From IMG/VR virus record IMGVR_UViG_3300002461_000323, positions 1 through 64,000 of that record: DNA of 64,000 nt. One strand, written 5' to 3'. The stretch comes from a virus. This document shows positions 1 through 64,000 of this stretch, one piece after another. The translations under genes were made by a program, and so were the position numbers. Positions within the stretch are counted from its first letter, which is position 1; every line of letters starts with the position of its first letter. The notes beneath the pieces were generated by a model that searched no databases, had not been told where the DNA came from, and was given only the letters and a program-made list of their open reading frames with translations.

Positions 1-1
1 C

Positions 2-178
2 GGCTCGCCCGCGCTAGCAAAGGACTGGGCTCATGCTGCCGCTAGGGGCGTACTTGCAGACCTGACAGACCGGGGCGGGATTAAGCACACGTTAGACAAC
101 ATTGATGAAGAGATTCGCGTAGAGATTGTCGATTCGTTGGCTGACATCATTCGCGCTGCGTTCAAGGAACAGCCATGA
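2..178 (+). CDS. hypothetical phage protein, 5'-truncated by window edge
   Basis: Open frame ...KDWAHAAARGVLADLTDRGGIKHTLDNIDEEIRVEIVDSLADIIRAAFKEQP*; its TGA overlaps the next ATG (ATGA). Confidence 0.6.
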   Translation, partial: GSPALAKDWAHAAARGVLADLTDRGGIKHTLDNIDEEIRVEIVDSLADIIRAAFKEQP

Positions 179-837
179 CCCCCGCCCAGGTAGCGCACAT
201 CATGCCCCCGTTGCCCAAGCCTCTCACCCTTTCTCGCGGCGATGAAGACGGCGCAATCCAACTTGGCTACACCGCCGAACAGATGCAAGCCTACGCCCGC
301 GCAGCAGTCGAAGCCGCACTGCGCGACGCACCACAGGTCGAGGGGTGGGTGCTGGTGCCGGTAGACGTTTTGAAGGCCGCATCCGAAAGTCTTGGCAGCT
401 TCGTGAGCGATCACGGGTGGGGCGACGCGGACATGCAAGCGATGGACAACCTTGATGCCTACCTCGCAGCAACTCCCAGCGCACCAACAGCGGTAGAGCC
501 TGTGCCCGATTTGATGAAGGCCCTTCCAGCACGCCCCCAACCTAAGTACATCAACGAGCAGGAGGCGATCAACCACCACCTGCTGACCAGCCCGAGTCCG
601 ACAATCAGCGACGAAGAGATCGCTGCGGCATTTGCGGGCACTGACTTCGGGCACCGCAATCACCGCGAGTTGCTGCAGGCGAGTGTGCTCAAGCGGCTGG
701 TGGACTACCACTGCGGGCACACGATCACCGAGATCATGAAGAAGATGGGCTTGATCGGAAAGACCGGCAAGCCGACCAAACGTGGGATCGCGCTGGTACG
801 TGACGCCTACGGCCACCTGATGACCGTCAGCGGTTAA
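175..837 (+). CDS. hypothetical phage protein
   Basis: 220-aa ORF coupled to the upstream stop; AAGGA upstream. Confidence 0.65.
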   Translation: MTPAQVAHIMPPLPKPLTLSRGDEDGAIQLGYTAEQMQAYARAAVEAALRDAPQVEGWVLVPVDVLKAASESLGSFVSDHGWGDADMQAMDNLDAYLAATPSAPTAVEPVPDLMKALPARPQPKYINEQEAINHHLLTSPSPTISDEEIAAAFAGTDFGHRNHRELLQASVLKRLVDYHCGHTITEIMKKMGLIGKTGKPTKRGIALVRDAYGHLMTVSG

Positions 838-850
838 CCAAGGAACGACC

Positions 851-1453
851 ATGAACGAACAAGACCCACCAGGGTCGGCCCCGCCTTGCAAGTTGTCCGA
901 GTGTCAAGGCCGCCCGCTCTGCAGCACGTGTGAGAAGACTGGCTTGCGTAGCGCTCCCGTCAGGGCTTGCGTGAGTGCAGGGGAGCACGCTAAAGTCGTG
1001 CACGACCTGGAGACCCTCTGCGACCCAGCGGGTCTTGTCCGTGAAAACGCACAACTTCGGGACACGAACGAGGGTCTGCAGCGTATGTACCGCGCCGCGA
1101 AAGCAGAGCCCCTGCAGGGCTGGGTGCTGATTGCCACTGACGCGTACGAGGCTGGGTTCGGCAAGGGCGTACAGGCGAAGAAACTGGGGCAGGAGTTCTT
1201 CAACCCCTGGGGCGATGAGCCTGGGCGGGAAGCCTGGAGCCTCGGCTACGAAATGGGCAAGCAACGAGCCGATTTTACCGAGCAGGGCACAGCTATGGTG
1301 AGGCTCAAGAACCTGTTGGCGGTCGCTCACGGCGATGGCGGCCACTACCTGGACGAACACGGGCTGGACAAGGCGTGCGCGGACGCCGAGGAAATGATTG
1401 CCAACTTCCGGGCCGAACACGCTCCTAACCCTAATCTCCCGAAAGGCTGGTGA
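851..1453 (+). CDS. hypothetical phage protein
   Basis: 200-aa ORF with AAGGA RBS; Cys-rich N-terminus. Confidence 0.6.
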   Translation: MNEQDPPGSAPPCKLSECQGRPLCSTCEKTGLRSAPVRACVSAGEHAKVVHDLETLCDPAGLVRENAQLRDTNEGLQRMYRAAKAEPLQGWVLIATDAYEAGFGKGVQAKKLGQEFFNPWGDEPGREAWSLGYEMGKQRADFTEQGTAMVRLKNLLAVAHGDGGHYLDEHGLDKACADAEEMIANFRAEHAPNPNLPKGW

Positions 1454-1689
1454 TCATGCGCTGGATTTTTAGCTACTGGCGGTTCCGCCTAGAAGAGTGG
1501 TTCTGCCGCCATCGGACGATGAAGGTCATCCGCTTCCACGAGAAGGTCGTGTTCGACGACATGGTGGGCAAGGAGCTTTACATCGACCGGCTGAACGTGC
1601 ACTGCTTTGTCGCCTGCGCCCACTGTGGCAAGGTGTTCCCGACCAAGCAGTGGGAACGACTCTACGAACAGAGGGCTGACCGTGAGTGA
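1450..1689 (+). CDS. hypothetical protein (CxxC)
   Basis: GTGA overlap with previous gene; CAHCGK motif. Confidence 0.5.
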   Translation: MIMRWIFSYWRFRLEEWFCRHRTMKVIRFHEKVVFDDMVGKELYIDRLNVHCFVACAHCGKVFPTKQWERLYEQRADRE

Positions 1690-2020
1690 CACCCATCAAG
1701 CGATCTACGACGCTGTTCGTAGCCGGGTGAGCACCTGCGACACCCACGAGGCGATTCAGAGCGCGGTGCGAGAGGCGTTCTCCAGCGTCTACCACGCCGT
1801 GCAATCAGTTGCACAGGAGTTCTCATGCGCAGCCTACGAGCAGCAGCGTCCGAGCGTGCTCTACCGTCCGGCGATCGAGCGGGTAGGCGATACCTGGGTG
1901 GCCTCATACTCCGGAGTCCGTGTAGCCGGTGGTACTCCGGCCCTCGCCATGACCGAATTCGATAGAAAGTGGAACAGCCATGACTACCAGCAGCCGCAAG
2001 ACCTTCCCCGAAGCGGGTAA
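1682..2020 (+). CDS. hypothetical phage protein
   Basis: GTG start after GAGGG; frame of track ORF 1607-2020. Confidence 0.55.
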   Translation: MSDTHQAIYDAVRSRVSTCDTHEAIQSAVREAFSSVYHAVQSVAQEFSCAAYEQQRPSVLYRPAIERVGDTWVASYSGVRVAGGTPALAMTEFDRKWNSHDYQQPQDLPRSG

Positions 2021-2192
2021 CCACCCAGAGGCCCACAACCCGAAGATCAATCCCAAGGGCGGGATCGACTTCGACGCCCAGGACTCGGTCTTCGGAGTGG
2101 AGATCAGGGAAGACAACTCCGACTGGGCGTGGCTTCAGTGGGAACAGGAAGTGCAACCGACCGACAAGGTCATCATCAAGGACAGCAAATGA
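1980..2192 (+). CDS. hypothetical protein
   Basis: 70-aa ORF; stop overlaps next ATG. Confidence 0.5.
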   Translation: MTTSSRKTFPEAGNHPEAHNPKINPKGGIDFDAQDSVFGVEIREDNSDWAWLQWEQEVQPTDKVIIKDSK

Positions 2193-2608
2193 GTGCGACC
2201 CAGACCGACATCAAAGTGGCCCAACTTCTCCAGCCGTTGGCCGCTGGACTCGAAGACATCATCAAGGAGCAGGTTGGCAAGAAGACCTGCTTTGCGCTCA
2301 TGGTGTTCACCGACGGCCGTACCCAGTACGTGAGCAACGCCAACCGCGACGACATCACCGTGGCGTTGGAGAACCTGCTTGGCCGCTGGAAGGTCAACAA
2401 GCAGGAGGTGCAGAGCCCTCTGGCCGAGATCATGGTCGATCCGGTCGAGAAGATCGACACCCCGGTTGGCCCTCTCTTGTGGTTCGATGTGCGCGAGAAG
2501 ATCAAACTCGCCGACGACTTCCAGACGCTGCTCGACAACTACACCAAGGGCACGACCAGCCTGCAGGAGCTTGAAGATCAGGTGCTGCTTCTGCGCTCGA
2601 AGAAATAG
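2189..2608 (+). CDS. hypothetical phage protein
   Basis: ATG at 2189 with AAGGA RBS; codon usage typical of the genome. Confidence 0.65.
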   Translation: MSATQTDIKVAQLLQPLAAGLEDIIKEQVGKKTCFALMVFTDGRTQYVSNANRDDITVALENLLGRWKVNKQEVQSPLAEIMVDPVEKIDTPVGPLLWFDVREKIKLADDFQTLLDNYTKGTTSLQELEDQVLLLRSKK

Positions 2609-2630
2609 GTGAAGATTGTTCGGAGAGTTG

Positions 2631-2658
2631 TTGACAAACTAACCGACAGTGTTATAAT
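2631..2658 (+). promoter_or_regulatory. sigma70-type early promoter
   Basis: TTGACA-16-TATAAT. Confidence 0.85.
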
Positions 2659-2709
2659 TGATTCATGGCAAGCAGATGGTCTGCTGGCTTCAACCGCAAG
2701 GAGTGCATC

Positions 2710-2937
2710 ATGAATACAGCCCAAATTCTTCACACCGAAGTCGTTCAGCGTGGCAACAGCGTTTACGGTGTGTTCACGGTCGCCAGCGCCTCGAATCCTT
2801 CGAAGGCCTACCGCGTGGACGTGACGAATGGCCGCTGCTCATGCCCTGGTTGGACTCACGCCAAGCCTGTGAACGGCGTCCGCCCGTTGTGCAAGCACCT
2901 GCGGTCGATCGGCTACTCCGAGAACACCACCCACTGA
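2710..2937 (+). CDS. SWIM zinc-finger protein
   Basis: YRV...CSCPGW...CKHL (CxC-xn-CxH); AGGAG RBS. Confidence 0.75.
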   Translation: MNTAQILHTEVVQRGNSVYGVFTVASASNPSKAYRVDVTNGRCSCPGWTHAKPVNGVRPLCKHLRSIGYSENTTH

Positions 2938-2986
2938 ACTGCAACTGATTGCACAGGCTGTGGGTGGCAGCCTGTACAATGATCTG

Positions 2987-3289
2987 ATGGACAAAGAACC
3001 GATGATCAAAATAAAGCTGGCGATCTCCGATGAGGAGCACTCGTTGCTGGTGGCCGCCCTCGGGGGCTTTCAAATGCCGGGCGCAAAGAACTGGGGCTGG
3101 ACGAACTCGCTCCCTTCTTACCCCGACAACGAGGCGTGTCTGCGCGACCTCGTTGTACGTGAACTCATGATCGAGGGCAAGGCCTGCACAGGCGGCAACC
3201 TCTTTCATGTCACACGCAAGGGCTGTGAGTTGCTTGGCATGCCCGAGCACCGCATGGAACTTGCACTCGATCCCCGCCACCGCATCTGA
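2987..3289 (+). CDS. hypothetical protein
   Basis: ORF filling the gap before thyX; start uncertain (2987 or 3002). Confidence 0.5.
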   Translation: MDKEPMIKIKLAISDEEHSLLVAALGGFQMPGAKNWGWTNSLPSYPDNEACLRDLVVRELMIEGKACTGGNLFHVTRKGCELLGMPEHRMELALDPRHRI

Positions 3290-3296
3290 GGTTCCC

Positions 3297-4256
3297 ATGG
3301 AAGTAGACGTTCAAGTTCAAGGCAAAGCCGCGTTCGCCAAAGTTCTCTCGCACTCGATCAATCCGGACGGCCACGAACTGCTGACCTTCCAGTTGAAATA
3401 TCCGAGGATCATCCACTCGGAGTTCATGACTCACCGGGAGAAGAGTCGGAGTGCAAGCTCCAGCCGCGCCATCCCGGTTGACCGCATGCTCGCGGAAGTC
3501 CGATGCGATCCGGCGATGCCGGTCTCCTGGGGTAAGAACCAGTCGGGCATGCAGGCGGGTGAGGAGATCAGCACCGAGGTTGCCCTCCCAGACCACTTGG
3601 AAGCCTCGTTTGCACGGTACCTGAAGTACGAGATCGGAGCCAAGTACCGGATAGAGCAGACGACGCGTGTCACGTACATGCCTCCAGAGTCGTTCTGGCG
3701 TTTCAGCGCCTGGGTGGCTGCCGGGCTGTCGAACGCGTATTCGGATGCGGGCTACCACAAGCAGATCGCCAATCGGTTGACCGAGCCCTTCCAGTACATT
3801 TCGGTGGTCACGACCTCCACCGGTGCAGAGTTGAAGCACTTCTACGGCCTGCGTGATCACCACATGGCCGATCCGACGATCGAAGACCTGGCGAAGGCCA
3901 TGCGTGCAGCCCAAGCCCTGAGCATCCCTCGGCCATTGAATTGGGGCGAGTGGCACTTGCCGTACGCTACCGAAGACCTGGATGCGTACACGCAGATCGG
4001 CAAGGTCATGGTCTCGACCGCCCGGTGCGCTCGCGTGAGCTACAACCGGCACGACGGCGAGCCCGCGAGCGTGAACGCCGACTTCGACCTCCACAACCGT
4101 CTGGTGAAGTCCGAGCCCCAGCACGCCAGCCCGGCAGAACATCCGGCTATCGCCCTGCGCGGCCGGTACGCGAACTTCGAAGGCTTCTGCTCCTACCGGT
4201 GGCAGTTGGAGCACGGGGTGTTTTTCAACCAAGTGAATGGAGTCAACCATGAGTGA
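3297..4256 (+). CDS. thyX: flavin-dependent thymidylate synthase (ThyX-like)
   Basis: EFMTHREKSRSASSSRAIP (THRx7S motif), QIANRLTEPF, ARCARVSY, HASPAEH; GAGGT RBS. Confidence 0.8.
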   Translation: MEVDVQVQGKAAFAKVLSHSINPDGHELLTFQLKYPRIIHSEFMTHREKSRSASSSRAIPVDRMLAEVRCDPAMPVSWGKNQSGMQAGEEISTEVALPDHLEASFARYLKYEIGAKYRIEQTTRVTYMPPESFWRFSAWVAAGLSNAYSDAGYHKQIANRLTEPFQYISVVTTSTGAELKHFYGLRDHHMADPTIEDLAKAMRAAQALSIPRPLNWGEWHLPYATEDLDAYTQIGKVMVSTARCARVSYNRHDGEPASVNADFDLHNRLVKSEPQHASPAEHPAIALRGRYANFEGFCSYRWQLEHGVFFNQVNGVNHE

Positions 4257-4833
4257 ACTGATCCAGAAAATCCAGATGGCCCAACGCGATGCCGCCGAGC
4301 AGGTGGTGATCGACGACCTGCGTGCCAAGGGCCTGCTCCCGGGTGAGCCTGCGCCCGTCGAGGTCCAGAACGTGATCAACCGAGAGCCCGAAGTCGGCAC
4401 CACCGGCCAGACGATCGATCCGCAGGGTGTTGACCACCCCAAGCACTACAACGTGCACCCCTCGGGCATCGAAGTCATCGAGATCGTCCGGCACATGAGC
4501 TTCAACGTCGGCAGCGCGTTCAAGTACATGGCCCGCCTGGGCGAGAAGGTCGAGCCCGGTCTGACGGCCAAGGAGTCGAAGATCAAGGACCTGAAGAAGG
4601 TCGTCTGGTACCTGGCCGACGAGATCGCGAACTTCAAGAGCGGTACCCAGATGGCGGTCAAGCCACGGAACAAGCTGACGACGTTCATGGCGACCGAGAA
4701 CGACTTCCTGACCCAGCAGTTCTACGGCGCGATTTTGGGCCATGCCCAGGACGGCGACATGGACTCCCTCGACTATGCGCGCTCCTGTGCCAACTCCAAA
4801 ATCGAAGAAGTCTCGGCCAGCACCGACGACTGA
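4249..4833 (+). CDS. DUF3310-family protein (putative nucleotide kinase)
   Basis: VDHPKHY..SGIEVIEIV...F..G.AFKY..R...K...DLKKVVWYL signature. Confidence 0.75.
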   Translation: MSELIQKIQMAQRDAAEQVVIDDLRAKGLLPGEPAPVEVQNVINREPEVGTTGQTIDPQGVDHPKHYNVHPSGIEVIEIVRHMSFNVGSAFKYMARLGEKVEPGLTAKESKIKDLKKVVWYLADEIANFKSGTQMAVKPRNKLTTFMATENDFLTQQFYGAILGHAQDGDMDSLDYARSCANSKIEEVSASTDD

Positions 4834-4990
4834 GCAATTGATCGACCGGCTGTGGGAGCAACGACTCACGGCCGGGGATCGGCAACTACTGGTCGAACTC
4901 AAAGACCAGGTGGATGAAGGGCAGTCTCTGCGCCCAACCCAAGAGCGTGACCTGCAGGCGCTCGCAAACGAGTACTCCGTGGCAGCTTGA
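4775..4990 (+). CDS. hypothetical protein
   Basis: Short ORF overlapping the DUF3310 3' end; start uncertain. Confidence 0.35.
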   Translation: MRAPVPTPKSKKSRPAPTTEQLIDRLWEQRLTAGDRQLLVELKDQVDEGQSLRPTQERDLQALANEYSVAA

Positions 4991-5015
4991 CAAACTGACC
5001 GACCGGGGTTAAAAT
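4987..5015 (+). promoter_or_regulatory. sigma70-type early promoter
   Basis: TTGACA-17-TAAAAT followed by a leader with GCAATGGAGTGCA. Confidence 0.85.
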
Positions 5016-5045
5016 AGAGGCTCAACATCAGCAATGGAGTGCACG

Positions 5046-5267
5046 ATGCGAAAGTACAGTCCCAAGGACTTCCAGTTCCTTCCCAAGCCGAGGATCACCA
5101 GAGTGGTCAAGCGCTACGGCACAGTCGTTTACACCTGGCTCTGCCAGTGCGACAGCGGCAGCCGTGGGTACGGGACTACCCCAGAACACGCGTACGCCAA
5201 GTGGCTTCGGTCCTGGCAGCGGCGCAAGGCCTGGTACGCCCGCCCCCACGGCTGGAGCACACCATGA
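5046..5267 (+). CDS. hypothetical protein
   Basis: First ORF after the promoter; GGAG RBS. Confidence 0.6.
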   Translation: MRKYSPKDFQFLPKPRITRVVKRYGTVVYTWLCQCDSGSRGYGTTPEHAYAKWLRSWQRRKAWYARPHGWSTP

Positions 5268-6478
5268 GCTACACCCCCGATTTCGAGCGCGTGCCCTTCT
5301 ACCGGGCTGCCGGCGTCGAGTACACGTACGTGCACCCCCGCGAGTTCAAAATCCCGTACCGCCAGCGCATGGAGAAGATGGCTCTCACGTACATGCAGAC
5401 CGCTCGGGACATGCAGAAAGTTCACACTGCCTCGTACGGTAGGACTTACGATCCCGCCTTTACTGACGGGTACGAAGACGCGATGGAGATCGTGCACCGT
5501 GGCTTGTTCCACAAGGACCCGGGGTGCGTAGAGTACAGTACGCCAGTTTGCGCTGACTGGGACGAACTTCGCATGCAGTTCGACTACGGTCTCGCAGTCG
5601 CTGAAGCCCACGATCTGCGTTTGCAGACAGAGAACGTGTGCTCGGGCATGGGCCACGTGAACATCGGAGTCACCCCCCAGGAAGCCGGGAGAGTGCTGTT
5701 CGACGTCCAGGAGCGTCCGTACCTGGCCCTCGCCTTCTGCCGCCCTCCCGAACTCTGCACGTGCCCACCGTCGATCACGCAGTCCGAGTCCTACCGTGAT
5801 CGCGGGTACAACCCGAGCATCCGCCCGAAGGAGAGCGAGAAGTACCTGGACATCAGTTATCAGCGGTCTGAGAGCCGGGACTTCGGCGACCGCATCGAGT
5901 TTCGGATGTTCAGCAGCCCAGAAGACTGGGAGGAGTCGGCTGGTCACGTGGCGCTTGCTCAGCGGTACACGCAGTTCGCGAGTAGACGCCGCGAGGGCAG
6001 AGCGGTGTCTCACTCAGACTTTGTCGAGCAGATAACCAAGCGCTTCTACTACGTCAAGGACTGCATCGCCGAGTTCAAGCTGTTCGTCGAGGAAATGCGC
6101 TTGCCCTGGTCGTACTACGGCCGGTATGTGCCGTGGCTGAAGCTCAACCACGCGAAAATGTACGACGAACTGGACACGGACCTCAGTTACCAGCGGTCTA
6201 CCGATTTCACCTTCTCTTTGAGGCAAGTACACCATGCAGTCAAGCTCGCCAGTCAAAACGCACAAAGTCGTGGACCTGAGGACGTCGGAGTCCCGGATGG
6301 AGGGATCGTTGAGTCAGTGCATGTCCTCAGCGGACACGTGGAACAAGGGGTACCGGCCTTTCAGGTTCCAAGTTCAACGACTGCCTCCACATCCCCCCAA
6401 GTTCTCAGCAGGATCACCCGCCGCACGCCCACCCAGTACATCAGGCACATCAATCGTGAAGGGTGGCACACCTTATAA
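5264..6478 (+). CDS. putative amidoligase (COOH-NH2 ligase, glutamine-synthetase-like fold)
   Basis: Ordered motifs GVEY, DPGCVEYSTP, CSGMGHVNIG, RIEFR; GGAG RBS before ATG 5264. Confidence 0.6.
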   Translation: MSYTPDFERVPFYRAAGVEYTYVHPREFKIPYRQRMEKMALTYMQTARDMQKVHTASYGRTYDPAFTDGYEDAMEIVHRGLFHKDPGCVEYSTPVCADWDELRMQFDYGLAVAEAHDLRLQTENVCSGMGHVNIGVTPQEAGRVLFDVQERPYLALAFCRPPELCTCPPSITQSESYRDRGYNPSIRPKESEKYLDISYQRSESRDFGDRIEFRMFSSPEDWEESAGHVALAQRYTQFASRRREGRAVSHSDFVEQITKRFYYVKDCIAEFKLFVEEMRLPWSYYGRYVPWLKLNHAKMYDELDTDLSYQRSTDFTFSLRQVHHAVKLASQNAQSRGPEDVGVPDGGIVESVHVLSGHVEQGVPAFQVPSSTTASTSPQVLSRITRRTPTQYIRHINREGWHTL

Positions 6479-6647
6479 GTCCGAGGGCGTGCTCAAAGCC
6501 AAGTACGTCACGCACGGCGGGACCGCCAAGCCGGTTCAGCAGTACACGGGCGACAAGGTGGTCGGGATTGCGGTCATGCACAAGTCGTGTCTGCAGCCGA
6601 TCTTCAACAACGAGCAGGCGGTTGACTCCGCGCACATGAGGCGATGA
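6234..6647 (+). CDS. conserved phage hypothetical protein
   Basis: C-terminal YTGDKVVGIAVMHKSCLQPIF...AHMRR resembles a motif recalled from other phage proteins; true start may be GTG 6456. Confidence 0.55.
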   Translation: MQSSSPVKTHKVVDLRTSESRMEGSLSQCMSSADTWNKGYRPFRFQVQRLPPHPPKFSAGSPAARPPSTSGTSIVKGGTPYKSEGVLKAKYVTHGGTAKPVQQYTGDKVVGIAVMHKSCLQPIFNNEQAVDSAHMRR

Positions 6648-6648
6648 C

Positions 6649-6894
6649 ATGAGCGACATCTTTGACCACGAGGGTGATGCCTGGGAACACGCGTTTGCCG
6701 GGGAACAGGACAGCCCGCGCAATCAATTGCACTCCAAGTGCAGGTACTGCCAGGCCGGGGCACTTCTCTGGAAGAAGCTGGACGGCAAGTGGAGGCTGCA
6801 CACAGCGGAAGGAGCAGCCCACGTGTGCAAGCCCTACCACAACCTTACGGCCGCACTGGCTAAAAGCCGAGAAATCAAGAAAGCCCTCAAATGA
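6649..6894 (+). CDS. hypothetical protein (CxxC/HxC)
   Basis: 81-aa ORF; GAGG RBS. Confidence 0.6.
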   Translation: MSDIFDHEGDAWEHAFAGEQDSPRNQLHSKCRYCQAGALLWKKLDGKWRLHTAEGAAHVCKPYHNLTAALAKSREIKKALK

Positions 6895-7274
6895 ACGTAA
6901 AGCAGTTTCTGGACAGCCCAAGAGTCACCAACTATTGGTGTACCCACCGGACCCTCAACGTGTACCTGCGGAAGAGCATGCGAAATCTCGACGGCCAGCA
7001 CGTTCTGACGATCGACATCGCTAACCTCACGAACACCTCCAGCCGAGGTCAGGGCGACTTCTGGGCACTCCTGGTCTTCCTGATGGTCCACGCCCCCAAG
7101 GAGTTCGGGGCTTTCTACATCGAGAACGTGCAGAACAAGACGCTCGCCCGATCGCTGAAGCTCGAAGGCTGGAACGTGATCGAGAACTCTGGCTCGGATG
7201 TTCCCTGGCCTGACAGCTTCTACCACCTCCGAATAGTGCGTGAGGTGTTGACAAACGAGACGACTGTGCTATAA
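6891..7274 (+). CDS. hypothetical protein, possible GNAT-fold acetyltransferase
   Basis: IDIANL..SRGQGDF..LL resembles GNAT motif A; FYIENVQN...LKLEGW. Confidence 0.4.
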   Translation: MNVKQFLDSPRVTNYWCTHRTLNVYLRKSMRNLDGQHVLTIDIANLTNTSSRGQGDFWALLVFLMVHAPKEFGAFYIENVQNKTLARSLKLEGWNVIENSGSDVPWPDSFYHLRIVREVLTNETTVL

Positions 7275-7275
7275 T
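7248..7275 (+). promoter_or_regulatory. sigma70-type early promoter
   Basis: TTGACA-16-TATAAT with TG extension; leader CAACAACGCAATGGAGTGCA. Confidence 0.85.
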
Positions 7276-7307
7276 CAAGACTTCAACAACGCAATGGAGT
7301 GCATCAG

Positions 7308-7682
7308 ATGGTCACCTTAGTTCAATCCCAACTGCTTGGAACCCTCGGCAAGTCGATCACCGGCTACACGCTGCTCAACGCAGAAGCCAGGGCAGCCGCC
7401 AACCCCAAGACCTTCCATATCCCCACGCTGGCCGAGCGCCGCGACGTCTTCCCGGGTGAGCTTGTGAAGATCGGCTTCGAACTCGTGGGTGGCCCTGCCG
7501 GTGGCCCGAACGCCGAGCGCATGTGGGTGATCGTTGGCCGCCGTGAGGAGAAGGCCGGGGTCATCAGCTACGCGGGCACTCTCGACAACGACCCAGCGGT
7601 GTTCCCGAAGAACGTGCTCAAGTGCGGCGACCGCATCGAGTTCTCGCCCGCGCACATCCTGACGATCGGCGCACCAGAATGA
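7308..7682 (+). CDS. DUF2314/YegJ-like protein
   Basis: ERMWV....YAGTLDNDP....GDRIEF...HI pattern. Confidence 0.5.
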   Translation: MVTLVQSQLLGTLGKSITGYTLLNAEARAAANPKTFHIPTLAERRDVFPGELVKIGFELVGGPAGGPNAERMWVIVGRREEKAGVISYAGTLDNDPAVFPKNVLKCGDRIEFSPAHILTIGAPE

Positions 7683-8611
7683 GCGACCTCCGCGCACTCA
7701 CCCTGGCTGCTCAAGACAGCCTGCAGGAGTCCGACCTCCCGAAGCTGAAGTTCCCGGTGCTCGTCAGCCCGAAGATCGACGGCTACCGCGTGGGCGTGCA
7801 GTCTCTCCAGCGGGCGCTCAGCCGGAGCATGAAGCCCGTGGCAAACCGCTACGTGGACAAGCTGCTCTGCCAACTGCCAGCCGGGTTCGACGGCGAACTC
7901 ACGGTCGGCCCGGCCTGGGCAGACGACGTGTTCAACACCACGGGTTCGGCCATGCGTACGGCGATCGGCGAGCCTCAGTTCGTGCTCAACACGTTCGACC
8001 GCCTGGACCTGCCCGGTCAGCCCTACGAGGAGCGGCTGCACCGAACGACGATCGCCGCGAACAGTCTGGGCTACGAGTGGCTGACGCCGCTGGAGCACTT
8101 TCGCTGCGACACCCCGGAGCAAGTGCTGGCGTGGGAGAACAAGTGGGTGGCGATGGGCTACGAGGGACTGATGGTCCGCTCACCGACTGCCCTGTATCTG
8201 GAGGGTCGATCCGGCTACCAGCAAGGCCGTGCCAAGCCCGGGGCGCTGCTCGACGGCGTGCTCATGCGGTTCAAACGCTTCTACACCAGCGAGTTCCGGG
8301 TGCTCGAAGTGCTGCAGGGCATGAAGAACAACAACGTGGCGACCAAGAACCCGCTTGGACGGACGACCCGGACGACCCACGCCGAGAACCTGATCCCGAG
8401 CGGACTCTGCGGTGGATTCGCCGCCGAGGACATTGTGACCGGCCAACGGTTCTCGGTGGCCCCCGGCAAGATGACGCACGAGCAATCGGCGGAAGTCTGG
8501 TGCAATCGATTGCAGTACATCGGCAAGATCGGCACCTACCGGTTCGACAAGAAAGGCGGGTACCTCCTGCCACGATTCCCAACCTTCCAGGGATGGCGCG
8601 ACGATCTTTGA
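7679..8611 (+). CDS. ATP-dependent DNA ligase
   Basis: Motif I SPKIDGYR, III FDGEL, IIIa NTFD, IV YEGLMVR, V RFK, VI PRFPTF. Confidence 0.9.
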   Translation: MSDLRALTLAAQDSLQESDLPKLKFPVLVSPKIDGYRVGVQSLQRALSRSMKPVANRYVDKLLCQLPAGFDGELTVGPAWADDVFNTTGSAMRTAIGEPQFVLNTFDRLDLPGQPYEERLHRTTIAANSLGYEWLTPLEHFRCDTPEQVLAWENKWVAMGYEGLMVRSPTALYLEGRSGYQQGRAKPGALLDGVLMRFKRFYTSEFRVLEVLQGMKNNNVATKNPLGRTTRTTHAENLIPSGLCGGFAAEDIVTGQRFSVAPGKMTHEQSAEVWCNRLQYIGKIGTYRFDKKGGYLLPRFPTFQGWRDDL

Positions 8612-8640
8612 TCGCCCACCCCCCACAAAGAAAGACCACC

Positions 8641-9300
8641 ATGCCACGTATCACTTACGGCCCCATGATCGACCAGCAGTTCCCGACGGTCAAATGGACC
8701 GGCTCGTCCGACGTTCACCGCTCAGTCGCCCGCTACGCTGGGGTGTCCAGCTACGGTCGGGACTACCAGCGCCAGCTTTCGATGGACATCATCATCGGAG
8801 GGGCTGCTCAGCGCATCTGGCAGGGTCTCCGCACCGAGTTCCAGGGCATGGACTGGATCGTCAAGGGCAAGGAGTTTGAGAACCTGATCACCGTTGACCT
8901 GATCCGGCACGTCTACGGGGAGGGTGATTCGTACACGAAGAACAAGCTGAAGAACCCGCGCACCGGCAACGTCTTCCACCAGATTGCGTTCAAGGAGGAG
9001 ACGGTCTGCGGCATCCGCGTCTGGGCGCACGCTGGCGACATCGGCTTCCGTTTCCGGCTGGAACAGAAGTACGAGGCCGAGGCCGAAACCCGCGCCCGCT
9101 CAGCCAAGGCCGTGCTCGACTATGCTCAGGAGATCGAGAAGATCACCGAAGGCCTGAAGATGCCTGCGCTGACGACCGAACTCGTGCAGCAGAAGTCCAG
9201 CATGTGGCTCTCGCTCTCCCAAGTGAAATTCAAGGGCAGCAAGCCGGACTACGACGAGGATGAGGAAGACCTCGGCGAAGACGACCTGCCGACCATCTGA
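8641..9300 (+). CDS. hypothetical protein with acidic C-terminal tail
   Basis: ATG 8641; genome-typical codon usage; ends DYDEDEEDLGEDDLPTI. Confidence 0.65.
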   Translation: MPRITYGPMIDQQFPTVKWTGSSDVHRSVARYAGVSSYGRDYQRQLSMDIIIGGAAQRIWQGLRTEFQGMDWIVKGKEFENLITVDLIRHVYGEGDSYTKNKLKNPRTGNVFHQIAFKEETVCGIRVWAHAGDIGFRFRLEQKYEAEAETRARSAKAVLDYAQEIEKITEGLKMPALTTELVQQKSSMWLSLSQVKFKGSKPDYDEDEEDLGEDDLPTI

Positions 9301-9307
9301 GGCGACC

Positions 9308-9454
9308 ATGGCCCGATTCGTCATGCTTTTCAACCTGATCACCTGGTCATCCGCCTGGTGGTTTTCCCTGGACGAAGCTCCAGAACTCTCGATCAAGATT
9401 CTGCCGTTTATTGCGTTGAACGTGGCTGGCTTGATCACTTTTCCAAGGAAATGA
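9308..9454 (+). CDS. small membrane protein
   Basis: 48 aa, two hydrophobic stretches, GAGG RBS. Confidence 0.5.
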   Translation: MARFVMLFNLITWSSAWWFSLDEAPELSIKILPFIALNVAGLITFPRK

Positions 9455-9455
9455 C

Positions 9456-9923
9456 ATGGACTACGTGTGTGGTTTCGCGTTCGCTGGCATGGAGACGCTG
9501 AGCACCCTGTTGATCCGCAAGAACCGGCCAGCGTGGCAGTTGGGCCAGTGGAACGGTGTTGGCGGCAAGATCGAACTTGGTGAGGGCATTCGCTCGGCGA
9601 TGGTCCGGGAGTTCAAGGAGGAAACCGGGATCAGCACCGATGCCACGCAGTGGAGCACATTCCACATCGAGCGCTTCCAGAGCGGTGCCAAGGTGTACTT
9701 CATGTCCAACTGGACGACCGAGTACGAGCAGATGAAAGAGGCCAAGTACAGGTCGATGTACGGCGGGCTCACTGACGAAGTGCTCAACATCTACCCGGTT
9801 GATCCGTACACTGGCGAACTGCAGGTCGGCACGACTTTCCCGGCACTGTACAACCTGCGATACCTGATCCCGATGGCCGTGCAGACCCACGCCCTGCCGT
9901 ACGAACACCGGCCCCTGGGGTGA
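9456..9923 (+). CDS. Nudix hydrolase
   Basis: Nudix box GKIELGEGIRSAMVREFKEETGI (Gx5Ex7REUxEExGU). Confidence 0.9.
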   Translation: MDYVCGFAFAGMETLSTLLIRKNRPAWQLGQWNGVGGKIELGEGIRSAMVREFKEETGISTDATQWSTFHIERFQSGAKVYFMSNWTTEYEQMKEAKYRSMYGGLTDEVLNIYPVDPYTGELQVGTTFPALYNLRYLIPMAVQTHALPYEHRPLG

Positions 9924-10231
9924 CCATGCTCTACGACGAAGAAGGTGTGCCGAGGATCGTTCAGCGGGTGCGTGCTGTCGCTCCAAAGATGATCGAACTG
10001 CTGCTGTTCAACGGGTGGCTGATCGCGCTGACCGTAGAGCACGCGTCGGACATATCGAACGTCACGGAGGCCCGGTACTACCGGTACTTGGACGGGCCGG
10101 ACCCGACCGACGTCTACGCTGACCTCGAATACTGGGTGTCCAAGAACTGGGACGAGTACGCTAAGTGGCACGCCCTGCATCCCCCAGAACAACCACAAGG
10201 ACTCCAATGGCCTCCGTTGCCAAGCTCTTGA
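9920..10231 (+). CDS. hypothetical protein
   Basis: 103-aa ORF overlapping both neighbours. Confidence 0.5.
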   Translation: MTMLYDEEGVPRIVQRVRAVAPKMIELLLFNGWLIALTVEHASDISNVTEARYYRYLDGPDPTDVYADLEYWVSKNWDEYAKWHALHPPEQPQGLQWPPLPSS

Positions 10232-10797
10232 AGACCGCTGAGAAGTACGGGGTGAAGGTCGTGGACTGCGGAAACGGCCACTTTCAGCTTGAAGGTCGGC
10301 TGCTCGTCAACTACTACCCGACCTCCAAGTACCAGACCGCGTACGTCGCTGGCACCGTCGGAGGGCCCCGGGGAGTCGATGAGTTCCGGGCGGTGATGAT
10401 GGCGCTCAAGACGCCGATCCTGGCTCCCGGCAAGGAGAAGGCCAAGCGCAAGAACGGCACCCGGCTGATCCGCTGGAAGCTCTGGCAACTCGGTTATCGC
10501 CACTGCTACGTCTGCAAGTGCGCGTTCAACAGCTTTGACGAGACGACCCTCGAACACATCATCCCGCTGGATCGGGGCGGCCTCGACCACCCGAACAACC
10601 GGACGCTTTCGCACGAGCCCTGCAATCGATTGCGGGCGAACAACATGCCCGAACTGGAGGGCGCTCAGACGCCGGTGAACGTGCTCCCGCGCATGGACGT
10701 ACTGGTGCAGGCAGCACCGCCATCGAAGGGCATGGCCGGGCTCCTGGGCCTGCCGCCGATGGGCAACCCACCCGCTGAAGGAGACCCGCCATGGTGA
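10207..10797 (+). CDS. HNH endonuclease (zinc-binding type)
   Basis: CYVC...TLEHIIPLDRGG....NNRTLSHEPCN; AAGGA RBS. Confidence 0.8.
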   Translation: MASVAKLLKTAEKYGVKVVDCGNGHFQLEGRLLVNYYPTSKYQTAYVAGTVGGPRGVDEFRAVMMALKTPILAPGKEKAKRKNGTRLIRWKLWQLGYRHCYVCKCAFNSFDETTLEHIIPLDRGGLDHPNNRTLSHEPCNRLRANNMPELEGAQTPVNVLPRMDVLVQAAPPSKGMAGLLGLPPMGNPPAEGDPPW

Positions 10798-11021
10798 GAG
10801 CCGTGATCGAACTGAACATCGCTGATGTGGACTTGGCGATCAGGGAGTACCTGCAGCGGCGCATACCCGACGTCGAGGTCACGGGTGTGGTCGTCAAAAG
10901 CTGGAACGCCACGGTCTTCGAGATCAAGGACGGAAAGCTGCAGGAACCGTGGTCGCATATCGTCAGGACGGGGCACAGCGTGTTCTCGAATGACGTTGAC
11001 AAACCAGACCGACCGGGTTAA
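10791..11021 (+). CDS. hypothetical protein
   Basis: 76-aa ORF; AAGGAG RBS. Confidence 0.55.
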   Translation: MVRAVIELNIADVDLAIREYLQRRIPDVEVTGVVVKSWNATVFEIKDGKLQEPWSHIVRTGHSVFSNDVDKPDRPG

Positions 11022-11024
11022 AAT
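10996..11024 (+). promoter_or_regulatory. sigma70-type early promoter
   Basis: TTGACA-17-TAAAAT; leader CAACAACGCAATGGAGTGCA. Confidence 0.85.
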
Positions 11025-11052
11025 AGAGTCTCAACAACGCAATGGAGTGCAC

Positions 11053-13023
11053 ATGCTGATAAGTATTTTCGACAAGCTGCCCGCAGAACAGGCCAACTCC
11101 GAGCACCTCGGCGGCAAAGGCTTCGGCCTCTGGTGGATGCAGCAACAGGGCGTGAACGTGCCCCCGGCGCTCATCATCCCGACCACCCTCTGCGTGGACT
11201 ACATGACGGCCCCCAAGACGGTCATGGCCTCCCTCAAAAAGACGCTGGTCAAGAACGTCCGCGACTTCTTCATCACCCAGTTCGGGTACATGCCGCTGCT
11301 GAGCATCCGCTCTGGCGCTCGCGTGAGCATGCCCGGCATGATGGACACGATCTTGAACGTAGGCCTCGACAGCAAGAGCGAAGCCGAGTGGGTCTCCCGC
11401 CTGGGCGCTGACTGCACGCTCGACAGCTACCGCCGCCTGATCACGATGTACGGGAACGTGGTGAAGGGTGTTGACCGCCACAAGCTGGAGTTCGAGCAGT
11501 TCGACAAGACCGCCAGCGCGTACAAGCGTGCGGTCGGCACCGACTTCCCGGACTCCGACGAGCAGATTCTCGGATCGGTCGAAGCCGTGTTCCAAAGCTG
11601 GAACAACGAGCGTGCCAAGGTCTACCGGAAAATGCACAACATTCCCGAGACCTGGGGCACAGCCGTCGTCATCCAAGCGATGGTGTTCGGCAACTTCAAC
11701 GACAACAGCGGAACGGGCGTCCTGTTCACCCGCAACCCCGACAGCGGTGACAACGTGATCACCGGCGAGTTCCTGACCAACGCTCAGGGCGAGGACGTGG
11801 TAGCTGGAACGCGCACCCCGATGCCGCTCTCGAAGATGGCTGCTTGGAATCAGGTGGTGGCCGACGAACTGCTGGAGACCGTGAGCAAGCTCGAAAAAGC
11901 CAAGCGGGATGTCCAGGACGTCGAGTTCACGATCATGGACGGCAAGCTGTACATCCTCCAGACCCGGAACGCCAAGCGGAGCGCCCGTGCGGCTCTCCGG
12001 ATCGCGCTGGACATGCGCCAGGAAGGCATGATCACCGAGGCCGAGTTGTTCAAGCGCGTGGGTGCCCGTGAACTCGACTTGGCCGCTCAACCGGTGATCG
12101 ACCCCAAGTTCAAGATCGCCCCAGCCTGGACCGGCATCCCCGCGTGCTCGGGCATGGCGACCGGTGAGGTTGTGCTCAGTTCGGCTGAGGCGGTCAAGCA
12201 GGCTGCTCTCGGCAAGTCGGTGATCCTGGTCACCAAGGAGACGACCCCGGACGACATTCAGGGCATGGTAGCCGCCAAGGGCGTGGTCACGATGACCGGT
12301 GGGAGTACCAGCCACGCAGCGGTGGTCGCCAGATCGATGAACAAGGCGTGCGTCGTCGGTGTGGGTGCCGAGTACGACCAGTTCAAGGCCGGGCAGATCA
12401 TCAGCATCGACGGCGCGACCGGCCGCATCTGGATGGAGGCTGTGCCAGTGATCAAGGGCGAGAACATCGACCTCGTGACCTTCCGGAACCTGCTGGTCGG
12501 CGACCGCACTCTGCTCGTCGATCAGCCCCCGCCCTTCCCGGCCAAGAACGTGATGCTCGACCTCTCGAACTCCGTGGTCTGCTCGATCCCCGAGATCAAG
12601 AAGATCGTGGACGCGACGATCAAGCTCACGACCGGCAAGCTGACGGTTATGCTCCCGGACACGCTGGCTCCTGAGTTCCAAGAGTTCATCGGCGTGTACC
12701 TGACCGCCAAGGACCTGAACGACAAGATTGTCGAGATTCAGGACTACCTGACGCTCACGTACTCGCAGGACGCGTTCAACATCGCCGGGTGGGAGGCCGC
12801 AGGCTGGACTGCAATCGATTGCAAGTCGGTGACCAGCCTGGTTGAAATGGTGCTGCTCAAGAACGGTGGGCTTGTGACGACCATGCCACAAGGCTCGACC
12901 ACCGCCGAGAAGAAAGCGTTCGCCCGGGTGGCTCAGTGGCTGTCCGCTGAGGGCGTTTCCCTGAAAGTGCTGAACAGCGCTGAGTCGGGTGTGGCCTCGT
13001 GGACCAAGTATGTTCACGGCTGA
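11053..13023 (+). CDS. pyruvate phosphate dikinase-like protein (nucleotide-binding and phospho-His domains; no pyruvate/PEP-binding domain)
   Basis: LGGKG, SIRSGARVSMPGMMDTILNVGL, QAMVFGN, NAQGEDVVAG, QDVEFT, LQTR; swivel domain ETTPDDIQGM...GGSTSHAAVVAR; 656 aa. Confidence 0.9.
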   Translation: MLISIFDKLPAEQANSEHLGGKGFGLWWMQQQGVNVPPALIIPTTLCVDYMTAPKTVMASLKKTLVKNVRDFFITQFGYMPLLSIRSGARVSMPGMMDTILNVGLDSKSEAEWVSRLGADCTLDSYRRLITMYGNVVKGVDRHKLEFEQFDKTASAYKRAVGTDFPDSDEQILGSVEAVFQSWNNERAKVYRKMHNIPETWGTAVVIQAMVFGNFNDNSGTGVLFTRNPDSGDNVITGEFLTNAQGEDVVAGTRTPMPLSKMAAWNQVVADELLETVSKLEKAKRDVQDVEFTIMDGKLYILQTRNAKRSARAALRIALDMRQEGMITEAELFKRVGARELDLAAQPVIDPKFKIAPAWTGIPACSGMATGEVVLSSAEAVKQAALGKSVILVTKETTPDDIQGMVAAKGVVTMTGGSTSHAAVVARSMNKACVVGVGAEYDQFKAGQIISIDGATGRIWMEAVPVIKGENIDLVTFRNLLVGDRTLLVDQPPPFPAKNVMLDLSNSVVCSIPEIKKIVDATIKLTTGKLTVMLPDTLAPEFQEFIGVYLTAKDLNDKIVEIQDYLTLTYSQDAFNIAGWEAAGWTAIDCKSVTSLVEMVLLKNGGLVTTMPQGSTTAEKKAFARVAQWLSAEGVSLKVLNSAESGVASWTKYVHG

Positions 13024-13026
13024 CCG

Positions 13027-13055
13027 TAGACCAGAGGGCCGCGCCCGTTTAGAAT
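13027..13055 (+). promoter_or_regulatory. putative sigma70-like promoter
   Basis: TAGACC-17-TAGAAT in the intergenic gap. Confidence 0.5.
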
Positions 13056-13079
13056 TCCGGAGTCAACCTCCGGAGTTCC

Positions 13080-13487
13080 ATGAAAACCGAGTGCCCAAAG
13101 TGCGCGAGCAAAAACGCGTGGTACGAGAAAACGTACTGCGATCTGACCCTTGCGTGCATGTGCGGGTACCGCAAGGTCGTGTACTCGACGATGGACGACA
13201 TCGAGGTCATGCACAACACACCCGTGCAGGACGTCAAGCTGCCGAAGGTCGGCACGCACCTCCACAACACGCTGGTCTGCCTGTGGTCGATCGAACCCGC
13301 GAACAGCCGGGAAGTCACCGACACGCTGATCCTGCACGGCAACCAGTACACGGTGTCCGACGTCAGCAGCTACCTGATGATCTTGCGATCGAGGTCGCTG
13401 GTCGAGGTCTTGGAATACAAACGGGGAGTTGCGGGCGGCAGCACCTGGGAACTTACATCAATCGCAACCGACCTTCTGGGTGTGTAG
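13080..13487 (+). CDS. zinc-ribbon plus winged-helix-like protein (putative transcription regulator)
   Basis: CPKC...CMCG ribbon; C-terminal NSREVTDTL...VSDVSSYLMILRSRSLVE...GGSTWELT wHTH-like pattern. Confidence 0.6.
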   Translation: MKTECPKCASKNAWYEKTYCDLTLACMCGYRKVVYSTMDDIEVMHNTPVQDVKLPKVGTHLHNTLVCLWSIEPANSREVTDTLILHGNQYTVSDVSSYLMILRSRSLVEVLEYKRGVAGGSTWELTSIATDLLGV

Positions 13488-13488
13488 C

Positions 13489-13950
13489 GTGAAGCCTACT
13501 CAAGCGCGGCTCAAAGAGATTCTGCACTACGACCCTGAGGCAGGGAGGTTTACTTGGTCCTCTGCTCGTAAGGGTGTAGTTGTTGGCGAGGAGGCAGGGA
13601 CCGTTAACAAGCGTGGGTACCGTGTCATTGGGATCGATGGCCGCCTGCACCGAGCCAACATCCTGGCCTGGATTTATATGACCGGTGCCTGCCCTGAACA
13701 GCAAGTAGATCACAAAGACCGCAACCCTGGAAACAACTCCTGGTTGAATCTGCGGGACGTGAGCAATTCAAAGAACAAGTTGAATTGTGGCCTACAGAAG
13801 AACAACACTTCAGGCGTAAAGGGTGTTTGCTGGGTGCCAGATCGGAGCCAGTGGAAGGCCTACATAGGCAAGACGATTCTGGGCTTCTCGCCCGACCTTA
13901 CTCAGGCAGCGGCACTTCGCTCTGCTGCGGAACAGAAACTAGGAGTATGA
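13489..13950 (+). CDS. HNH homing endonuclease with AP2-like domain
   Basis: LAWIYMTG..P..VDHKDRNPGNNSWLNLR; NNTSGVKGVCW...WKAYI; visibly AT-richer codon usage. Confidence 0.85.
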   Translation: MKPTQARLKEILHYDPEAGRFTWSSARKGVVVGEEAGTVNKRGYRVIGIDGRLHRANILAWIYMTGACPEQQVDHKDRNPGNNSWLNLRDVSNSKNKLNCGLQKNNTSGVKGVCWVPDRSQWKAYIGKTILGFSPDLTQAAALRSAAEQKLGV

Positions 13951-13951
13951 A

Positions 13952-14245
13952 ATGGGATTGAGCATCGGCGTGAAGCACGACAGCAAAGTGCAGGTGGGGG
14001 CACACGTTCTGGAGGTGGAGTCGATTGTCAAAGAGCACGCGGTGATCGTCTGGTATGGCGGCAAGCGGTTCACGGTCACCGAGCAGGAGCGCGTGGAGAT
14101 CGCGCCCACGGTGTTCCTCAGCCTGGGCCGCAACCCGAGCAAGCCATCGCCCTCCCACATCGTGGCCCCGAACGCTCGTCTGCTGTTCGAGGCTCCCCGC
14201 GCAATCCAAATCACTCGCCTCGATGCCGGTCACCCAGCTTTCTAA
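13952..14245 (+). CDS. hypothetical protein, weakly CsrA-like
   Basis: C-terminal RLLFEAPRAIQITR resembles CsrA RIGIxAPxxxxVxR; AGGAG RBS. Confidence 0.45.
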   Translation: MGLSIGVKHDSKVQVGAHVLEVESIVKEHAVIVWYGGKRFTVTEQERVEIAPTVFLSLGRNPSKPSPSHIVAPNARLLFEAPRAIQITRLDAGHPAF

Positions 14246-14444
14246 ACAGGCGCAGGCGGTGCTCGTCGCCGAGAACCTGACGCCCGAAGAGTTCGAGCAC
14301 ATGGCTGCCCACTCTGCGATTACCAGCGAGTTTCCCGGCTTCAACAGGCGGTTTCACCATTGGGTTCTTGACATACGGTCCGGGGTGTGTCATAATCTCA
14401 GCATGATCGGTGGTGGACAGCCCCGCAATCAATTGCAGCAGTAG
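14223..14444 (+). CDS. hypothetical protein
   Basis: ATG 14223, frame of track ORF 14055-14444. Confidence 0.45.
   Translation: MPVTQLSKQAQAVLVAENLTPEEFEHMAAHSAITSEFPGFNRRFHHWVLDIRSGVCHNLSMIGGGQPRNQLQQ
14368..14396 (+). promoter_or_regulatory. sigma70-type promoter
   Basis: TTGACA-17-CATAAT with TG extension. Confidence 0.75.
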
Positions 14445-14483
14445 CTGCTTAACCGGCCAACAGGCCAACAACGGAGTGTCAAC

Positions 14484-15014
14484 ATGCAAGCGTCTTCTCT
14501 CAAAATCGGCAACGGATCGTTGTCCCTTCCCGCAGCCTGGGGCCGTGAGTTCACCGTCTGGGGTGGCCCCTTCCGCCGAGTGCCCACGTACATCGGGGGT
14601 GAACCGGTCGTCAGCCTGAAGCTGGCACCCGAGGTGCAGATGCCCTGCTCGATGGCGCTCCCGATCGTCGATTACAGCGTGCCCACCGACCTGCAGGTGG
14701 ACGGCATGCTCCCCGAGATTCTCCGCCAGATCGTCGAAGGCAAGCCTGTGTACATGGGCTGCATGGGCGGCATGGGCCGCACCGGTCTGATCCTCGCGAT
14801 CGTCGCCAAGGCCTGGGGCATCCCCGACCCCGTGAAGTACGTCCGCGAGAACTACTACAGCCACGCTGTGGAGACCCCGGAGCAGTACTCGTTTGTCACC
14901 CTCTACGAAGTGCAGGACGACGCCCGCAAGATCGTGTCCCGCGCCAAGTTCTGGTCGTTCTTCGGTTGGTCGCAGCACCTGACCCCAGCAGCAGGAAAGC
15001 TCGCTTCAGCTTGA
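14484..15014 (+). CDS. protein-tyrosine/dual-specificity phosphatase family protein
   Basis: CX5R loop GCMGGMGRTG; PIVDYSVP acid loop; AVETPEQ Q-loop. Confidence 0.85.
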   Translation: MQASSLKIGNGSLSLPAAWGREFTVWGGPFRRVPTYIGGEPVVSLKLAPEVQMPCSMALPIVDYSVPTDLQVDGMLPEILRQIVEGKPVYMGCMGGMGRTGLILAIVAKAWGIPDPVKYVRENYYSHAVETPEQYSFVTLYEVQDDARKIVSRAKFWSFFGWSQHLTPAAGKLASA

Positions 15015-15039
15015 CAAACTAGCTGTCATGGGTTAAAAT
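15011..15039 (+). promoter_or_regulatory. sigma70-type early promoter
   Basis: TTGACA-17-TAAAAT; leader GCAATGGAGTGCA. Confidence 0.85.
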
Positions 15040-15069
15040 AACCCATGTTCAGCAGCAATGGAGTGCAAT

Positions 15070-16092
15070 ATGCAGTATGAGCTTCCGGGTACGCTCGCCC
15101 GTTTGGTGGGCAGTCCTTACCGCAACAAGCGGCTGGTCGCGGTCACCGCCCAGCAGTTCGGTCGAGTCCTGTTGGGTGTCGGCAAGTCCGACAGCCCGGC
15201 TCTCCCCGACTCCGAGGCCGTCCGGTTCTACGCGCTGAACCAGATGATGAGCCAACTCTTCCAGCAGTTCACGACCAACGAGAAACTGCCGGAGTGGGCG
15301 GCTGAGATCGCTGGTGCGTACGAGCGTGAACTCGCCGGTCAGCACCAGCGTCTGGTCTGGTACACGTTCCTGGTCACCAGCCGGGAGTTCCGGCACCTGA
15401 AGAACCCCCAGACGGCGATGGCCGACAAGATGTTCAGCGCTGAGTTCAAGGCGCTGCAGCCCAAGCTCAGCGACAGCACCGACGATCTGTCGCTGAACAA
15501 GTGGCTGAAGCTCTGCCCGGCCGAGTCGCTGGAGCACTACTGCCGCTGCATGACCCATGGCTTCGACCACGGCAACTGGGGTGGCGGCTACGGCGGCAAG
15601 CCCTGGGGGAACATCGCCCGGACTCTCGCCGAGTGCATGGGCGGGAACACCAGCCCCGAGGTGTTCATCGACACCGCGTACACGCTTGCACACAACAACG
15701 GCCCGATGTTCAACAAGGGCATGTTCTACCACCACTACAGCAACTACTTCAAGACCATCCTCGACATCCAGCGTGCGGGCATGGTCTGCGAGGGCCTGTT
15801 CAGCCAGCAGTTGAGCGGGTGGGTGGTCACCCAAGGTCTGGACGACCTACTGCGGATGATCAAGAACGTGCGCGACAACCTGGGCGGCATCGGCGACTAC
15901 ATCGACTGGTACAAGGTCGAGGAACTGGGTGCCCTCGGAACCTACGGCTCGTACAAGTCCCAGCAAGACAAGAAGTACGGCAAGAAACCCGAGAAGACTC
16001 TGGTCGGCGGCAAGCCCGTGAAGATGACCGGAGCCAAGTTCGAGGTCCTGCCCAATGTGTTCGTCCCCATCTACGAGCGGCTTTCAGCCTGA
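15070..16092 (+). CDS. hypothetical phage protein
   Basis: 340 aa; GGAG RBS; conserved-looking WGGGYGGKPW and DTAYTLAHNNGPMFNKG blocks. Confidence 0.75.
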   Translation: MQYELPGTLARLVGSPYRNKRLVAVTAQQFGRVLLGVGKSDSPALPDSEAVRFYALNQMMSQLFQQFTTNEKLPEWAAEIAGAYERELAGQHQRLVWYTFLVTSREFRHLKNPQTAMADKMFSAEFKALQPKLSDSTDDLSLNKWLKLCPAESLEHYCRCMTHGFDHGNWGGGYGGKPWGNIARTLAECMGGNTSPEVFIDTAYTLAHNNGPMFNKGMFYHHYSNYFKTILDIQRAGMVCEGLFSQQLSGWVVTQGLDDLLRMIKNVRDNLGGIGDYIDWYKVEELGALGTYGSYKSQQDKKYGKKPEKTLVGGKPVKMTGAKFEVLPNVFVPIYERLSA

Positions 16093-16097
16093 AGATC

Positions 16098-16886
16098 ATG
16101 AGCAAGAAACGATTCCCTGAGTTTGACTCCGCCGACAACCTGGTGGACCTCGAAAAGTACCGCGACCCCCTGCCCGGATACCCGGGTACCAGCGGGTTCG
16201 CGAGCAACGCCAGAACCGGCCACAAGCGCTACGGCTCGTGCTACGAGAGTCACCCGACGCTCGAACTCGGGGGTGGCAAGTTCATCGGAGGCTCCTGCCT
16301 GAGCCCGGTCACCCACGACGCCGACATCTACATCGGCTTCGATCGCGGCATGCACGTGCTCGACATCCCGCCGTGGAAGCGCGAGGTCACCCAGTACCTG
16401 TATGCGATTCAGGACATGGGCAAGCCCGCTGACAGCAAGAGCTTCATCAAGCTGATTGACTGGTCGATCGAAAAGCTGGCGGCTGGCAAGACCATCCACG
16501 CTGGCTGCATCGGTGGGCACGGCCGGACCGGCACGTACCTGGCTGCCCTAGTCGGCGCTCTCGGCATCGACAAGGACGCGATCACCTGGGCACGCGCCAA
16601 CTACTGCAAGAAGGCCGTCGAGTCTGGCACGCAGGTGGACTTCCTGGTCAAGCACTTCGGTGTGAAATCGGTGGCCGGTGCGAAGGAGGGCGTGCACCGC
16701 TCGCTCGGCAACTGGGACAGCGGCGGCAAGAGCCACGGCTCGGGCAAGGCCAGTGGGCAGAAGCACGACTACCCGATCAAGGCGAGTGGCGGGTGGAAGC
16801 CTAAGACGAACACGGCTTTCGCTGACGCGAAGAAAGTGTTCAATCCTGTCAAATCGAGCACCTGCGTGTTCGGAACGCTGTTCTGA
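16098..16886 (+). CDS. protein-tyrosine/dual-specificity phosphatase family protein
   Basis: CX5R loop HAGCIGGHGRTG; IQDMGKP; AVESGTQ. Confidence 0.85.
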   Translation: MSKKRFPEFDSADNLVDLEKYRDPLPGYPGTSGFASNARTGHKRYGSCYESHPTLELGGGKFIGGSCLSPVTHDADIYIGFDRGMHVLDIPPWKREVTQYLYAIQDMGKPADSKSFIKLIDWSIEKLAAGKTIHAGCIGGHGRTGTYLAALVGALGIDKDAITWARANYCKKAVESGTQVDFLVKHFGVKSVAGAKEGVHRSLGNWDSGGKSHGSGKASGQKHDYPIKASGGWKPKTNTAFADAKKVFNPVKSSTCVFGTLF

Positions 16887-16889
16887 CGA

Positions 16890-16917
16890 TTGACAAACTG
16901 TGTGTCTGTGCTATAAT
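16890..16917 (+). promoter_or_regulatory. sigma70-type early promoter
   Basis: TTGACA-16-TATAAT with TG extension. Confidence 0.85.
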
Positions 16918-16950
16918 GAAAGCATACACAGGCACTAACGGAGCTTCAAA

Positions 16951-17898
16951 ATGGGGATTACAGTGAAAGACGAAACATTCCACAACCTGATGGACAAGCT
17001 GTTCGGCCCTGATCATCAGTTGACGAAAAAGCTGTCCCTGATGACCGCCTCCGGTGCGACCGCCAAGGCCGGGCTCTTCAACTTCGTGGTCACGGTGCCC
17101 GCCCACGGGACCTCGCCCGACAACGTGGTGTTCGCGTGCAAGCTGCCGACGCTCACGCTGGACATCATCAACGGCATGAACAACCACTTCGACGAGTCGA
17201 AGCAGGCGGTTTCGGCGGTTATCGCAGAAGCGTTTGCCACGTATCCAAAGTGGAGCAAGCAGACTGAGGCTGTGGCTGCCGCGATCGAGGAGCAGGCTGT
17301 GCAATCAGTTGCAGCGGCTCCGGTGTTCGACGCCTCGATGGACCCTCCGATCCCCGGTCCGACGGCGCTCAAGAAAGCTGCGGCCAAGAAGACGGTCAAG
17401 AAAGTGAACATCGACTGGGCGGCCGATCCGGTTACGCCCGCCCCCGCTGCCGACTTCCTGAAGTCCACCGGCCCGTCCGACAAGGAACTGCATGCGGCCT
17501 CCAAGGTCAACGCGACCACCGCTCACCTCGAAGCCGCAGGGTTCTCGCCGGTGAAAGTCTCGACGGTCGTCCCGCTCAAGGATGCCCGGTCGGTCGGCCA
17601 GAAGGTCAAGGGCACCAGCGCGGGCTCGAACTACCGGGTGTTCGCGGTTGGCCCGATCAACTTGGCGGTGAAGATTGCCAACGGTCAAGCGAGCGTGCGG
17701 GCCGAGCCCCAAGGTGCCTGGGCTCCGAACGCCAAGACCCACCTGGCGTCCATCGGGTTCTCCGACAACGGCGACTACATGAGCGTGCACATGACGCTCG
17801 GTGATGTTCCGCCGATGCGGGTGCTCGGGGCGGTCGCGTTCTCCCTCGACCTGAAGTTCAACCAGATTGCCACCTCCATGGAAGCCGTTTATGACTGA
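16951..17898 (+). CDS. hypothetical protein (two domains, Ala/Lys/Pro linker)
   Basis: 315 aa; GGAG RBS; KKAAAKKTVKK linker. Confidence 0.7.
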   Translation: MGITVKDETFHNLMDKLFGPDHQLTKKLSLMTASGATAKAGLFNFVVTVPAHGTSPDNVVFACKLPTLTLDIINGMNNHFDESKQAVSAVIAEAFATYPKWSKQTEAVAAAIEEQAVQSVAAAPVFDASMDPPIPGPTALKKAAAKKTVKKVNIDWAADPVTPAPAADFLKSTGPSDKELHAASKVNATTAHLEAAGFSPVKVSTVVPLKDARSVGQKVKGTSAGSNYRVFAVGPINLAVKIANGQASVRAEPQGAWAPNAKTHLASIGFSDNGDYMSVHMTLGDVPPMRVLGAVAFSLDLKFNQIATSMEAVYD

Positions 17899-18127
17899 GA
17901 AACTTGAGATCGTCGGCCTGACCGACAAGCTGCTGCTCGACGCCAAGGTCGGTGAGAAGCTGACCACCGAATTCGGCAAGACCGCTGCGGTTCTCCACTG
18001 CGTGGAAGCCAGCCACACCCCGACGATCTTCGTCCGGTTCCTGGTCATGGTCTTCGGCGTCGAAGCAGGTGAAGTCTCGATCGAACAGCAACAGGATGGC
18101 AAGATCGTGCGCGAGGTCCTGTCGTGA
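17891..18127 (+). CDS. hypothetical protein
   Basis: Coupled ORF in early operon. Confidence 0.55.
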   Translation: MTEKLEIVGLTDKLLLDAKVGEKLTTEFGKTAAVLHCVEASHTPTIFVRFLVMVFGVEAGEVSIEQQQDGKIVREVLS

Positions 18128-18336
18128 TCACTGAACCGCCGCCTCCCGAGGCTTTCAAGTATCAGGTGGTGCGTACCTACTGCCACACGGACCTGAAGCA
18201 ACTGTGGGCCGTGATGTCCCGCCCCATGGCCGACAAGCAGATCACCCAACAGTGGTGTGAGTTCGTCGCCAAGGAGTGGAAGGTGGAGCATCCCCGCAGT
18301 GACAGCAAGTTCTTTGTTGTCGAGGTGCTGGCGTGA
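18124..18336 (+). CDS. hypothetical protein
   Basis: GTGA coupling; GAGG RBS. Confidence 0.55.
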   Translation: MITEPPPPEAFKYQVVRTYCHTDLKQLWAVMSRPMADKQITQQWCEFVAKEWKVEHPRSDSKFFVVEVLA

Positions 18337-18599
18337 CCGCGATCATCCGATTCCGCAAGCGGATTGAGGTCAACACCGACCCGCAACGCCGGTGCTACAA
18401 CGGGTGCCACTTCAGCAGCGAGTTCCGCTGGACAGCCTGGGAGGTGCTCGACCGGGTGCCAGAAGACCGTGGCGAAGACCGCTTGAAGTTCTGGCGCGAA
18501 CTGAACGAGATCGCTGTGGACGGCCGGGGTGAGAGCGCCCGCGCTGAGTTTGAGATCATCACCGAGGAACAACTGAATGCCCAAGATCAAGCTGGCTAA
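18333..18599 (+). CDS. hypothetical protein
   Basis: GTGA coupling; GAGG RBS. Confidence 0.55.
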   Translation: MTAIIRFRKRIEVNTDPQRRCYNGCHFSSEFRWTAWEVLDRVPEDRGEDRLKFWRELNEIAVDGRGESARAEFEIITEEQLNAQDQAG

Positions 18600-18945
18600 G
18601 GCCACAGACGAACAACTGAACTGGCTGGTCACCGAAATCTTCTTCTACATGGCCGCCAATAAGCAGGTGCACGTGAAGACCTGGGTTCTGGATGCCCACC
18701 GCAAGGGCGAGACCAAGGGCAACCCGTACGTGACCGACGCTCTCTGGGCATGGCCGATCATCGAACAGAACTTCTGGTGCATCCCGCGCATGAACACCAA
18801 CCCCGGAGCACTGCACCTCGGGCAGTTCGCGGCCAGCACTCCCGGAGGCATCGACTACTACGGTGACAGCTCTTTCCGGGCGAGCATGCGGGCGTACATC
18901 GCGACCTACATGGGCAATGAGCCCGAAGTACCAGAAGGAGTTTGA
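18577..18945 (+). CDS. NinX/DUF2591-like phage protein
   Basis: ATDEQLNWLV...PYVTDALWAWPIIE...ASMRAYIA pattern. Confidence 0.5.
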   Translation: MPKIKLAKATDEQLNWLVTEIFFYMAANKQVHVKTWVLDAHRKGETKGNPYVTDALWAWPIIEQNFWCIPRMNTNPGALHLGQFAASTPGGIDYYGDSSFRASMRAYIATYMGNEPEVPEGV

Positions 18946-18946
18946 C

Positions 18947-19165
18947 ATGGCAAAACGCCACACGAACCACATGACCGCGAAGGTCTGGACCCCGACGATG
19001 AGCAGCGAGTTCTCTGGCACTCCCGATGGCTGCATCCCCATGGCGTTCTACGCGTTGGACACCAAGGCCCGACGCGAGAAGTGCATCGCCGAACTCCAGA
19101 AGATTCACGGTGCCCTGAGTGCCCGCGAAGACCGTGACGCGTTGGACGAGGCAACCCCACCATGA
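18947..19165 (+). CDS. hypothetical protein
   Basis: AAGGAG RBS, ATG 18947. Confidence 0.55.
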   Translation: MAKRHTNHMTAKVWTPTMSSEFSGTPDGCIPMAFYALDTKARREKCIAELQKIHGALSAREDRDALDEATPP

Positions 19166-19395
19166 GCAGCCGCTGCCCACACTGCACGAGCAGGAACTTC
19201 GAGGTCACGATCAGCCAGAAGGCGCGTGTCCAGTTCAAGTCCGATGGCAGCCACGAGGTCGAGGACGGCCCGTACGGTGATCTGGAATTCGATGACGACA
19301 GCGCGGCCGTGTGCAACCGCTGTGGTTGGGCGGGGTTCCTGCGAGACACCGAGGCCCCAGCGCAATCAATTGCACCGGAGACCAAGAATGACTGA
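19162..19395 (+). CDS. small zinc-ribbon protein
   Basis: CPHC ... CNRCGW. Confidence 0.6.
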   Translation: MSSRCPHCTSRNFEVTISQKARVQFKSDGSHEVEDGPYGDLEFDDDSAAVCNRCGWAGFLRDTEAPAQSIAPETKND

Positions 19396-19519
19396 CCCCA
19401 AGCAGCAAGACCTGATCGTATTCGCGTACGTGGTCAAAGGCTTCTGGGAGGCCGTTCGCCTCAAGAAGGTAGACCTGAGCACCACCGAAGAGATTCAGGG
19501 TGAGGTGAGATCGGGGTGA
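19388..19519 (+). CDS. hypothetical protein
   Basis: GGAG RBS; 43 aa; coupled to neighbours. Confidence 0.4.
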   Translation: MTDPKQQDLIVFAYVVKGFWEAVRLKKVDLSTTEEIQGEVRSG

Positions 19520-19752
19520 CCTCCCGGCTGGCCGACCTCTCGAAGCTCGACGACCAGTTCTACGAGACCTACGGTGACGGTGATGGCGACGGCTGCGGAC
19601 TCGTCTGGCCGTACGAGGTCAGCGAACCCTACGGGAATGCGATCGCCCTGCACGTGCATGTGACCGGCAGCTTCCCGACCGACGTCCAGGCGAACGACCT
19701 GCTGGCCGCGATCTTCCAGAAGGCAATGAAAGCACAAGGAGTACGAGCATGA
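19516..19752 (+). CDS. hypothetical protein
   Basis: GTGA coupling. Confidence 0.55.
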   Translation: MTSRLADLSKLDDQFYETYGDGDGDGCGLVWPYEVSEPYGNAIALHVHVTGSFPTDVQANDLLAAIFQKAMKAQGVRA

Positions 19753-19976
19753 TCACCCACGTTCAATTGATGGCGACTGTCCAAGTGGACATGGAGACCA
19801 CCCGCCCCGCCACCGACGACGAGATCGAACACGAGGCCTGCCTGTACTCCGTGTACATCGGTGAGCCCGGCGACTTCAGTTGGGTGGCTGACTTCGCTGA
19901 GCACGCGGATGCCGCGATGTTCGCCCAAGAGCGGTGTACCCACTACGACGCGAAGCTGATCCTGGGACGAGCCTGA
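19749..19976 (+). CDS. hypothetical protein
   Basis: ATGA coupling; AAGGAG RBS. Confidence 0.55.
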   Translation: MITHVQLMATVQVDMETTRPATDDEIEHEACLYSVYIGEPGDFSWVADFAEHADAAMFAQERCTHYDAKLILGRA

Positions 19977-19984
19977 GACCGAGC

Positions 19985-20012
19985 TTGACAAACTGCCCGA
20001 CTGAGTTATAAT
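19985..20012 (+). promoter_or_regulatory. sigma70-type promoter of the polymerase operon
   Basis: TTGACA-16-TATAAT. Confidence 0.85.
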
Positions 20013-20061
20013 CAAGGCTCTAGGACGCTCTGATGAACGCACACGACACTAACCAAGGAAC

Positions 20062-20481
20062 ATGATGGACACGAAAGAACGATTGGTTTACCTGCTGGCT
20101 GACCTGCTCGACCAGAACATTTATCTGGTGGCTGGTGAGTATCGGGCGCACACCGATCACAAGTTTGACCTGGGCGGCAAGTGGGTGCTCCCGAGCGCGG
20201 TTACCGTGTGCGTGGACGAGTGCACCGACAAGCTGGTGACCGCGTTCATGAAAATCCGCAGGAATCTGTGGGCGTACGTGGTGATCACCGAGACCGGCAA
20301 GTGGCTTCTGTTCTTCGACAACGACCGTGTTAAGATCAGGCCCGGTGGCGAGAAGGAGTTCGGCAAGGGCAATGGCATGGGCACGCTCAAGCGCCTCAAG
20401 CCCTCGATCACTGGCGCTGTGTCCTTCGCTGAAGGCCAGTGGCGGACAACCAATCCGGACGTGCTCATCGGGGACCTCTAA
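20062..20481 (+). CDS. hypothetical protein
   Basis: 139 aa; AAGGA RBS. Confidence 0.65.
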   Translation: MMDTKERLVYLLADLLDQNIYLVAGEYRAHTDHKFDLGGKWVLPSAVTVCVDECTDKLVTAFMKIRRNLWAYVVITETGKWLLFFDNDRVKIRPGGEKEFGKGNGMGTLKRLKPSITGAVSFAEGQWRTTNPDVLIGDL

Positions 20482-23400
20482 GTGCTTCTGATTCTCAGCA
20501 AAGACAAACCGATCGACGTCATCCGGGCTCTCCAGCCCGTGTTGGTGGGACTCACAGACAAGGATTACAGGGTCGTACAAGGCCCTGTTTTCACGTTCGA
20601 CGGAGCTACGGCGATCCTCGGCCTGGGAACTACGGTGCTGGAGGCCCTGCAGTCTGCGGGAGCGGTGCCGAAGAACCGGACGGTCACGAGTCTCCGCCGT
20701 CAGGTGGTCCAGTTCATGGGCCGACCGACGATGATCACCTACAGCACGGGTATCGCCGAGGTCGATTACCAGCAGTACGTGGACTTGCTGACCGACGTGA
20801 ATCTGGCTGTGCGGCTGGCGAAGACCGGCACAACCACCCCGAAGTACGGCGACTATCAGTACGTGCCGGACTTCAAGCAGATGATCGCCGAGATCAAGGC
20901 GAAGCTCGATGCCGACCCTCAGTGCATGGTCGATACCTCGTTCGACACCGAGACCCTGGGCCTCGATCGGTTTCACAAAGACGGGTACCTGATTGCTCTC
21001 CAGTTCTCTCACCAGCCCGGGACCGCCCGGGTGGTCGCCTTCCCCAGCCAGCAGGCTTCGCGCAATTGGTTGCACGAGCACGACAACCAGATGGACCTCC
21101 ACTGGCTGTTGAACTGCCCACGCATTCGAATCTGTGCGGCCAACGGAAAGTACGATCTGGAGTGGCTGTACGAGCAAGCGGGCATCACGTGTACTAACTT
21201 CCGATTCGACACCACTCTCGTCGGCAGCCTGCTGGATGAGAACCGGTCCAACGGCCTGGACGTCCACGCCAAGGTCTACGTGCCGGACCTCGGTGGCTAC
21301 TCCGACGAGTTCGACAAGGCGGCAGACAAGAGCCGGATGGACTTGGAGTACGCGAAGGACCCCGAGAAGTTCCTGCTGTACTCGGGCGGCGATGCGGATG
21401 CGACGTTGCAGGTGAAGAACGCTCAGAAGGAGGCGCTGCTTCAAGACCCCGCACTCACCCGGTTCTACGTGAACCTGCTGCACCCGGCAGCCCGAGCGTT
21501 CGAGCAGGTGGAGCGCGGCGGCGTGCTCTTGGACATGAACGCGTACACCGAGCTTGAGTCAGACCTCCGCAAGGAAATGACGACGCTCGTGAAAGAGGCG
21601 AAGAAGCACATCGGCGGTCTGTTGGTCGCCAAGCACCAAGACCTGGACAAGGTTGAGGGTCTGAACATCACCAAGGCCAGCCTGCTGATCGATGTGCTGT
21701 TCAGCCCCCAGGGCATGAACCTGAAGCCGAATATGATGACGGCAGGTGGGGAGAAGAAGGCCCCGCAGCCGAGCACGGCGATGGACCACCTGCAGCAGTT
21801 CGCTGACCATCCCGAGGCCGGTCCGTTCATCAAGCTGCTTGGCGACTACGGGAGCGCGAGCAAGATGCTCAGCACGTACGTCACGGGCTTCAAGAAGCAC
21901 ATTCGCTCGGACGGCCGGTACCACCCCTCGTACTTCCTGTTCGCGGGCAACAAGGAAGACGGCGACGGCGGCACGAACACCGGCAGACCGTCGGTACGTG
22001 ATCCGGCGTTCCAGTGCATGGTCGGTGAGACCGTGGTGACCACCAGCGCCGGTCCTCGCACCTTGCTGTCGGTAGTCAGGGGCTACGAGCGCGGAGAGCG
22101 CTTGCGCGTGCTCACGCACACCGGACGGTGGAAGCCGGTCGCCGGGGTCTACCGGAACGGCGTGAAGGAAGTGTTTAGCGTGTCGTCTGGAAGTGGTATA
22201 ATGGTGAAAGCCACCGCGAACCACCCAGTACTGACTGCCAGGGGTTGGGTGCGGACCGACGAACTGAAGATCGGAGATACCTGCTATGCCGCCACCGAAG
22301 CAGCACGACTACCACGGGACGCCGACCTATCACAGTTGGGTGGCGATGAAGAACCGCTGCAACAGCCCCACCAGCAAAGACTGGCCGCGATACGGTGGGC
22401 GGGGAATTACGGTGTGCCCAGCTTGGCAGAGTTTTCTCGGCTTCTTGAACTCCATGGGGCCGAAACCGGCAGCGGGATGGAGCATCGAGCGCGAGGACGT
22501 GAACGGCAACTACGAGCCGGGCAACTGCATGTGGGCGAAGCCCAAGCAGCAGGCATCGAACAGGACGAACACCAAGCTGCTCACCTGGGAGGGCCAGACG
22601 AAGACCGAGGCCCAGTGGGCGGAGGATGCGGGGATCAGCCGGGGACGCCTCCACTACAGACTGTCCATTGGTTTGCCGATGGGCCAGGCTTTGATGAAGA
22701 CCAAGCGCCCGACCGGAGTACCTTCCAAGAAGACCTGATCGTCAGCATCCGCAGCGCCGGGTACGCCGAGACCTTCGACCTGACGATTCAGGACAGCCAC
22801 TCGTTCGTGGCCAACGGGCTGGTCGTGCACAACACGATCCCCAAGCACAACAAGTGGGCGAAGGCGATCCGCCGCTGCTACCCGGCACCCGAAGGCTACC
22901 TGATCCTGGAGACCGACTACTCGCAGGGCGAACTCCGGGTGGTCGCATGCGTAGCCAACGAGGCGACGATGATCGCGGCGTACGCGGCAGGCATGGACTT
23001 GCACGTGGTGACCGGTGGCTCGATCGGAGGGTACACGTACGAGGAAATGCAAGGCCTGAAGGTCAGCAACCCCGACCTGTTCGACCAGCTTCGCCAGCAG
23101 GCCAAGGCAGGCAACTTCGGCCTGTTGTACGGCATGGGTGTTGACGGGTTCATCGAGTACGCACGGGGCAACTACGGGGTGACACTCAGCCACGCCCAGG
23201 CCGAGGAAATCCGGTCGAACTTCTTCAACACCTACCCCGGGCTGGTCGCCTACCACGAGGCCTACAAGGCGTATGCCCACAAGCATGGGTACGTGCGGTC
23301 GCCGTTGGGCCGAGTCCGCCACCTGCCGCTGATCAACAGCAGCCGCAAGGACGTCCGTGCCTCGTACGAGCGCAAGTCGATCAACAGCCCGATCCAAGGC

Positions 23401-23670
23401 GCGTTGTCCGACATGATGATCTGGTCGGTCGCCGAAGAGAACGCCATGGGCTGGCACCTGGATGCCCCGTGCTTCGGCACGGTTCACGACGCGAGCTACC
23501 GGTACATCCCAGAGGACAACTACGAGTTCTACGCCAAGCGGACGGTCGAGGTCATGGAGGGGCTCCCGTTAGAGAAAGTAGGCTGGAGCCCTCAACTCAA
23601 ATTCATTGCAGACGCGAAAGTCGGTAGGAACATGGCCGACTTGGTTGCACTTGGAAAGTTCAAGCCATGA
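20482..23670 (+). CDS. polA: family A DNA polymerase with 3'-5' exonuclease domain, intein-containing
   Basis: ExoI SFDTET, ExoII NGKYD, ExoIII YSGGD; motif A DYSQGELR, motif [15 protein letters not shown] (Phe at the E. coli 762 position), motif C VHD. Confidence 0.93.
22015..22833 (+). mobile_element. intein in DNA polymerase (273 aa)
   Basis: Starts with Cys (CMVGETVV), block [11 protein letters not shown], ends [20 protein letters not shown] followed by Thr; removal restores [12 protein letters not shown]|TIP. Confidence 0.92.
22286..22738 (+). CDS. HNH-like endonuclease (YGGRGI family) encoded in the +1 frame inside the intein
   Basis: [11 protein letters not shown]...[12 protein letters not shown]...MG..P...[19 protein letters not shown]...Q..N plus C-terminal HTH-like segment; own GGAG RBS; paralog at 27888. 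Confidence 0.85.
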   Translation: MPPPKQHDYHGTPTYHSWVAMKNRCNSPTSKDWPRYGGRGITVCPAWQSFLGFLNSMGPKPAAGWSIEREDVNGNYEPGNCMWAKPKQQASNRTNTKLLTWEGQTKTEAQWAEDAGISRGRLHYRLSIGLPMGQALMKTKRPTGVPSKKT

Positions 23671-24032
23671 AGGGCATTCAATCCATGTCCCTGGCTGAGA
23701 AGATCAGGGCTAAGACGGTGGTCAACTCTGAGACCGGATGCTGGGAGTCCACGTACAAGCCTCTGAGAGACGGCTACTGTACTATCAGGCACAGGTCTGA
23801 CCACAAAGAGCTAGGCCATCGGGCTTCTTATCGCACTTTCGTCGGCCCTATTCCAGAAGGCTTGTCCGTTCTTCACACGTGCGACAACCGCAAGTGCTGG
23901 AATCCAGAGCATCTGTTTTCGGGCACGTACTCGGACAACTCCAAAGACGCGGTGTCCAAGGGCAGGCAGAAGAACTTGTTTCCGTCTGGTGACGATCACC
24001 CTAAGAGGAAAGCCAAGCTCGTACCCGCATGA
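23667..24032 (+). CDS. HNH homing endonuclease
   Basis: CWE...GY...[35 protein letters not shown]; AT-richer codon usage. Confidence 0.85.
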
Positions 24033-24052
24033 GCGTACGGCGCATCCGTTCT

Positions 24053-24082
24053 TTGACAAATGGCTCGGCCTTGGGTTAAAAT
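24053..24082 (+). promoter_or_regulatory. sigma70-type promoter
   Basis: TTGACA-18-TAAAAT. Confidence 0.7.
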
Positions 24083-24143
24083 CTAAACGCCTCCTGATGG
24101 CCTGTGCCGGGTCTCAAGGCGTGTACGCAATGGATTGCTGATC

Positions 24144-24497
24144 ATGGAATTCTCAAAGAAAACGCGAATCGCCTCCTCGGAGTTTCAGTTCACCCGCGTC
24201 AACGGCGTGCTGATGAGCATCGAGTTCTCCGAGGTGTACACCCGGGCACCGACGACCTACCTGCGGGCACGTCTGGAGGTCCTGCCCGAGGGTGACAACT
24301 GGAAGCTGGTGATGAAGTTCATCGACACCGACGGCGAGGTCTTCCAGCGGGAGCATCCGATCAAGGACCCCGAAGACCTGGTGACGACCATCCCACGGTT
24401 TGGCAATGAACAAGAGGCAGCAGCCTGGGGTGCGGCGTACATCGTGTTCGCAATCGCGGTCCGACACAAGGATCGGAAGGCCAGAGACTGCAATTGA
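24144..24497 (+). CDS. hypothetical protein
   Basis: ATG 24144 downstream of the promoter. Confidence 0.6.
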   Translation: MEFSKKTRIASSEFQFTRVNGVLMSIEFSEVYTRAPTTYLRARLEVLPEGDNWKLVMKFIDTDGEVFQREHPIKDPEDLVTTIPRFGNEQEAAAWGAAYIVFAIAVRHKDRKARDCN

Positions 24498-24527
24498 TTG
24501 CGCGGGACTGAGGGCTGCAGGTACAAT
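24498..24527 (+). promoter_or_regulatory. putative late promoter of the portal operon
   Basis: TTGCGC-18-TACAAT; -35 formed by the right arm of the 14-bp palindrome. Confidence 0.45.
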
Positions 24528-24554
24528 CACCTGCATTACCTCAGGAGCACGCGC

Positions 24555-26294
24555 ATGTCAGTCCAGATCAAGAAGGCCGGAGTAGAGAAACCGTCCAAGG
24601 CCAGCGCCCAGAAACCCCCGGGTTCCAATGAATTGACGGTGATCGCCAAGGTAATCAAGGGCGACACGTACATGGTGATGGCGGACTCTGCCAAGGAACT
24701 CGACGACGAGTACGAGGGCACCGGTCTGTACAAGGGTGACACGATGGCTGCGGCTGTCATCCCACCGTACAACCCCAAAACACTCAAGAATCTGGTGCTG
24801 CACAACAACGTGCTCAACCAGTGTATCCACGCGATGGAGGTGAACATCGATGGCACAGGCCACGAGTTTGTCCCGGCTGATGAGCAGCGTGAGATCGACC
24901 CCAAAGAGAAGGAAGCGGCAGAGCAGTTCTTCAACGAGCCGTACCCCGGCAAGTCGTTCGTCGCCATGCGCCGTGACATGCGCCGGGACGTCGAGTCCAT
25001 TGGCTGGGGTGCGCTGGAGGTCCTGCACAACCTGCAGCGTGATCCGGTGGCCGTCCGCTACCTCGATGCCCAGAGCTTGCGTCTCGCCCGCCTGGGTACT
25101 CCTGTGGCGATCAAGCGCAGGCTCATGCGCAACGGCCAGGAGGTGGAGCTTGAGGTCATGGAGCGTCCACGCCGGTTCATCCAGTTGGTGAACGGCCTCA
25201 CCCGCCAGTATTTCAAAGAGTTCGGGGTCGAGCTTGATCTCAACCGGAAGACTGGCGAGTGGGCTGAGCCCGGCCAGGTGCTGCCTCCGGACGTCCGAGC
25301 GACCGAACTCCTGTTCTTCGGTGCCGACAAGGACACGACGACCCCGTACCACGTGCCCAAGTGGATCAACCAGATGCCATCGGTGGTCGGCTCGCGCAAG
25401 GCCGAGGAGTCGAACCTGGAGTTCTTCGACAGCGGCGGCATGCCCCCGGCGATCATCTTCATTCAGGGCGGCAACATGGTGGGCGAGAGCGCGACCCAGC
25501 TTCGCACCTACCTGTCAGCCGGAAACAAGAAGCGTGGCCGTGCGGTGGTCGTGGAACTCGCGGCTACCAGTGGCGACATCAACAGCAGCGGCAGCGTCTC
25601 GGCCAAGGTCGAGCGCTTCGGGGCTGAGCGTGCGAACGACAGCATGTACACGAACTACGACAACCAGGCTGAAGAGCACGTGCGGGTGGGTTTCCGCCTG
25701 CCCCCGCTGTTCCTTGGCCGTGCCGACGACTACAACTACGCGACGGCGGTCGTCGCCTACCAAGTGGCCGAGGCCCAGGTGTTCGGCCCAGAGCGGCTGG
25801 AGTTCGATGAGGTGATCAACAAGACGCTGATCAAGGCCCTCAAGTGGAAGACCCTGAAGTTCAAGAGCCTGCCGATCACCCTGAAGTCGGTGGACGAGAC
25901 GTTCAAGGGCTTGGAGTTGCTGGATGGCAAGGTCGATGAACAGCAGTTCGTTGAGGCAGTGAACAAGCAGATCGGCACCGACCTGAAGCACGATCCCGAG
26001 GCGGTTGTCGATCCCAACCAGACGATCGAGCCGACTGACCCGGTGACCGGCAAGCCAGTGCCGACCCCACCCGCGAACCTTCAGCAGAAGGGCATGATGG
26101 ATCGCCTGCACATGCTGAAGCTCGCTCGCAAGTACGCGGTAGCCGAGGGCTGGGTCGAGGGCACGATCACCGACGAAGAGCGCACCCAGGTCGCGGAGAG
26201 CGTGCGCAAGATCGACAACCCGGACACCGCCCGGCGGTTCGTCGAGGCCTGCCAATTGCTGAGCGTTCCCGCGAAACTCACCCACGCACACTGA
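24555..26294 (+). CDS. portal protein
   Basis: 579 aa, first gene of head module; YHVPKW, NLEFFDSGGMPPAIIFIQG, FRLPPLFLG..DYNYATA portal-like blocks; AGGAG RBS. Confidence 0.85.
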   Translation: MSVQIKKAGVEKPSKASAQKPPGSNELTVIAKVIKGDTYMVMADSAKELDDEYEGTGLYKGDTMAAAVIPPYNPKTLKNLVLHNNVLNQCIHAMEVNIDGTGHEFVPADEQREIDPKEKEAAEQFFNEPYPGKSFVAMRRDMRRDVESIGWGALEVLHNLQRDPVAVRYLDAQSLRLARLGTPVAIKRRLMRNGQEVELEVMERPRRFIQLVNGLTRQYFKEFGVELDLNRKTGEWAEPGQVLPPDVRATELLFFGADKDTTTPYHVPKWINQMPSVVGSRKAEESNLEFFDSGGMPPAIIFIQGGNMVGESATQLRTYLSAGNKKRGRAVVVELAATSGDINSSGSVSAKVERFGAERANDSMYTNYDNQAEEHVRVGFRLPPLFLGRADDYNYATAVVAYQVAEAQVFGPERLEFDEVINKTLIKALKWKTLKFKSLPITLKSVDETFKGLELLDGKVDEQQFVEAVNKQIGTDLKHDPEAVVDPNQTIEPTDPVTGKPVPTPPANLQQKGMMDRLHMLKLARKYAVAEGWVEGTITDEERTQVAESVRKIDNPDTARRFVEACQLLSVPAKLTHAH

Positions 26295-27772
26295 TGGACA
26301 CCCGGGACTACCTGGAGCTTGAGCACCTGCTCCGGGAGAAGATCAGCACCACCTGGGCGAAGATCGCACCCCAGGTGTTCGAGCCTGTGCAGTCGGCGAT
26401 CGACCGCCAAGACTACCTGGCCGCCCGAGAGGCCGCGCAGATGCTCGACTGCTCAGCCGTGGGCGAGCAAGTGCGGGAGTTCGCGTACATGATGTACCGT
26501 GGGTTCATCGACTTCGGCGCGCAGCAGGCGGCCCAGGGCGAGAGCCTGACCTCCAGCTTGGACTTCGACCAGACGGTCAGCGGGGTGGTTACCCAGTTCC
26601 TGCGTGACATCGAGTGGAACATCACGTTGCAGGCCCAAACGCAAGCATTGCAATTGATTGCAGAGGCTGAGACCGTGGTAAAGAGCGAGTTGGTGCAGAA
26701 GGCCCGACCGCTCAAGCCGCTGGTGAGCTTCCAGGCTGGCACCGACCGCCGACTGCAGATGGTCGCGACCCTGCACGCGAGCAGGCTCAGCAACTGGGGG
26801 TACGTGGCGGAGGCTGATCTCCGGGGTGAGACGACCTACAAGATCAGCGCGATGCTCGACAACCGGACGTCCGACTTCTGCCGGATGATCCACGGAAAGA
26901 CGTTCACGGTCGAGAGCGCTCGTCCGCTGGTGAACGCGAGCGTGCACGCTGACGACCCGAATGACCTTAAGACCATCCAGCCTTGGCCGGATCAGTCGAA
27001 GGCGGGCATCGCCGAGATCAAGGGTCTGACCGACGATGAGCTTGTGGCCCGGGGCCTGCACATCCCGCCCTACCACCCCGGGTGCCGGACACTGATGATC
27101 GCAGTCAGCACCCGCGCCCCGCTGACCAAGCCGGTGATCGAGCAGACGATCATCCCCGAGCAACTGGTGTCCGTAGACTCGTTCACGGCCATGGGTGTGA
27201 AGATGACGCCCGACCAGGTGGACATCTGGAACGACTACATCCGGTTGAACCCGATGACGACGATGAAGGCGCTGACCGGCAAGGATGTGGTGACACTCCT
27301 CGGGTCAGACGATTGGCTGTTGAAGGTCACGGCCAAGGGCAACATTCGGATCAAGTGGGCAGAGCACGAGACACTGTACAACCCGGTGACCGGCGTGCTG
27401 GAGTACAAGTCGGTGGACGGCATGGGCGCGTACTCGAAGGCCAGCACTGGCATCCTCGCATACGGCCAGTCGATCGGTGCGACGAAGATGGTGGTGCGTG
27501 TGGCCCCTGGAGAGGCGTTGGATGCGCTGTCCGCTGGCTTTACCCCGAGCACCGTCGAATGGTTGACGATCCGAGACAAGCTGAAGAAGCTGGTGGCGGG
27601 TACCCTCGCGGGCTCATACGCAGGGCTGTCGAACGCCGACAAGACTCTCCTGAACTCCGTGCTGAACTCGAACATCGAGACGCAGATGGCCGGTCTGGCT
27701 AAGCTGCCAGCCAAGTTCGCAGCCGATCTGCTTGAAGGCGTGAAGTACTCCGGAAACCTGGCGTTCGCTTGA
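26294..27772 (+). CDS. MuF/SPP1 gp7-like head morphogenesis protein with C-terminal extension
   Basis: DNRTSDFC..HGKTF and PPYHPGCRT motifs; position right after portal. Confidence 0.8.
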   Translation: MDTRDYLELEHLLREKISTTWAKIAPQVFEPVQSAIDRQDYLAAREAAQMLDCSAVGEQVREFAYMMYRGFIDFGAQQAAQGESLTSSLDFDQTVSGVVTQFLRDIEWNITLQAQTQALQLIAEAETVVKSELVQKARPLKPLVSFQAGTDRRLQMVATLHASRLSNWGYVAEADLRGETTYKISAMLDNRTSDFCRMIHGKTFTVESARPLVNASVHADDPNDLKTIQPWPDQSKAGIAEIKGLTDDELVARGLHIPPYHPGCRTLMIAVSTRAPLTKPVIEQTIIPEQLVSVDSFTAMGVKMTPDQVDIWNDYIRLNPMTTMKALTGKDVVTLLGSDDWLLKVTAKGNIRIKWAEHETLYNPVTGVLEYKSVDGMGAYSKASTGILAYGQSIGATKMVVRVAPGEALDALSAGFTPSTVEWLTIRDKLKKLVAGTLAGSYAGLSNADKTLLNSVLNSNIETQMAGLAKLPAKFAADLLEGVKYSGNLAFA

Positions 27773-27815
27773 TAGCTGGTAGTAGACTCTGCAATTGATT
27801 GCACCCGGAGGACCT

Positions 27816-27887
27816 ATGCAACCACTGACCCTGAAGAAAACCGCTGACGTGCCTGAAGAGCGCATGGTCTGGGCCGGGAAGAACTAA
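27816..27887 (+). pseudogene. 23-codon remnant of a protease 5' end
   Basis: GGAGG RBS; MQPLTLKKTADVPEERMVWAGKN* aligns with MSKSLVIKKTAVEEDQRLVFA of the gene at 28291. Confidence 0.65.
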
Positions 27888-28298
27888 ATGGCTCGCGTGA
27901 ACCCTCCACACCCGTTGTACAACGTCTGGATGGCGATGACCAGACGGTGCCGCAACACCCAGTGCCAAGAGTACCCACGCTACGGTGGCCGTGGCATCAA
28001 GGTCTGCGAACGCTGGCTGGAGTTCAAGAACTTCGTTGAGGACATGGGACCCAAGCCCGATGAGCTTCAGCGTTGGACGGTTGAACGGGAAGACGTAGAC
28101 GGAGACTACGAACCCGGCAACTGCAAGTGGGCCACCTACAAAGAGCAGAACAGCAACCGCCGCGATAACCAGTACGTGCTGGTTCAAGGCCAGCGGGTGG
28201 CGGTCACCGAAGGCTCTCGACTGCTCGGCATTCCCCGGGCGTCTTTCCAACGCTACGTCAAAGCCCAGAAACAGATTCAAGGAGTTCAGTATGTCTAA
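27888..28298 (+). CDS. free-standing HNH-like endonuclease (YGGRGI family)
   Basis: LYNVWMAMTRRC...YGGRGIKVCERW..F.NF..DMG...VEREDVDGDYEPGNCKWAT..EQ..N. Confidence 0.85.
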   Translation: MARVNPPHPLYNVWMAMTRRCRNTQCQEYPRYGGRGIKVCERWLEFKNFVEDMGPKPDELQRWTVEREDVDGDYEPGNCKWATYKEQNSNRRDNQYVLVQGQRVAVTEGSRLLGIPRASFQRYVKAQKQIQGVQYV

Positions 28299-28887
28299 GT
28301 CGTTGGTGATCAAGAAGACGGCAGTGGAAGAGGACCAGCGTCTGGTGTTTGCTGAGGTGTACGCACCGGACCGCCCGGACAGCTACGGCGACTTCATCAA
28401 GCCCGCAGAAATCAAGAAGATGGCGTACAAGTTCATGAAGAACATGAACCTCGCGAACATCGACGTCATGCACGACAACTCGGCGGTAAAGGGAGCGCAC
28501 GTGGTCGAGAGCTTCATCGCACGAGAAGACGACCCGATCTTCATCCCCGGATCGTGGGTGGTGGGCGTGCACGTGGATCACGACGAAACCTGGGCGAAGA
28601 TCAAGGCCGGGGAACTCAACGGGTTCTCGCTGGAGGCGTTGGCGCTCACCGAGGACGTCGAGGTCGAGATCGAAATCCCGCCCGTGCTCTCCGGCGACAC
28701 CAGCAAGGACGAGGACCATGTGCACAAGTTCTACGTCGCGTACGACGAGCACGGAAACTTCCTGGGTGGCCGTACGGACGTGCATGAGGGCCATTTCCAC
28801 CTGATCAAGGCCGGTACGATCACCGAGGACCATGACGGGCACCACCACAAATTCTCGGCCGTTGACGACATTCAGATCGTCGGTTGA
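28291..28887 (+). CDS. XkdF-like prohead serine protease
   Basis: QRLVFAEVYAPD..DSYGD, IDVMH, VVESFIA, GSWVVGV, W.KIKAGELNGFSLE; His-rich C-terminus. Confidence 0.8.
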   Translation: MSKSLVIKKTAVEEDQRLVFAEVYAPDRPDSYGDFIKPAEIKKMAYKFMKNMNLANIDVMHDNSAVKGAHVVESFIAREDDPIFIPGSWVVGVHVDHDETWAKIKAGELNGFSLEALALTEDVEVEIEIPPVLSGDTSKDEDHVHKFYVAYDEHGNFLGGRTDVHEGHFHLIKAGTITEDHDGHHHKFSAVDDIQIVG

Positions 28888-28935
28888 TTTGCTCGGAGCA
28901 CCGTTCAGGGACTATGATTCGCGTGCGAGGAAACC

Positions 28936-30099
28936 ATGCGTACAAAAGTCCCACTCCGCGAATTGTCTGAACTCGAAGTCAACTGGGTCTCCCTGGTTGA
29001 TCGAGGTGCCAACCGCATCCCCTTCCGCATCATCAAATCCGATACAACCAAGGAGCCCCAAATGGGTATCAATCTCTCCAAGCTCGGTCTGAAGAAGACT
29101 GCCGTTGCTCAAGCAGCCGTTTCGATCACCGGAGTGGTGATTGCCAAGGGCGACCAAGCCACGATCGACCTGGTCCGCAAGACCATGCTCGAACAGGGCG
29201 TCACGCTGACCAAGGACAAGAAGTTTCCCGACGGCACCGTCGCGATCTTCGAGGAAGACAAGTTCGACGAACAATCGACGGTCATCCGCCTGAGCGAAGA
29301 CGCGGCCCTCGTGGTCAAGGGCTTCGAGCCCTACTGCCTGGAGTTGGACAAGCTGACCTTCGGTGAAGCCGCCGACGCTCGTGGCTACTACGACAACGTG
29401 CGTGGTGCGATGTCCGTGCTCTCGGACATGGTGATGACCAGCCTGTACAAGGCCGAAGACCCAGTGGTGGCCGCCACCGAAATCCAGAAGGTCATGGGCG
29501 ACTTCAGTTCGTACGTGATGACGCTGACCAAGGCGCTGCCGAAGTCGGTGTTCAAGGTCGAGCAGGGTGTGGCCGCCGCCATGGCCGCCGTCGAGAAGAC
29601 CGAGACCTCGACCACCACTCCCGTGGTTGCGACCGAGCCTGTGGTTGAGCCCGCGAAGACCGAGCCTGTGGTTGCCGACCCCGTGGTCAAGGCCGAGTTC
29701 AAGAACTGCGAAGGCTGCAAGACCGCCGAAGCCTGCGCCAAGGCTGGCAAGTGCGCGGTTGAAAAGACCGAGGCCACGAAAGTCGAAGACAATGGCCTGA
29801 AAGAAGTGCTGGCAGCCATGTCCGGCCTGTCCACCGCCATGCAGGCCGTGGGCACCCAGGTCTCGACGCTCGCTCAGAAAGTCGAGGGCATCGAAAACCT
29901 TCAGAAAGCCACCGAGCAAAAACTTGCCGAGGTGCAGAAGAAGGCCGATGATACGACCCAGGTGCTGAAGAACACCGTTGTGGGCTCTGACCCAGGTGGT
30001 GACGCAGTGGTGGTTGTCGAACCAGTTCGCAAGAACGACGGCGACCTCCGCACCGGCATCTTCGACACTGCGTTCATCAGCAAGTCCGCTCGCCGCTAA
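28936..30099 (+). CDS. scaffold-like head assembly protein
   Basis: Between protease and capsid; N-terminal VSLVDRGAN motif; coiled-coil C-terminus. Confidence 0.65.
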   Translation: MRTKVPLRELSELEVNWVSLVDRGANRIPFRIIKSDTTKEPQMGINLSKLGLKKTAVAQAAVSITGVVIAKGDQATIDLVRKTMLEQGVTLTKDKKFPDGTVAIFEEDKFDEQSTVIRLSEDAALVVKGFEPYCLELDKLTFGEAADARGYYDNVRGAMSVLSDMVMTSLYKAEDPVVAATEIQKVMGDFSSYVMTLTKALPKSVFKVEQGVAAAMAAVEKTETSTTTPVVATEPVVEPAKTEPVVADPVVKAEFKNCEGCKTAEACAKAGKCAVEKTEATKVEDNGLKEVLAAMSGLSTAMQAVGTQVSTLAQKVEGIENLQKATEQKLAEVQKKADDTTQVLKNTVVGSDPGGDAVVVVEPVRKNDGDLRTGIFDTAFISKSARR

Positions 30100-30123
30100 T
30101 CAACTTTCCCCCAAGGAGCTACC

Positions 30124-31059
30124 GTGAAAAACCAAGAGATCATCCAAAAGGCCGACCTCGCGCTGGCCGACTTGGCGACCGCTGGACGTCTGAACGACGA
30201 ACAGACCGATCGCTTCATCCGCAAACTGATGGACGCTCCGACGATCCTGAATGCTTGCCGCACCGTGACGATGAACTCGCCCGGCCGGAAGATCAACAAG
30301 ATCGGCTTCGGCAACCGCATGCTGCGCCCCGGCGTGGCGAACACCGCCCTGTCGCAGGCCGATCGCTACAAGCCGACGCTTGAGCAAGTGGTGGTCGATG
30401 TGGACGAAGTGATCGCCCAGATCAACCTGCCGTACGATGTGATCGAAGACAACATCGAAAGCTCTTCGGTGAACAACGCCGCAGGAACCGGCACCGGTGG
30501 CATCCACCAGACGATCGTGGACATGATGGCCGAACGCGCCGCCGTGGACTTGGAAGAACTGGGCCTCAAGGGCGACACCGGCAGCGGTGATACCTACCTG
30601 GCGATGACCGATGGCTGGCTGAAGCGCTCGAACGTCAACCTGGTGAACGCCGGTGGCGCGACCATCAGCAAGGACATCCTGAAGGCCGGTGTGAAGGGCA
30701 TGCCCGACAAGTACCTGCGTGACCGTGCGAACATGCGCCAGTTCCTGTCGATGGACAACGAGACCGAACTGCGTGACACCTACGCAAACCGTCAGACCGC
30801 TCTGGGTGACGCGATGCTGCAGGGCACCTCGCCGCTGTTCATGCACGGTTCGCAAGTCCTGGGTGCCTCGGCCATGCCGACCGCCGATGGCCTGTTCACC
30901 AACCCGCTGAACTTGATCTTCGGTATCTGGCGTCGTATCCAGATCGAGTACGACAAGGACATCACGACCCGTCAGTTCATCATCGTGCTGACCGCACGAG
31001 TCGGTTTCCAGGTCGAAGAGACCGAAGCAACCGTCCGCTACCAGAACATCGGCGCGTAA
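30124..31059 (+). CDS. major capsid protein
   Basis: 311 aa; AAGGAG RBS; GRLNDEQTDRFI, DVIEDNIE, DGWLK, NPLNLIFGI; strong codon bias; followed by a terminator. Confidence 0.85.
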   Translation: MKNQEIIQKADLALADLATAGRLNDEQTDRFIRKLMDAPTILNACRTVTMNSPGRKINKIGFGNRMLRPGVANTALSQADRYKPTLEQVVVDVDEVIAQINLPYDVIEDNIESSSVNNAAGTGTGGIHQTIVDMMAERAAVDLEELGLKGDTGSGDTYLAMTDGWLKRSNVNLVNAGGATISKDILKAGVKGMPDKYLRDRANMRQFLSMDNETELRDTYANRQTALGDAMLQGTSPLFMHGSQVLGASAMPTADGLFTNPLNLIFGIWRRIQIEYDKDITTRQFIIVLTARVGFQVEETEATVRYQNIGA

Positions 31060-31082
31060 TCGCCGCTCTCTGGAGATCAAGC

Positions 31083-31112
31083 AAAGGCACCTTCGGGTGC
31101 CTTTCTTGTTTT
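31083..31112 (+). terminator. rho-independent terminator
   Basis: AAAGGCACC-TTCG-GGTGCCTTT followed by CTTGTTTT. Confidence 0.85.
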
Positions 31113-31116
31113 GGCC

Positions 31117-31145
31117 TTGCAATCGATTGCAGCGCGGAATAGAAT
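31117..31145 (+). promoter_or_regulatory. putative promoter overlapping the 14-bp palindrome
   Basis: TTGCAA-17-TAGAAT directly after the capsid terminator. Confidence 0.6.
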
Positions 31146-31174
31146 CAGGCCTTCGTCAACCAACAGGAGCCCTC

Positions 31175-31654
31175 ATGGCCGTGAATCAGAAGACCGCAGA
31201 TGCCGCAGCGCCTGCACCCGCAGCAGCCGCCGCAGCCGCCCCAGAAGTGGCCGTGTCCGCCCCCGTGCAAATCAAACTCGAACTCTCCCGGATCGCCCGG
31301 TACGTGTTCGGTGGTCAGGTCTACCTGAAGGAAGAGCAGTACGTGTTCTCTGAGAAGGACGCCCGCTACCTGTTGAGCCTGGATGACCCCGCTGGCATGC
31401 CGGTGTTCCGCCTGGCCCGCACCCGCAAGAAAATGGTGGCAGTCGATGATGACAGCGCGGTCGTCGTGCAGAACGCCCGCCCCCAGAAGGTGGACCGCGT
31501 GAAGGTTGACCTCCAGGATTGGAAGTTCGGCCAAGAGATCAAGCCGGTCGGCAAGATCGAAATCCCTGACGAAGACCCAGAAATGGCCCAGCGCCTGGCC
31601 CAGATCGACGGCCCAGGTGAGTTCGACAGCGCTGGCGGCCAGTCCATCGGCTGA
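31175..31654 (+). CDS. hypothetical protein (head-tail region)
   Basis: AGGAG RBS, ATG 31175. Confidence 0.65.
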   Translation: MAVNQKTADAAAPAPAAAAAAAPEVAVSAPVQIKLELSRIARYVFGGQVYLKEEQYVFSEKDARYLLSLDDPAGMPVFRLARTRKKMVAVDDDSAVVVQNARPQKVDRVKVDLQDWKFGQEIKPVGKIEIPDEDPEMAQRLAQIDGPGEFDSAGGQSIG

Positions 31655-31669
31655 ACGTAGGAGCACCGC

Positions 31670-32275
31670 ATGTCCCTGCTGATCAACACCTCCGATGTGA
31701 TCGAAGCACTCGGTCTGAACACCTCGAACGAGAGTGACATCGAGGGCACGGTCGGTCGGGCCATTCGCGCTGCCCAGACACGAGCCGAGGTCTCCATTGG
31801 GTCCGCGCTCGAACGATTCACCAACCGCGAAGTCTTCTTCATCAACCAGGACCTGTTCAACGGCGTGACCGAGAACGGTCTCCTGTGCTTGCGGCTGAAG
31901 AACGGGTTCGCCCAGCTTACCGGAGTCGGCAGCAGCTACACGCCGAACTCCTACGACCCCCTCGACCTGCCGGGTGTGAGCGTGAACGAGCAGTACGGCT
32001 TCGTGTACCTGCCGACCAGCTACGACAAGCAGTACGTCGAGGTCACGTACACCAGCGGCTTCCTTGATCGCGCCAGCGCACCCCAGGAGGTCAAGCAGGC
32101 GATCCTGTACTTCGTGCCGCTCGCGCTGAAGCTGAGCATGCAGCCTGACGCTGAGACGAAGAAGAAGGCGGATGAGAGCGCGAAGATCAGCGAGGCGTTG
32201 GTCGAGAGTCTGCGCCGCCCCACGGGTGTGCAGTACCGCCCCTTCCTGTTCACGCGGACCCCGCTCGCCGCATGA
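31670..32275 (+). CDS. putative head-tail adaptor
   Basis: Synteny; VEVTYTSGF...PQEVKQAIL gp6-like pattern. Confidence 0.65.
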   Translation: MSLLINTSDVIEALGLNTSNESDIEGTVGRAIRAAQTRAEVSIGSALERFTNREVFFINQDLFNGVTENGLLCLRLKNGFAQLTGVGSSYTPNSYDPLDLPGVSVNEQYGFVYLPTSYDKQYVEVTYTSGFLDRASAPQEVKQAILYFVPLALKLSMQPDAETKKKADESAKISEALVESLRRPTGVQYRPFLFTRTPLAA

Positions 32276-32712
32276 TCTCGATCGACCTTGGCCTCAGCCC
32301 CGAGGCTCAGGTCCTACTCTCCCGGCTTGCAGCACTGACGACCGTGCTGGAGACCACCAGCGAACGAGCGCTGGACGAGGCAGCGGCTGCGATCCTCAGC
32401 AACGTACGCACCAACTACCTGGCTGAGAGCGCCCCCGACGGCACGCCGTGGATTCCTTCGGCAGCGGGTGCTCGACGCAAGAGCCAAGGCGGTGGTCAGA
32501 CGCTGTTCGACACCGGCAACCTATTCCGCAGCATCCAGGTGTACACCGAGTCCCTTCAGCGGCAGATCGGTACCGACGTCCCGTATGCACCGTACGTGCA
32601 GAACGGAAAGACCCCTCGCGTGTTCCTGGCTGTGACCGAGCAGGACATTCTTCGCACCGAGGGCATATTCATCCTGAGAATTGAGGAGGCACTCCGTGAG
32701 CAAGGCCTATGA
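32272..32712 (+). CDS. virion morphogenesis/tail completion protein (Mu gpG-like)
   Basis: PDGTPW, LFDTGNLFRSI, IGTDVPYA, PRVFL. Confidence 0.75.
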   Translation: MISIDLGLSPEAQVLLSRLAALTTVLETTSERALDEAAAAILSNVRTNYLAESAPDGTPWIPSAAGARRKSQGGGQTLFDTGNLFRSIQVYTESLQRQIGTDVPYAPYVQNGKTPRVFLAVTEQDILRTEGIFILRIEEALREQGL

Positions 32713-33130
32713 AGCACTGACCGACCTGAAGACCAAGCTGCAATCGATTGCAGGGCTGGAGACCCGGGTATTTATTTGCTACGAGCCCGCAGACCTCGAC
32801 CGGCAGGTGCTGGGAGTCGCGGGCACAACCATCGGAGTCGTCTACGGCGGCCTCCGCTCGGTGAGCGAGCCTGGAACTGCCAAGCACGGGACTTCCAGCG
32901 TCGGACAGTTCATGGTGTTCATGAAGCACGACACCCCTCCGTTCACGAACGCCGACAACAAGGGGCCAGCGCTCGACACGCTGGAGCGCATGCGGCAAGT
33001 GATCATGTACAAGAACTCTCCTACGGGCCACAAATGGCGGTTCGTATCCGAGTCCATGGCTACATCCAGCAAGGAGAAGACCGTGTGGATGCAGGTGTAC
33101 GACACGCCGATCCAGTTGGGCCCAGTTTGA
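32696..33130 (+). CDS. putative tail terminator protein
   Basis: Synteny and size; GGAGG RBS before GTG. Confidence 0.5.
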   Translation: MSKAYEALTDLKTKLQSIAGLETRVFICYEPADLDRQVLGVAGTTIGVVYGGLRSVSEPGTAKHGTSSVGQFMVFMKHDTPPFTNADNKGPALDTLERMRQVIMYKNSPTGHKWRFVSESMATSSKEKTVWMQVYDTPIQLGPV

Positions 33131-33155
33131 TAGGTGGCGCCCCCAGGTCTAGAAT
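33127..33155 (+). promoter_or_regulatory. putative promoter of the tail operon
   Basis: TTGATA-17-TAGAAT. Confidence 0.6.
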
Positions 33156-33193
33156 CCAGGCATCGCCTTTCTTAACCACCTGCGAGGATCAAC

Positions 33194-33817
33194 ATGCCAC
33201 TCGAACTCCTGAAACAATTCGGCAAGGGCGGCTCGGGCATTCCCGACCAACTGCGCTCCATCGTCACCGAACTCCAGGGTCTCTCGATCTTGGCCGTCGC
33301 AGGTGCAGCAGCCAACACCAAGATCGTGGTCCCGGCCCTCCGCCAGGAAGACACGATCATCTGCGCGATCATGTCCGCTGCGGGCGTGCTCTCGAACCTC
33401 GCCGCCGTGACCATCGACGACATCCGTGCCTCGGGTACGCTGACCGTCGGCGCAGTCGTGACCGGCAACACCGTGACCGTCAACGGCAAGGTCTACACCT
33501 ACCGCCCGGCAGCGACTGCCAACCTGTTGAACCGCGAAGTCGCGATCGGCGCGAACGCGACCGAGACCGCAGCCAACCTGGCACGTGCGATCAACCTGTA
33601 CGACGCAGTGGCCCTGATCGCCACCAGCGCAGCAGCCGTGGTCACCGTCCGTGCAGCAGCCGATGGCGTGGGCGGCAACGCGATCACGTTGGCAGCCAGT
33701 GCGAACACCACGGTCTCTGGTGCGACCCTCACCGGGGGCTCGGCCGATGGCGGCTTCCGCTCGACCACGGCTTCGGCTGGCAACACCGTCCTGTTGGCCT
33801 ACTTCAACAAGAAGTAA
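33194..33817 (+). CDS. putative virion structural/decoration protein
   Basis: Ala/Thr/Gly-rich, 207 aa, strong codon bias, upstream of tail tube gene. Confidence 0.6.
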   Translation: MPLELLKQFGKGGSGIPDQLRSIVTELQGLSILAVAGAAANTKIVVPALRQEDTIICAIMSAAGVLSNLAAVTIDDIRASGTLTVGAVVTGNTVTVNGKVYTYRPAATANLLNREVAIGANATETAANLARAINLYDAVALIATSAAAVVTVRAAADGVGGNAITLAASANTTVSGATLTGGSADGGFRSTTASAGNTVLLAYFNKK

Positions 33818-33849
33818 TCCACTTCAACTGAACACCAAGGAGAGCCAAC

Positions 33850-34866
33850 ATGGCATGGGACAATACCGACTACTTCTTCTCCGGACAGGGCGTGATCCTG
33901 CTCGGCGACCGCGACCTCGCTGGCAACCCTGCCGGTCTGATCCCGGTTGGCAACGTCTCCGAACTCAAGCTCACGGTCGCCACCAGCGTGTTGGAGCACA
34001 AGGAATCGAAGACCGGCCAGCGTGCGATCGACCTGCGGTTGACCACCGAGACCAAAGGCACGTTGTCGATCACGATCGAGAACTTCAACGCCACCAACCT
34101 GGCTGCAGCCCTGCGCGGTACCAAGACCGTCAAGCCTGGTGCCCCGGTGGTCGGTGAACTCTCGAAAATCTACTTCGGCAAGATCGCCCCGCTGAACCAC
34201 ATGCTGATCAGCGCGGTGACGGTCCAGCGCGGTGCGAACACGCTGACCCCGTACACGAACGACGCCACCGCCTGGGACGTGCGCGTGAACCCCGAAAGCG
34301 GTTCGCTGTTGTTCAACGATGGCGCGGTCCAGGCGCTGACGACCAACGCGACTCTGGGTGGCGTGGTGCCGTCCGCGATCGTTGTGGGCGTGACCACTCA
34401 GGTGACGGTCGCGAACACCGCCAAGGCCGGTGACTACGTGGCCCTCGCAGGCTTCGCAGGTGCAGGCGCTGCGCTGGTGAACAACAAGGCTCACCTGGTG
34501 CTCAGCGCGACCCCAACCGGCGTGGTCTTGCAGACCAACACGTTCGGCGCGACCATCACCATCGGCGTCCCGCTGGCGGTGTTCGACGGCGCGGCCCTGA
34601 CTGTCGGCTACACCTACGCGACTCAGAATCACGTGGACCCGCTGGTGCTGGGCTCGCCCGAGAAGTGGATGCGCTTCGAAGGCCTGAACACCGCCGACAA
34701 CAACGCACCTGTGGTCGTGGACATCTTCCGCTTCCTCAGCGACCCGCTGAAAGAACTCTCGTTCATCAGCGACACCATCCAGAACTTCGTGCTCGAAGGA
34801 AACATGCTGGCTGACTCCGGGCGCACCAGCGGCTCGAAGTTCTTCCGCCAGTTCATGCTCCGCTGA
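33850..34866 (+). CDS. major tail (tube) protein
   Basis: YFFSGQG..VGNVSEL..EHKESKTG...MRFEGLNTAD; precedes chaperone and tape measure; no sheath gene recognised. Confidence 0.8.
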   Translation: MAWDNTDYFFSGQGVILLGDRDLAGNPAGLIPVGNVSELKLTVATSVLEHKESKTGQRAIDLRLTTETKGTLSITIENFNATNLAAALRGTKTVKPGAPVVGELSKIYFGKIAPLNHMLISAVTVQRGANTLTPYTNDATAWDVRVNPESGSLLFNDGAVQALTTNATLGGVVPSAIVVGVTTQVTVANTAKAGDYVALAGFAGAGAALVNNKAHLVLSATPTGVVLQTNTFGATITIGVPLAVFDGAALTVGYTYATQNHVDPLVLGSPEKWMRFEGLNTADNNAPVVVDIFRFLSDPLKELSFISDTIQNFVLEGNMLADSGRTSGSKFFRQFMLR

Positions 34867-34887
34867 GCGACGACCTGCGGTATCATC

Positions 34888-34912
34888 AGGGGCGGCTTCG
34901 GCTGCCCCTTTT
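34888..34912 (+). terminator. rho-independent terminator
   Basis: AGGGGCGGC-TTCG-GCTGCCCCT followed by TTT. Confidence 0.8.
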
Positions 34913-34933
34913 CATTTCTACGGAGAGAAGCAC

Positions 34934-35440
34934 ATGACGTCTCAGAAGAAGGTCAAGATCAGTGACCTGTTCCCACCTCCCCTCGTGGTTGATCTCGGCC
35001 ATGCCAAGGTCGAAATCCAGGGCCTGTCGATCGCACAGATCGCCCTCCTGCTGGAGGAGCACGCGGAAATCCTGTCCGGTCTGCTGGACACCAAGACCCC
35101 GCCTGACGTCGTCGGCCTGTTGAAGACCAGCCCTGTGCTGGCAATGCAATTGATTGCACTGGGTCTGAACCTTGAAGCCGAAGAGCACGAGCAGGTGCAG
35201 GGCCTACCGGCGTCTGTGCAGGTGGCGATCCTGTTGGGTGTCTGGGATGCGACGGTGCCTGAGCTAAAAAAGCTCGGGGCGAGGTTCAGCGGCTTGTTGT
35301 CGGTCGCCCAAAAGAGCCTCGCCCAAAGCCCCGGCCCCGACGCTCCGGCAACGCGTCCTCCGATCCCGGATTTTCAGAGTCCCTTGCCGTCGGAGCCGAC
35401 TTCCTCGTCGGACACGGTGGATACTCCCTCAGCGACGTAG
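34934..35440 (+). CDS. tail assembly chaperone (gpG-like)
   Basis: Between tail tube and tape measure; contains slippery site A AAA AAG. Confidence 0.75.
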   Translation: MTSQKKVKISDLFPPPLVVDLGHAKVEIQGLSIAQIALLLEEHAEILSGLLDTKTPPDVVGLLKTSPVLAMQLIALGLNLEAEEHEQVQGLPASVQVAILLGVWDATVPELKKLGARFSGLLSVAQKSLAQSPGPDAPATRPPIPDFQSPLPSEPTSSSDTVDTPSAT

Positions 35441-35601
35441 GAGGGATGAACCTGCGCCAGTTCCGGGCTTTCCTCAAGCTCGCCTGGGCGCGGTACATCG
35501 ACAGCCAGATAACGCTGGCTGTGAACGCTAGGCAGGCCCATAATGCCGAAGGTGACGGCTTCAAGAAGTACTTGGAGGACCTAGCCGCAAGCAAGGACTG
35601 A
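35266..35601 (+). CDS. -1 frameshift extension of tail assembly chaperone (gpGT-like)
   Basis: A AAA AAG at 35266-35272; the -1 frame is open to TGA at 35599-35601, 2 nt before the tape measure ATG. Confidence 0.75.
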   Translation, partial: KKARGEVQRLVVGRPKEPRPKPRPRRSGNASSDPGFSESLAVGADFLVGHGGYSLSDVGGMNLRQFRAFLKLAWARYIDSQITLAVNARQAHNAEGDGFKKYLEDLAASKD

Positions 35602-35603
35602 CC

Positions 35604-38600
35604 ATGGCAGAAACGACCCTCGACATTCTCCTGCGGGTACGGAACCAGACCGGGGCCGTGCTCTCGCAGGTGTCATCCGATCTGTCGAAGATCAGAACCG
35701 CTCTGGCGAGCACCAGCCAGAACACCAAGCAGACGAACTCTGACTTCCAGCGCCTGTTCTCCACTCTGGCATCCGGCAAGGGTGAGATTCAGGGTGTGGT
35801 CAGCGGATTCCAAGGCCTCGTGGCCTCGCTCGGCGGGCTCGTGCTCGTCAACCAGATCAAAGGGCTGGCGGATGTAGCTGCCCGTACCCAGGTGCTCGGC
35901 ACGGTCCTGAACGAGATCGGGCGGGCCAGTGGCTTCTCTCGTGCAGAGATCGAGAAGTTCGACGCGGCTGTACAGAAGGCCGGTATCACTGCTGGCGCAT
36001 CCCGTCAGACTCTGACCCAGTTCCTCCAAGCTGGCCTCGACCCAGCCAAGGCCGCTGAGCTTGCGCGGGCTGCCCAGAACTTTGCGGTGGTCACCGGTGA
36101 GAACTCCAGTGCTGCGCTCTCCCGGCTGGTGACGAACATCCAGCAGATTGACGTGACCGGCCTGAAGTTCCAGGGCATCATCGTGGACATGACGAAGGTC
36201 ACAGCCGACTTCGCACGAGAGGTTGGCAAGACCCCGCAGGAACTGACCCGCGCTGAACAGCAGACGGCGCTGTTGAACGAGGTGCTGCGCAAGGGCAAGG
36301 AGTCCGGCCAGTTGTACGTCGCGGCAATGGGTGATGTCGGCAAGGCCGTGGGCTCGCTCTCGCGCTTGCAGGAGGAGCTTCAGAACTCACTGGGTGAGAA
36401 GCTGCTGCCCGCGTACAAGGCGCTGGTAGACGAGTTCGGCGTGTTCCTGAAGCAGGCGAAGCTGGTGTCCGACTCAGTGGACGCGAACGGCACGGCTGCT
36501 GAGGCCTTCGGAGAGTCGGTGCGGGCATCCGCACGGTCCCTGCGTGAGTTCGCACTGCTGCTCGTCGAGTACAGCGGTGTGGTCACGACATTCGTGCAGG
36601 CACTGCTTGGGTTCGCCGCGCTCCGGGCAGTCGCGCTGGTCTTCACGTTCATCACCAGTCAATTGGCGTTCCTGGGCCGGGCTCTGGCTACTGCCGGAAC
36701 CGCCATCGGAATCTTCGCTCGTGGCTTCTCGTTCCTGACCGCGCTGGTCTCCGGGGGCACACTCGCACTCTCCGCGCCTTTCCTGCTTGTGCTCGGAGCC
36801 ATCGGCGCTGCAGCCGTGGCCGTGGGCGCGTTCGCTCTCCAGTTTGAGCCGGTTGCCCGTATCGCGAACATCGCGCTGGCATCGATCTCCCTGGCGTACA
36901 ACCGGTTGATCGGAGACTCCGAGGGTGCAGCCGCTGCTTCCGACGCACTGTTCAACGCCGTTACCCGTGCTGGAGACGGCACCGAGGCACGCGCCGCTGC
37001 AGCCGCCAAGCTGATCGAGGTCACCCGCGAGCAAGTGGAGTTGCAGACGACGCTGATCGACCTTGAGAACGCGTTGGTGCAGGCGAACAAGACTGGCACT
37101 GCAGAGCAGCAGAAGACCGCCAAGGCTGCGTTCGATGCAGCGAAGAAGCAGAACGAAGACCTGAACGCTCAGCGGGTGGCGCTCGCCCGTGCTGGGGATG
37201 TCAGTGGGGCCACCCAGGAACTCATCCAGAAGAAGGAAGAGGAAGCTGCGGCCATCCGCAAGATCGAGATCGCGCTTGCCAAAGTCTCGGACGCTGGCAT
37301 CAAGGCACGTGAAGAGCTTGGCATCCCCGCTGGTCTGGGTGACAGCCTGCGTGCGGACGTGATCACCGCTGAGTTCGGGAAGGCCGCAGGCGCGTTCAAG
37401 AACCTGGTGGCCTCTTTCGACGCCGACCAGAAGGTGTACGCTGCGAACGTCAAGAAGTTCCAGGCAGACCTTGAGAAAGAGGGCGTTGCACCAACCGAAG
37501 CGCTGGTTCAGGCCACTCAGAAGGCTCGGGATGCCGTGCGGTTCTCGGTCAACGATCTGCGCATCGGAGTGCAATCGATTGCAGACGCTGCCAAAGCACC
37601 GGATGAGATCGCCGCTGCGATTGACCTGATCGTCAACGCTGCTGGCCGTGCGGTCACGAGTGTGGACGAACTCAAGCGCACCCTGGAGTTCCGGCTGGAG
37701 GCAGAGAGCCTGCGCCGGGTAGAGCAGAACATGCAGGGCTACAGCGAGGCCACGAAGGAGGCCCAGACCGCGCTCACGCTCCTGCGGACGGTCACCGACG
37801 ACCAGGCACGGGCCACGCTCGATCTCAGCCAGGCGTACGCGGACGTGGGTGTCAGCGCTGGCCGGGTGTTCGAGAACCTTTCGTTCGCCGGTCGCTCGGG
37901 CATCCGCAGCCTTGTGGACGGGTTCACCGGTCTGCGGTCCACCGTGGCCGAGACCAGCCGGATTGTCGATCAGGGCACCCGGCAGCAGCTTGCATCCGCG
38001 AACGGCACGTTTCAAGAGAGCCTGCGGTTGCTGGCCGACAGCGAGCGGCGCAAGCGTGAACTCGCCCAGCAGACGGTCGGAGGCAGCCAGACGTTCGCGG
38101 CGGCCCTGCGTGCGATCGAGGAGCAGTCCGTGCGCGAGCGCGTGACCATCAACCAGACCTACTACTCCCGCTTGAAAGAGCTTCGGGACAACGCGCTGTC
38201 GCAGTTCAAGACGTTCGCGAACACGATCAAGGGTCTTGACGAGGAGATTTTCCAGAACGGTGTCAACCGTGAGAAGAGCCTGCGCGACCTCAAGCGTCAA
38301 GGGCTGACCGAGGAGCAGCAGTTCGCCGACCGCCTTCTGGAGATCGACCAGCTTGCCGGGGCCGAGCGTCTGGCGATCTCGAACAAGCAGTTCGACCTGG
38401 CAAAGCAGTTGAACCAGCAGCGGATTCAGGCGGCATCCCAGCTTGCGAACTCGGGCGGTGTGCCACAGGAGGTTGCGCTTGCACGTGCGACCGAGGCCAC
38501 GAACAAGGCGTACACGGACCGTGACTCGCTCCTGCGCGGCATCCGTACCGAGACCGACAAGGCAGCCCGCACTCAATTGCAGACGTACGAGGAACTGGGC

Positions 38601-39170
38601 AAGGAGATCGGCAAGGTCGCTGAGACCCTGGCTGGTCTGGCGGGCGAGCAGCTTGCGAAGGTGAAGTTCGAAGTCGGTGCAGGCGAGACCGAGAAGCTGT
38701 TGGCAGCCCTTCAGCAGCAGTTCGACCGCAACCCGCTGCGCGTGACCTTCCAGGGCCAGGTGAACGGCCAGACGACGACCGTGCAGCGGTTCGCCAGCGG
38801 TGGCGGCGTCCAGGGCTCGGGCACGGATACGAGCGACAACATCCCAGCCTGGCTGTCGCCCGGTGAGTGGGTGTCCCGTGCCAAGGCCGTGCGGTATTAC
38901 GGTGCCGAGGTGTTCCGTCGGCTGAACAACATGACGCTCCCGCGCTCGGCTCTGCGTCTGGCTACCGGTGGTCTGGTGCCTGCGGGTGTGGGCATGCCGG
39001 TGTTCGGCGGAAGCTCCCGTGGCCCATCAGAAGGCGGCGAGACCACGAACACCCCCCGCCGTGACATCGTGGACGTGAACCTGAACATCGGCGGACGCCG
39101 TGTCAGCCTGTACGGTGAGCGCCAGCAGGCGACCGCGCTCGTTGACGCACTCGCCCAAACGAAAGTCTGA
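35604..39170 (+). CDS. tail tape measure protein
   Basis: 1188 aa, Ala-rich helical, central hydrophobic block, C-terminal FASGGGV..GTDTSDNIPAWLSPGEWV. Confidence 0.9.
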   Translation: MAETTLDILLRVRNQTGAVLSQVSSDLSKIRTALASTSQNTKQTNSDFQRLFSTLASGKGEIQGVVSGFQGLVASLGGLVLVNQIKGLADVAARTQVLGTVLNEIGRASGFSRAEIEKFDAAVQKAGITAGASRQTLTQFLQAGLDPAKAAELARAAQNFAVVTGENSSAALSRLVTNIQQIDVTGLKFQGIIVDMTKVTADFAREVGKTPQELTRAEQQTALLNEVLRKGKESGQLYVAAMGDVGKAVGSLSRLQEELQNSLGEKLLPAYKALVDEFGVFLKQAKLVSDSVDANGTAAEAFGESVRASARSLREFALLLVEYSGVVTTFVQALLGFAALRAVALVFTFITSQLAFLGRALATAGTAIGIFARGFSFLTALVSGGTLALSAPFLLVLGAIGAAAVAVGAFALQFEPVARIANIALASISLAYNRLIGDSEGAAAASDALFNAVTRAGDGTEARAAAAAKLIEVTREQVELQTTLIDLENALVQANKTGTAEQQKTAKAAFDAAKKQNEDLNAQRVALARAGDVSGATQELIQKKEEEAAAIRKIEIALAKVSDAGIKAREELGIPAGLGDSLRADVITAEFGKAAGAFKNLVASFDADQKVYAANVKKFQADLEKEGVAPTEALVQATQKARDAVRFSVNDLRIGVQSIADAAKAPDEIAAAIDLIVNAAGRAVTSVDELKRTLEFRLEAESLRRVEQNMQGYSEATKEAQTALTLLRTVTDDQARATLDLSQAYADVGVSAGRVFENLSFAGRSGIRSLVDGFTGLRSTVAETSRIVDQGTRQQLASANGTFQESLRLLADSERRKRELAQQTVGGSQTFAAALRAIEEQSVRERVTINQTYYSRLKELRDNALSQFKTFANTIKGLDEEIFQNGVNREKSLRDLKRQGLTEEQQFADRLLEIDQLAGAERLAISNKQFDLAKQLNQQRIQAASQLANSGGVPQEVALARATEATNKAYTDRDSLLRGIRTETDKAARTQLQTYEELGKEIGKVAETLAGLAGEQLAKVKFEVGAGETEKLLAALQQQFDRNPLRVTFQGQVNGQTTTVQRFASGGGVQGSGTDTSDNIPAWLSPGEWVSRAKAVRYYGAEVFRRLNNMTLPRSALRLATGGLVPAGVGMPVFGGSSRGPSEGGETTNTPRRDIVDVNLNIGGRRVSLYGERQQATALVDALAQTKV

Positions 39171-39172
39171 AC

Positions 39173-39562
39173 ATGCCGCTTACCCTCGGATCATTGACCC
39201 TCGCAGACGGCCTTGTCTGGGCTGAGGAGTTCCAGTACACCGGGATCGTCCAGGAGGTCCGGCAGTCGCTGGGTGGACGACCACAGGTGTACTCGGGGAC
39301 GATCACCGGACCGATGCCGATCACGCTCACGAGCTTGGACGACCAAGGCTGGCAGACGATCGCTGTTGCCCGGGAACTGCAGGCTATGGCAAAATCCCTT
39401 GGACAGTTCACGCTCGTGCTCGGCAGCCGGAGTTTTCCGGTCGAGTTCAGGCACTCCGACCAACCGGTGCTGCAGGTCACGCCGTTGATCCCTCGAACAG
39501 ACCCTGATGACGAAGATTACTGCACGGTCGTCATCAAGCTGGTCTGCTATTCCCCACCCTAA
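39173..39562 (+). CDS. putative distal tail protein
   Basis: Directly after tape measure; LVWAEEF, PITL, GW pattern. Confidence 0.55.
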   Translation: MPLTLGSLTLADGLVWAEEFQYTGIVQEVRQSLGGRPQVYSGTITGPMPITLTSLDDQGWQTIAVARELQAMAKSLGQFTLVLGSRSFPVEFRHSDQPVLQVTPLIPRTDPDDEDYCTVVIKLVCYSPP

Positions 39563-39571
39563 GGAGCTTTC

Positions 39572-40573
39572 ATGAGCATTCAAACTTCCGAGATCATCTG
39601 GCGTCGTCCGACCGAGGTGTCCGATGCCCCCACCAACGGTGGCCGCATGGGCTCGGTCTCGATCATCAGCGGGGTCAAGAACTCGCTGTTCCCGAGCGCC
39701 AGCCAGGCCGAGCGTACTGCCGGTTCCACGAAGTATCGCAAGGCGTTCGCGCACATCGCAAACGACGACACGCTGGCACTGCTCGAAGGCAAGGTCTTCC
39801 TCACGCGTCCGACGCCCGGCGATGACCGGGTGACGATCTTCCCGGGTACCCAGTTGGACACCCAGGCATCGATCACCGGTGCTGAGGGCCAGTACGGGAT
39901 CGGCACGTTGAACGCGAACGCGAACATCGGTCAGACGACGATGGCCGTGTTGGTTGAGAACGCGGCTGACAACATCTTCCGTACGGGCATGGTCGTGCGC
40001 GTGAGCGACCGCCAGACGATCGACGGCGCAGGGAATGAACAGTTCCTGACGCTCTCTGGCAACGCCACGTACGTGGGCAACGTCGCGACCTTGACGTTCA
40101 CGACCACGCCCCTGCAGTTCAACTTCCTGGCGGCTACCCCGACGTACGTGAGTTCGTGCATCACCGACGCCGTGGTCGAGGCCGAGGTCGTGGACTACGC
40201 TGAAGTCACGGGTACCGGCACGTACGACGAACTGGGCTCTCCGATCCAGCCCCACGGCATCGGTTCGATCGAACAACTGTGGACACTCACGTTCACCTCC
40301 AGCACGGTGTTCACGATCGTCGGAGACACCGTGGGATCACTGGGCACCGGCAACGTGAGCACGAACACCGTACCATCCAACCCCGCGTACTCCAAGCCGT
40401 ACTTCACGCTGTTGAGCGCGGGCTTCGGCGGCTCCTGGGCACCCGGGAATACCATCCAGTTCCGCACCCACCCTGCGGCCATCCCGGTCTGGCACAAGCG
40501 GGTGATCCCTGCGGCTGCCAACAGCTTGAGCGCTAACTTCACCCGAGTGGGTGTGGACGGTGAGAGCGAATGA
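39572..40573 (+). CDS. tail-associated structural protein
   Basis: AAGGAG RBS; NSLFP...AERTAGSTKYRKAF block shared with 44085 and 45615. Confidence 0.65.
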   Translation: MSIQTSEIIWRRPTEVSDAPTNGGRMGSVSIISGVKNSLFPSASQAERTAGSTKYRKAFAHIANDDTLALLEGKVFLTRPTPGDDRVTIFPGTQLDTQASITGAEGQYGIGTLNANANIGQTTMAVLVENAADNIFRTGMVVRVSDRQTIDGAGNEQFLTLSGNATYVGNVATLTFTTTPLQFNFLAATPTYVSSCITDAVVEAEVVDYAEVTGTGTYDELGSPIQPHGIGSIEQLWTLTFTSSTVFTIVGDTVGSLGTGNVSTNTVPSNPAYSKPYFTLLSAGFGGSWAPGNTIQFRTHPAAIPVWHKRVIPAAANSLSANFTRVGVDGESE

Positions 40574-41760
40574 CCGCCCCGGTGATCACGAACGTCCTGA
40601 CCTCGTACGCGAATGAACAACAGTACGAGCAGGGCGTTCTCAGGCTTGAAGAGGACCCGCTTCCTGCGGCCTACGGACAGGCGCTGATCCGCCTGTACTT
40701 CAAGGGGACTATGCCGAGCCTGCTGAGCACCAGCGGGTTCCCGGTGAACACCGTGATCACGAACGTCACCTCCGAACACCAGGAGGTGTTGTTCTTTCAG
40801 GGGTCCAACACTGCGGCGTTCTCCCGCCCGGTGGTCAGCCAGGCACGGGTCAGCCAGGTCGGACGCTTCCTTGATCTCCAAGGACGGCTGATCCCCTCGG
40901 TGAACCTGACGGTCAATGAACTCACCGGCCAGGTGGTCGCCAACCAACCGTGTTACGGGACGGTCCAGACGACCTACCGGAGCACGTACACGCGCCTCCA
41001 GTGTGCGTACCAACGACTGCTCGACCCCGCGCTCAGCAAGTCCGATTTCAGCCCGATGCTGATCGTCGCTTTCAACTCGCTGGGCACTCGCGCCTCCCTC
41101 GCGTTAGAGCCCCCGGACAGGCTCACCGGTGGAGGGTACAACGGGTTCGACCGTACCTCCGGAGAGCAGTTGATCATCGAACTCGACCCGAAGTTCCCGG
41201 TGAGCCTGTCCCACAACGACGCTCGATCACGTCTAACTGCGGTCGCCCGGTTTTTCGTGTATTCGTACGGTGATTCCGTGGCCCTCACCTGTACTCAGGG
41301 CTCGATCACGAATACCACCAGAGCAGAGACGCTAGAAATGACTGAGGGTATCTCCTTCAGTGGCAGCCAGAGTACGTCCGTCAAGTACCCGCCAATCCGT
41401 GGAATCTCGGTAACCGCTCAAGGGAGCTTCCAGAGTAAGTTCGGCCCACCATTCAGTCCGAGGTTCGTAGTCGGCCCAGGGATCGTGACCACCGTTGATT
41501 GGATAGGGTATCAACAGTACCGCCTGACCGGTAACCGGGATGTGCAAGCGAATGAGGTGGCGGTGACCACCGGTGGGAGCATCCTCATCCCCTCGACCGG
41601 TCTAGCACGGGCCAGGTACTCCACCCGTAGAGCCTCGTACACCCTGCGGTGGACACGCCCTGCCAACGACTGGTTCGCTCCGGTGGTTGTCTTGGCCTCC
41701 GATAGCCAGGGACGTACGGGCACGACCACGATCAACCCACCAACGCGCCGAGGTGTCTGA
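40570..41760 (+). CDS. tail-associated structural protein
   Basis: 396 aa, coupled, beta-rich. Confidence 0.6.
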   Translation: MTAPVITNVLTSYANEQQYEQGVLRLEEDPLPAAYGQALIRLYFKGTMPSLLSTSGFPVNTVITNVTSEHQEVLFFQGSNTAAFSRPVVSQARVSQVGRFLDLQGRLIPSVNLTVNELTGQVVANQPCYGTVQTTYRSTYTRLQCAYQRLLDPALSKSDFSPMLIVAFNSLGTRASLALEPPDRLTGGGYNGFDRTSGEQLIIELDPKFPVSLSHNDARSRLTAVARFFVYSYGDSVALTCTQGSITNTTRAETLEMTEGISFSGSQSTSVKYPPIRGISVTAQGSFQSKFGPPFSPRFVVGPGIVTTVDWIGYQQYRLTGNRDVQANEVAVTTGGSILIPSTGLARARYSTRRASYTLRWTRPANDWFAPVVVLASDSQGRTGTTTINPPTRRGV

Positions 41761-42152
41761 TGGAAATGCTGTACCGCACGTACCAGGAGTACGCACGGGT
41801 TGTCGAGGAGGTGGCGGCCACTGAGGACGGAGTGTTCAAGAAGGACCGTACACCCGAGACCTACGGTGGGGCCGTGCTGAAGCTGCAGATCGTCCACGAG
41901 ATTCAGATGGTGGACGCGGGCGGGCGGATGGAGTTTCTGAAGTTCGAGAACCCTGAGCCGAAGAACAAGGACGAGACGAGCACCCCCGGGCAGATCGTGA
42001 AGGACGGCCAAGTGCAGTTCGCTGGCTCTGGTGGTGACCCGCGCACGTGGACAACCATCGTCAACAGCAAGCTCAGCAACCGCCTGAAGGCACTCGCAGC
42101 CGAGACCGTGGCCCTCCGAGAAGAAGACGGCACAGCCGGGTCCGAGGTCTGA
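41760..42152 (+). CDS. hypothetical protein (tail region)
   Basis: TGATG coupling; GAGG RBS. Confidence 0.6.
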   Translation: MEMLYRTYQEYARVVEEVAATEDGVFKKDRTPETYGGAVLKLQIVHEIQMVDAGGRMEFLKFENPEPKNKDETSTPGQIVKDGQVQFAGSGGDPRTWTTIVNSKLSNRLKALAAETVALREEDGTAGSEV

Positions 42153-42153
42153 C

Positions 42154-44073
42154 ATGGTGGACAACGCGATCTCCCCGTTCTCACGGCCACTCTCGTACGA
42201 GGGTCCGGACAACAGCGGCTTCCTCGGGGCTCCCAAGGCCAACCAGTTCGCCCAGCCATGGGGTGAGCCGTTCGAGGACGCCCAGGGCAATCCAATCAAC
42301 CCGGGTACCCAGGGCGGCCCGAACTTCCGTGCGAGCATCCAGAAGACCAAGGGCAAGTGGGGCAAGCGCCAGACCAAGGAGGTCCAGGATGTCGGGAACA
42401 TCAGTTGGTACGGCAAGCCGCTGTCCACGAAGCCGGACGCCCGGAAGATGATCCTGAGCTTCAACGGACCTACCAGCCGGTACTTCCAAGAGGAGTTCTC
42501 GTACGGCAGCACTCAGGCACACAGGGAGGTCTACCGTGAGGGTGGTCTGGTGGGAATCGCCCCTGGCCCGGTGCTCGGCGCGGCCGTGCAATCAATTGCA
42601 GTCGGCAGCCCGCCCGAACCCACGGACCACCTGAACGTCGTCTGCCTGTACAACGGTCAAGAGTTGCTCATGCGCAGGCCGCTGAAAGGCCCGTACTACC
42701 GTGCGAAGTTCGGTGAGAAGACCGAGCAGCGGCTGTCGGAGTTCAAGAGCCTGACCAACCCCGATGGCTGGGTGACTGTCGGCCAGATCACGATCTCCAA
42801 CGACTACGACCAGGCGAAGACCCCGTGGTTCTTTAACGAGAGCGGGACTGAGGCCCAGTGCATCCGCATGCGCGAGAAGCAGGGTCTGGACCGCAACGGT
42901 GCACCTGTGCCTGAGCGTGCGGGTGACCGGTTCAAGATCACGGTCGGACCATCGAACGTCAGCCTCAGCCCCGAAGGCAATGAGCCGTCGTTCGAGTTCA
43001 AGGAAGACGGCGAGTCGTTGGCGCTCCCGAACTTCACCAGCCCGATCGACCAGTTCGGGTTCACTCACAGTTGGTACGAGCACCGAGTGACCTTCAACTC
43101 GAAGATGACGGGCAAGCAGGTGGTGGCAGTCGATTACATCGGAGACACCGAAGTGCTGGTGTACGCGGTGATGGACGTTGACTACCAACTGACCAAGGAC
43201 TACATGAAGGGCCGGGACAACGAGACCGACGGCGGCATCCAGAAGGGGCCGTACGACAACCGGGGCTCGTACTCGAACCCGCAGGAACTCGGGGCTGACA
43301 AGATCAACTTCTCGGTCGGCGACCACCTGGCGCGGACCTGGTACGGCGGGAGTGCGAGCCTGACGCTGGAGTTCGAGGTCGAGGGTGTCGAGTACGTGAT
43401 TCCCCTGGAGTTCACGACCGGCCTGACATCCGATCAGTACGATGGCCGCCCGTACACACCGCCCAATCGAGACCTGTTCTACCGGGAGTACGTGATCCAG
43501 TACCCTCGGTTCTTGGACGTCCGGGGCGGCGGGATGTTCGTCAGCCGCCTGTACCAGTTCAAGGACTTCGTGGTCCAGGGGCGGAAGTCCGAGGCCGAGA
43601 GCGAGACCGTGGACTTGGACTTCGCCGACAACCAGACCAACATCTACCTGCCGGGGGCTGACAAGTGGACAGCCAGCTTCTACTCCCCGCCGAACCCGCT
43701 GAACAACAACGCAGCCAGTTGGAACGAGGTGAAGGCGTACCCGGCCGCTCCTTGGACCTGGGCGACCAAGACGTTCATCGGCAAGCGGCCGACCGAGAAC
43801 GACACGGGGATTGTCGGCAAGATTCCGTTCAAGACTTGGTTTGAGCCCACTCAGACGGTGCTCTACAATAGCTGGTACGGCCTGACCCTGCTCTACCACG
43901 ACAAGTTCACGACCGACTGCGGGTTCGCACACCGGGAAGACGGCTCGTACATCGTTAGCGGAGTGTTCGTTGACCCGGACACCAAGGCGTTGAAAGAGGC
44001 CATGCGGAGTCAGCCATTCGACGCCAAGGGCCTCACCAGCGGACAAACCTACCACCCCCTGGGTGAAATGTAA
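42154..44073 (+). CDS. large tail-region protein
   Basis: 639 aa; GAGG RBS; genome-typical codon usage. Confidence 0.65.
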   Translation: MVDNAISPFSRPLSYEGPDNSGFLGAPKANQFAQPWGEPFEDAQGNPINPGTQGGPNFRASIQKTKGKWGKRQTKEVQDVGNISWYGKPLSTKPDARKMILSFNGPTSRYFQEEFSYGSTQAHREVYREGGLVGIAPGPVLGAAVQSIAVGSPPEPTDHLNVVCLYNGQELLMRRPLKGPYYRAKFGEKTEQRLSEFKSLTNPDGWVTVGQITISNDYDQAKTPWFFNESGTEAQCIRMREKQGLDRNGAPVPERAGDRFKITVGPSNVSLSPEGNEPSFEFKEDGESLALPNFTSPIDQFGFTHSWYEHRVTFNSKMTGKQVVAVDYIGDTEVLVYAVMDVDYQLTKDYMKGRDNETDGGIQKGPYDNRGSYSNPQELGADKINFSVGDHLARTWYGGSASLTLEFEVEGVEYVIPLEFTTGLTSDQYDGRPYTPPNRDLFYREYVIQYPRFLDVRGGGMFVSRLYQFKDFVVQGRKSEAESETVDLDFADNQTNIYLPGADKWTASFYSPPNPLNNNAASWNEVKAYPAAPWTWATKTFIGKRPTENDTGIVGKIPFKTWFEPTQTVLYNSWYGLTLLYHDKFTTDCGFAHREDGSYIVSGVFVDPDTKALKEAMRSQPFDAKGLTSGQTYHPLGEM

Positions 44074-44084
44074 GAAAGACGATC

Positions 44085-44855
44085 ATGCCGATTACCAGTT
44101 CAGACGTCGCGTTCAAGCGCAGCACCCACACGGTGAGCACGATCCAGGGCCTCGGCGGTCCGATCGGTACCCAGATTTTCTCGCAGTCGGCGAGTGTCGC
44201 GGGGATTGTCACGGGCGTGGCCATCCAGAGCGCGAGCAACAACACCCCGGGCCTCGGACAACTCTCGTACAACCCGAGCAACCAGTTGCTGGCCTGGCAG
44301 CCGCCGACGAAGACCACGTTCTCCGGGATCATCATCACCGGCAGCGGCACGTACACGATCGGCAACGTCGATGGCTTCATCACCGTGGTTGTGACGTTCG
44401 CCAGCCTGCCGTCCGTGTACAAGGTGGAGACGATCACGATCTCGAACGGGATCAACAACGTGTTCGACGACATCAACCCCGCACAGGCGTTGATCGGGCA
44501 AACCGACTACCGGTGCCTGTACTTCCAGAACAATCACCCTTCGCTGACCGCCAGCGACATCCGGCTGTTCGTCAGCGGGCCGCCCGCGCTTCCGCACGTG
44601 TTCGCCATCGGCCTCGACCCCGCAGGCCCAGGCAACGGCACGAGCACGGGTGTCGCACAGACGATCGCGGGTAAGACGATCGCCCCCACGGGAGTGGTGT
44701 TCACGGCCCCGCTGTTGGCCTCCAGTGGACTGTTCCTTGGCTCACTCGGACCCGGGCAGGCGATCGCGTTCTGGGAACGACGAACGATCCCCGCAGACTC
44801 CTTCGGGCTGATCCTGCTGGTGACCGCGAGCGTCGGCGTGGCGCTGATCGGGTGA
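44085..44855 (+). CDS. tail-associated structural protein
   Basis: NNVFDDI...GQTDYRCLYFQN...AFWERR; paralogous blocks with 39572 and 45615. Confidence 0.65.
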   Translation: MPITSSDVAFKRSTHTVSTIQGLGGPIGTQIFSQSASVAGIVTGVAIQSASNNTPGLGQLSYNPSNQLLAWQPPTKTTFSGIIITGSGTYTIGNVDGFITVVVTFASLPSVYKVETITISNGINNVFDDINPAQALIGQTDYRCLYFQNNHPSLTASDIRLFVSGPPALPHVFAIGLDPAGPGNGTSTGVAQTIAGKTIAPTGVVFTAPLLASSGLFLGSLGPGQAIAFWERRTIPADSFGLILLVTASVGVALIG

Positions 44856-44858
44856 CGT

Positions 44859-45359
44859 ATGCCCGGACGTCTTAGCCCGTGGTTGATCAACGGCTGCATC
44901 GACACGATTCTCCGGAGCGAGTTCGTAGGCGGCCCAGCGGTGTTCGGCAACGACTGGTACCTGAGCCTGTTGGTTGAGAGCCCAGACCCGTACATGGGGC
45001 CGTTCGACCAGTTCTTCATCTACCCACGGGCAACCGAAGTCGTGTACACCGGGTACGCACGCCAGCGGGCCAACCAGTTGAACACCAGTTGGAGGCGCAC
45101 AGACGGTGACAACGGCACTGCGGCGTCCTCAGGCACCACCGGCGAGACATCGGTGGGCAACCGCCTGTACTACCCGCTGTGCACGACCTCCACCCAGGTG
45201 ATCACCCACGTGGGGTTGATGGGCAGCAACATCATCGACCCGGACTTCAACTACTGCTACGGGTACTTCACGCTCCAGTTCCCGATCCAACTCCAGAACG
45301 CGGCCCCAGGCTTCTACCCGGTGATCGCTCAGGATGCGTTGAAAGTCAAATTCGCCTAA
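44859..45359 (+). CDS. fibre-associated small structural protein (divergent paralog)
   Basis: TEV.Y.GYARQ...ASSGTTGETS pattern shared with 58712 and 59959. Confidence 0.55.
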   Translation: MPGRLSPWLINGCIDTILRSEFVGGPAVFGNDWYLSLLVESPDPYMGPFDQFFIYPRATEVVYTGYARQRANQLNTSWRRTDGDNGTAASSGTTGETSVGNRLYYPLCTTSTQVITHVGLMGSNIIDPDFNYCYGYFTLQFPIQLQNAAPGFYPVIAQDALKVKFA

Positions 45360-45363
45360 GACC

Positions 45364-45612
45364 ATGATCAGCACGAACGACCCGAGCGTACGCGCAGAAG
45401 AACAACTACCAGGGTACGCACGGTACCGGAGCCTGGGCGGCCGTCGATGGGAGGTCTTCGGACAGTGCGTTGGCACGGGACACTGTGCGGGAGACGGCAG
45501 CCAGAAGGTGGACACGACGGTCGTACGCACGCCCGAGACCAGGCCCTGTGATGCCTGCAAGATCGAGTTCCGTGACCTCCCTCCTGCGGCCTCCAGAACC
45601 TCCTGGGACTGA
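45364..45612 (+). CDS. small Cys-containing hypothetical protein
   Basis: 82 aa filling the gap; CVGTGHC and CDAC. Confidence 0.5.
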   Translation: MISTNDPSVRAEEQLPGYARYRSLGGRRWEVFGQCVGTGHCAGDGSQKVDTTVVRTPETRPCDACKIEFRDLPPAASRTSWD

Positions 45613-45614
45613 GC

Positions 45615-47498
45615 ATGCCGACCACCCTGTACTTCGCACAGAACACCGCGTTCCCCAAGGGACCCGGCACGTATCCCACCCTCGCTACCCAGTACGCGAA
45701 CCTCACACAGACGGGCGCGGTGACGACCGAGGGCTGCATGCTCCCGTACACCTGGAGAGCGGTTGCCAACCTCTCGGGTAACAGCCTGAACAACACGACA
45801 GCCCAGCGCTTCAGGTTCGGACGGTTCTTCAGCGCACCGTTCGCGCAGGACTACACGTGGGTGAACCCGGTGAACAGCGCGGGTGCCATCAAGTTCTTCC
45901 TCAGTGACTTCGAAGCCAACCTGAGTGCAAACCATGCAGTGCAGAGTGTGTGCATCTACGTGTGGAGACCGAGCACGGGTACACGCATAGGCTACCTCTC
46001 CCAGATCGCAGACACGCTTGCGGGCGCAAAAGAGCCGACTGCGATCAACGCGATTCAGAACACGTTGGGCGAGTACTTCACCACCGCAGGCAACATAGCG
46101 ATACTTGCAGGCGACATTCTGGTGTTCGAGCCGTTCGGCACGTTTACCCAAGCAGCGGCTACCGCGTACAACATCCGGTTCTACTACGGTGGAGTCACCG
46201 CGATCACGACCGAGAACACCGCTGCGGCAACCCCCGCCAGTAGGGTGGACTTCCCGTATGACCTGCCACTGCTGTACCCACCGAACACGGCTGTCGGCTC
46301 GATGGACACGATCGCGTTCTCGGGCACGCTCCCACCGCTGCTGGTAAGCCGGTTGAACGGTGAGGCCTCGATCATCGACGGCCAAGGTCTGGTGGACGGC
46401 TCGCGCTTGCGTGCACGCCTACAGGCCAAGGCCACGTTCTCACCTGCGAGCCTGAACACACGGGTGCTGCTCAACAGTGGACTGCACTCAATTGCAACGC
46501 TCACGAGCGCACTCCAGCAACGGCATGAACTCCAGACAGCGGCTGTGGGCACGAGTGAGAGCCTCGGGCAGTTTGAGTCCCGGGCAGTCGGTGATCTGCT
46601 CAGCCTGTACTACAGCGGGAGCGGAAGCTCTGGCAATCCCGGACTCTCCCTGGGCGGTGCTCGCGGAGCCGCGTACGGTGACCAGCAGGTGGTGTTCGAC
46701 ACCGCGATCCCCGGGCTGCAGTTCATCCAGTGCTCGAATATCCGGAGTGGGCCGATCAACCTGGTGACTGACCCGATTGCCCAGACGATCTCCTGGGTGA
46801 TCCACCCGCTGCTGATCAAGACCAGCTACTACGGTGGGAACGTGGACACGGTGTTCGTCGGAGACCTATCCAACGGATTCCTGGTGTTCCGGGTGACCGA
46901 CAAGAACGCCGTACCCGCTCTGCAATTGATTGCAAACGCGGTCAACCTGGAGAACACGCTGTTCGCCAACCCGAGCTTGAGCGTGCTCGCATCCGGGGAG
47001 ACCGTGTACCGGGCGCTGTTCCTGATGAACTACAGCGCTCAGGACATCGAACTGCCGGTGCTCAGCCTCGACCACAGTTCGATCGAGACCATCAGCATCG
47101 GCACCGAGTACGTGAGTAACCTGAACCTCACCCAGTACCAGCGCAAGATCGACGTCCATCGTCGGGGTACGGACGTCACCGGCAGGGGCGACAACCTGTT
47201 GATCGCTCCGATCCTGCAGATCAGCCTGAACGTCAGTCCGCTGGGCAATCCAACGATGTACTCGACGATTGGCCGGGCGCAGGAAACCGACGGTATTTCC
47301 ACGCAGTTGCCGACCACGCTCGTCGATCAGTTCGATTCCACGCTGCTTCTCTCGGAGGTACAATTTGGGCCTACGCTCAGTTGGCCGAGGATCAAGGCTG
47401 GCAAGGGAGTGAGCTTCTGGGTCCGCAAGGTCCAGCCTCCAGGGGTGGTGCCACCGGTCACCCAGAAGCTAGGTTTCAAAGTCACCGGCACCTTCTAA
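45615..47498 (+). CDS. multi-domain tail/fibre protein
   Basis: 627 aa; C-terminal half paralogous to 44085 (NTLF...GETVYRALFLMN...SFWVRK). Confidence 0.65.
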   Translation: MPTTLYFAQNTAFPKGPGTYPTLATQYANLTQTGAVTTEGCMLPYTWRAVANLSGNSLNNTTAQRFRFGRFFSAPFAQDYTWVNPVNSAGAIKFFLSDFEANLSANHAVQSVCIYVWRPSTGTRIGYLSQIADTLAGAKEPTAINAIQNTLGEYFTTAGNIAILAGDILVFEPFGTFTQAAATAYNIRFYYGGVTAITTENTAAATPASRVDFPYDLPLLYPPNTAVGSMDTIAFSGTLPPLLVSRLNGEASIIDGQGLVDGSRLRARLQAKATFSPASLNTRVLLNSGLHSIATLTSALQQRHELQTAAVGTSESLGQFESRAVGDLLSLYYSGSGSSGNPGLSLGGARGAAYGDQQVVFDTAIPGLQFIQCSNIRSGPINLVTDPIAQTISWVIHPLLIKTSYYGGNVDTVFVGDLSNGFLVFRVTDKNAVPALQLIANAVNLENTLFANPSLSVLASGETVYRALFLMNYSAQDIELPVLSLDHSSIETISIGTEYVSNLNLTQYQRKIDVHRRGTDVTGRGDNLLIAPILQISLNVSPLGNPTMYSTIGRAQETDGISTQLPTTLVDQFDSTLLLSEVQFGPTLSWPRIKAGKGVSFWVRKVQPPGVVPPVTQKLGFKVTGTF

Positions 47499-47507
47499 GG
47501 AACGATC

Positions 47508-47939
47508 ATGGCAGGCAGATTCAGCGTGTACGGCGCAAACCAAGTACTGAACAAGGTTCTCCGGTCAACCGACTTCTCGGTGCCCGCCAGCTACTGGGTG
47601 GCGCTGTTCCGTGCGGCCAACGACACGAGCTTGCGTGCGAACAACCCGAGTTCGGCGTTGGAGGTCAGCAGCGGCATCGGGTACGTGCGCAAGGAGGTCC
47701 GTGGAGCCACGGCCTTGACGTTCAGCCTGAGCACCGCCGCAGCCTCCCAGTTGTCGGACATCGTCTCCTGGGACCCGGCCACCGGCTCATGGGGAACCGT
47801 GACCTACGCGGCGCTGATGGACAGTGCGACCCTTGGCGCAGGCAACGTGATCTTGTACGGTGCACTCACGGTTCCCAAGGCTGTTGACAACGGCGACACC
47901 TTCCGCATCCCCTCAGGGCTGTTCACGATCGGGCTGTAA
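47508..47939 (+). CDS. fibre-associated small structural protein
   Basis: WVALF..EVS..GYVR..PATGSWGTV...D.AT..GNVILYGAL...K.V.NGD family. Confidence 0.65.
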   Translation: MAGRFSVYGANQVLNKVLRSTDFSVPASYWVALFRAANDTSLRANNPSSALEVSSGIGYVRKEVRGATALTFSLSTAAASQLSDIVSWDPATGSWGTVTYAALMDSATLGAGNVILYGALTVPKAVDNGDTFRIPSGLFTIGL

Positions 47940-50900
47940 ATGGCGCTGTTCTCCGACCTGCCAAGGATTTGGTCCCGTGAGGAGATAAACACCAGCACGC
48001 AGTACATCGTCGAGTGGACTGACGGTGGGCCGTACGTGGTGTTCAGAAACCCACGCCTGGTTCTTGATCTCGACACCGCGACCTTCGGAGCCCGGGTAGA
48101 GTCCAGGGATGTGTTCATCAACGGGGCGATCTCGCAGACGCTCAGAGCCGGTGCCAACAGCTACGGTGAGGACTTCGGTGACGCCGGGGTGGTCAGTAGC
48201 GGGCTGCCCGCTGTGTACTTCGACGCTGGCAGTGGCCGCCTGCCCTCTTACGCAGAGTTCACCGAGTGGTTCGGAGTGTTCTCGGAAGACCGTTCGTTCT
48301 CCCAGAGCTTCACGTACCTGCGGGGTGCCAACCAAGTGCTGTACACCCGGGCGAACACCACGGTAGGCGGCTACCCGGGCAACACGTTGGAGAGCACGGG
48401 CATCCTGCACGGAAGCGCGATCTTCCAGACCGACCCGCAGTGCATCGCGTTCTCGCCGACCAACGTCTGGGTGTTCACGCACAAGGACACGGTGAGCCCG
48501 GCTGTGAACTCCGAGGTCTACCTGGATGTCTGGAACGGTACGACCGTGACCTCGACTCAGCGGCTTGATCTGGACGGCCCTATCCTGCACTACCAGATCA
48601 TCCGTGGGACCACCGGGCAGGTGTACCTGATGTACGTGAAGTACGGGACCGGCCCCGGATTCGGTACGGGGTACATCCGGGCGATCAACGAGAGTACCCG
48701 GGCGCTGTCCGCCATCCTCTGGTCCGGGCCAGTGGGTACCAGCGGCTTCCCTGACCTCGCGGGCTACCAAGACAACATTTGCTGCAACAAGGTCTACACG
48801 TTCGGGACCACGAACTACCTGGTGAACCTCTGGAACAGTGTGATGACTGTTCACACGTACCAGACGAGCACGCCTAACACGCTGACCCTTCTGTGTACGG
48901 GAGAGTTCGCTAACACCACGGCGTACATGGGCAAGAGCGCGGGTGTCGAATACGACCCGGTGTCTGGTGACGCCCACCTCGTGCACTGGCAGATCAAGGA
49001 CTACTTCGCTACGGGCGGGGAGTTCTCCAACCAGTTGACGCTTGTACGGCAGTCGCACAATATCAAGCTCAGCACGTTCACGCTCGTCACCGCCAACGCA
49101 CAGGAGATTCAGGGCTTCGTCGGCATTCCATCGAACCCGAACTTCCAGATTCTGGACGAGGGCCAAATCCAGTGCTACATCCCGAGCAACGTCGGTGCGG
49201 ATCGCGATGCGTTCTTGCACTTCTACTGCACTGAGCGCTCTGGGGGGCAGGCGGTACTGCTCGGCTTCTACGTGCGGCTCAAGAACTGGAACAATCCCGG
49301 GCCAATCGATGGCGCGGTGGACGCCACGATCACTGCTGTCGGGGCGACTGTTCTCGGGGCCGTCGATTACGGGGTGGGCGTGGAGATCATGCCCGAAGTC
49401 GGGGTGACTGCTGCGGGTGTGCGCCCACGAGAGTTCCAGATGAACACCCGCTGGGCACTCCAGGCGAACGCGAACGTCGATGGTGAGGTGCTGATCGACA
49501 TCCCGGTGGAGGTGGAGGTCAGCGGAGCCACCGGCGATCTCGAAGACTCCGCGCTTGAGATCAACCCGGATTTAGAGGTCAGCATCGGGAGCGAGATCGT
49601 CCGCTTGCGGGATGGCGAGGTCGTGATCGCACTCGATCTGCTGGTGGACATCCAGGCCGAGTCCAGCCCTCCGATGGTCGAGGTGTTCCTGAACACCACC
49701 TGGCTGTACACGGGCATGGGGTTCATGGCCGAGTTCCAGAACTACATGAACGAAGAGCGGGCGACCGTCTTCGGTCTGCCCCCGTACAAGATCATGGGCA
49801 CGGACGCGATCTCCCGCAAGTTCCTGGAACTGGAAGACATCGCCAGCCGCCACAGCCGTCAGATGGCGTTCTACCGGGTGTTCGCTCACGCCAACTCCGT
49901 GTTCGAACCCGGCTGGCAGACGATCGAGCAGCGGGTGGGCTACCTGACGAACGCCGGTGCCGAGAACATCTTGTTCTTCGCGAACACCGAGTACGGCTCT
50001 GGGCTGACCCCGCTGCCCACCGCGTACGAGACCTACCTGTCGTGGAAGAACAGCCCGCCCCACTACCAGAACATGACGTACAACTGGGGTGACGACAACG
50101 ACAAGGTGTATTCGGTGTTCGGCTACGAGTTCGGCCTGAGTATGTCGAACGTGGACTTCTCCGGATTCTCCGGGCCGCCCGTGGACGACACCTGGGAATT
50201 CTTCTACGCGACAAACAACTTTCTGGTTTTGAAGGAGACCCTTATGGAAACCTCTGTAGCTCAATACTGGGCGTTCCGAGGGCTGGACGGGCTTTTCCTG
50301 CCCCAGTTCTGGAACACCAACTACTACACGCCGATCAAAGTCGAGGCCGATTACCCGTACGCACTCGCGATCTCCACTGAGTTGGATGTGCCGTTGAACT
50401 CCGTGATCTCGGTCGAGCACGAGCACCCATGGACATCCCAGGTGCTGTCGGAGATCGTCCACAACTGGGCGCTTGCGAGCGTGAAGGTGCAGGCTGAGGC
50501 CTCGTACCTGTACGACCTGCAGCGGCTGCCGGTCTCCAGGGAGATCGAACACGCGTACTCGGTGAAGGTCTCCCTGGAGATCGAGTTCCCGTACGCCGAC
50601 TCGTTGAAGGCCCGGTCAGAGATCGAGATCATTCTCAGCAGCCTGCAATCAGTTGCACGAGAGCAGAGCATGAGCCTGCCGCTCGGCCCACGTGTGCGTG
50701 TGGAACGTGACAGCCCTTACGAACTGGAGCTTCGTCCCCAGGTGGCGGCTGAGCAGACGATCCTGTACGCGCTGGAGAGCGTGAGCATCGGCAGTGCCCA
50801 GCTTGAAGTGCAATTGATTGCACGGGGCATCAGCACCCGGATTCAGGATGGCCTGATCAGCGCGGACGCCAGCGGCTCGGGCTTCAAGTTCGACTGCCGG

Positions 50901-51854
50901 TTGAATTCGCTGGAGAACCTGCAAGGGCTGATCGGCGAGACGATCGTCATCGACTTCTGCGGTACCGCGTACACGATGATCGTCACCGGACTCTCAGCGT
51001 CCGCCGCCGAGGGCTCGGTCGCCCCCTCGTACACGCTGAGTGCGTTCTCGCCCGTGGTCCTCCTAGACAGCCCGTACGCCGCGCAGATCAGTTACGCCCC
51101 TACGGGTCCAACTCTTTTCTCCGACGCCGTACGCGACATCCTGGGCCTGCCTGTGACCTGGGAGATCGTGGACTGGTTGGTGGACCCTCAGCGCATTCAG
51201 GTCTCGAACAGCACGCCCCTGGCAGCCGCTCGTTCGCTCTTGGAATCCGTGGGTGCGATCCTGATCAGCCTGCCCTCGGGCGTGGTCAAGGCCGTGTACC
51301 GGTACGCCAGCGCCTTGGACAACCTGGGGGCTGCAACCCCGGTCGCCAGCCTGGTGGACGACAACCAAGTGTTCTCGATCAACACCCGCTACGAGTTCAA
51401 CCTCGGGCTCAACCGCTTCCGGATCAAGGACAGCGACAGCGCGTTCGGAGACCAGATCGAGTTCAAGCCGGATGACGACAACGCGTTCTCAGGGATCGCC
51501 AGCGTGTACATCAGCCCCGCCCGCTCAAGCTGGAGGCTCCGGAGCACGGCCGACACCGGTGTGGTCGTCGAAGACCTGGGCGAGATCGTGGACAGCCTGA
51601 CCGAGACCGTGGAGTTCCGTGCTGGTCAGGCACAGACCACCCGGCCTATAATCGGGATCACCAGCCTGTCGTGGCTGAGCACGCCGTTGGGTGGTGTTTC
51701 TGCTGATCCGGGGTCTCGAAACCTCACAAGCCTGACGACCGTCAACAGCGGTTACGGGTTGATCACCGTCACCTACACCTACCGACGCCACGACTTCCGG
51801 GTGTCCGCTGCGACAACGATTACGGCCACTCAACTTGTGGTCGAGGAGAATTAA
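47940..51854 (+). CDS. large tail-tip/hub protein with internal CAP(SCP)-like domain
   Basis: 1304 aa; MNEERA..GLPP, IASRHSRQMA..FAH, AENI, SWKNSPPHYQNM. Confidence 0.7.
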   Translation: MALFSDLPRIWSREEINTSTQYIVEWTDGGPYVVFRNPRLVLDLDTATFGARVESRDVFINGAISQTLRAGANSYGEDFGDAGVVSSGLPAVYFDAGSGRLPSYAEFTEWFGVFSEDRSFSQSFTYLRGANQVLYTRANTTVGGYPGNTLESTGILHGSAIFQTDPQCIAFSPTNVWVFTHKDTVSPAVNSEVYLDVWNGTTVTSTQRLDLDGPILHYQIIRGTTGQVYLMYVKYGTGPGFGTGYIRAINESTRALSAILWSGPVGTSGFPDLAGYQDNICCNKVYTFGTTNYLVNLWNSVMTVHTYQTSTPNTLTLLCTGEFANTTAYMGKSAGVEYDPVSGDAHLVHWQIKDYFATGGEFSNQLTLVRQSHNIKLSTFTLVTANAQEIQGFVGIPSNPNFQILDEGQIQCYIPSNVGADRDAFLHFYCTERSGGQAVLLGFYVRLKNWNNPGPIDGAVDATITAVGATVLGAVDYGVGVEIMPEVGVTAAGVRPREFQMNTRWALQANANVDGEVLIDIPVEVEVSGATGDLEDSALEINPDLEVSIGSEIVRLRDGEVVIALDLLVDIQAESSPPMVEVFLNTTWLYTGMGFMAEFQNYMNEERATVFGLPPYKIMGTDAISRKFLELEDIASRHSRQMAFYRVFAHANSVFEPGWQTIEQRVGYLTNAGAENILFFANTEYGSGLTPLPTAYETYLSWKNSPPHYQNMTYNWGDDNDKVYSVFGYEFGLSMSNVDFSGFSGPPVDDTWEFFYATNNFLVLKETLMETSVAQYWAFRGLDGLFLPQFWNTNYYTPIKVEADYPYALAISTELDVPLNSVISVEHEHPWTSQVLSEIVHNWALASVKVQAEASYLYDLQRLPVSREIEHAYSVKVSLEIEFPYADSLKARSEIEIILSSLQSVAREQSMSLPLGPRVRVERDSPYELELRPQVAAEQTILYALESVSIGSAQLEVQLIARGISTRIQDGLISADASGSGFKFDCRLNSLENLQGLIGETIVIDFCGTAYTMIVTGLSASAAEGSVAPSYTLSAFSPVVLLDSPYAAQISYAPTGPTLFSDAVRDILGLPVTWEIVDWLVDPQRIQVSNSTPLAAARSLLESVGAILISLPSGVVKAVYRYASALDNLGAATPVASLVDDNQVFSINTRYEFNLGLNRFRIKDSDSAFGDQIEFKPDDDNAFSGIASVYISPARSSWRLRSTADTGVVVEDLGEIVDSLTETVEFRAGQAQTTRPIIGITSLSWLSTPLGGVSADPGSRNLTSLTTVNSGYGLITVTYTYRRHDFRVSAATTITATQLVVEEN

Positions 51855-52349
51855 ATGCCGACCGTGACCACTAGCTTGAGCGTGAACTTCCAGAGCCCCG
51901 AGGCCGGGAGTGATGGTGGCGCGTTCTCCGCCGAGATCGACAGCCGCCCTGCGCCCGTGGGGTTGAACAAGGGCCGCACCTCGTTCATCCCAGGCGACAC
52001 CGTGTACCTGCTGCTGTACCCAGGCTCCCAGGTGTCGAACATCCAGGCCTTCCGGAGTGCGGGCTCGCTCGTACGCGGGAGCACGATCGTGGTCGATGTC
52101 GAGGAGCAGGTGTCGTTGGCGAACGCCCGTGAGTTCAGCCTCCGCTACCCGGTGGCGAATACTCCGGTGTTCACCTGGTATGGGGCCAACCCAGGAGCGC
52201 TCACCCGCTCAGGCGACCAGAAGTTCTCGGCTGCGAGCGAGGCGGTTGCGATCGGCAAGGTCAACTACCAGGCGATTGCGATCGTCTACATCCTGTCCGG
52301 GATCACCCACCCCTCGGCGCTCGTGGTGTTCACCGGAGAGACCCCGTGA
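51855..52349 (+). CDS. tail-tip protein
   Basis: GAGGAG RBS; 164 aa beta-rich. Confidence 0.6.
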   Translation: MPTVTTSLSVNFQSPEAGSDGGAFSAEIDSRPAPVGLNKGRTSFIPGDTVYLLLYPGSQVSNIQAFRSAGSLVRGSTIVVDVEEQVSLANAREFSLRYPVANTPVFTWYGANPGALTRSGDQKFSAASEAVAIGKVNYQAIAIVYILSGITHPSALVVFTGETP

Positions 52350-52645
52350 TCGACATCCTGACCATCCGTGGACCAGGGGATGCCGATGGTGGCGAGGTCT
52401 TCGACCCGCTGCTGAGTTCGGTCGAGGCGGCGGTTCAGCGTGGCCGGTACGAGATCGACCAGAGCGCTCCGATCCAGAACGTGAACCTCGACTGCGTGTA
52501 CACCCCGACTCTGCAGGTTGGCAGCGTGATCGAAGCGTTGGACATCACCACCGGGCTGGCTGTGCGCGGGATCATCAAGTCGTTCACCCATGTGGTAGAC
52601 GGGGTTGTCGTGTTCACAAGCATTTCATTGGAGGTCCCAGTATGA
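52346..52645 (+). CDS. tail-tip protein
   Basis: GTGA coupling; DPLLSSVEAAVQRGRYEID. Confidence 0.55.
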   Translation: MIDILTIRGPGDADGGEVFDPLLSSVEAAVQRGRYEIDQSAPIQNVNLDCVYTPTLQVGSVIEALDITTGLAVRGIIKSFTHVVDGVVVFTSISLEVPV

Positions 52646-53025
52646 GCGCGATTTCGAAGTACCTGCGTCGGCAGATCGATGGGTTTGGCCGGGAGTACGT
52701 GAGCTACTACTGCCAGGGGTGCAAGGAGGCACACTCGGTGACCGTCTTCCAGCCCGAGGGTGTCAAGGGTCCGGTGTGGGCCTGGAACCGGGATGTGCTG
52801 CGCCCGACGTTCAGCCCGAGCGTGCTCGTGCGCCGTGGCGGTGCGATCGACCCGACGTTCGTCAAGGAAGAGGGTGACCCTCCGAACGTCTGCCACACGT
52901 TCATCACCGACGGCCAGGTGCAGTTCCTGGGCGACTGCGACCACGAGTTCGCGGGCACGACCCAACCGCTGCTGCCCTTCCGGCTATTCGGCGACCAGGT
53001 GTCTGATGGGGATGAGCCCGTATGA
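52642..53025 (+). CDS. DUF6527-like metal-binding protein
   Basis: CQGCKEAH...W.WN...PTFSPSVL...CHTFITDGQVQFLGDCDH; GGAGG RBS. Confidence 0.7.
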   Translation: MSAISKYLRRQIDGFGREYVSYYCQGCKEAHSVTVFQPEGVKGPVWAWNRDVLRPTFSPSVLVRRGGAIDPTFVKEEGDPPNVCHTFITDGQVQFLGDCDHEFAGTTQPLLPFRLFGDQVSDGDEPV

Positions 53026-53255
53026 GCGCGATCTCAGACCTGCGCAAGCTCGTCCAGCCCAAGGGCCAGGCGTACGAGATCGGTGAGGTCGTGGTCGTCG
53101 AGGCCACGCGGGTGATCGTGCGCGTGGGAAGCCGTGCAATCAATTGCAGCACGCTCGTACCCGTGATTGCCGGTGACAGCGTGCGCGTACAAGGCCTGCT
53201 GATCGTCAGCAAACAGCAGAACATCGCGAACTCCGTGCCGGTCTTCCGGGTCTGA
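53022..53255 (+). CDS. small tail-tip protein
   Basis: ATGA coupling; beta-rich, 77 aa. Confidence 0.55.
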   Translation: MSAISDLRKLVQPKGQAYEIGEVVVVEATRVIVRVGSRAINCSTLVPVIAGDSVRVQGLLIVSKQQNIANSVPVFRV

Positions 53256-53257
53256 GC

Positions 53258-55933
53258 ATGCCCATCCACTTCATCGACCCGGCAACCGGCAACGACGCGA
53301 ACAACGGCCTTGGCTGGGCCACCCCGTGGAAGACCACGAATCCGCTGACCGCTCTCTACCCCGGGTCGGCGGTATCCGACCTCGAACTCCGGTTCGCGAA
53401 GACTCCCAAGCTGTACGACAGTTCGTTCTTCCTGCAGTCGCTGGCAGCCACCAACTACTTCGGCGGGTACGGCGCGGGCTTGAACCCCACAGCCGTAAAC
53501 CATTTGAGCGGCAACACGATCCTCGACAACAACACGGCGATCACAACCGCCTTGAACTTCGTGATGGTTGCCCCGTTTACGTCTACGAACGGCAGCGGTT
53601 CCGGCTCGTACATGAAGCAGTTCACAGTCCCGATCGGAGCCACTGGCAGGGCCGCGTACTTCACGACCGGCACGACCCGCAACCTGGCTACCCTTGGCCT
53701 TGAAGCCATTGAAATGTGGTGCTCGCTGGCGACCTCCGGCAACACCGACACCACGAACCTGACAGCCGCGCTCCACCTGTGCTCGGACACCGTGGGCGTG
53801 ACCACGATCGTCAGCTACCCGTTGACCATCGGAGTCTCCCAGTTCCGGAACGTGCTGAATGTCCTGGGCACCGGCGCATTGCCGGACGGAGTGAACTCGG
53901 TGGCGCTGTACGTGACGAACAACACGGGTGTCGCCCACACGCTGTACATCAGCCAGATCATGGCGGTCCCGCCTGTGGCCTCGGCCACGTACACGGGCTT
54001 CCGGGCCTTCGCCATCCCCAACCACACACCCGGCCAGTGCCTGCAAATCTCTTCGATCTCGGGTGCGAGCGTGTTCTGCGCGGGAATCGAGACCGGCAAC
54101 TGGCGATTCATCCTCGGAGCCGCGAATGCCACCTGGGCTGTCTACGCGGCGACCCCGGTAACACCCACGGGCATCAAGTTCCCGAACGCTCAGTTCGTAG
54201 GCACCGAGGCCTCTCCGATCATCATCCGGGGCGGCTTCAACAAGACCACGGGCGAGGTCGATGGGCTGACCGCGATCGATGCCGACCAGATCAAGCTGTT
54301 CGGACCGTCCGTGCTCCGGGTAGCGGTCGTCATTCAGGACATCGCGGTCGCGTTCGCCAGGGACGACAAGATCAACACCGGTAACCGTAGCTGCATCATG
54401 GGTGGTGGGTTCAACAACCTGCTGCCGCTGTATTACAACGTCTCGGGCTCTAGCATCGCCAGGTGCTACAGCAGTCCGAACGGGCCGCCCTCACTGGGGG
54501 CCGGGGGCTTCAACGGCGCGTACAACCGACATGCCGGGTTCCTGGAGGTCAGGCAGTCCACGTTCTCAAACGAGTACATTCGAAACGTCTCGGTAATCGG
54601 TGGCAACTACTGGGGTCCGCCCATCCGTGGTGGTGGTTTCGTGAACGGCCCGACACCCGCTGAGACGCCGATAACCCCGATCTTCGCAAACGCCACCTTC
54701 TGCTCTGGGTTTGACTTCAGTGCGGTCACGGACGCGCAGAACCTGGTGATCTACGAGGGCAAGACCGGCCCGAACGTGGTCGGCCTGGAGTTCAAGAACT
54801 GCGGGTTCTACGCGTCTGGCACGACCACGACCGGCGTGGCACTCACCAGCCCGACGTTCACTGACTGCAGCTTCCACGGCGCGTACACCGTGCCCTCGAA
54901 CGGGCTGTTCGTCCGCCCACGGTTCGAGCCCTACCTGTACCTGCAAGGGATCATGATCCAGGGCACGAGTTCGACCGCCCTGCTTGAACTCGTGGACATC
55001 CAGACCCCGATCAGCACGTACAACAGCCCTCAGAACTTCATTGAAGGCGGCTTCTACAGGATCACCATCCGGGACACCGTGTGCAGTCTCCGGTACCCGC
55101 GTCTGATCAACATCCAGCCGCTGTACACGTCGAACATCGACTGCGCGGTCAACCTCAAGAACACGACGATCACGACCCTGCACAACGCACCGGCCGCATT
55201 CGCGTCGTTCGCCGGAAGTTTCCAGGACACCCGGTACCGGCTCGTCTTGGATAACGTGGTGGTCGGCGGCCCTTGGACGACCCTGGTGTCAGGTAACCTG
55301 CCGACGATCCTGACCAACAACGTGGTGCTCGACAACCCGGTTACCAAGGTCGCAGACGCGTTCCAGTTCAAGGGCCAGATATTCGGCTCGGGTGAGGTCA
55401 GCGCGTACTTCGGCGGGGTCACCACCGGCAACCTCACACCGCTTGGCACGCCGGTTACCGGTGCGATCAGGAGCAGCGCTGGCACGTTCAAGCGCAGCAA
55501 CGGCAACCTCGTGATGTTCACCACCGCCTACCAGGTGGAGAAGGACTTCGGGTTGAAGATCGACGGCCAGTTCAGTTGGCGGATGACCCTCAGCCAGAAC
55601 GTGGGCTCCGGTATCATCGGGAGCATGCGGGTGGGTATGTTGACTCTCCGTGCGGGCGCACAGGTGATGATCAGGGCGAAGATTCAGCGGGCGTCCGCTG
55701 GTGCGCAGGGACAGCTAAGGCTCCGGCCGCTGGGCACCAAGGACTACCCGACGTCCGGGCTGCAGACGCTCGATCACGACGTCGTGACTCCGTTGCTGAC
55801 GCTCCTGAACACCTGGGAGACGCGGGAAATCCTGTACACGCCTGCCCGCACGGCGGTTGTCGAGGTCTTCATGTGCGTGTTCGGCATATCCGGCACGCAG
55901 GTCTGGTTTGATCAAGTAGAGGTGCTGCAGTAA
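53258..55933 (+). CDS. tail fibre/receptor-binding protein 1
   Basis: 891 aa; N-terminal FIDPATGNDANNGLGWATPWKT typical of beta-helix proteins. Confidence 0.7.
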   Translation: MPIHFIDPATGNDANNGLGWATPWKTTNPLTALYPGSAVSDLELRFAKTPKLYDSSFFLQSLAATNYFGGYGAGLNPTAVNHLSGNTILDNNTAITTALNFVMVAPFTSTNGSGSGSYMKQFTVPIGATGRAAYFTTGTTRNLATLGLEAIEMWCSLATSGNTDTTNLTAALHLCSDTVGVTTIVSYPLTIGVSQFRNVLNVLGTGALPDGVNSVALYVTNNTGVAHTLYISQIMAVPPVASATYTGFRAFAIPNHTPGQCLQISSISGASVFCAGIETGNWRFILGAANATWAVYAATPVTPTGIKFPNAQFVGTEASPIIIRGGFNKTTGEVDGLTAIDADQIKLFGPSVLRVAVVIQDIAVAFARDDKINTGNRSCIMGGGFNNLLPLYYNVSGSSIARCYSSPNGPPSLGAGGFNGAYNRHAGFLEVRQSTFSNEYIRNVSVIGGNYWGPPIRGGGFVNGPTPAETPITPIFANATFCSGFDFSAVTDAQNLVIYEGKTGPNVVGLEFKNCGFYASGTTTTGVALTSPTFTDCSFHGAYTVPSNGLFVRPRFEPYLYLQGIMIQGTSSTALLELVDIQTPISTYNSPQNFIEGGFYRITIRDTVCSLRYPRLINIQPLYTSNIDCAVNLKNTTITTLHNAPAAFASFAGSFQDTRYRLVLDNVVVGGPWTTLVSGNLPTILTNNVVLDNPVTKVADAFQFKGQIFGSGEVSAYFGGVTTGNLTPLGTPVTGAIRSSAGTFKRSNGNLVMFTTAYQVEKDFGLKIDGQFSWRMTLSQNVGSGIIGSMRVGMLTLRAGAQVMIRAKIQRASAGAQGQLRLRPLGTKDYPTSGLQTLDHDVVTPLLTLLNTWETREILYTPARTAVVEVFMCVFGISGTQVWFDQVEVLQ

Positions 55934-58533
55934 TGGCTGACTACCACGTAGACCCGGCCACCGGGGTGGACACGAACACCGGGGCATCCTGGGCTCAGGC
56001 CTGGAAGACGCCGAACGGCCTGCGCGTGAACTCTGTGGTCATGGTCGCGGGCGACCGCCTGAAGTTCGCGAAGTCGGTGATGACGACCGGCAACACCGGG
56101 GATACCGTGCAGTTCCCGACGTTCACAGGCCAAGGCATCACGTTCTTCGGCAGTGCCGCCTGGACGTACATTTCTCGGCGCTCGACCACGGCCACGAACT
56201 TCCCGAGCCCACGGTACTTCAACGGCACCTGGCAGACATCGCTGACCTGGCAGTTCTTCACCGCGAACTTCTACCCGTTCGAAGGCAGGTCAACTACCGG
56301 GCTGTTCAACCCCCCGAGCCGTCGCCTGGCCTACCAGTTCGCTTCGAACCTGAACTTCAACGGTCTCCGCACGGTCTGGATGTGGTTCCGGGTGAGCGTG
56401 CCGTACACGGGAGCCGGGGACATCGACGTACCCCCTGGCACGTTCTCTATCCTGCTGTGTTCGGACGGCGCGGGACTGACCCCGTTGCTGACGATCCCGG
56501 TGGACGTGTGGATCAAGAACACCGGAGAGTGGGCGTGCGTGCGCTACGAGCATCCCGCTGACTTCACGACCCTCGGAGCGGTGAACTCGGTCGCCGTTCA
56601 CCGGACCGCCCAGACGTTGAACCGGGACAACACGGGGTTCGGCCTCACCTGGAGCCCGCTGCTGTTCGGGCGCACGGCCATCCAAGACCACTCCCTAGAC
56701 TACGTGTTCAAGGTGCCAGACGTTCGTCCTAGCCCGGCCATCCAACCGGACGCCGTGCTGGTCAACCCGTTCTGCCTGGCTGAGATAATGTACCCGGTGC
56801 ACGGGATGACCGGATCGAACATCGGGTACACGATCCCCACCCAGTACAGCGCAAGCAACACGTTGACGCTCGCCGACCGGTACACGGCCTTCCCAGTGCC
56901 TCCGTCGGGTCAGTACGGTCTCGGGTACGTGGGGGCCGCCAACTGGCCGTTCGCAGCCCCGACATCCACCGGCGCTTTCGACCTGAACGGCAGCGCGGGC
57001 GGCACCCTCGCTCAGCCGGTGACGCTGGAAGGTGGTTGGAACACCGCGACCGACGTCGTTGACGGGGCCACCGTGTACACCGGGCGCACACCCCAGGAGT
57101 ACGGGCACACGGCTGCGCTGTTCGACCTGCAGAACGCTGAGCACGTGGTGATCAAGAACATCGGTGCGATCTACGGGTTTGGACGGTTGATCGACCGCGC
57201 CAGGACGATCACGCTCGACCGCTGCCACCTGCCGTACTCTCACAGGGGCGGGGTGAACACGCTGCCGCCGTTGGGCACACCCAGCACTGCAATCAATTGC
57301 ACGATGAAGAACATGATGGTCCCGAACTACACGTTCGAGTACATCGGGGTGATCGGCAACCTCACGCTTCAGAACTTCTTTGCCAACACGTTCGAAGACC
57401 GCAGCCCTCTGCAGTACGTGGAGGTCGAGAACCTGGTGATGGACGCCGCGTACGTGGGCCGCCGCAACAACACGGACGTCTACACCTGGCACTTCTCTGT
57501 CCGTGGTGATGCCGAGCTTGCGAACACCACGATCATCTACCCCCCGAGGATCGTCAATCGGTCCAACTTCGGGCGCACGATGACCATCCGCAACCTCTGG
57601 ACATGGAGTCAGTACGTGTCTCAGGGCTACCGGCTGGTGCCGACACTCCCGGACAGCCGTTGGGACACGATCGTCTACCGTAACAACGGCAGCTACAACG
57701 GCGATTGGGCACCCGGCAGCACGACCCTGCCTGCCTCGTGTGACCGCAGGATCGAGTTCAGAGACAACACGAACAGCATCCTCGTGAACGATACGTTGCT
57801 GGGCAGCCAGTTCGCGAACACCGAGGCCGCGCAGTTGGTGGGCTCAGTCAAGACGCTGACAGCCGGGTTCTACTCGTTCTCCCTCGCCCCGAACAATAGC
57901 AGCACCGGCACCACCCCAGGCCTGCGGGCTTACTCGTATGCCTACCGGTTTCAGCTTGGCGGGAGCAATTTCTCCGATCGCTGGGCTCCTCTGGCGTCTA
58001 CCGAGCCATCGATCCCACAGGATGTGGACTTCGTGTTCGTGGGCTCAAACGCAGCGGCTATACTGCCCCGCAGTCCTGCCATCTTCTTCAGGTCGGCCCA
58101 AGACTACTTCCTGCTCGTCAGCTACTCTTCTGGCTACCCCGGCTCTGCGGTGGCGACCGCCTACGTTGAGGGCGGGAAGAACTACAAGTTCAAGCTCGGA
58201 TGCCAGTACCGCAACCTATCGATACAGAACAATGCCAGCGGTGCGCCTCCCTGGTACAACGTGTTCTCCGACAACTTTTCGTGCACTGAGCCGGTGGAGC
58301 ACTTCAAGATCGTGATCCGGGGTCCGGGCGTGGTCGCTGGCGTGGACCTGGTGATCCCGTACTTGGACGGCCCGTACAATGAGTTCTCGAACACCGCCCG
58401 CAACGACTGGCGTGATCTGGAGTTCCCGTTCTCGACAATCGCTGAGGGAGAGGTCACAATCTACCTGTATGCGACGTTGAGCAACAACAGCATCGCCGTG
58501 ATCATCGACAAGGCAGAAGTGGAGCTTGCATGA
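55933..58533 (+). CDS. tail fibre/receptor-binding protein 2 (paralog of 53258)
   Basis: 866 aa; YHVDPATGVDTNTGASWAQAWKT; shared internal GT...P....GG.N..T..VDG.T block. Confidence 0.7.
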   Translation: MADYHVDPATGVDTNTGASWAQAWKTPNGLRVNSVVMVAGDRLKFAKSVMTTGNTGDTVQFPTFTGQGITFFGSAAWTYISRRSTTATNFPSPRYFNGTWQTSLTWQFFTANFYPFEGRSTTGLFNPPSRRLAYQFASNLNFNGLRTVWMWFRVSVPYTGAGDIDVPPGTFSILLCSDGAGLTPLLTIPVDVWIKNTGEWACVRYEHPADFTTLGAVNSVAVHRTAQTLNRDNTGFGLTWSPLLFGRTAIQDHSLDYVFKVPDVRPSPAIQPDAVLVNPFCLAEIMYPVHGMTGSNIGYTIPTQYSASNTLTLADRYTAFPVPPSGQYGLGYVGAANWPFAAPTSTGAFDLNGSAGGTLAQPVTLEGGWNTATDVVDGATVYTGRTPQEYGHTAALFDLQNAEHVVIKNIGAIYGFGRLIDRARTITLDRCHLPYSHRGGVNTLPPLGTPSTAINCTMKNMMVPNYTFEYIGVIGNLTLQNFFANTFEDRSPLQYVEVENLVMDAAYVGRRNNTDVYTWHFSVRGDAELANTTIIYPPRIVNRSNFGRTMTIRNLWTWSQYVSQGYRLVPTLPDSRWDTIVYRNNGSYNGDWAPGSTTLPASCDRRIEFRDNTNSILVNDTLLGSQFANTEAAQLVGSVKTLTAGFYSFSLAPNNSSTGTTPGLRAYSYAYRFQLGGSNFSDRWAPLASTEPSIPQDVDFVFVGSNAAAILPRSPAIFFRSAQDYFLLVSYSSGYPGSAVATAYVEGGKNYKFKLGCQYRNLSIQNNASGAPPWYNVFSDNFSCTEPVEHFKIVIRGPGVVAGVDLVIPYLDGPYNEFSNTARNDWRDLEFPFSTIAEGEVTIYLYATLSNNSIAVIIDKAEVELA

Positions 58534-58724
58534 GCGAGAACAGAATACAGGCGCGTCCGGGCGCGAGCCTGAAGGTCACCGAGAAGGTGGTGGGGCTGGT
58601 CCCCGCACCTGCAGCCGTCGAGGCCCCGCCGAAAGAGCCCGAGGCGAAGAAGCCGAAGAAGCGGGTGATCGTGGGCTTCGACGCCGAACAGTTCAATAAC
58701 CGGAGAATCCTATGTCAGCGTTGA
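58530..58724 (+). CDS. hypothetical protein
   Basis: ATGA coupling; GGAG RBS; 64 aa. Confidence 0.45.
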   Translation: MSENRIQARPGASLKVTEKVVGLVPAPAAVEAPPKEPEAKKPKKRVIVGFDAEQFNNRRILCQR

Positions 58725-59155
58725 GCAACTACCTTGAGAACAAACTGATCGACGCGCTGTTTCGCAGCGTGCCGTTCACTGGGCCGACCACCGTGTACTT
58801 CGGGCTGTTCACTGGCAGTCCGACCGATGTCGGTGGCGGCACCGAGGTCACGGGCGGATCGTATGCACGAGTGGCCGTGGGCGCGAACTCCGGCAACTTC
58901 TCGGCCACCAACGCTCCAGATAGCACGAACAGTCCAAGCTCTGGTCAGTCCGGCACGTCGTACAACCTGGTGGACATCCAGTTTCCGGCACCTACAGCCA
59001 ACTGGGGGCTGATCGTCGCCATGGCTGTTTTCGATGCGCCCACGGGCGGTAACATGCTGGTGTACGGGGCGGTGACTCCGAACAAGACGATCAACAGCGG
59101 CGACCTGCCTCCGAAGTGGGCGATCGGCCAGTGGGCCTTGCAGTTGGACAACTGA
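58712..59155 (+). CDS. fibre-associated small structural protein
   Basis: MSALSNYLENKLID...GTEVTGGSYARV...FPAPTANWG...FDAPTGGN. Confidence 0.7.
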   Translation: MSALSNYLENKLIDALFRSVPFTGPTTVYFGLFTGSPTDVGGGTEVTGGSYARVAVGANSGNFSATNAPDSTNSPSSGQSGTSYNLVDIQFPAPTANWGLIVAMAVFDAPTGGNMLVYGAVTPNKTINSGDLPPKWAIGQWALQLDN

Positions 59156-59595
59156 TGGCCGCGCTAACGAACTTCGCTGAGTTGTCGCTCCTGAACTGGA
59201 TGTTTCGTGGGGCGGCCATGGCGTTCGCGGGCTCGACCGCAGGGGCAGGCTCAGGACCAGCCAACTTCTACGCCGGGCTGTTGACGGTCGCGGCCTCGGA
59301 CAGCAGCGCAGGCACGGAGGTGGTTGGCGGCTCGTACGCCCGGGCAGCGATCCCGAGTGTCAACGGAAGCTGGAACGTCAACGGGATCACCGGGATTGTC
59401 AGCAATGCCCAGGTCGTGGCGTTCCCGGCCCCGACAGCCAACTGGGGTACGTGCGTTGGCTTCGGCTTGTACGACAGCCCCACGGGCGGCAATCTGATCG
59501 CCTACAGCCTGTTGACCGAGAGCAAGGTCGTGAACTCCGGGGACGCAGCCCCAGACTTCTCCATCGGAGCACTCTCGTTCCAACTGGACGACTGA
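59155..59595 (+). CDS. fibre-associated small structural protein
   Basis: MAALTNFAE...GTEVVGGSYAR...FPAPTANWG...YDSPTGGN. Confidence 0.7.
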   Translation: MAALTNFAELSLLNWMFRGAAMAFAGSTAGAGSGPANFYAGLLTVAASDSSAGTEVVGGSYARAAIPSVNGSWNVNGITGIVSNAQVVAFPAPTANWGTCVGFGLYDSPTGGNLIAYSLLTESKVVNSGDAAPDFSIGALSFQLDD

Positions 59596-59606
59596 CCTGC
59601 AATTGA

Positions 59607-59635
59607 TTGCACGGTGGACAGCCGGGAGGTAGACT
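59607..59635 (+). promoter_or_regulatory. putative promoter overlapping the 14-bp palindrome
   Basis: TTGCAC-17-TAGACT in the intergenic gap. Confidence 0.55.
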
Positions 59636-59660
59636 CACGGCTACCGCACAAGGACCACCG

Positions 59661-59927
59661 ATGAAAGTCAAGAAGGACCCGAACGCAGTTCTGGATTACA
59701 CCTGGAACTGGAGCGCCTGGCTCGGGGCGGACACCATCTTGGCCGCGTCTTTCGAGACCACAGGCGGTCTGGTGGTTGATGCTCAGGTGGTCAACGGCCC
59801 TCTGGTCACCGCCTGGGTGTCGGGCGGGACCGCCGAAGAAGGCACGGTTACCTGCCGGATCACCACAGCCGGACTGCCTGCGCGGATCGACGACCGCACC
59901 CTGATTTTCCAGATCGTTCAGCGTTAA
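59661..59927 (+). CDS. putative fibre adaptor protein
   Basis: KDPNAVLDYTWNWSAWL...TAWVSGGT...CRITT...DRT; AAGGA RBS. Confidence 0.65.
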   Translation: MKVKKDPNAVLDYTWNWSAWLGADTILAASFETTGGLVVDAQVVNGPLVTAWVSGGTAEEGTVTCRITTAGLPARIDDRTLIFQIVQR

Positions 59928-59958
59928 ACTCTCACCCATCATCCACTAGGAGCACTCC

Positions 59959-60429
59959 ATGGCCGCCCTCTCGAACTTCCTCGAAAACAAACTGATCGAC
60001 TGGCTCCTGCGTGCGCAGGCAATCGGCATCACCGGCGCGTCTGCAGCCGCTGGCACCGGTCCCGTGAACGTCTGGGTCGGGCTGTTCACCGCCAACCCCA
60101 CGGACGCTGCTGGTGGTACGGAAGTCGCTGGCGGTTCGTACGCTCGCGTTCAGGTGACGTCTGCTCTCACCGCATGGGCGGGTACCCAGGCTGCTGCCTC
60201 GACCGTGGCATCCTCGGGCACTGGTGGCACGACCTCGAACAACAACCCGATCACCTTCCCAGCGCCAACCGCAAACTGGGGTGTGATCACCGGCTTCGGC
60301 CTGTTCGACGCAGTCACGGGCGGAAACCTGCTGATCTACGGCGCGATCACCCCGAACAAGACGGTGAACAACGGTGACGCGGCTCCTGCGTTCTCGGCTG
60401 CCCAGTTGAGCATCCAACTCGACGACTAA
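59959..60429 (+). CDS. fibre-associated small structural protein
   Basis: MAALSNFLENKLID...GTEVAGGSYARV...FPAPTANWG...FDAVTGGN; AGGAG RBS. Confidence 0.75.
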   Translation: MAALSNFLENKLIDWLLRAQAIGITGASAAAGTGPVNVWVGLFTANPTDAAGGTEVAGGSYARVQVTSALTAWAGTQAAASTVASSGTGGTTSNNNPITFPAPTANWGVITGFGLFDAVTGGNLLIYGAITPNKTVNNGDAAPAFSAAQLSIQLDD

Positions 60430-60501
60430 CCGGCTTGAGTCCCGTCCAGGCTTGTCTTGGCGGGCTCAGCCCGTGTTGAACAAGAACTGAACGGGACTCC
60501 C

Positions 60502-61317
60502 ATGGCAATCACCACACGCGACCAACTGATCAACGCTCTGGCGAACAACACGAGCCGGGTCGTCTGGGACAAGGCCTCGCTCGCCAACGCGGCGGCAGGC
60601 TTCGTCTTCAGTCTCTGGCGGGCGACCGGTACCCCTGGTCAAGGTGCGATCCCGACCACCGCTGCAACGTGCGTCAACGGCCTGCTCGGGTCCATTGGCT
60701 TCACCAACCAGACGCTACCGGTCACCAGCTATTACGCCTGGCAGACGGTCACTGGCGGTAACGCGACAGCCAACGTCGAAATCCACGACCGGCTTGCTCA
60801 CATGGGCGGTCTGAGCGGAATTGTCACCACCGCACAGGGCGCACTCAGCCTGATCACCAACGATCCCGGGGCTGATCGCCGTGGTGACGCCAACTATTCG
60901 GGCATTCAGTGGTGGCTGGAGTGGTACACGGATACCGGCGCAACCGCGTCCAACGCAACCGTGAACGTGACCTACGATGACGCGAGCACTGGTAACCTGG
61001 CGGTCATCGCCGTCGGCGGCACTGTGCGTGCTGGCCGGATGCTCCCGCTTATCTCGGCAGTCTCTGGCCGGTTCATTCGCTCGGTCAACAGCGTGACCCT
61101 GAGCGCGTCCACCGGCACCGCAGGCAACTTCGGCATCACCGCCACCCGTCCGCGTACGGCTGTCAGCACGTTGCTGGCGAACAAGACCGAGAACTACGAT
61201 TGGGCTCAGCTTGGCCTGCCTGAGATTCCGAACAACTCCTGCTTGCAGATGGTCATGCTGTGCTCGACCACGAGCACGGGCACGGTGCGTGGACAGGGCA
61301 AGATCGCACACGGGTAA
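60502..61317 (+). CDS. putative virion structural protein
   Basis: 271 aa, Ala/Thr/Gly-rich, in the fibre operon. Confidence 0.6.
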   Translation: MAITTRDQLINALANNTSRVVWDKASLANAAAGFVFSLWRATGTPGQGAIPTTAATCVNGLLGSIGFTNQTLPVTSYYAWQTVTGGNATANVEIHDRLAHMGGLSGIVTTAQGALSLITNDPGADRRGDANYSGIQWWLEWYTDTGATASNATVNVTYDDASTGNLAVIAVGGTVRAGRMLPLISAVSGRFIRSVNSVTLSASTGTAGNFGITATRPRTAVSTLLANKTENYDWAQLGLPEIPNNSCLQMVMLCSTTSTGTVRGQGKIAHG

Positions 61318-61320
61318 GGT

Positions 61321-62973
61321 ATGAGCGTAGAGAACGCCAACCGAGACCTACCTCGCGGCGTTCGCGGGGGCTCGGTCGCCTGGGACCTGGAGCAGTCCGG
61401 GACCTTACTGCAGGACGACTACTTTGCGTCGGTTCCTGCGGGTAACGACACGGCCCTCGTAGGCTCTGCCGTTGCCACGGCCACGACCACGGCCAGCCTG
61501 ACCACCGGCATCCGCCTGGGCAGTGCGGTAGCTGCTGTGGCGGCATCCAGCGGGGCGCTGACGACCAACATCCGCCTGCAATCAAGTGCATCGGCAACCT
61601 CAAGCGCATCCGCAGCCTTGAGCGTGGGCGTGGGGTTCACCGCCGCAGCGACCGCGAGTGCGACCGCCACAGGTAACCTGACGACCGCGATCTCCATGCA
61701 GGCGGCTGCTCAGGCCGTGGCGTCGGTCAACGCGGTGCTGCGAGTGGGTGTGGCGTTCACCGGGTCTGCCGTGGCGATCGCGAGCACCACCGCGAACTTG
61801 ACCGTGGGCGTGGTCTTCAACGGCTCGGCTGTGGCCTCGTCCACGACGACAGCCAGCCTGACCACCCAGATCAGCTTCGTCGGCAGTGCACAGGCTACGG
61901 CGACAACCACCGCTGAACTGACGGTCGCACCAGGCTTCAGTGCAGCCGCAACGGCGATTGCAAGCGCTATTGCCACGTTGGGCACGCAGATTCGTCTGCA
62001 AGCCAGCGTAGCCGCGACCGTGGTCTCCGGGGCTGTTCTGGCAACCCAAGTACGGCTGGTGACCTCGGCCCTCGGCGTTGCCAGCGCTTCCGGATCACTG
62101 ACGACCCAGGTACGGCTTGCATCTGCTGCGTTGGCAACTGCCACCAGCACTGCAGGCCTTCTTACTGCCATTCGATTGGTGGGCTCTGGCTCGGCAGCCT
62201 CGCTGTCCACTGGCTCGTTGCAGACCGCCATCAGCCTCGTTGGCTCTGCCCAGGCGCGGGCAACCGTCATCGCGTCGAATCTCCAGGTCGGCGAGAGCAT
62301 GCTCGCGTCGGTACAGGCGAAGGCGACCGCCTCCGGCAACCTAACAACCATCGTGCGTCTGGTGGGTTCAGCCCCGGCGATCTCCAGTGCATCGGGAGTG
62401 CTGCGGGTCGGAGCGCTCTTCACCTCCACGGCCACGGCCACTGCAGCCGCTACGGCCAACCTCACGGTCGCCACACGCTTCAACGGCACCGCCAGCGCGA
62501 CCGCCAGTGCCTCCGGCAACCTGACGACCTCTGTCCGGCTGGTGGGAGCGGCCACGGTCACCGCACTGGCATCCGGCGTAATCGCAGGTGCTGCTGCTGA
62601 ACTGCAATCGATTGCACAGGCTCGGGCAACCGCCACGGGTGTGCTCACGTCCCCAGTGGACCTGGCTGGACAGGCGGCAGCAACCTCGGTCGCCAGCGGT
62701 AGCCTGCAGACCTCCATCCAGTTGGCCGGTGTCGCGACCGCGACTGCCCGTGCTCAGGGCAGCCTGCCAGCGCCGTTCGTACCCAACCCTGATCGCATCT
62801 GGGTTATTCCGGCTGAAGATCGGACGCTCGAAATCTTGGCCGAGGACCGGACTACCGAAGTCCCGTATGAGGACCGTGTGATCGAAATCCCGTACGAACT
62901 GCGGGTTCTCGTGGTCCCGTACGAGGTGCGTACGCTGGTCGTTCAGGCGGACAAGGGCGGTCTGATCGTCTGA
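61321..62973 (+). CDS. Ala/Thr/Ser-rich repeat (filament/fibre scaffold-like) protein
   Basis: About 20-aa repeats like GSAVATATTTASLTTGIRL over most of its length; C-terminal 9-aa repeats xRxxxxxxE. Confidence 0.7.
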   Translation: MSVENANRDLPRGVRGGSVAWDLEQSGTLLQDDYFASVPAGNDTALVGSAVATATTTASLTTGIRLGSAVAAVAASSGALTTNIRLQSSASATSSASAALSVGVGFTAAATASATATGNLTTAISMQAAAQAVASVNAVLRVGVAFTGSAVAIASTTANLTVGVVFNGSAVASSTTTASLTTQISFVGSAQATATTTAELTVAPGFSAAATAIASAIATLGTQIRLQASVAATVVSGAVLATQVRLVTSALGVASASGSLTTQVRLASAALATATSTAGLLTAIRLVGSGSAASLSTGSLQTAISLVGSAQARATVIASNLQVGESMLASVQAKATASGNLTTIVRLVGSAPAISSASGVLRVGALFTSTATATAAATANLTVATRFNGTASATASASGNLTTSVRLVGAATVTALASGVIAGAAAELQSIAQARATATGVLTSPVDLAGQAAATSVASGSLQTSIQLAGVATATARAQGSLPAPFVPNPDRIWVIPAEDRTLEILAEDRTTEVPYEDRVIEIPYELRVLVVPYEVRTLVVQADKGGLIV

Positions 62974-63013
62974 TCGCGAGCTAGGTGCGGCGATAATCCC
63001 TGATCTTCAAGGA

Positions 63014-63340
63014 GTGGTCATGCGCAGAAAAGTTGTAGACACGATCGTCCCCTCGGGCGGCAACATCGTAACCGCCGATCTCAGTTCAGACGCCTACCAA
63101 CTGCTGGTCGTTCCTGTGGGAACGGTCACGGTCGAGCGATTCAACGCACGTGACGGGGTGGGCGCTCCGGTCGATCCCCAGCCTGTGAACGATCAGGGTG
63201 GCGCGACCCCGATGACCGGCATCGCAGCCGCCGCAACCGTGGCCCAGCGCACGGGCGTCGTCCCCTACCCAGGGTGCTCGGGCTTCAAGGTCTCAGCCGT
63301 AGGTGGTTCCTGCCGTGTGGTCATCTTCGGAGTCGAGTGA
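63014..63340 (+). CDS. hypothetical protein
   Basis: AAGGAG upstream; start likely ATG 63020. Confidence 0.6.
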   Translation: MVMRRKVVDTIVPSGGNIVTADLSSDAYQLLVVPVGTVTVERFNARDGVGAPVDPQPVNDQGGATPMTGIAAAATVAQRTGVVPYPGCSGFKVSAVGGSCRVVIFGVE

Positions 63341-63699
63341 TGACCGGAGAGCACGACCAGCAGCAGCACCCCACCCAACTTACTCCAGCCGAACTACGCA
63401 TCGTGAGCCTGCGACTTGAAGTACTCCATGGTGATGTTCAGGACATGAGGTCGGTCTTGAAAGACCTGACATCCGCGATCACCAAGCTGGCCCTCATCGA
63501 AGAGCGCCAGACGCAGGCTGGACAGGCTCAGGAGCGTGCGTTCACGGCCTTGGAGAAGGTTGAGTCCCGCTTGGCAGCCCTGGAAGCCGATCGGAAGTCG
63601 AACAACAAGGCGACCGAGTGGGTGGACAAGGTTCAGTGGCTGGCGCTCGGTGCGCTCGTCATGTACGTCCTCAAGTCAGTTGGAATCATCGGGAGTTGA
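63340..63699 (+). CDS. coiled-coil membrane-anchored protein (lysis-cassette, holin-like)
   Basis: TGATG coupling; coiled coil and C-terminal hydrophobic helix. Confidence 0.55.
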   Translation: MTGEHDQQQHPTQLTPAELRIVSLRLEVLHGDVQDMRSVLKDLTSAITKLALIEERQTQAGQAQERAFTALEKVESRLAALEADRKSNNKATEWVDKVQWLALGALVMYVLKSVGIIGS

Positions 63700-63701
63700 T
63701 C

Positions 63702-64000
63702 ATGGGAAACATTGAACGCTTGGCCGGGACGATCTCGGTCGAACTGCTGATCGCTGCGGTGGTCCTCGGGGTACTGTTCGCGTTCTTCGCTGGCATCCTC
63801 GTGTGGGCGCAAATCCGCAAGGGCAGCACGTTCGACGTCGGCAACTTCCTGCGGGATGACCAGGGCAAGGAAAGCTCTGGCCGGGCCTTCGGGTTCATCG
63901 CGTTGGCTGTTCACTGCTGGTGGGTGGTGACTCTCGTGTTCCAGAAAGAGGCGACGATCGACCACTTTCTGTGGTTCGGCATCATCTGGGCGGGCACGCC
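63702..64000 (+). CDS. multi-TM membrane protein, putative holin, 3'-truncated
   Basis: GGGAG RBS; MGNIERLAGTISVELLIAAVVLGVLFAFFAGILVWAQ...; open to window end. Confidence 0.55.
   Translation, partial: MGNIERLAGTISVELLIAAVVLGVLFAFFAGILVWAQIRKGSTFDVGNFLRDDQGKESSGRAFGFIALAVHCWWVVTLVFQKEATIDHFLWFGIIWAGT

Follow-up and report, generated by a model that had tools for sequence, protein, structure and literature searches.

Here, we show that the 105,951-bp genome of an uncultured phage carries a 14-bp palindrome, TGCAA-N4-TTGCA, at about one copy per 2 kb, mostly within genes, and that this word is probably read by a DNA-binding protein of two-fold symmetry that the phage itself encodes. In the phage analysed the word takes the form TGCAAT-YR-ATTGCA. 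We also name, as a new proposal, a candidate reader of the palindrome, the 278-aa protein encoded at 86588-87424, and give this identification an even chance of being correct. A search of the accessible literature found no paper describing the palindrome system. Binding, the identity of the reader and the function of the dispersed sites are what we infer from the patterns described below.

A recount of the window (the whole 64,000-nt stretch of the genome presented here) gives exactly 21 perfect GCAAT-NN-ATTGC cores (GCAATNNATTGC), compared with a mean of 0.01 and a maximum of 1 in dinucleotide shuffles of the window, which bears out both the number and places of the cores and the excess over chance in the original prediction. 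The whole genome holds 35 such cores and 48 TGCAA-N4-TTGCA sites at no more than one arm mismatch. The GC content, estimated earlier at about 63%, measures 61%, and the at least 12 one-mismatch copies claimed for the window reduce to six further sites with at most one arm mismatch (starting at 1800, 2940, 17300, 46483, 50644 and 61577), together with the copy at 21061, in which the core as originally defined is broken, and a weaker one at 38568. The look-alike GCAATGGAGTGCA at 5030, 7290, 11038 and 15054 occurs on the + strand only, at ribosome-binding regions, and is a separate motif.

Selection at the palindrome sites acts on DNA and not on protein, a conclusion supported by the codon-preserving shuffle proposed in the original prediction, because synonymous shuffling destroys the coding copies: cores fall from 35 to 8.2 genome-wide, and 6 of the 8.2 are intergenic copies exempt from shuffling. 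Sites within ORFs are read in all three frames, as had been noted, with frame 1 (QSIA/QLIA) dominant. The centres are CG, CA or TG, with GG in one site; CA and TG are balanced, and across the genome the asymmetric centres point 14 vs 12 ways, without bias, in agreement with the earlier description of both orientations. One-sided changes of the outer base (CGCAAT...ATTGCA, ...ATTGCG) are common.

Most of the window sites lie within ORFs. The site TGCAATCAGTTGCA, with exact arms, is found at 1800..1813 (ORF 1607-2020) and recurs at 17300..17313 (ORF 16951-17898) and at 50644..50657 within ORF 47940-51854, which also contains a perfect-arm site at 50809..50822. The form CGCAATCAATTGCA is present at 6718..6731 (ORF 6649-6894) and 19361..19374 (ORF 19162-19395), and lies between genes at 14424..14437, where a TTGACA/CATAAT pair resembling a promoter is located about 20-30 nt upstream of it. 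Perfect sites are located in the ligase-like ORF 7622-8611 (TGCAATCGATTGCA, 8501..8514), the dikinase-like ORF 10825-13023 (12810..12823), ORF 32681-33130 (32739..32752), the tape-measure ORF 35604-39170 (37570..37583, accompanied by the weak copy CGCACTCAATTGCA, with two mismatches, at 38568..38581) and ORF 61321-62973 (62603..62616, together with TGCAATCAAGTGCA at 61577..61590). Perfect-arm sites occupy the MuF-like ORF 26294-27772 (26649..26662), ORF 34934-35440 (35145..35158), ORF 42154-44073 (42587..42600), ORF 45615-47498 (46921..46934, with TGCACTCAATTGCA at 46483..46496), ORF 53022-53255 (53135..53148) and ORF 55933-58533 (57288..57301); the sites at 26649 and 32739 have the same position in phage Summit. 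The site TGCAATCGATTGCG lies at 10621..10634 (ORF 10165-10797), and a weak site, CGCAATTGGTTGCA, at 21061..21074 in the DNA polymerase ORF 20482-23670. A doubtful copy, CGCAATGGATTGCT at 24126..24139, has an intact core, a GG centre and both outer bases off.

Several sites lie at gene boundaries. The site TGCAACTGATTGCA at 2940..2953 directly follows the stop of ORF 2665-2937, with TACAAT 21 nt downstream, and TGCAATTGATTGCG at 24489..24502 occupies the junction that precedes the portal gene (24498), with TACAAT 19 nt downstream. A perfect site at 31118..31131 directly follows a terminator-like hairpin, itself 3' of the capsid gene, and a perfect-arm site at 59598..59611 lies at the gene junction 59595/59607. 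The intergenic perfect-arm site at 27790..27803 heads the prohead-protease gene block and is 488 nt upstream of the protease gene in the genome analysed; in 6 of 9 genomes a site is found within 200 nt upstream of this gene.

The sites are spread with the fairly even spacing that had been described. Genome-wide, the gaps have a coefficient of variation of 0.49, compared with 0.97 when sites are placed at random, and 0 of 5000 simulations came down to the observed value; the widest gap measures 5.4 kb. For 92% of the genome a site is no farther than 1.5 kb away, a coverage that random placement brings to 75% and that 0 of 1000 simulations reached. The spacing of about 2 kb resembles the length of lagging-strand fragments, and the palindrome might act as a single-stranded DNA or RNA hairpin with a 5-bp stem and a 4-nt loop, for instance to direct priming or processing at the intervals of Okazaki fragments. 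Lineages differ in the four central bases but agree in the arms, and a conserved DnaB-primase-SSB-helicase module accompanies the motif, as might be expected of such a signal. However, the arm sequence itself is retained across very distant phages without compensatory stem changes, the frequent one-sided outer changes and the two orientations of the asymmetric centres do not suit a stem-loop, and the YR-restricted centre fits a kinked duplex better than a loop. Moreover, a 5-bp stem is weak, and several sites are upstream of promoters and therefore outside those transcripts. We consider the hairpin improbable.

The word is shared by a clade of phages. Cultured phages of Stenotrophomonas, Rhodobacter, Rhizobium, Agrobacterium, Pseudomonas and Aeromonas carry 15-47 copies with lineage-specific centres, each counted phage having its own centre of TGCAA-N4-TTGCA. 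Exact copies number 31 in Summit, 17 in TM16, 15 in BHU-15, 33 in JP1, 27 in RcTiptonus, 47 in L338C and 16 in HJ05; RcZahn has 9 exact copies and 26 at one mismatch, and the narrower core GCAATYRATTGC occurs 28 times in DLP_5 and 25 times in DLP_3. More distant capsid relatives, phages of Bacillus, Clostridium and Streptomyces, have 0 or 1 copy. The alternative of a host repeat, raised in the original prediction, was examined as well: among the matches listed, at least 120 stretches of bacterial genomes, nearly all hold a single copy of the exact 14-mer, and the matching contigs come from many phyla with essentially one copy each. Among these matches, the high host copy number of a host repeat, an uptake signal or a Chi-like signal is not seen.

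Could a host protein, such as a LacI/PurR-type regulator or a universal nucleoid protein, still read the sites? LacI-family operators have a central CG step, and the palindrome fits TGNAANCGNTTNCA while the JP1 word contains GCAAACGTTTGC, a putative resemblance to LacI/PurR operators. Against such a reader, the hosts span Gamma- and Alphaproteobacteria as well as uncultured low-GC lineages, the bacterial matches listed are nearly all single-copy, TM16 and L338C carry different words although both infect Rhizobium, and the word shifts with the phage lineage, as in the related loci L343 and L346. A LacI-type HTH encoded by the phage, which would in any case make the reader a phage protein, is absent from the phage genome (PF00356). 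A host reader is very improbable. The word tracks the phage clade through hosts that belong to several classes, which makes a phage-encoded reader, as originally suggested, the best inference.

Which phage protein reads the word? The Zn-ribbon/wHTH protein 13080-13487, put forward in the original prediction, is not supported: its homologues are confined to Summit and a few close metagenomic relatives, and seven other motif-bearing genomes have none. The gene at 86588-87424 (L133:2588-3424; outside the window; PHROG 17202) is one of 15 genes common to nine motif-bearing genomes. Among further records, the profile of its protein has matches in 6 of 6 that bear the motif and in 0 of 4 that lack it. 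This co-distribution is confounded by phylogeny, as the 14 other core genes follow the same pattern. A relative of 178 kb has three paralogues of the candidate family, yet its sites are sparse.

The structure model of the candidate (pLDDT 78) comprises a disordered N-terminus (residues 1-34), a helical domain and a C-terminal domain predicted to pair as a symmetric homodimer. The homodimer prediction reaches an ipSAE of 0.71 (best control 0.00). Of 30 proteins with structures solved as pairs, 20 attained the mark, as did 1 of 23 whose structures were solved as single chains. The runs share at least 60% of contacts, and the partner pLDDT is at least 72. With moderate Z scores in VIA-align, the modelled helical domain resembles the DNA-binding domains of ParB, KorB and SopB (ParB DBD-parS 6s6h 7.7; Spo0J 1vz0 7.0; KorB DBD-operator 1r71 6.6; KorB 8qa8 6.3; SopB 4.9; VirB 4.4). 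Helical domains easily reach such values, and the top structural match, above ParB and KorB, is Raf1 (Z 9.6). Foldseek returned no match at E <= 0.001, and the ESM Atlas gave weak look-alikes of DUF3102, DUF1016_N and HTH_ParB. Neither a Pfam match nor the ParB N-terminal CTPase domain, with its GxxRxxA box, is present in the candidate, and ParB_N domains are confined to separate small proteins at 93642-95229. A search for longer members of the family that fuse ParB_N to the DNA-binding domain found none, which is weak evidence.

The placement of the word points to the candidate gene in another way. In 8 of 9 genomes a site is found no more than 200 nt upstream of the candidate gene (distances in the nine of 71, 56, 75, -14, 982, 22, -4, 49 and 131 nt), and the upstream site abuts a -35 box; among the core genes, only the protease block (6/9) also has a conserved upstream site. 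The placement is kept when the word changes, to TGACGTTAATGTCA in L343 and to TGAAATTAATTGCA in L346. In 19 of 40 IMG/VR loci, which form one subclade, the candidate gene is preceded by a promoter of its own but by no site. In L343, with the switched half-site TGACAT, the putative recognition helices RKAMYLINIY and GWTKLKD are unchanged; therefore, either other residues read the switched bases or another protein is the reader.

We hold it to be rather unlikely that another phage protein reads the sites, but the unchanged helices leave room for it. All three small proteins encoded after the terminase gene (93642-95229) contain ParB_N domains. The first also has an HTH. P0001, a ParB_N rival, aligns to ParB and Noc from the N-terminal domain into the HTH (PHROG 2159, 6e-60). 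The ParB_N genes adjoin the candidate gene in BHU-15, L071 and L127 and the terminase gene elsewhere; the ParB_N+HTH protein is, however, absent from PJ32 and BHU-15. The MerR-like protein 81969-82388 is missing from RcZahn and JP1, and the TerS-like HTH protein 88685-89536 and the DnaD/O-like initiator 73842-74939 occur in only 4 of 8 genomes. The protein 82373-82783 is a core protein of unknown fold, with nothing in it to suggest DNA binding. All of these rival genes lack a conserved upstream site.

How might the 86588-87424 protein use the word? It would dock on TGCAA-N4-TTGCA as a symmetric dimer. Promoter-proximal sites occur at 4 of 20 sigma-70 promoters, with gaps to the -35 box of 5, 7, 10 and 11 bp at 86504, 99784, 69928 and 66979, and about 44 further sites lie elsewhere, a combination of promoter-proximal and distal placement that is also found for KorB operators. 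At these few promoters, including the candidate's own, a word 5-11 bp upstream of the -35 box is probably operator-like, and may play the part of the proximal OB sites of KorB. The other approximately 90% of sites, in genes or at junctions and evenly spaced, could serve to load this protein onto the whole chromosome or to anchor it there, and the resulting lattice may serve long-range silencing, compaction or marking of the phage DNA. For this explanation as a whole, candidate reader and lattice roles included, our confidence stands at the halfway point.

Instead of a structural docking site, the word could alternatively be the target of a modification or nicking enzyme such as a PAPS-reductase/ParB pair (IbrA/IbrB-like), encoded after the terminase gene. 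The genome analysed has a cluster of PAPS-reductase, GNAT and ParB_N genes at 91356-95229, and the series of centres from CG through CA/TG to TA looks as deamination of methylated CpG might leave it. However, the PAPS-reductase gene is present only in this genome and in L338C, the centre variants have no single restriction or methylation sub-site in common, and modification would not account for the enrichment, even spacing or promoter placement. This makes an enzymatic target highly improbable.

Of the analogies offered in the original prediction, dispersed sites of the KorB/ParB/Noc type fit best, while the L5 stoperators fail on asymmetry and orientation. In L5, many copies of one repressor site (gp71) are spread over the genome, also within transcription units; stoperators are asymmetric, oriented with transcription, and serve the immunity repressor of a temperate phage. 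The phage word is likewise present in many copies across the genome, but its arms are symmetric, its orientations are 14 vs 12 and no integrase is found in the phage genome, and a stoperator-type system was rejected. In ParB-parS, Noc-NBS and SopB-sopC, too, the sites are palindromes, of 14-16 bp and in many cases centred on CG; their readers are dimeric HTH proteins from a single superfamily, and Noc sites are also scattered over the chromosome. In contrast to ParB-parS, the phage has no ParA-type ATPase and its sites are not clustered as a centromere; the sequence of the candidate does not establish it as a member of the ParB family.

The 17-bp dyad repeat TGTTCGG-N3-CCGAACA of Cluster O mycobacteriophages, with 34 copies in Corndog (PMC4351075), is similar in that more than 30 copies are found throughout a phage genome, some in genes, with no reader or function assigned. 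The word and the phage group are unrelated, and the Cluster O repeat is not known to be evenly spaced, to have a proposed reader or to form a code across a clade.

In conclusion, KorB and its OB operators on the IncP plasmid RK2 are among the closest likenesses. The phage differs in having about 48 evenly spaced sites, mostly in coding sequence, in a candidate without the CTPase N-terminal domain, in the lack of an integrase, and in that neither a KorA-like protein nor a ParA/IncC partner was found in its genome (no PF13614 match; 100% complete by CheckV). In both systems, copies of a short palindrome are scattered through a mobile genome, with a few just upstream of promoters, 4-10 bp for KorB (PMC11790492) and 5-11 bp in the phage, and the rest distal or in genes. 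The candidate reader is predicted to be a dimer and, in its model, has a helical domain with moderate resemblance to those of ParB and KorB, and KorB acts over about 1.5 kb (PMC11790492), the distance from a site within which 92% of the phage genome lies.

The palindrome TGCAA-N4-TTGCA is dispersed over the entire genome of this uncultured phage, a single contig of 105,951 bp with a GC content of 61%, a CheckV completeness of 100% and almost all genes on the + strand. In the window, which covers its first 64 kb, exactly 21 cores of the form GCAATNNATTGC occur, the same set on which the original prediction was based; dinucleotide shuffles give an expectation of 0.01. Genome-wide there are 35 such cores and 31 exact copies of TGCAA-N4-TTGCA, and allowing up to one arm mismatch brings the number of sites to 48. 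The palindrome is the most over-represented 10- to 12-mer of the genome. Its centre reads T-[C/T]-[G/A]-[A/G] with a central CG, CA or TG step, and both orientations of the asymmetric centre are used, as proposed earlier, 14 one way and 12 the other. About three-quarters of the sites fall within ORFs and use all three reading frames; the remainder are at gene junctions, often immediately 3' of a stop codon. In a genome-wide synonymous shuffle that preserved every protein and the codon usage, the 35 cores fell to 8.2 ± 0.7, with 6 of those remaining being intergenic and untouched by the shuffle. The lattice of sites thus exceeds both chance and coding constraint.

The even spacing over early and late regions that had been claimed is borne out by the full genome. 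The gaps have a coefficient of variation of 0.49 versus 0.97 for random placement, and none of 5000 simulations gave a value as low. The longest stretch without a site measures 5.4 kb, versus a random median of 9.4 kb, and 92% of the genome is no more than 1.5 kb away from a site, versus 75% at random (0 of 1000 simulations as high). Site density is equal in the early, structural and replication regions, at 0.42–0.50 per kb.

Where else does the word occur? Among the bacterial matches listed, the exact 14-mer appears about once per contig by chance, in many phyla, and such single copies argue against a host repeat or uptake signal, an outcome that would have counted against the original prediction. 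Many viral records, by contrast, carry several copies, and most of these have capsid or replication genes in common with this phage, at 27–60% identity; these records range in GC content from 35 to 68%. Among cultured phages, copies of TGCAA-N4-TTGCA number 31 in Stenotrophomonas phage Summit (centre TCAA), 9 in Rhodobacter phage RcZahn (26 at one mismatch; centres TCAA and TTAA), 27 in Rhodobacter phage RcTiptonus (TCGA), 17 in Rhizobium phage TM16 (CATA), 47 in Rhizobium phage L338C (TGCAAC-NN-GTTGCA), 33 in Agrobacterium phage JP1 (TGCAAACGTTTGCA), 15 in Pseudomonas phage BHU-15 (TGCAA-RCGY-TTGCA) and 16 in Aeromonas phage HJ05 (TGCAAC-YR-GTTGCA). Stenotrophomonas phages DLP_5 and DLP_3 have 28 and 25, counted as GCAATYRATTGC cores with a centre that is mostly TCAA, Vibrio phages PJ32 and SIO-2 have a few, and the remoter capsid relatives Bacillus BMBtp14, Clostridium P21 and Streptomyces Yaboi and Circinus have 0 or 1. 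Across lineages the central step runs from CG through CA/TG to TA: centres are nearly all CG in RcTiptonus, mixed in the present phage and all CA/TG in Summit, and TA is found in PJ32 and RcZahn. Deamination of methylated CpG would produce such a series, and so would simple tolerance of any YR step.

Of nine testable coding sites, four occupy the homologous codon in Summit (about 45% protein identity), whereas none of 11 does so in more distant phages, indicating that individual sites come and go but density and spacing are maintained. Of the coding sites seen, the one with the best-conserved position, at genome position 85303 inside a RuvC-like gene (peptide ...LQLIA...), falls at the same codon in Summit and about 19 IMG/VR relatives (L313–L336). 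Two further relatives are natural specificity variants: the record L343 (IMGVR_UViG_3300010392_000345) carries TGACATTAATGTCA at 5054, 9854, 11578, 16428 and 20636, and L346 carries the asymmetric TGAAATTAATTGCA at 6839, 9901, 11465 and 14151. The word tracks the phage clade over hosts of different classes and differs among phages of one host genus, which naturally suggests that the reader is encoded by the phage. The reader might instead be a host factor, for instance a regulator of the LacI/PurR type, as the word fits TGNAANCGNTTNCA, but both hosts and words vary and the word is not enriched in host genomes among the bacterial matches listed, which makes this reading very unlikely.

To find a phage-encoded reader, annotated DNA-binding candidates were compared over nine motif-bearing genomes, which have only 15 genes in common: polymerase, portal, protease, capsid, AAA ATPase, DnaB, primase, gp32-like SSB, helicase, RecA-like protein, exonuclease, RuvC, TerL, a 136-aa unknown and a 278-aa protein encoded at genome 86588–87424. 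The Zn-ribbon and winged-helix protein at 13080–13487, originally put forward as the binder, has no Pfam, PHROG or PDB match and is confined to Summit and close relatives, being absent from several motif-bearing genomes; we no longer consider it. MerR-like, TerS-like, O-like initiator and ParB_N+HTH proteins are likewise each missing from several of these genomes. The SSB-like core protein at 79750–80586 (L132:15750–16586, PHROG 17226), encoded between the primase and helicase genes, was set aside as not sequence-specific. With its H/C/CxxC zinc finger (invariant H...C...CPxC) and a tail that is acidic, rich in glycine and terminated by D/N-x-L, it resembles single-strand DNA-binding proteins of the T4 gp32 type, and it matched no Pfam family. 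After the large terminase gene, at genome 91356–95229 (L133:7356–11229), genes for a protein with a PAPS-reductase domain, for a GNAT acetyltransferase and for three ParB_N proteins follow one another, an IbrA/IbrB-like set that may serve as a DNA-modification or packaging accessory module. The word could in principle be a modification or nicking target, but the PAPS-reductase/ParB cluster is restricted to this phage and L338C, the only two with the PAPS-reductase gene, and we regard this as scarcely credible.

Four lines, namely fold, dimer, placement and neighbours, point to the 278-aa protein as the reader. It has no Pfam match and belongs to a large family of metagenomic homologues annotated as hypothetical. 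Its AlphaFold model (pLDDT 78) comprises a helical domain (residues 42–172) and a second domain (197–265), and gave no significant Foldseek match. In a full structural scan it matched a series of ParB-superfamily DNA-binding domains, namely ParB-parS (6s6h, Z 7.7), Spo0J (7.0), KorB-operator (1r71, 6.6), KorB (8qa8, 6.3), SopB (4.9) and VirB (4.4), with Raf1 (Z 9.6) ahead of all of them, and the ESM Atlas offered weak look-alikes (DUF3102, DUF1016_N and HTH_ParB). For a helical domain such scores are moderate, which makes the resemblance to a ParB/KorB-type DNA-binding domain a lead and not an assignment to the family. The protein is predicted to form a homodimer with two-fold symmetric self-contacts, and the prediction passes its controls (ipSAE 0.71 versus 0.00 for the best control). 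Of proteins solved as pairs, 20 of 30 attained the mark used, compared with 1 of 23 among those solved as single chains. At least 60% of contacts agree between runs, and the partner pLDDT is at least 72; a symmetric dimer of this kind fits a symmetric word.

The third line is the placement of the word. It lies no more than 200 nt upstream of the 278-aa gene in eight of the nine genomes, immediately after the RuvC stop codon and 5–8 bp before a sigma-70 −35 box, where the chance of a site is about 5–10% per genome given one site per 2–4 kb; of the remaining core genes, the prohead-protease block alone approaches this (6/9). This placement survives a change of word, as L343 carries TGACGTTAATGTCA upstream of the candidate homologue, with 8 bp between it and the −35 box, and L346 carries its own word at the same place. 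A regulator bearing its own operator would be the ordinary reading of this arrangement. In addition, ParB_N-only genes adjoin the 278-aa gene in BHU-15, L071 and L127, and adjoin the terminase gene elsewhere.

Nonetheless, we put the chance that the 278-aa protein reads the word at about even, because of shared descent, a subclade that lacks the upstream site, the unchanged helices of L343 and a 178-kb relative with sparse sites. The candidate profile is found in 6/6 further motif-bearing records and 0/4 motif-free ones, but other core genes are expected to behave alike, and common descent confounds this co-distribution. One subclade, 19 of 40 IMG/VR loci, has the gene under a promoter of its own with no upstream site, the nearest site being the conserved copy inside RuvC. 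The putative recognition helices of L343 are unchanged though its half-site has switched. Word and helices may covary across genomes, the helix motif GWTK accompanying T-class words only (9/9) and GWSK any class (uncorrected Fisher about 0.005 by hand calculation, ignoring phylogeny), but both helices are kept in L343. The 178-kb relative (G001, the record of L008) encodes three adjacent paralogues of the candidate family at 113283–116421, yet its GCAAGTAATTGC sites are sparse, at roughly one in 25 kb, and several words may be in use there. L008/L009 and L349 carry the family with sites that are sparse or undetected, and no within-clade negative control was found. That a different phage protein is the reader seems rather doubtful to us.

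How might the word act? Twenty strong promoters of sigma-70 type, almost identical to one another (TTGACAAA, about 15 nt, TAtAAT), are present on the + strand of the genome, solely at 1–24 kb (2631, 4987, 7248, 10996, 15011, 16890, 19985 and 24053) and 66–102 kb (66629–102142). The structural block at 24–64 kb has none, so late genes must rely on another mode of expression; a late-promoter role for the palindrome was rejected, as TACAAT follows 21 and 19 nt downstream at 2940 and 24489 only. At four promoters, all of them beyond the window (genome 66979, 69928, 86504 and 99784), 11, 10, 5 and 7 bp respectively separate the palindrome from the −35 box downstream of it, and the other sites, about 44, are far from promoters. 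A hairpin signal in single-stranded DNA or RNA is quite unlikely, given strict arms with no compensatory changes, the use of both orientations, the YR centre and the copies upstream of promoters. A motif resembling the palindrome, GCAATGGAGTGCA, is confined to the + strand and lies in ribosome-binding regions just downstream of promoters (window 5030, 7290, 11038 and 15054; genome 66701, 96053 and 99867), and a similar CAATGGAGTG has 16 copies in Summit, both strands pooled. GCAATGGAGTGCA is a separate translation-start word, though it has TGCAAT/GTGCA in common with the palindrome.

We propose that a dimer docks at each word, where it would repress or tune a few promoters directly, its own included, and from the lattice would act along the whole chromosome by silencing, compacting, or marking and shielding phage DNA. 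The separate ParB_N proteins might contribute clamping or spreading. Plasmid partition is an unlikely role here, since no ParA-type ATPase or tyrosine integrase was found in the phage genome; a LacI HTH was not found either. More speculatively, and we hold this as a tentative possibility, a sizeable clade of 80–180-kb phages may have a chromosome-wide 'address code', in which a CTPase-less ParB-fold HTH protein, perhaps with separate ParB_N proteins as a split ParB, docks every 2–4 kb to coat or compact the genome or mark it as self, with few promoters under its direct control. The code word itself drifts between lineages (TGCAAT, TGCAAA, TGCAAC, TGACAT). Were this true, phage biology would include a chromatin-like layer that has not been described. 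If the docking-site reading holds, many cultured phages, among them those of Stenotrophomonas, Vibrio, Pseudomonas, Aeromonas, Rhizobium, Agrobacterium and Rhodobacter, of which some have been considered for therapy or biocontrol, would carry an unreported genome-wide system that overrides codon choice in essential genes. It would also offer a natural case of a ParB/KorB-like fold functioning without the CTPase clamp domain, and of joint drift of a DNA word and its reader across a virus clade. With a named candidate and cultured relatives carrying 25–47 sites, the question is directly testable.

Some further features place the phage itself. Its DNA was detected in activated-carbon and drinking-water metagenomes of two studies among the sequencing runs listed, with DNA near-identical to window 24498–31059 in 2015 activated-carbon and separate 2024 drinking-water metagenomes, indicating that it persists in water-treatment habitats; none of the runs listed that carry its sequence is an RNA run. 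No tRNA genes were found at genome 64–106 kb, and a 20-kb megablast against the phage collection gave no match. A cluster at 10825–16092, comprising a pyruvate-phosphate-dikinase-like gene (732 aa), a dual-specificity phosphatase (14484–15014) and a 344-aa unknown (PHROG 20946), is conserved in Summit, RcZahn, TM16 and PJ32.

In the searchable full texts, neither the 12-mer nor any of its variants turned up in connection with phages, and we found no paper on the lattice and none on a ParB-like protein with this palindrome. The nearest described phenomena are KorB and its operators (OB) on the IncP plasmid RK2 and the unexplained dyad repeat of 17 bp that Cluster O mycobacteriophages carry, 34 times in Corndog (PMC4351075). 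The palindrome-to-promoter geometry at the four promoters here is like that of proximal OB, which lie 4–10 bp upstream of promoters (PMC11790492). The promoter-distant sites recall distal OB, but are far more numerous and evenly spaced. The lattice has in our judgement an even chance of representing dispersed operators of a ParB/KorB-like regulator; what sets it apart is its spacing inside coding sequence, the drift of the code across the clade and a candidate reader that lacks the CTPase domain.

Follow-up and report, generated by a model that had tools for sequence, protein, structure and literature searches.

A PolA intein of a phage with a nuclease-like gene nested one base out of step in its endonuclease loop

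In canonical inteins the endonuclease domain lies in frame, in the loop between the two splicing parts. The window analysed here, a stretch of 64,000 nucleotides taken from a complete IMG/VR phage record of 106 kb (IMGVR_UViG_3300002461_000323, positions 1 to 64,000), contains a PolA gene with an intein whose middle resembles no domain in the intein frame, and the +1 frame of the same nucleotides encodes a protein of a nuclease-like family. The locus raises the questions of whether the second frame is a gene in its own right, whether its product could be the mobility enzyme of the intein, and how the arrangement compares with those already described.

The PolA gene is an open reading frame of 1062 codons on the plus strand (20482-23670), and its product matches DNA_pol_A, the 3'-5' exonuclease domain DNA_pol_A_exo1 and Intein_splicing in Pfam. 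The frame is single and unbroken, in contrast to fractured genes, in which two open reading frames carry the intein halves. An N-extein of 511 amino acid residues (20482-22014), which has the DNA_pol_A_exo1 and DNA_pol_A matches, ends at DPAFQ and is followed by an intein of 273 codons (22015-22833) that begins with Cys, ends with His-Asn and contains no stop codon. The C-extein of 278 residues (22834-23670) starts at Thr+1. The insertion point lies between DPAFQ and TIPKH of a conserved PolA motif, which is read through unbroken in intein-less relatives. Intein codons 92-241 overlap a complete gene of 150 codons in the +1 frame (22286-22738, plus strand). We confirmed that the PolA insert is a class-1 intein with a nuclease-like gene one base out of step.

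The splicing domain matched Pfam Intein_splicing above its cutoff (E 3e-12). Cys1 (22015-22017), T67, H70, D255, H262, H272 and N273 are invariant among 36 aligned sequences and the +1 residue is Thr; all splicing residues of class-1 inteins are thus invariant. The N-terminal splicing part (IntN, residues 1-100, 22015-22314) contains Cys1 and block B (T67-x-N69-H70) and has the Intein_splicing and PT-HINT matches, and the C-terminal part (IntC, residues 227-273, 22693-22833) contains D255, H262, H272 and N273. In an AlphaFold2 (AF2) model of the intein, both parts were predicted to be beta-rich and to form the HINT parts, with pLDDT above 90 in IntN except for residues 91-100 and of 90-97 in IntC. 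The residues between them (102-226, 22318-22692) have a pLDDT of 29-41 and are predicted to be a disordered linker. The initial annotation had described the intein as one stop-free frame with intact splicing blocks around a middle of non-domain sequence, and this description held in every detail. The PolA intein probably splices, because the catalytic residues are conserved and the intein sits in a core motif of a replicative polymerase; we assume splicing across the 125-residue loop because PolA is taken to be essential.

The layout is shared by many relatives. When the intein region was used as query, about 40 clusters of PolA proteins aligned with the frame-0 read-through at 24-73% identity. 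About 22 loci, 13 from IMG/VR and about 9 more from metagenomes, have both frames open and carry the nuclease in the +1 frame. These loci span 30-62% GC, the phase of the nuclease is constant, and the +1 open reading frame is intact in all of them. The nuclease relatives are 57-83% identical and in the same phase. A second group (group 2) has inteins of about 340 codons and nucleases with an extra N-terminal Cys-rich segment, also in the same phase. A megablast search against phage records returned the intein-less PolA of Stenotrophomonas phage DLP5 as the sole match, and a scan of genome contigs found distant inteins of other genes only, with no relative of the PolA element.

We examined the stop-free intein frame by keeping the nuclease protein fixed, redrawing its codons from the PolA usage of the same phage and counting the stops in the intein frame. 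At this locus 3.4 stops were expected and none was seen (probability of none, 0.03); the relatives had 4-18 expected stops, with P at most 0.011 and below 0.001 in most. The intein frame had no stop in any of the 14 loci tested, as against 4-17 stops in the third frame. The open intein frame is more than chance.

The +1 open reading frame matched phrog_3377, labelled 'HNH endonuclease', nearly over its full length (E 1e-44) and from profile position 6, so that its N-terminus is the family's own; the family is phrog_3377/374. The protein had no match in Pfam, including Endonuclease_7 (E up to 0.1), or in NCBIfam, and the family profile had no match at E up to 10 among all PDB sequences. The family is large, with about 110,000 clusters at 50% identity, and often has several tandem copies per protein. 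The AF2 model of the +1 protein (pLDDT 91.7) has a strand at residues 66-69, a loop, a strand at 81-84 and a helix at 86-91. Residues 4-96 matched PacI best (Z 6.5, rmsd 2.8 A over 79 residues, VIA-align), which is a middling match to the HNH fold, and residues 97-150 form a predicted helix-turn-helix that resembles, in the structure match, I-TevI and MerR-type proteins. A Foldseek search of PDB structures with the model had no hit with E of 0.001 or below, the best being I-HmuI with E 0.6. None of the histidines is conserved among 37 family members, and an arginine (R69) is present at the expected place of the motif. The conserved set comprises W18, R24, C25, Y36, G37, G40, W47, R69, Y76, N80, C81, W83, Q89 and N92.

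Further members of the family occur in the same genome. The free-standing paralog at 27888-28298 (plus strand, 136 amino acid residues), which had been pointed out from the sequence at the outset, was borne out by 44% identity to the +1 protein (E 1e-36) and by its own match to phrog_3377 (E 8e-43); no other plus-strand frame is open across that gene. Genome positions 75526-75912 hold a third copy. Other nuclease genes are also found in this genome, for example an HNH_3 gene at 23667-24032. Among the 120 best longer proteins that carry the nuclease domain, none has Intein_splicing, which is weak evidence that in-frame fusions of this family to inteins may be absent.

The distribution of the element points to mobility. 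In a C-extein tree of 66 rows, whose support values are SH-aLRT only and in which many forks are open, 48 sites are empty and the 13 carriers need 11 changes, about as many as with shuffled labels (mean 12.2). In 43 of 45 pairs identity is higher between the nucleases than between the polymerase C-exteins, and nuclease identity does not correlate with C-extein identity (r 0.21); this greater conservation indicates that the element is younger than the divergence of its hosts. Together with the scattered occurrence of carriers on the polymerase tree, this argues for horizontal spread of the element.

The insertion site between PAFQ and T was seen in four states, namely empty, nuclease-bearing, with a nuclease-deleted mini-intein, and split. 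One locus (L152) differs from another (L144) by the loss of 336 nt from the nuclease gene; ACGGG stands at each edge of the deletion, and the two loci have only 2 mismatches in 480 nt. Another (L021) retains just the first 33 and the last 43 residues of a group-2 nuclease, and two more (L020 and L149) are plain mini-inteins. True split inteins are present at the same site in L023 and L024/L025, where IntN is closed by a stop, and IntC starts from a Met of its own in another frame; the upstream intein of L010 is also split. The initial annotation had suggested that the overprinted intein may be an intermediate towards split inteins. Split versions do occur at this site, which makes such a course plausible, although it may have run in another direction. 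The layout itself is old and stable rather than transitional.

The name 'nuclease' rests on the PHROG label, the analogy with PacI and this pattern of mobility, and the +1 protein might instead be a DNA-binding protein that is not a nuclease, for instance a His-Me finger that has degenerated and serves as a regulator or as a helper for another nuclease. Spread of the intein would in that case depend on other means or on a nuclease supplied in trans. The missing conserved histidine is in line with this possibility; His-Me-finger groups without both the histidine and the tyrosine are inactive (PMC5714182). Moreover, many members of the family have two to eight tandem modules and extra helix-turn-helix domains, some sources call them XRE-type regulators, and the genome has other nucleases, the HNH_3 gene among them. 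However, PacI, the best fold match, also lacks the catalytic histidine and cuts DNA by means of an omega-loop tyrosine that takes its place (PMC5714182). In the model of the +1 protein the near-invariant Y76 is in the position of that loop, accompanied by N80 and N92, and the scattered distribution and the youth of the element relative to the exteins call for a linked homing activity. Y76 may correspond to the tyrosine of PacI, and nuclease activity of the +1 protein is plausible by this analogy; a protein of another function appears unlikely.

The +1 gene has start signals of its own, as had been noted from the sequence. GGAG (22273-22276) precedes the ATG by nine bases, and the TGA (22736-22738) comes just before the C-terminal splicing block. 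The ATG is made of the intein Tyr codon TAT and the next G, and the Shine-Dalgarno-like GGAGA (22273-22277) of the intein Gly-Asp codons GGA GAT. In most relatives, likewise, the ATG lies inside the intein codons for ...GD.CY followed by A, and the Gly-Asp codons (GGR GAT) give an SD-like GGRGA. All 12 group-1 loci with this start have GGA or GGG as the Gly codon, 8-9 nt before the ATG. Specificity of the GGR Gly codon for nuclease-bearing inteins was considered and rejected, as the nuclease-free L017 and L149 use these codons too; for the same reason, selection for the Shine-Dalgarno codons is no more than possible. A consensus sigma-70-type promoter lies upstream of the PolA operon (19985-20012, plus strand; TTGACA, 16 nt, TATAAT; 12 of 12 matches), and it is the sole such site before 24053. 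No promoter-like site was found within the intein, so the PolA mRNA is the probable template for the nuclease, whose translation would start internally. Among the sequencing runs listed for the stretch, none is of RNA. One mRNA with both frames and no internal promoter would also suit a product made as a fusion, by programmed ribosomal frameshifting from the intein frame instead of independent initiation. However, in every locus a stop in the +1 frame precedes the start by 1-17 codons (6 codons here), the ATG with GGRGA at 8-9 nt is conserved, the family profile starts at the N-terminus of the open reading frame itself, and no slippery site was noted, all of which makes frameshifting very improbable.

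The pattern of substitutions distinguishes the two frames. In ten group-1 loci, codon-position entropy peaks at intein position 3 in the splicing parts and at intein position 1, the third position of the nuclease codons, in the overlap. The +1 frame has a mean pairwise identity of 62%, the read-through in the intein frame one of 32.5%. A close relative (L139) aligns over 819 nt without gaps and with 107 differences. In this comparison omega, an estimate that is biased where frames overlap, was 0.08 in IntN and 0.17 in IntC; within the overlap it was 1.29 in frame 0 and 0.35 in the +1 frame. The middle of the intein behaves as an unconstrained, disordered linker when read in frame 0, and as a conserved gene with a start of its own in the +1 frame. 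As far as these codon comparisons go, purifying selection on protein within the overlap is on the +1 frame only. The frame-0 linker might have been selected for hydrophilicity; this was rejected, since its hydropathy, its hydrophobic fraction and its most hydrophobic 9-residue window had a mean z of about 0 versus stop-free synonymous recodings. The sole visible constraint on the linker appears to be the avoidance of stops.

Independent data also bear on the reading of the two frames. Contigs from a separate drinking-water study of 2024 span 21800-23000 without a gap and differ by only three substitutions, none of them in the intein, which excludes compensating indels. We give next to no credence to a sequencing or assembly artefact, with the nuclease really in frame in a canonical HNH intein, or to a dead +1 pseudogene: the window is a single metagenomic assembly and nuclease-deleted derivatives exist, but more than 20 independent contigs at 30-62% GC have the same phase, independent assemblies of the same phage are free of gaps, and the +1 frame is intact throughout with an omega of 0.35 and a coding-type position pattern. 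The computational checks that the initial annotation had proposed, namely HMM searches of both frames (Intein_splicing and phrog_3377, respectively), selection per frame (1.29 and 0.35), a survey of homologous inteins (about 22 loci with both frames open) and a search for indels in independent assemblies (none in 21800-23000), came out in its favour.

With a probability of roughly 80%, we read the locus as a mobile class-1 PolA intein with a homing-endonuclease gene of free-standing type nested in the +1 frame within its endonuclease loop. Ribosomes in frame 0 would make a precursor whose HINT halves (residues 1-100 and 227-273) come together in one fold, with about 125 disordered residues looped out between them, and the intein would splice itself out and restore DPAFQ-TIPKH. 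Other ribosomes would start at the internal GGAG and ATG of the same mRNA and make the 150-residue protein, with a His-Me-finger-like core and a C-terminal helix-turn-helix. This protein would cut or nick an intein-less PolA gene near the insertion site during co-infection, and repair would copy the intein and its gene into the cut alleles. The element probably originated when a mini-intein was invaded by a free-standing gene of an abundant phage family. As for its loss, deletions in multiples of three may lead to mini-inteins, and frame-breaking events to split inteins.

A broader reading, which we offer tentatively and regard as doubtful, is that the out-of-frame layout is a stable, selected design for a PacI-like family without the histidine, which would never be fused in frame, would draw both its ribosome-binding site and its start from conserved intein codons, and would have colonised at least two PolA insertions, with overprinted inteins as the direct source of natural split inteins. 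If this were true, the site between PAFQ and T would be a natural series of empty, nuclease-bearing, nuclease-deleted and split forms. As all stages occur at one site, the origin of mini-inteins and split inteins becomes testable. The locus supports the acquisition of intein endonucleases through invasion by free-standing genes. It also points to a gap in annotation: the +1 gene escapes gene callers and domain databases, as had been predicted, the records of about 40 PolA clusters list polymerase and intein domains only, and a nuclease-like family of about 110,000 clusters is without a Pfam or NCBIfam model. Furthermore, a natural intein seems able to carry a disordered loop of 125 residues, a point of practical interest for intein engineering.

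Several known systems resemble parts of this locus. PacI, the best structural match of residues 4-96, shares with the +1 protein the absence of a catalytic histidine, although the two have no detectable sequence similarity and the +1 protein has an extra C-terminal helix-turn-helix. The nuclease-like family is also not known to have the zinc-binding cysteine motifs of PacI.

ShiLan (Arsenault et al. 2025, PMC11855218), an HNH endonuclease concealed out of frame within a methylase gene of a phage, is likewise an endonuclease open reading frame overprinted in a stop-free insertion in the host frame, with homing behaviour. However, it has no splicing domain, its read-through stays in the mature protein, and it uses a GTG start with no detectable ribosome-binding site, whereas here the read-through would be removed by the intein and the start is an ATG with an SD-like motif before it. 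Fractured genes (Dassa et al. 2009, PMC2677866) also have an endonuclease of free-standing type between intein parts in an essential phage gene, and the relatives L023 and L024/L025 are true split inteins at the PolA site. Fractured genes differ from the present locus, in which the intein is contiguous and predicted to splice in cis, and the nuclease overlaps it instead of separating two open reading frames and is not Vsr-like.

The closest systems are inteins with a homing endonuclease in another frame, described by Gosselin, Arsenault and Gogarten (bioRxiv 10.1101/2025.01.02.630785), who proposed the invasion of an intein by a free-standing gene as the origin and found signs of ongoing transfer. 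In those actinobacteriophage inteins, as here, the splicing domain is in the extein frame, the endonuclease region is read through as unstructured sequence, and the endonuclease has a separate open reading frame on the same strand, in another frame and between the splicing blocks, with free-standing phage genes as its kin. In their case an endonuclease VII-like enzyme is encoded in 'frame 3' of actinophage inteins, and start signals are not discussed, in contrast to the histidine-less PacI-like family in the +1 frame of PolA in phages related to Stenotrophomonas phage DLP5, where the start codon and the Shine-Dalgarno motif are built from conserved intein codons. The architecture is the same and the nuclease family is different, because the +1 protein has no Endonuclease_7 match and belongs to phrog_3377/374. 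A cyanobacterial dnaX intein (bioRxiv 10.64898/2026.09.14.751524), as described in the title and abstract of that preprint, also has an out-of-frame homing endonuclease and a sporadic distribution, in a cellular host and with DnaX as the extein. The initial annotation had taken the layout for a new, third architecture, and this claim is superseded by these two reports; inteins with an out-of-frame nuclease are not new and were first described in preprints of 2025-26. What differs here is the nuclease family, the extein, the start signals made from intein codons and an unusually complete series of states at one site.

Two near-identical inteins from different samples, in the related loci L144 (L144:1201-2016) and L152 (L152:1201-1680), differed by a clean 336-nt deletion within the nuclease gene, which was bordered by a 5-nt repeat (ACGGG). 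The difference between the L144 and L152 inteins is a recent loss through microhomology, in which both the intein frame and the nuclease frame were preserved.

In the PolA gene of the window, the end of the N-extein (21985-22014) differs from the sequence TGRLS(A/C)(K/R)DPAFQ that is found in nearly all relatives, and this difference amounts to a Leu-to-Pro change in a highly conserved motif of the polymerase that immediately precedes the intein. At its other end, the stop codon of the PolA gene overlaps by 4 nt with a free-standing HNH_3 endonuclease gene on the plus strand (23667-24032; Pfam, E = 7e-10), the product of which also matched zf-His_Me_endon under the cut-off of that model. With it, a second gene of the homing type is attached to PolA, unrelated to the first, which lies within the intein. 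Perfect or near-perfect sigma-70 consensus promoters were observed at 19985-20012 and 24053-24082, and they bracket a unit whose first member is an ORF at 20062 and whose last is the HNH_3 gene at 23667, with PolA between the two.

Another intein site (TGR|...HN|TSxKDPAxQ) was observed nine residues upstream of the PAFQ|T site in the polymerases of locus L010 (L010:2000-2650) and of loci L017, L023, L074, L103, L136 and L148, so that two inteins are nearly adjoining in some polymerases. The upstream intein of L010 is split; its IntN is followed by a stop codon, and its IntC begins with its own Met. In locus L016 (L016:3524-5542), PolA has a second insertion, at motif B (NFGL...YGMG), that is about 395 codons long and free of stops, and inside it a +1-frame ORF of 342 amino acids (L016:3930-4958) belongs to the same nuclease family as the 22286-22738 product, with matches to phrog_374 (E = 1e-23) and phrog_3377 (E = 5e-22). 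Pfam recognised no intein in this motif-B insertion; a TPNH block is present, and the insertion ends in ...VLVSN|C.

The nuclease-like family of the 22286-22738 product comprises about 110,000 clusters at the 50% identity level; proteins with two to eight tandem modules are common in it. The family has no model in Pfam or NCBIfam, and no histidine is conserved in it. In protein P0272 (274 amino acids, from a 2-kb JGI contig), an N-extein ending in ...APAFQ is joined directly and in frame to the nuclease, which continues into IntC-like sequence. IntN is almost entirely absent, and the protein may stem from a defective allele or from chimeric assembly. [quoted passage not shown]
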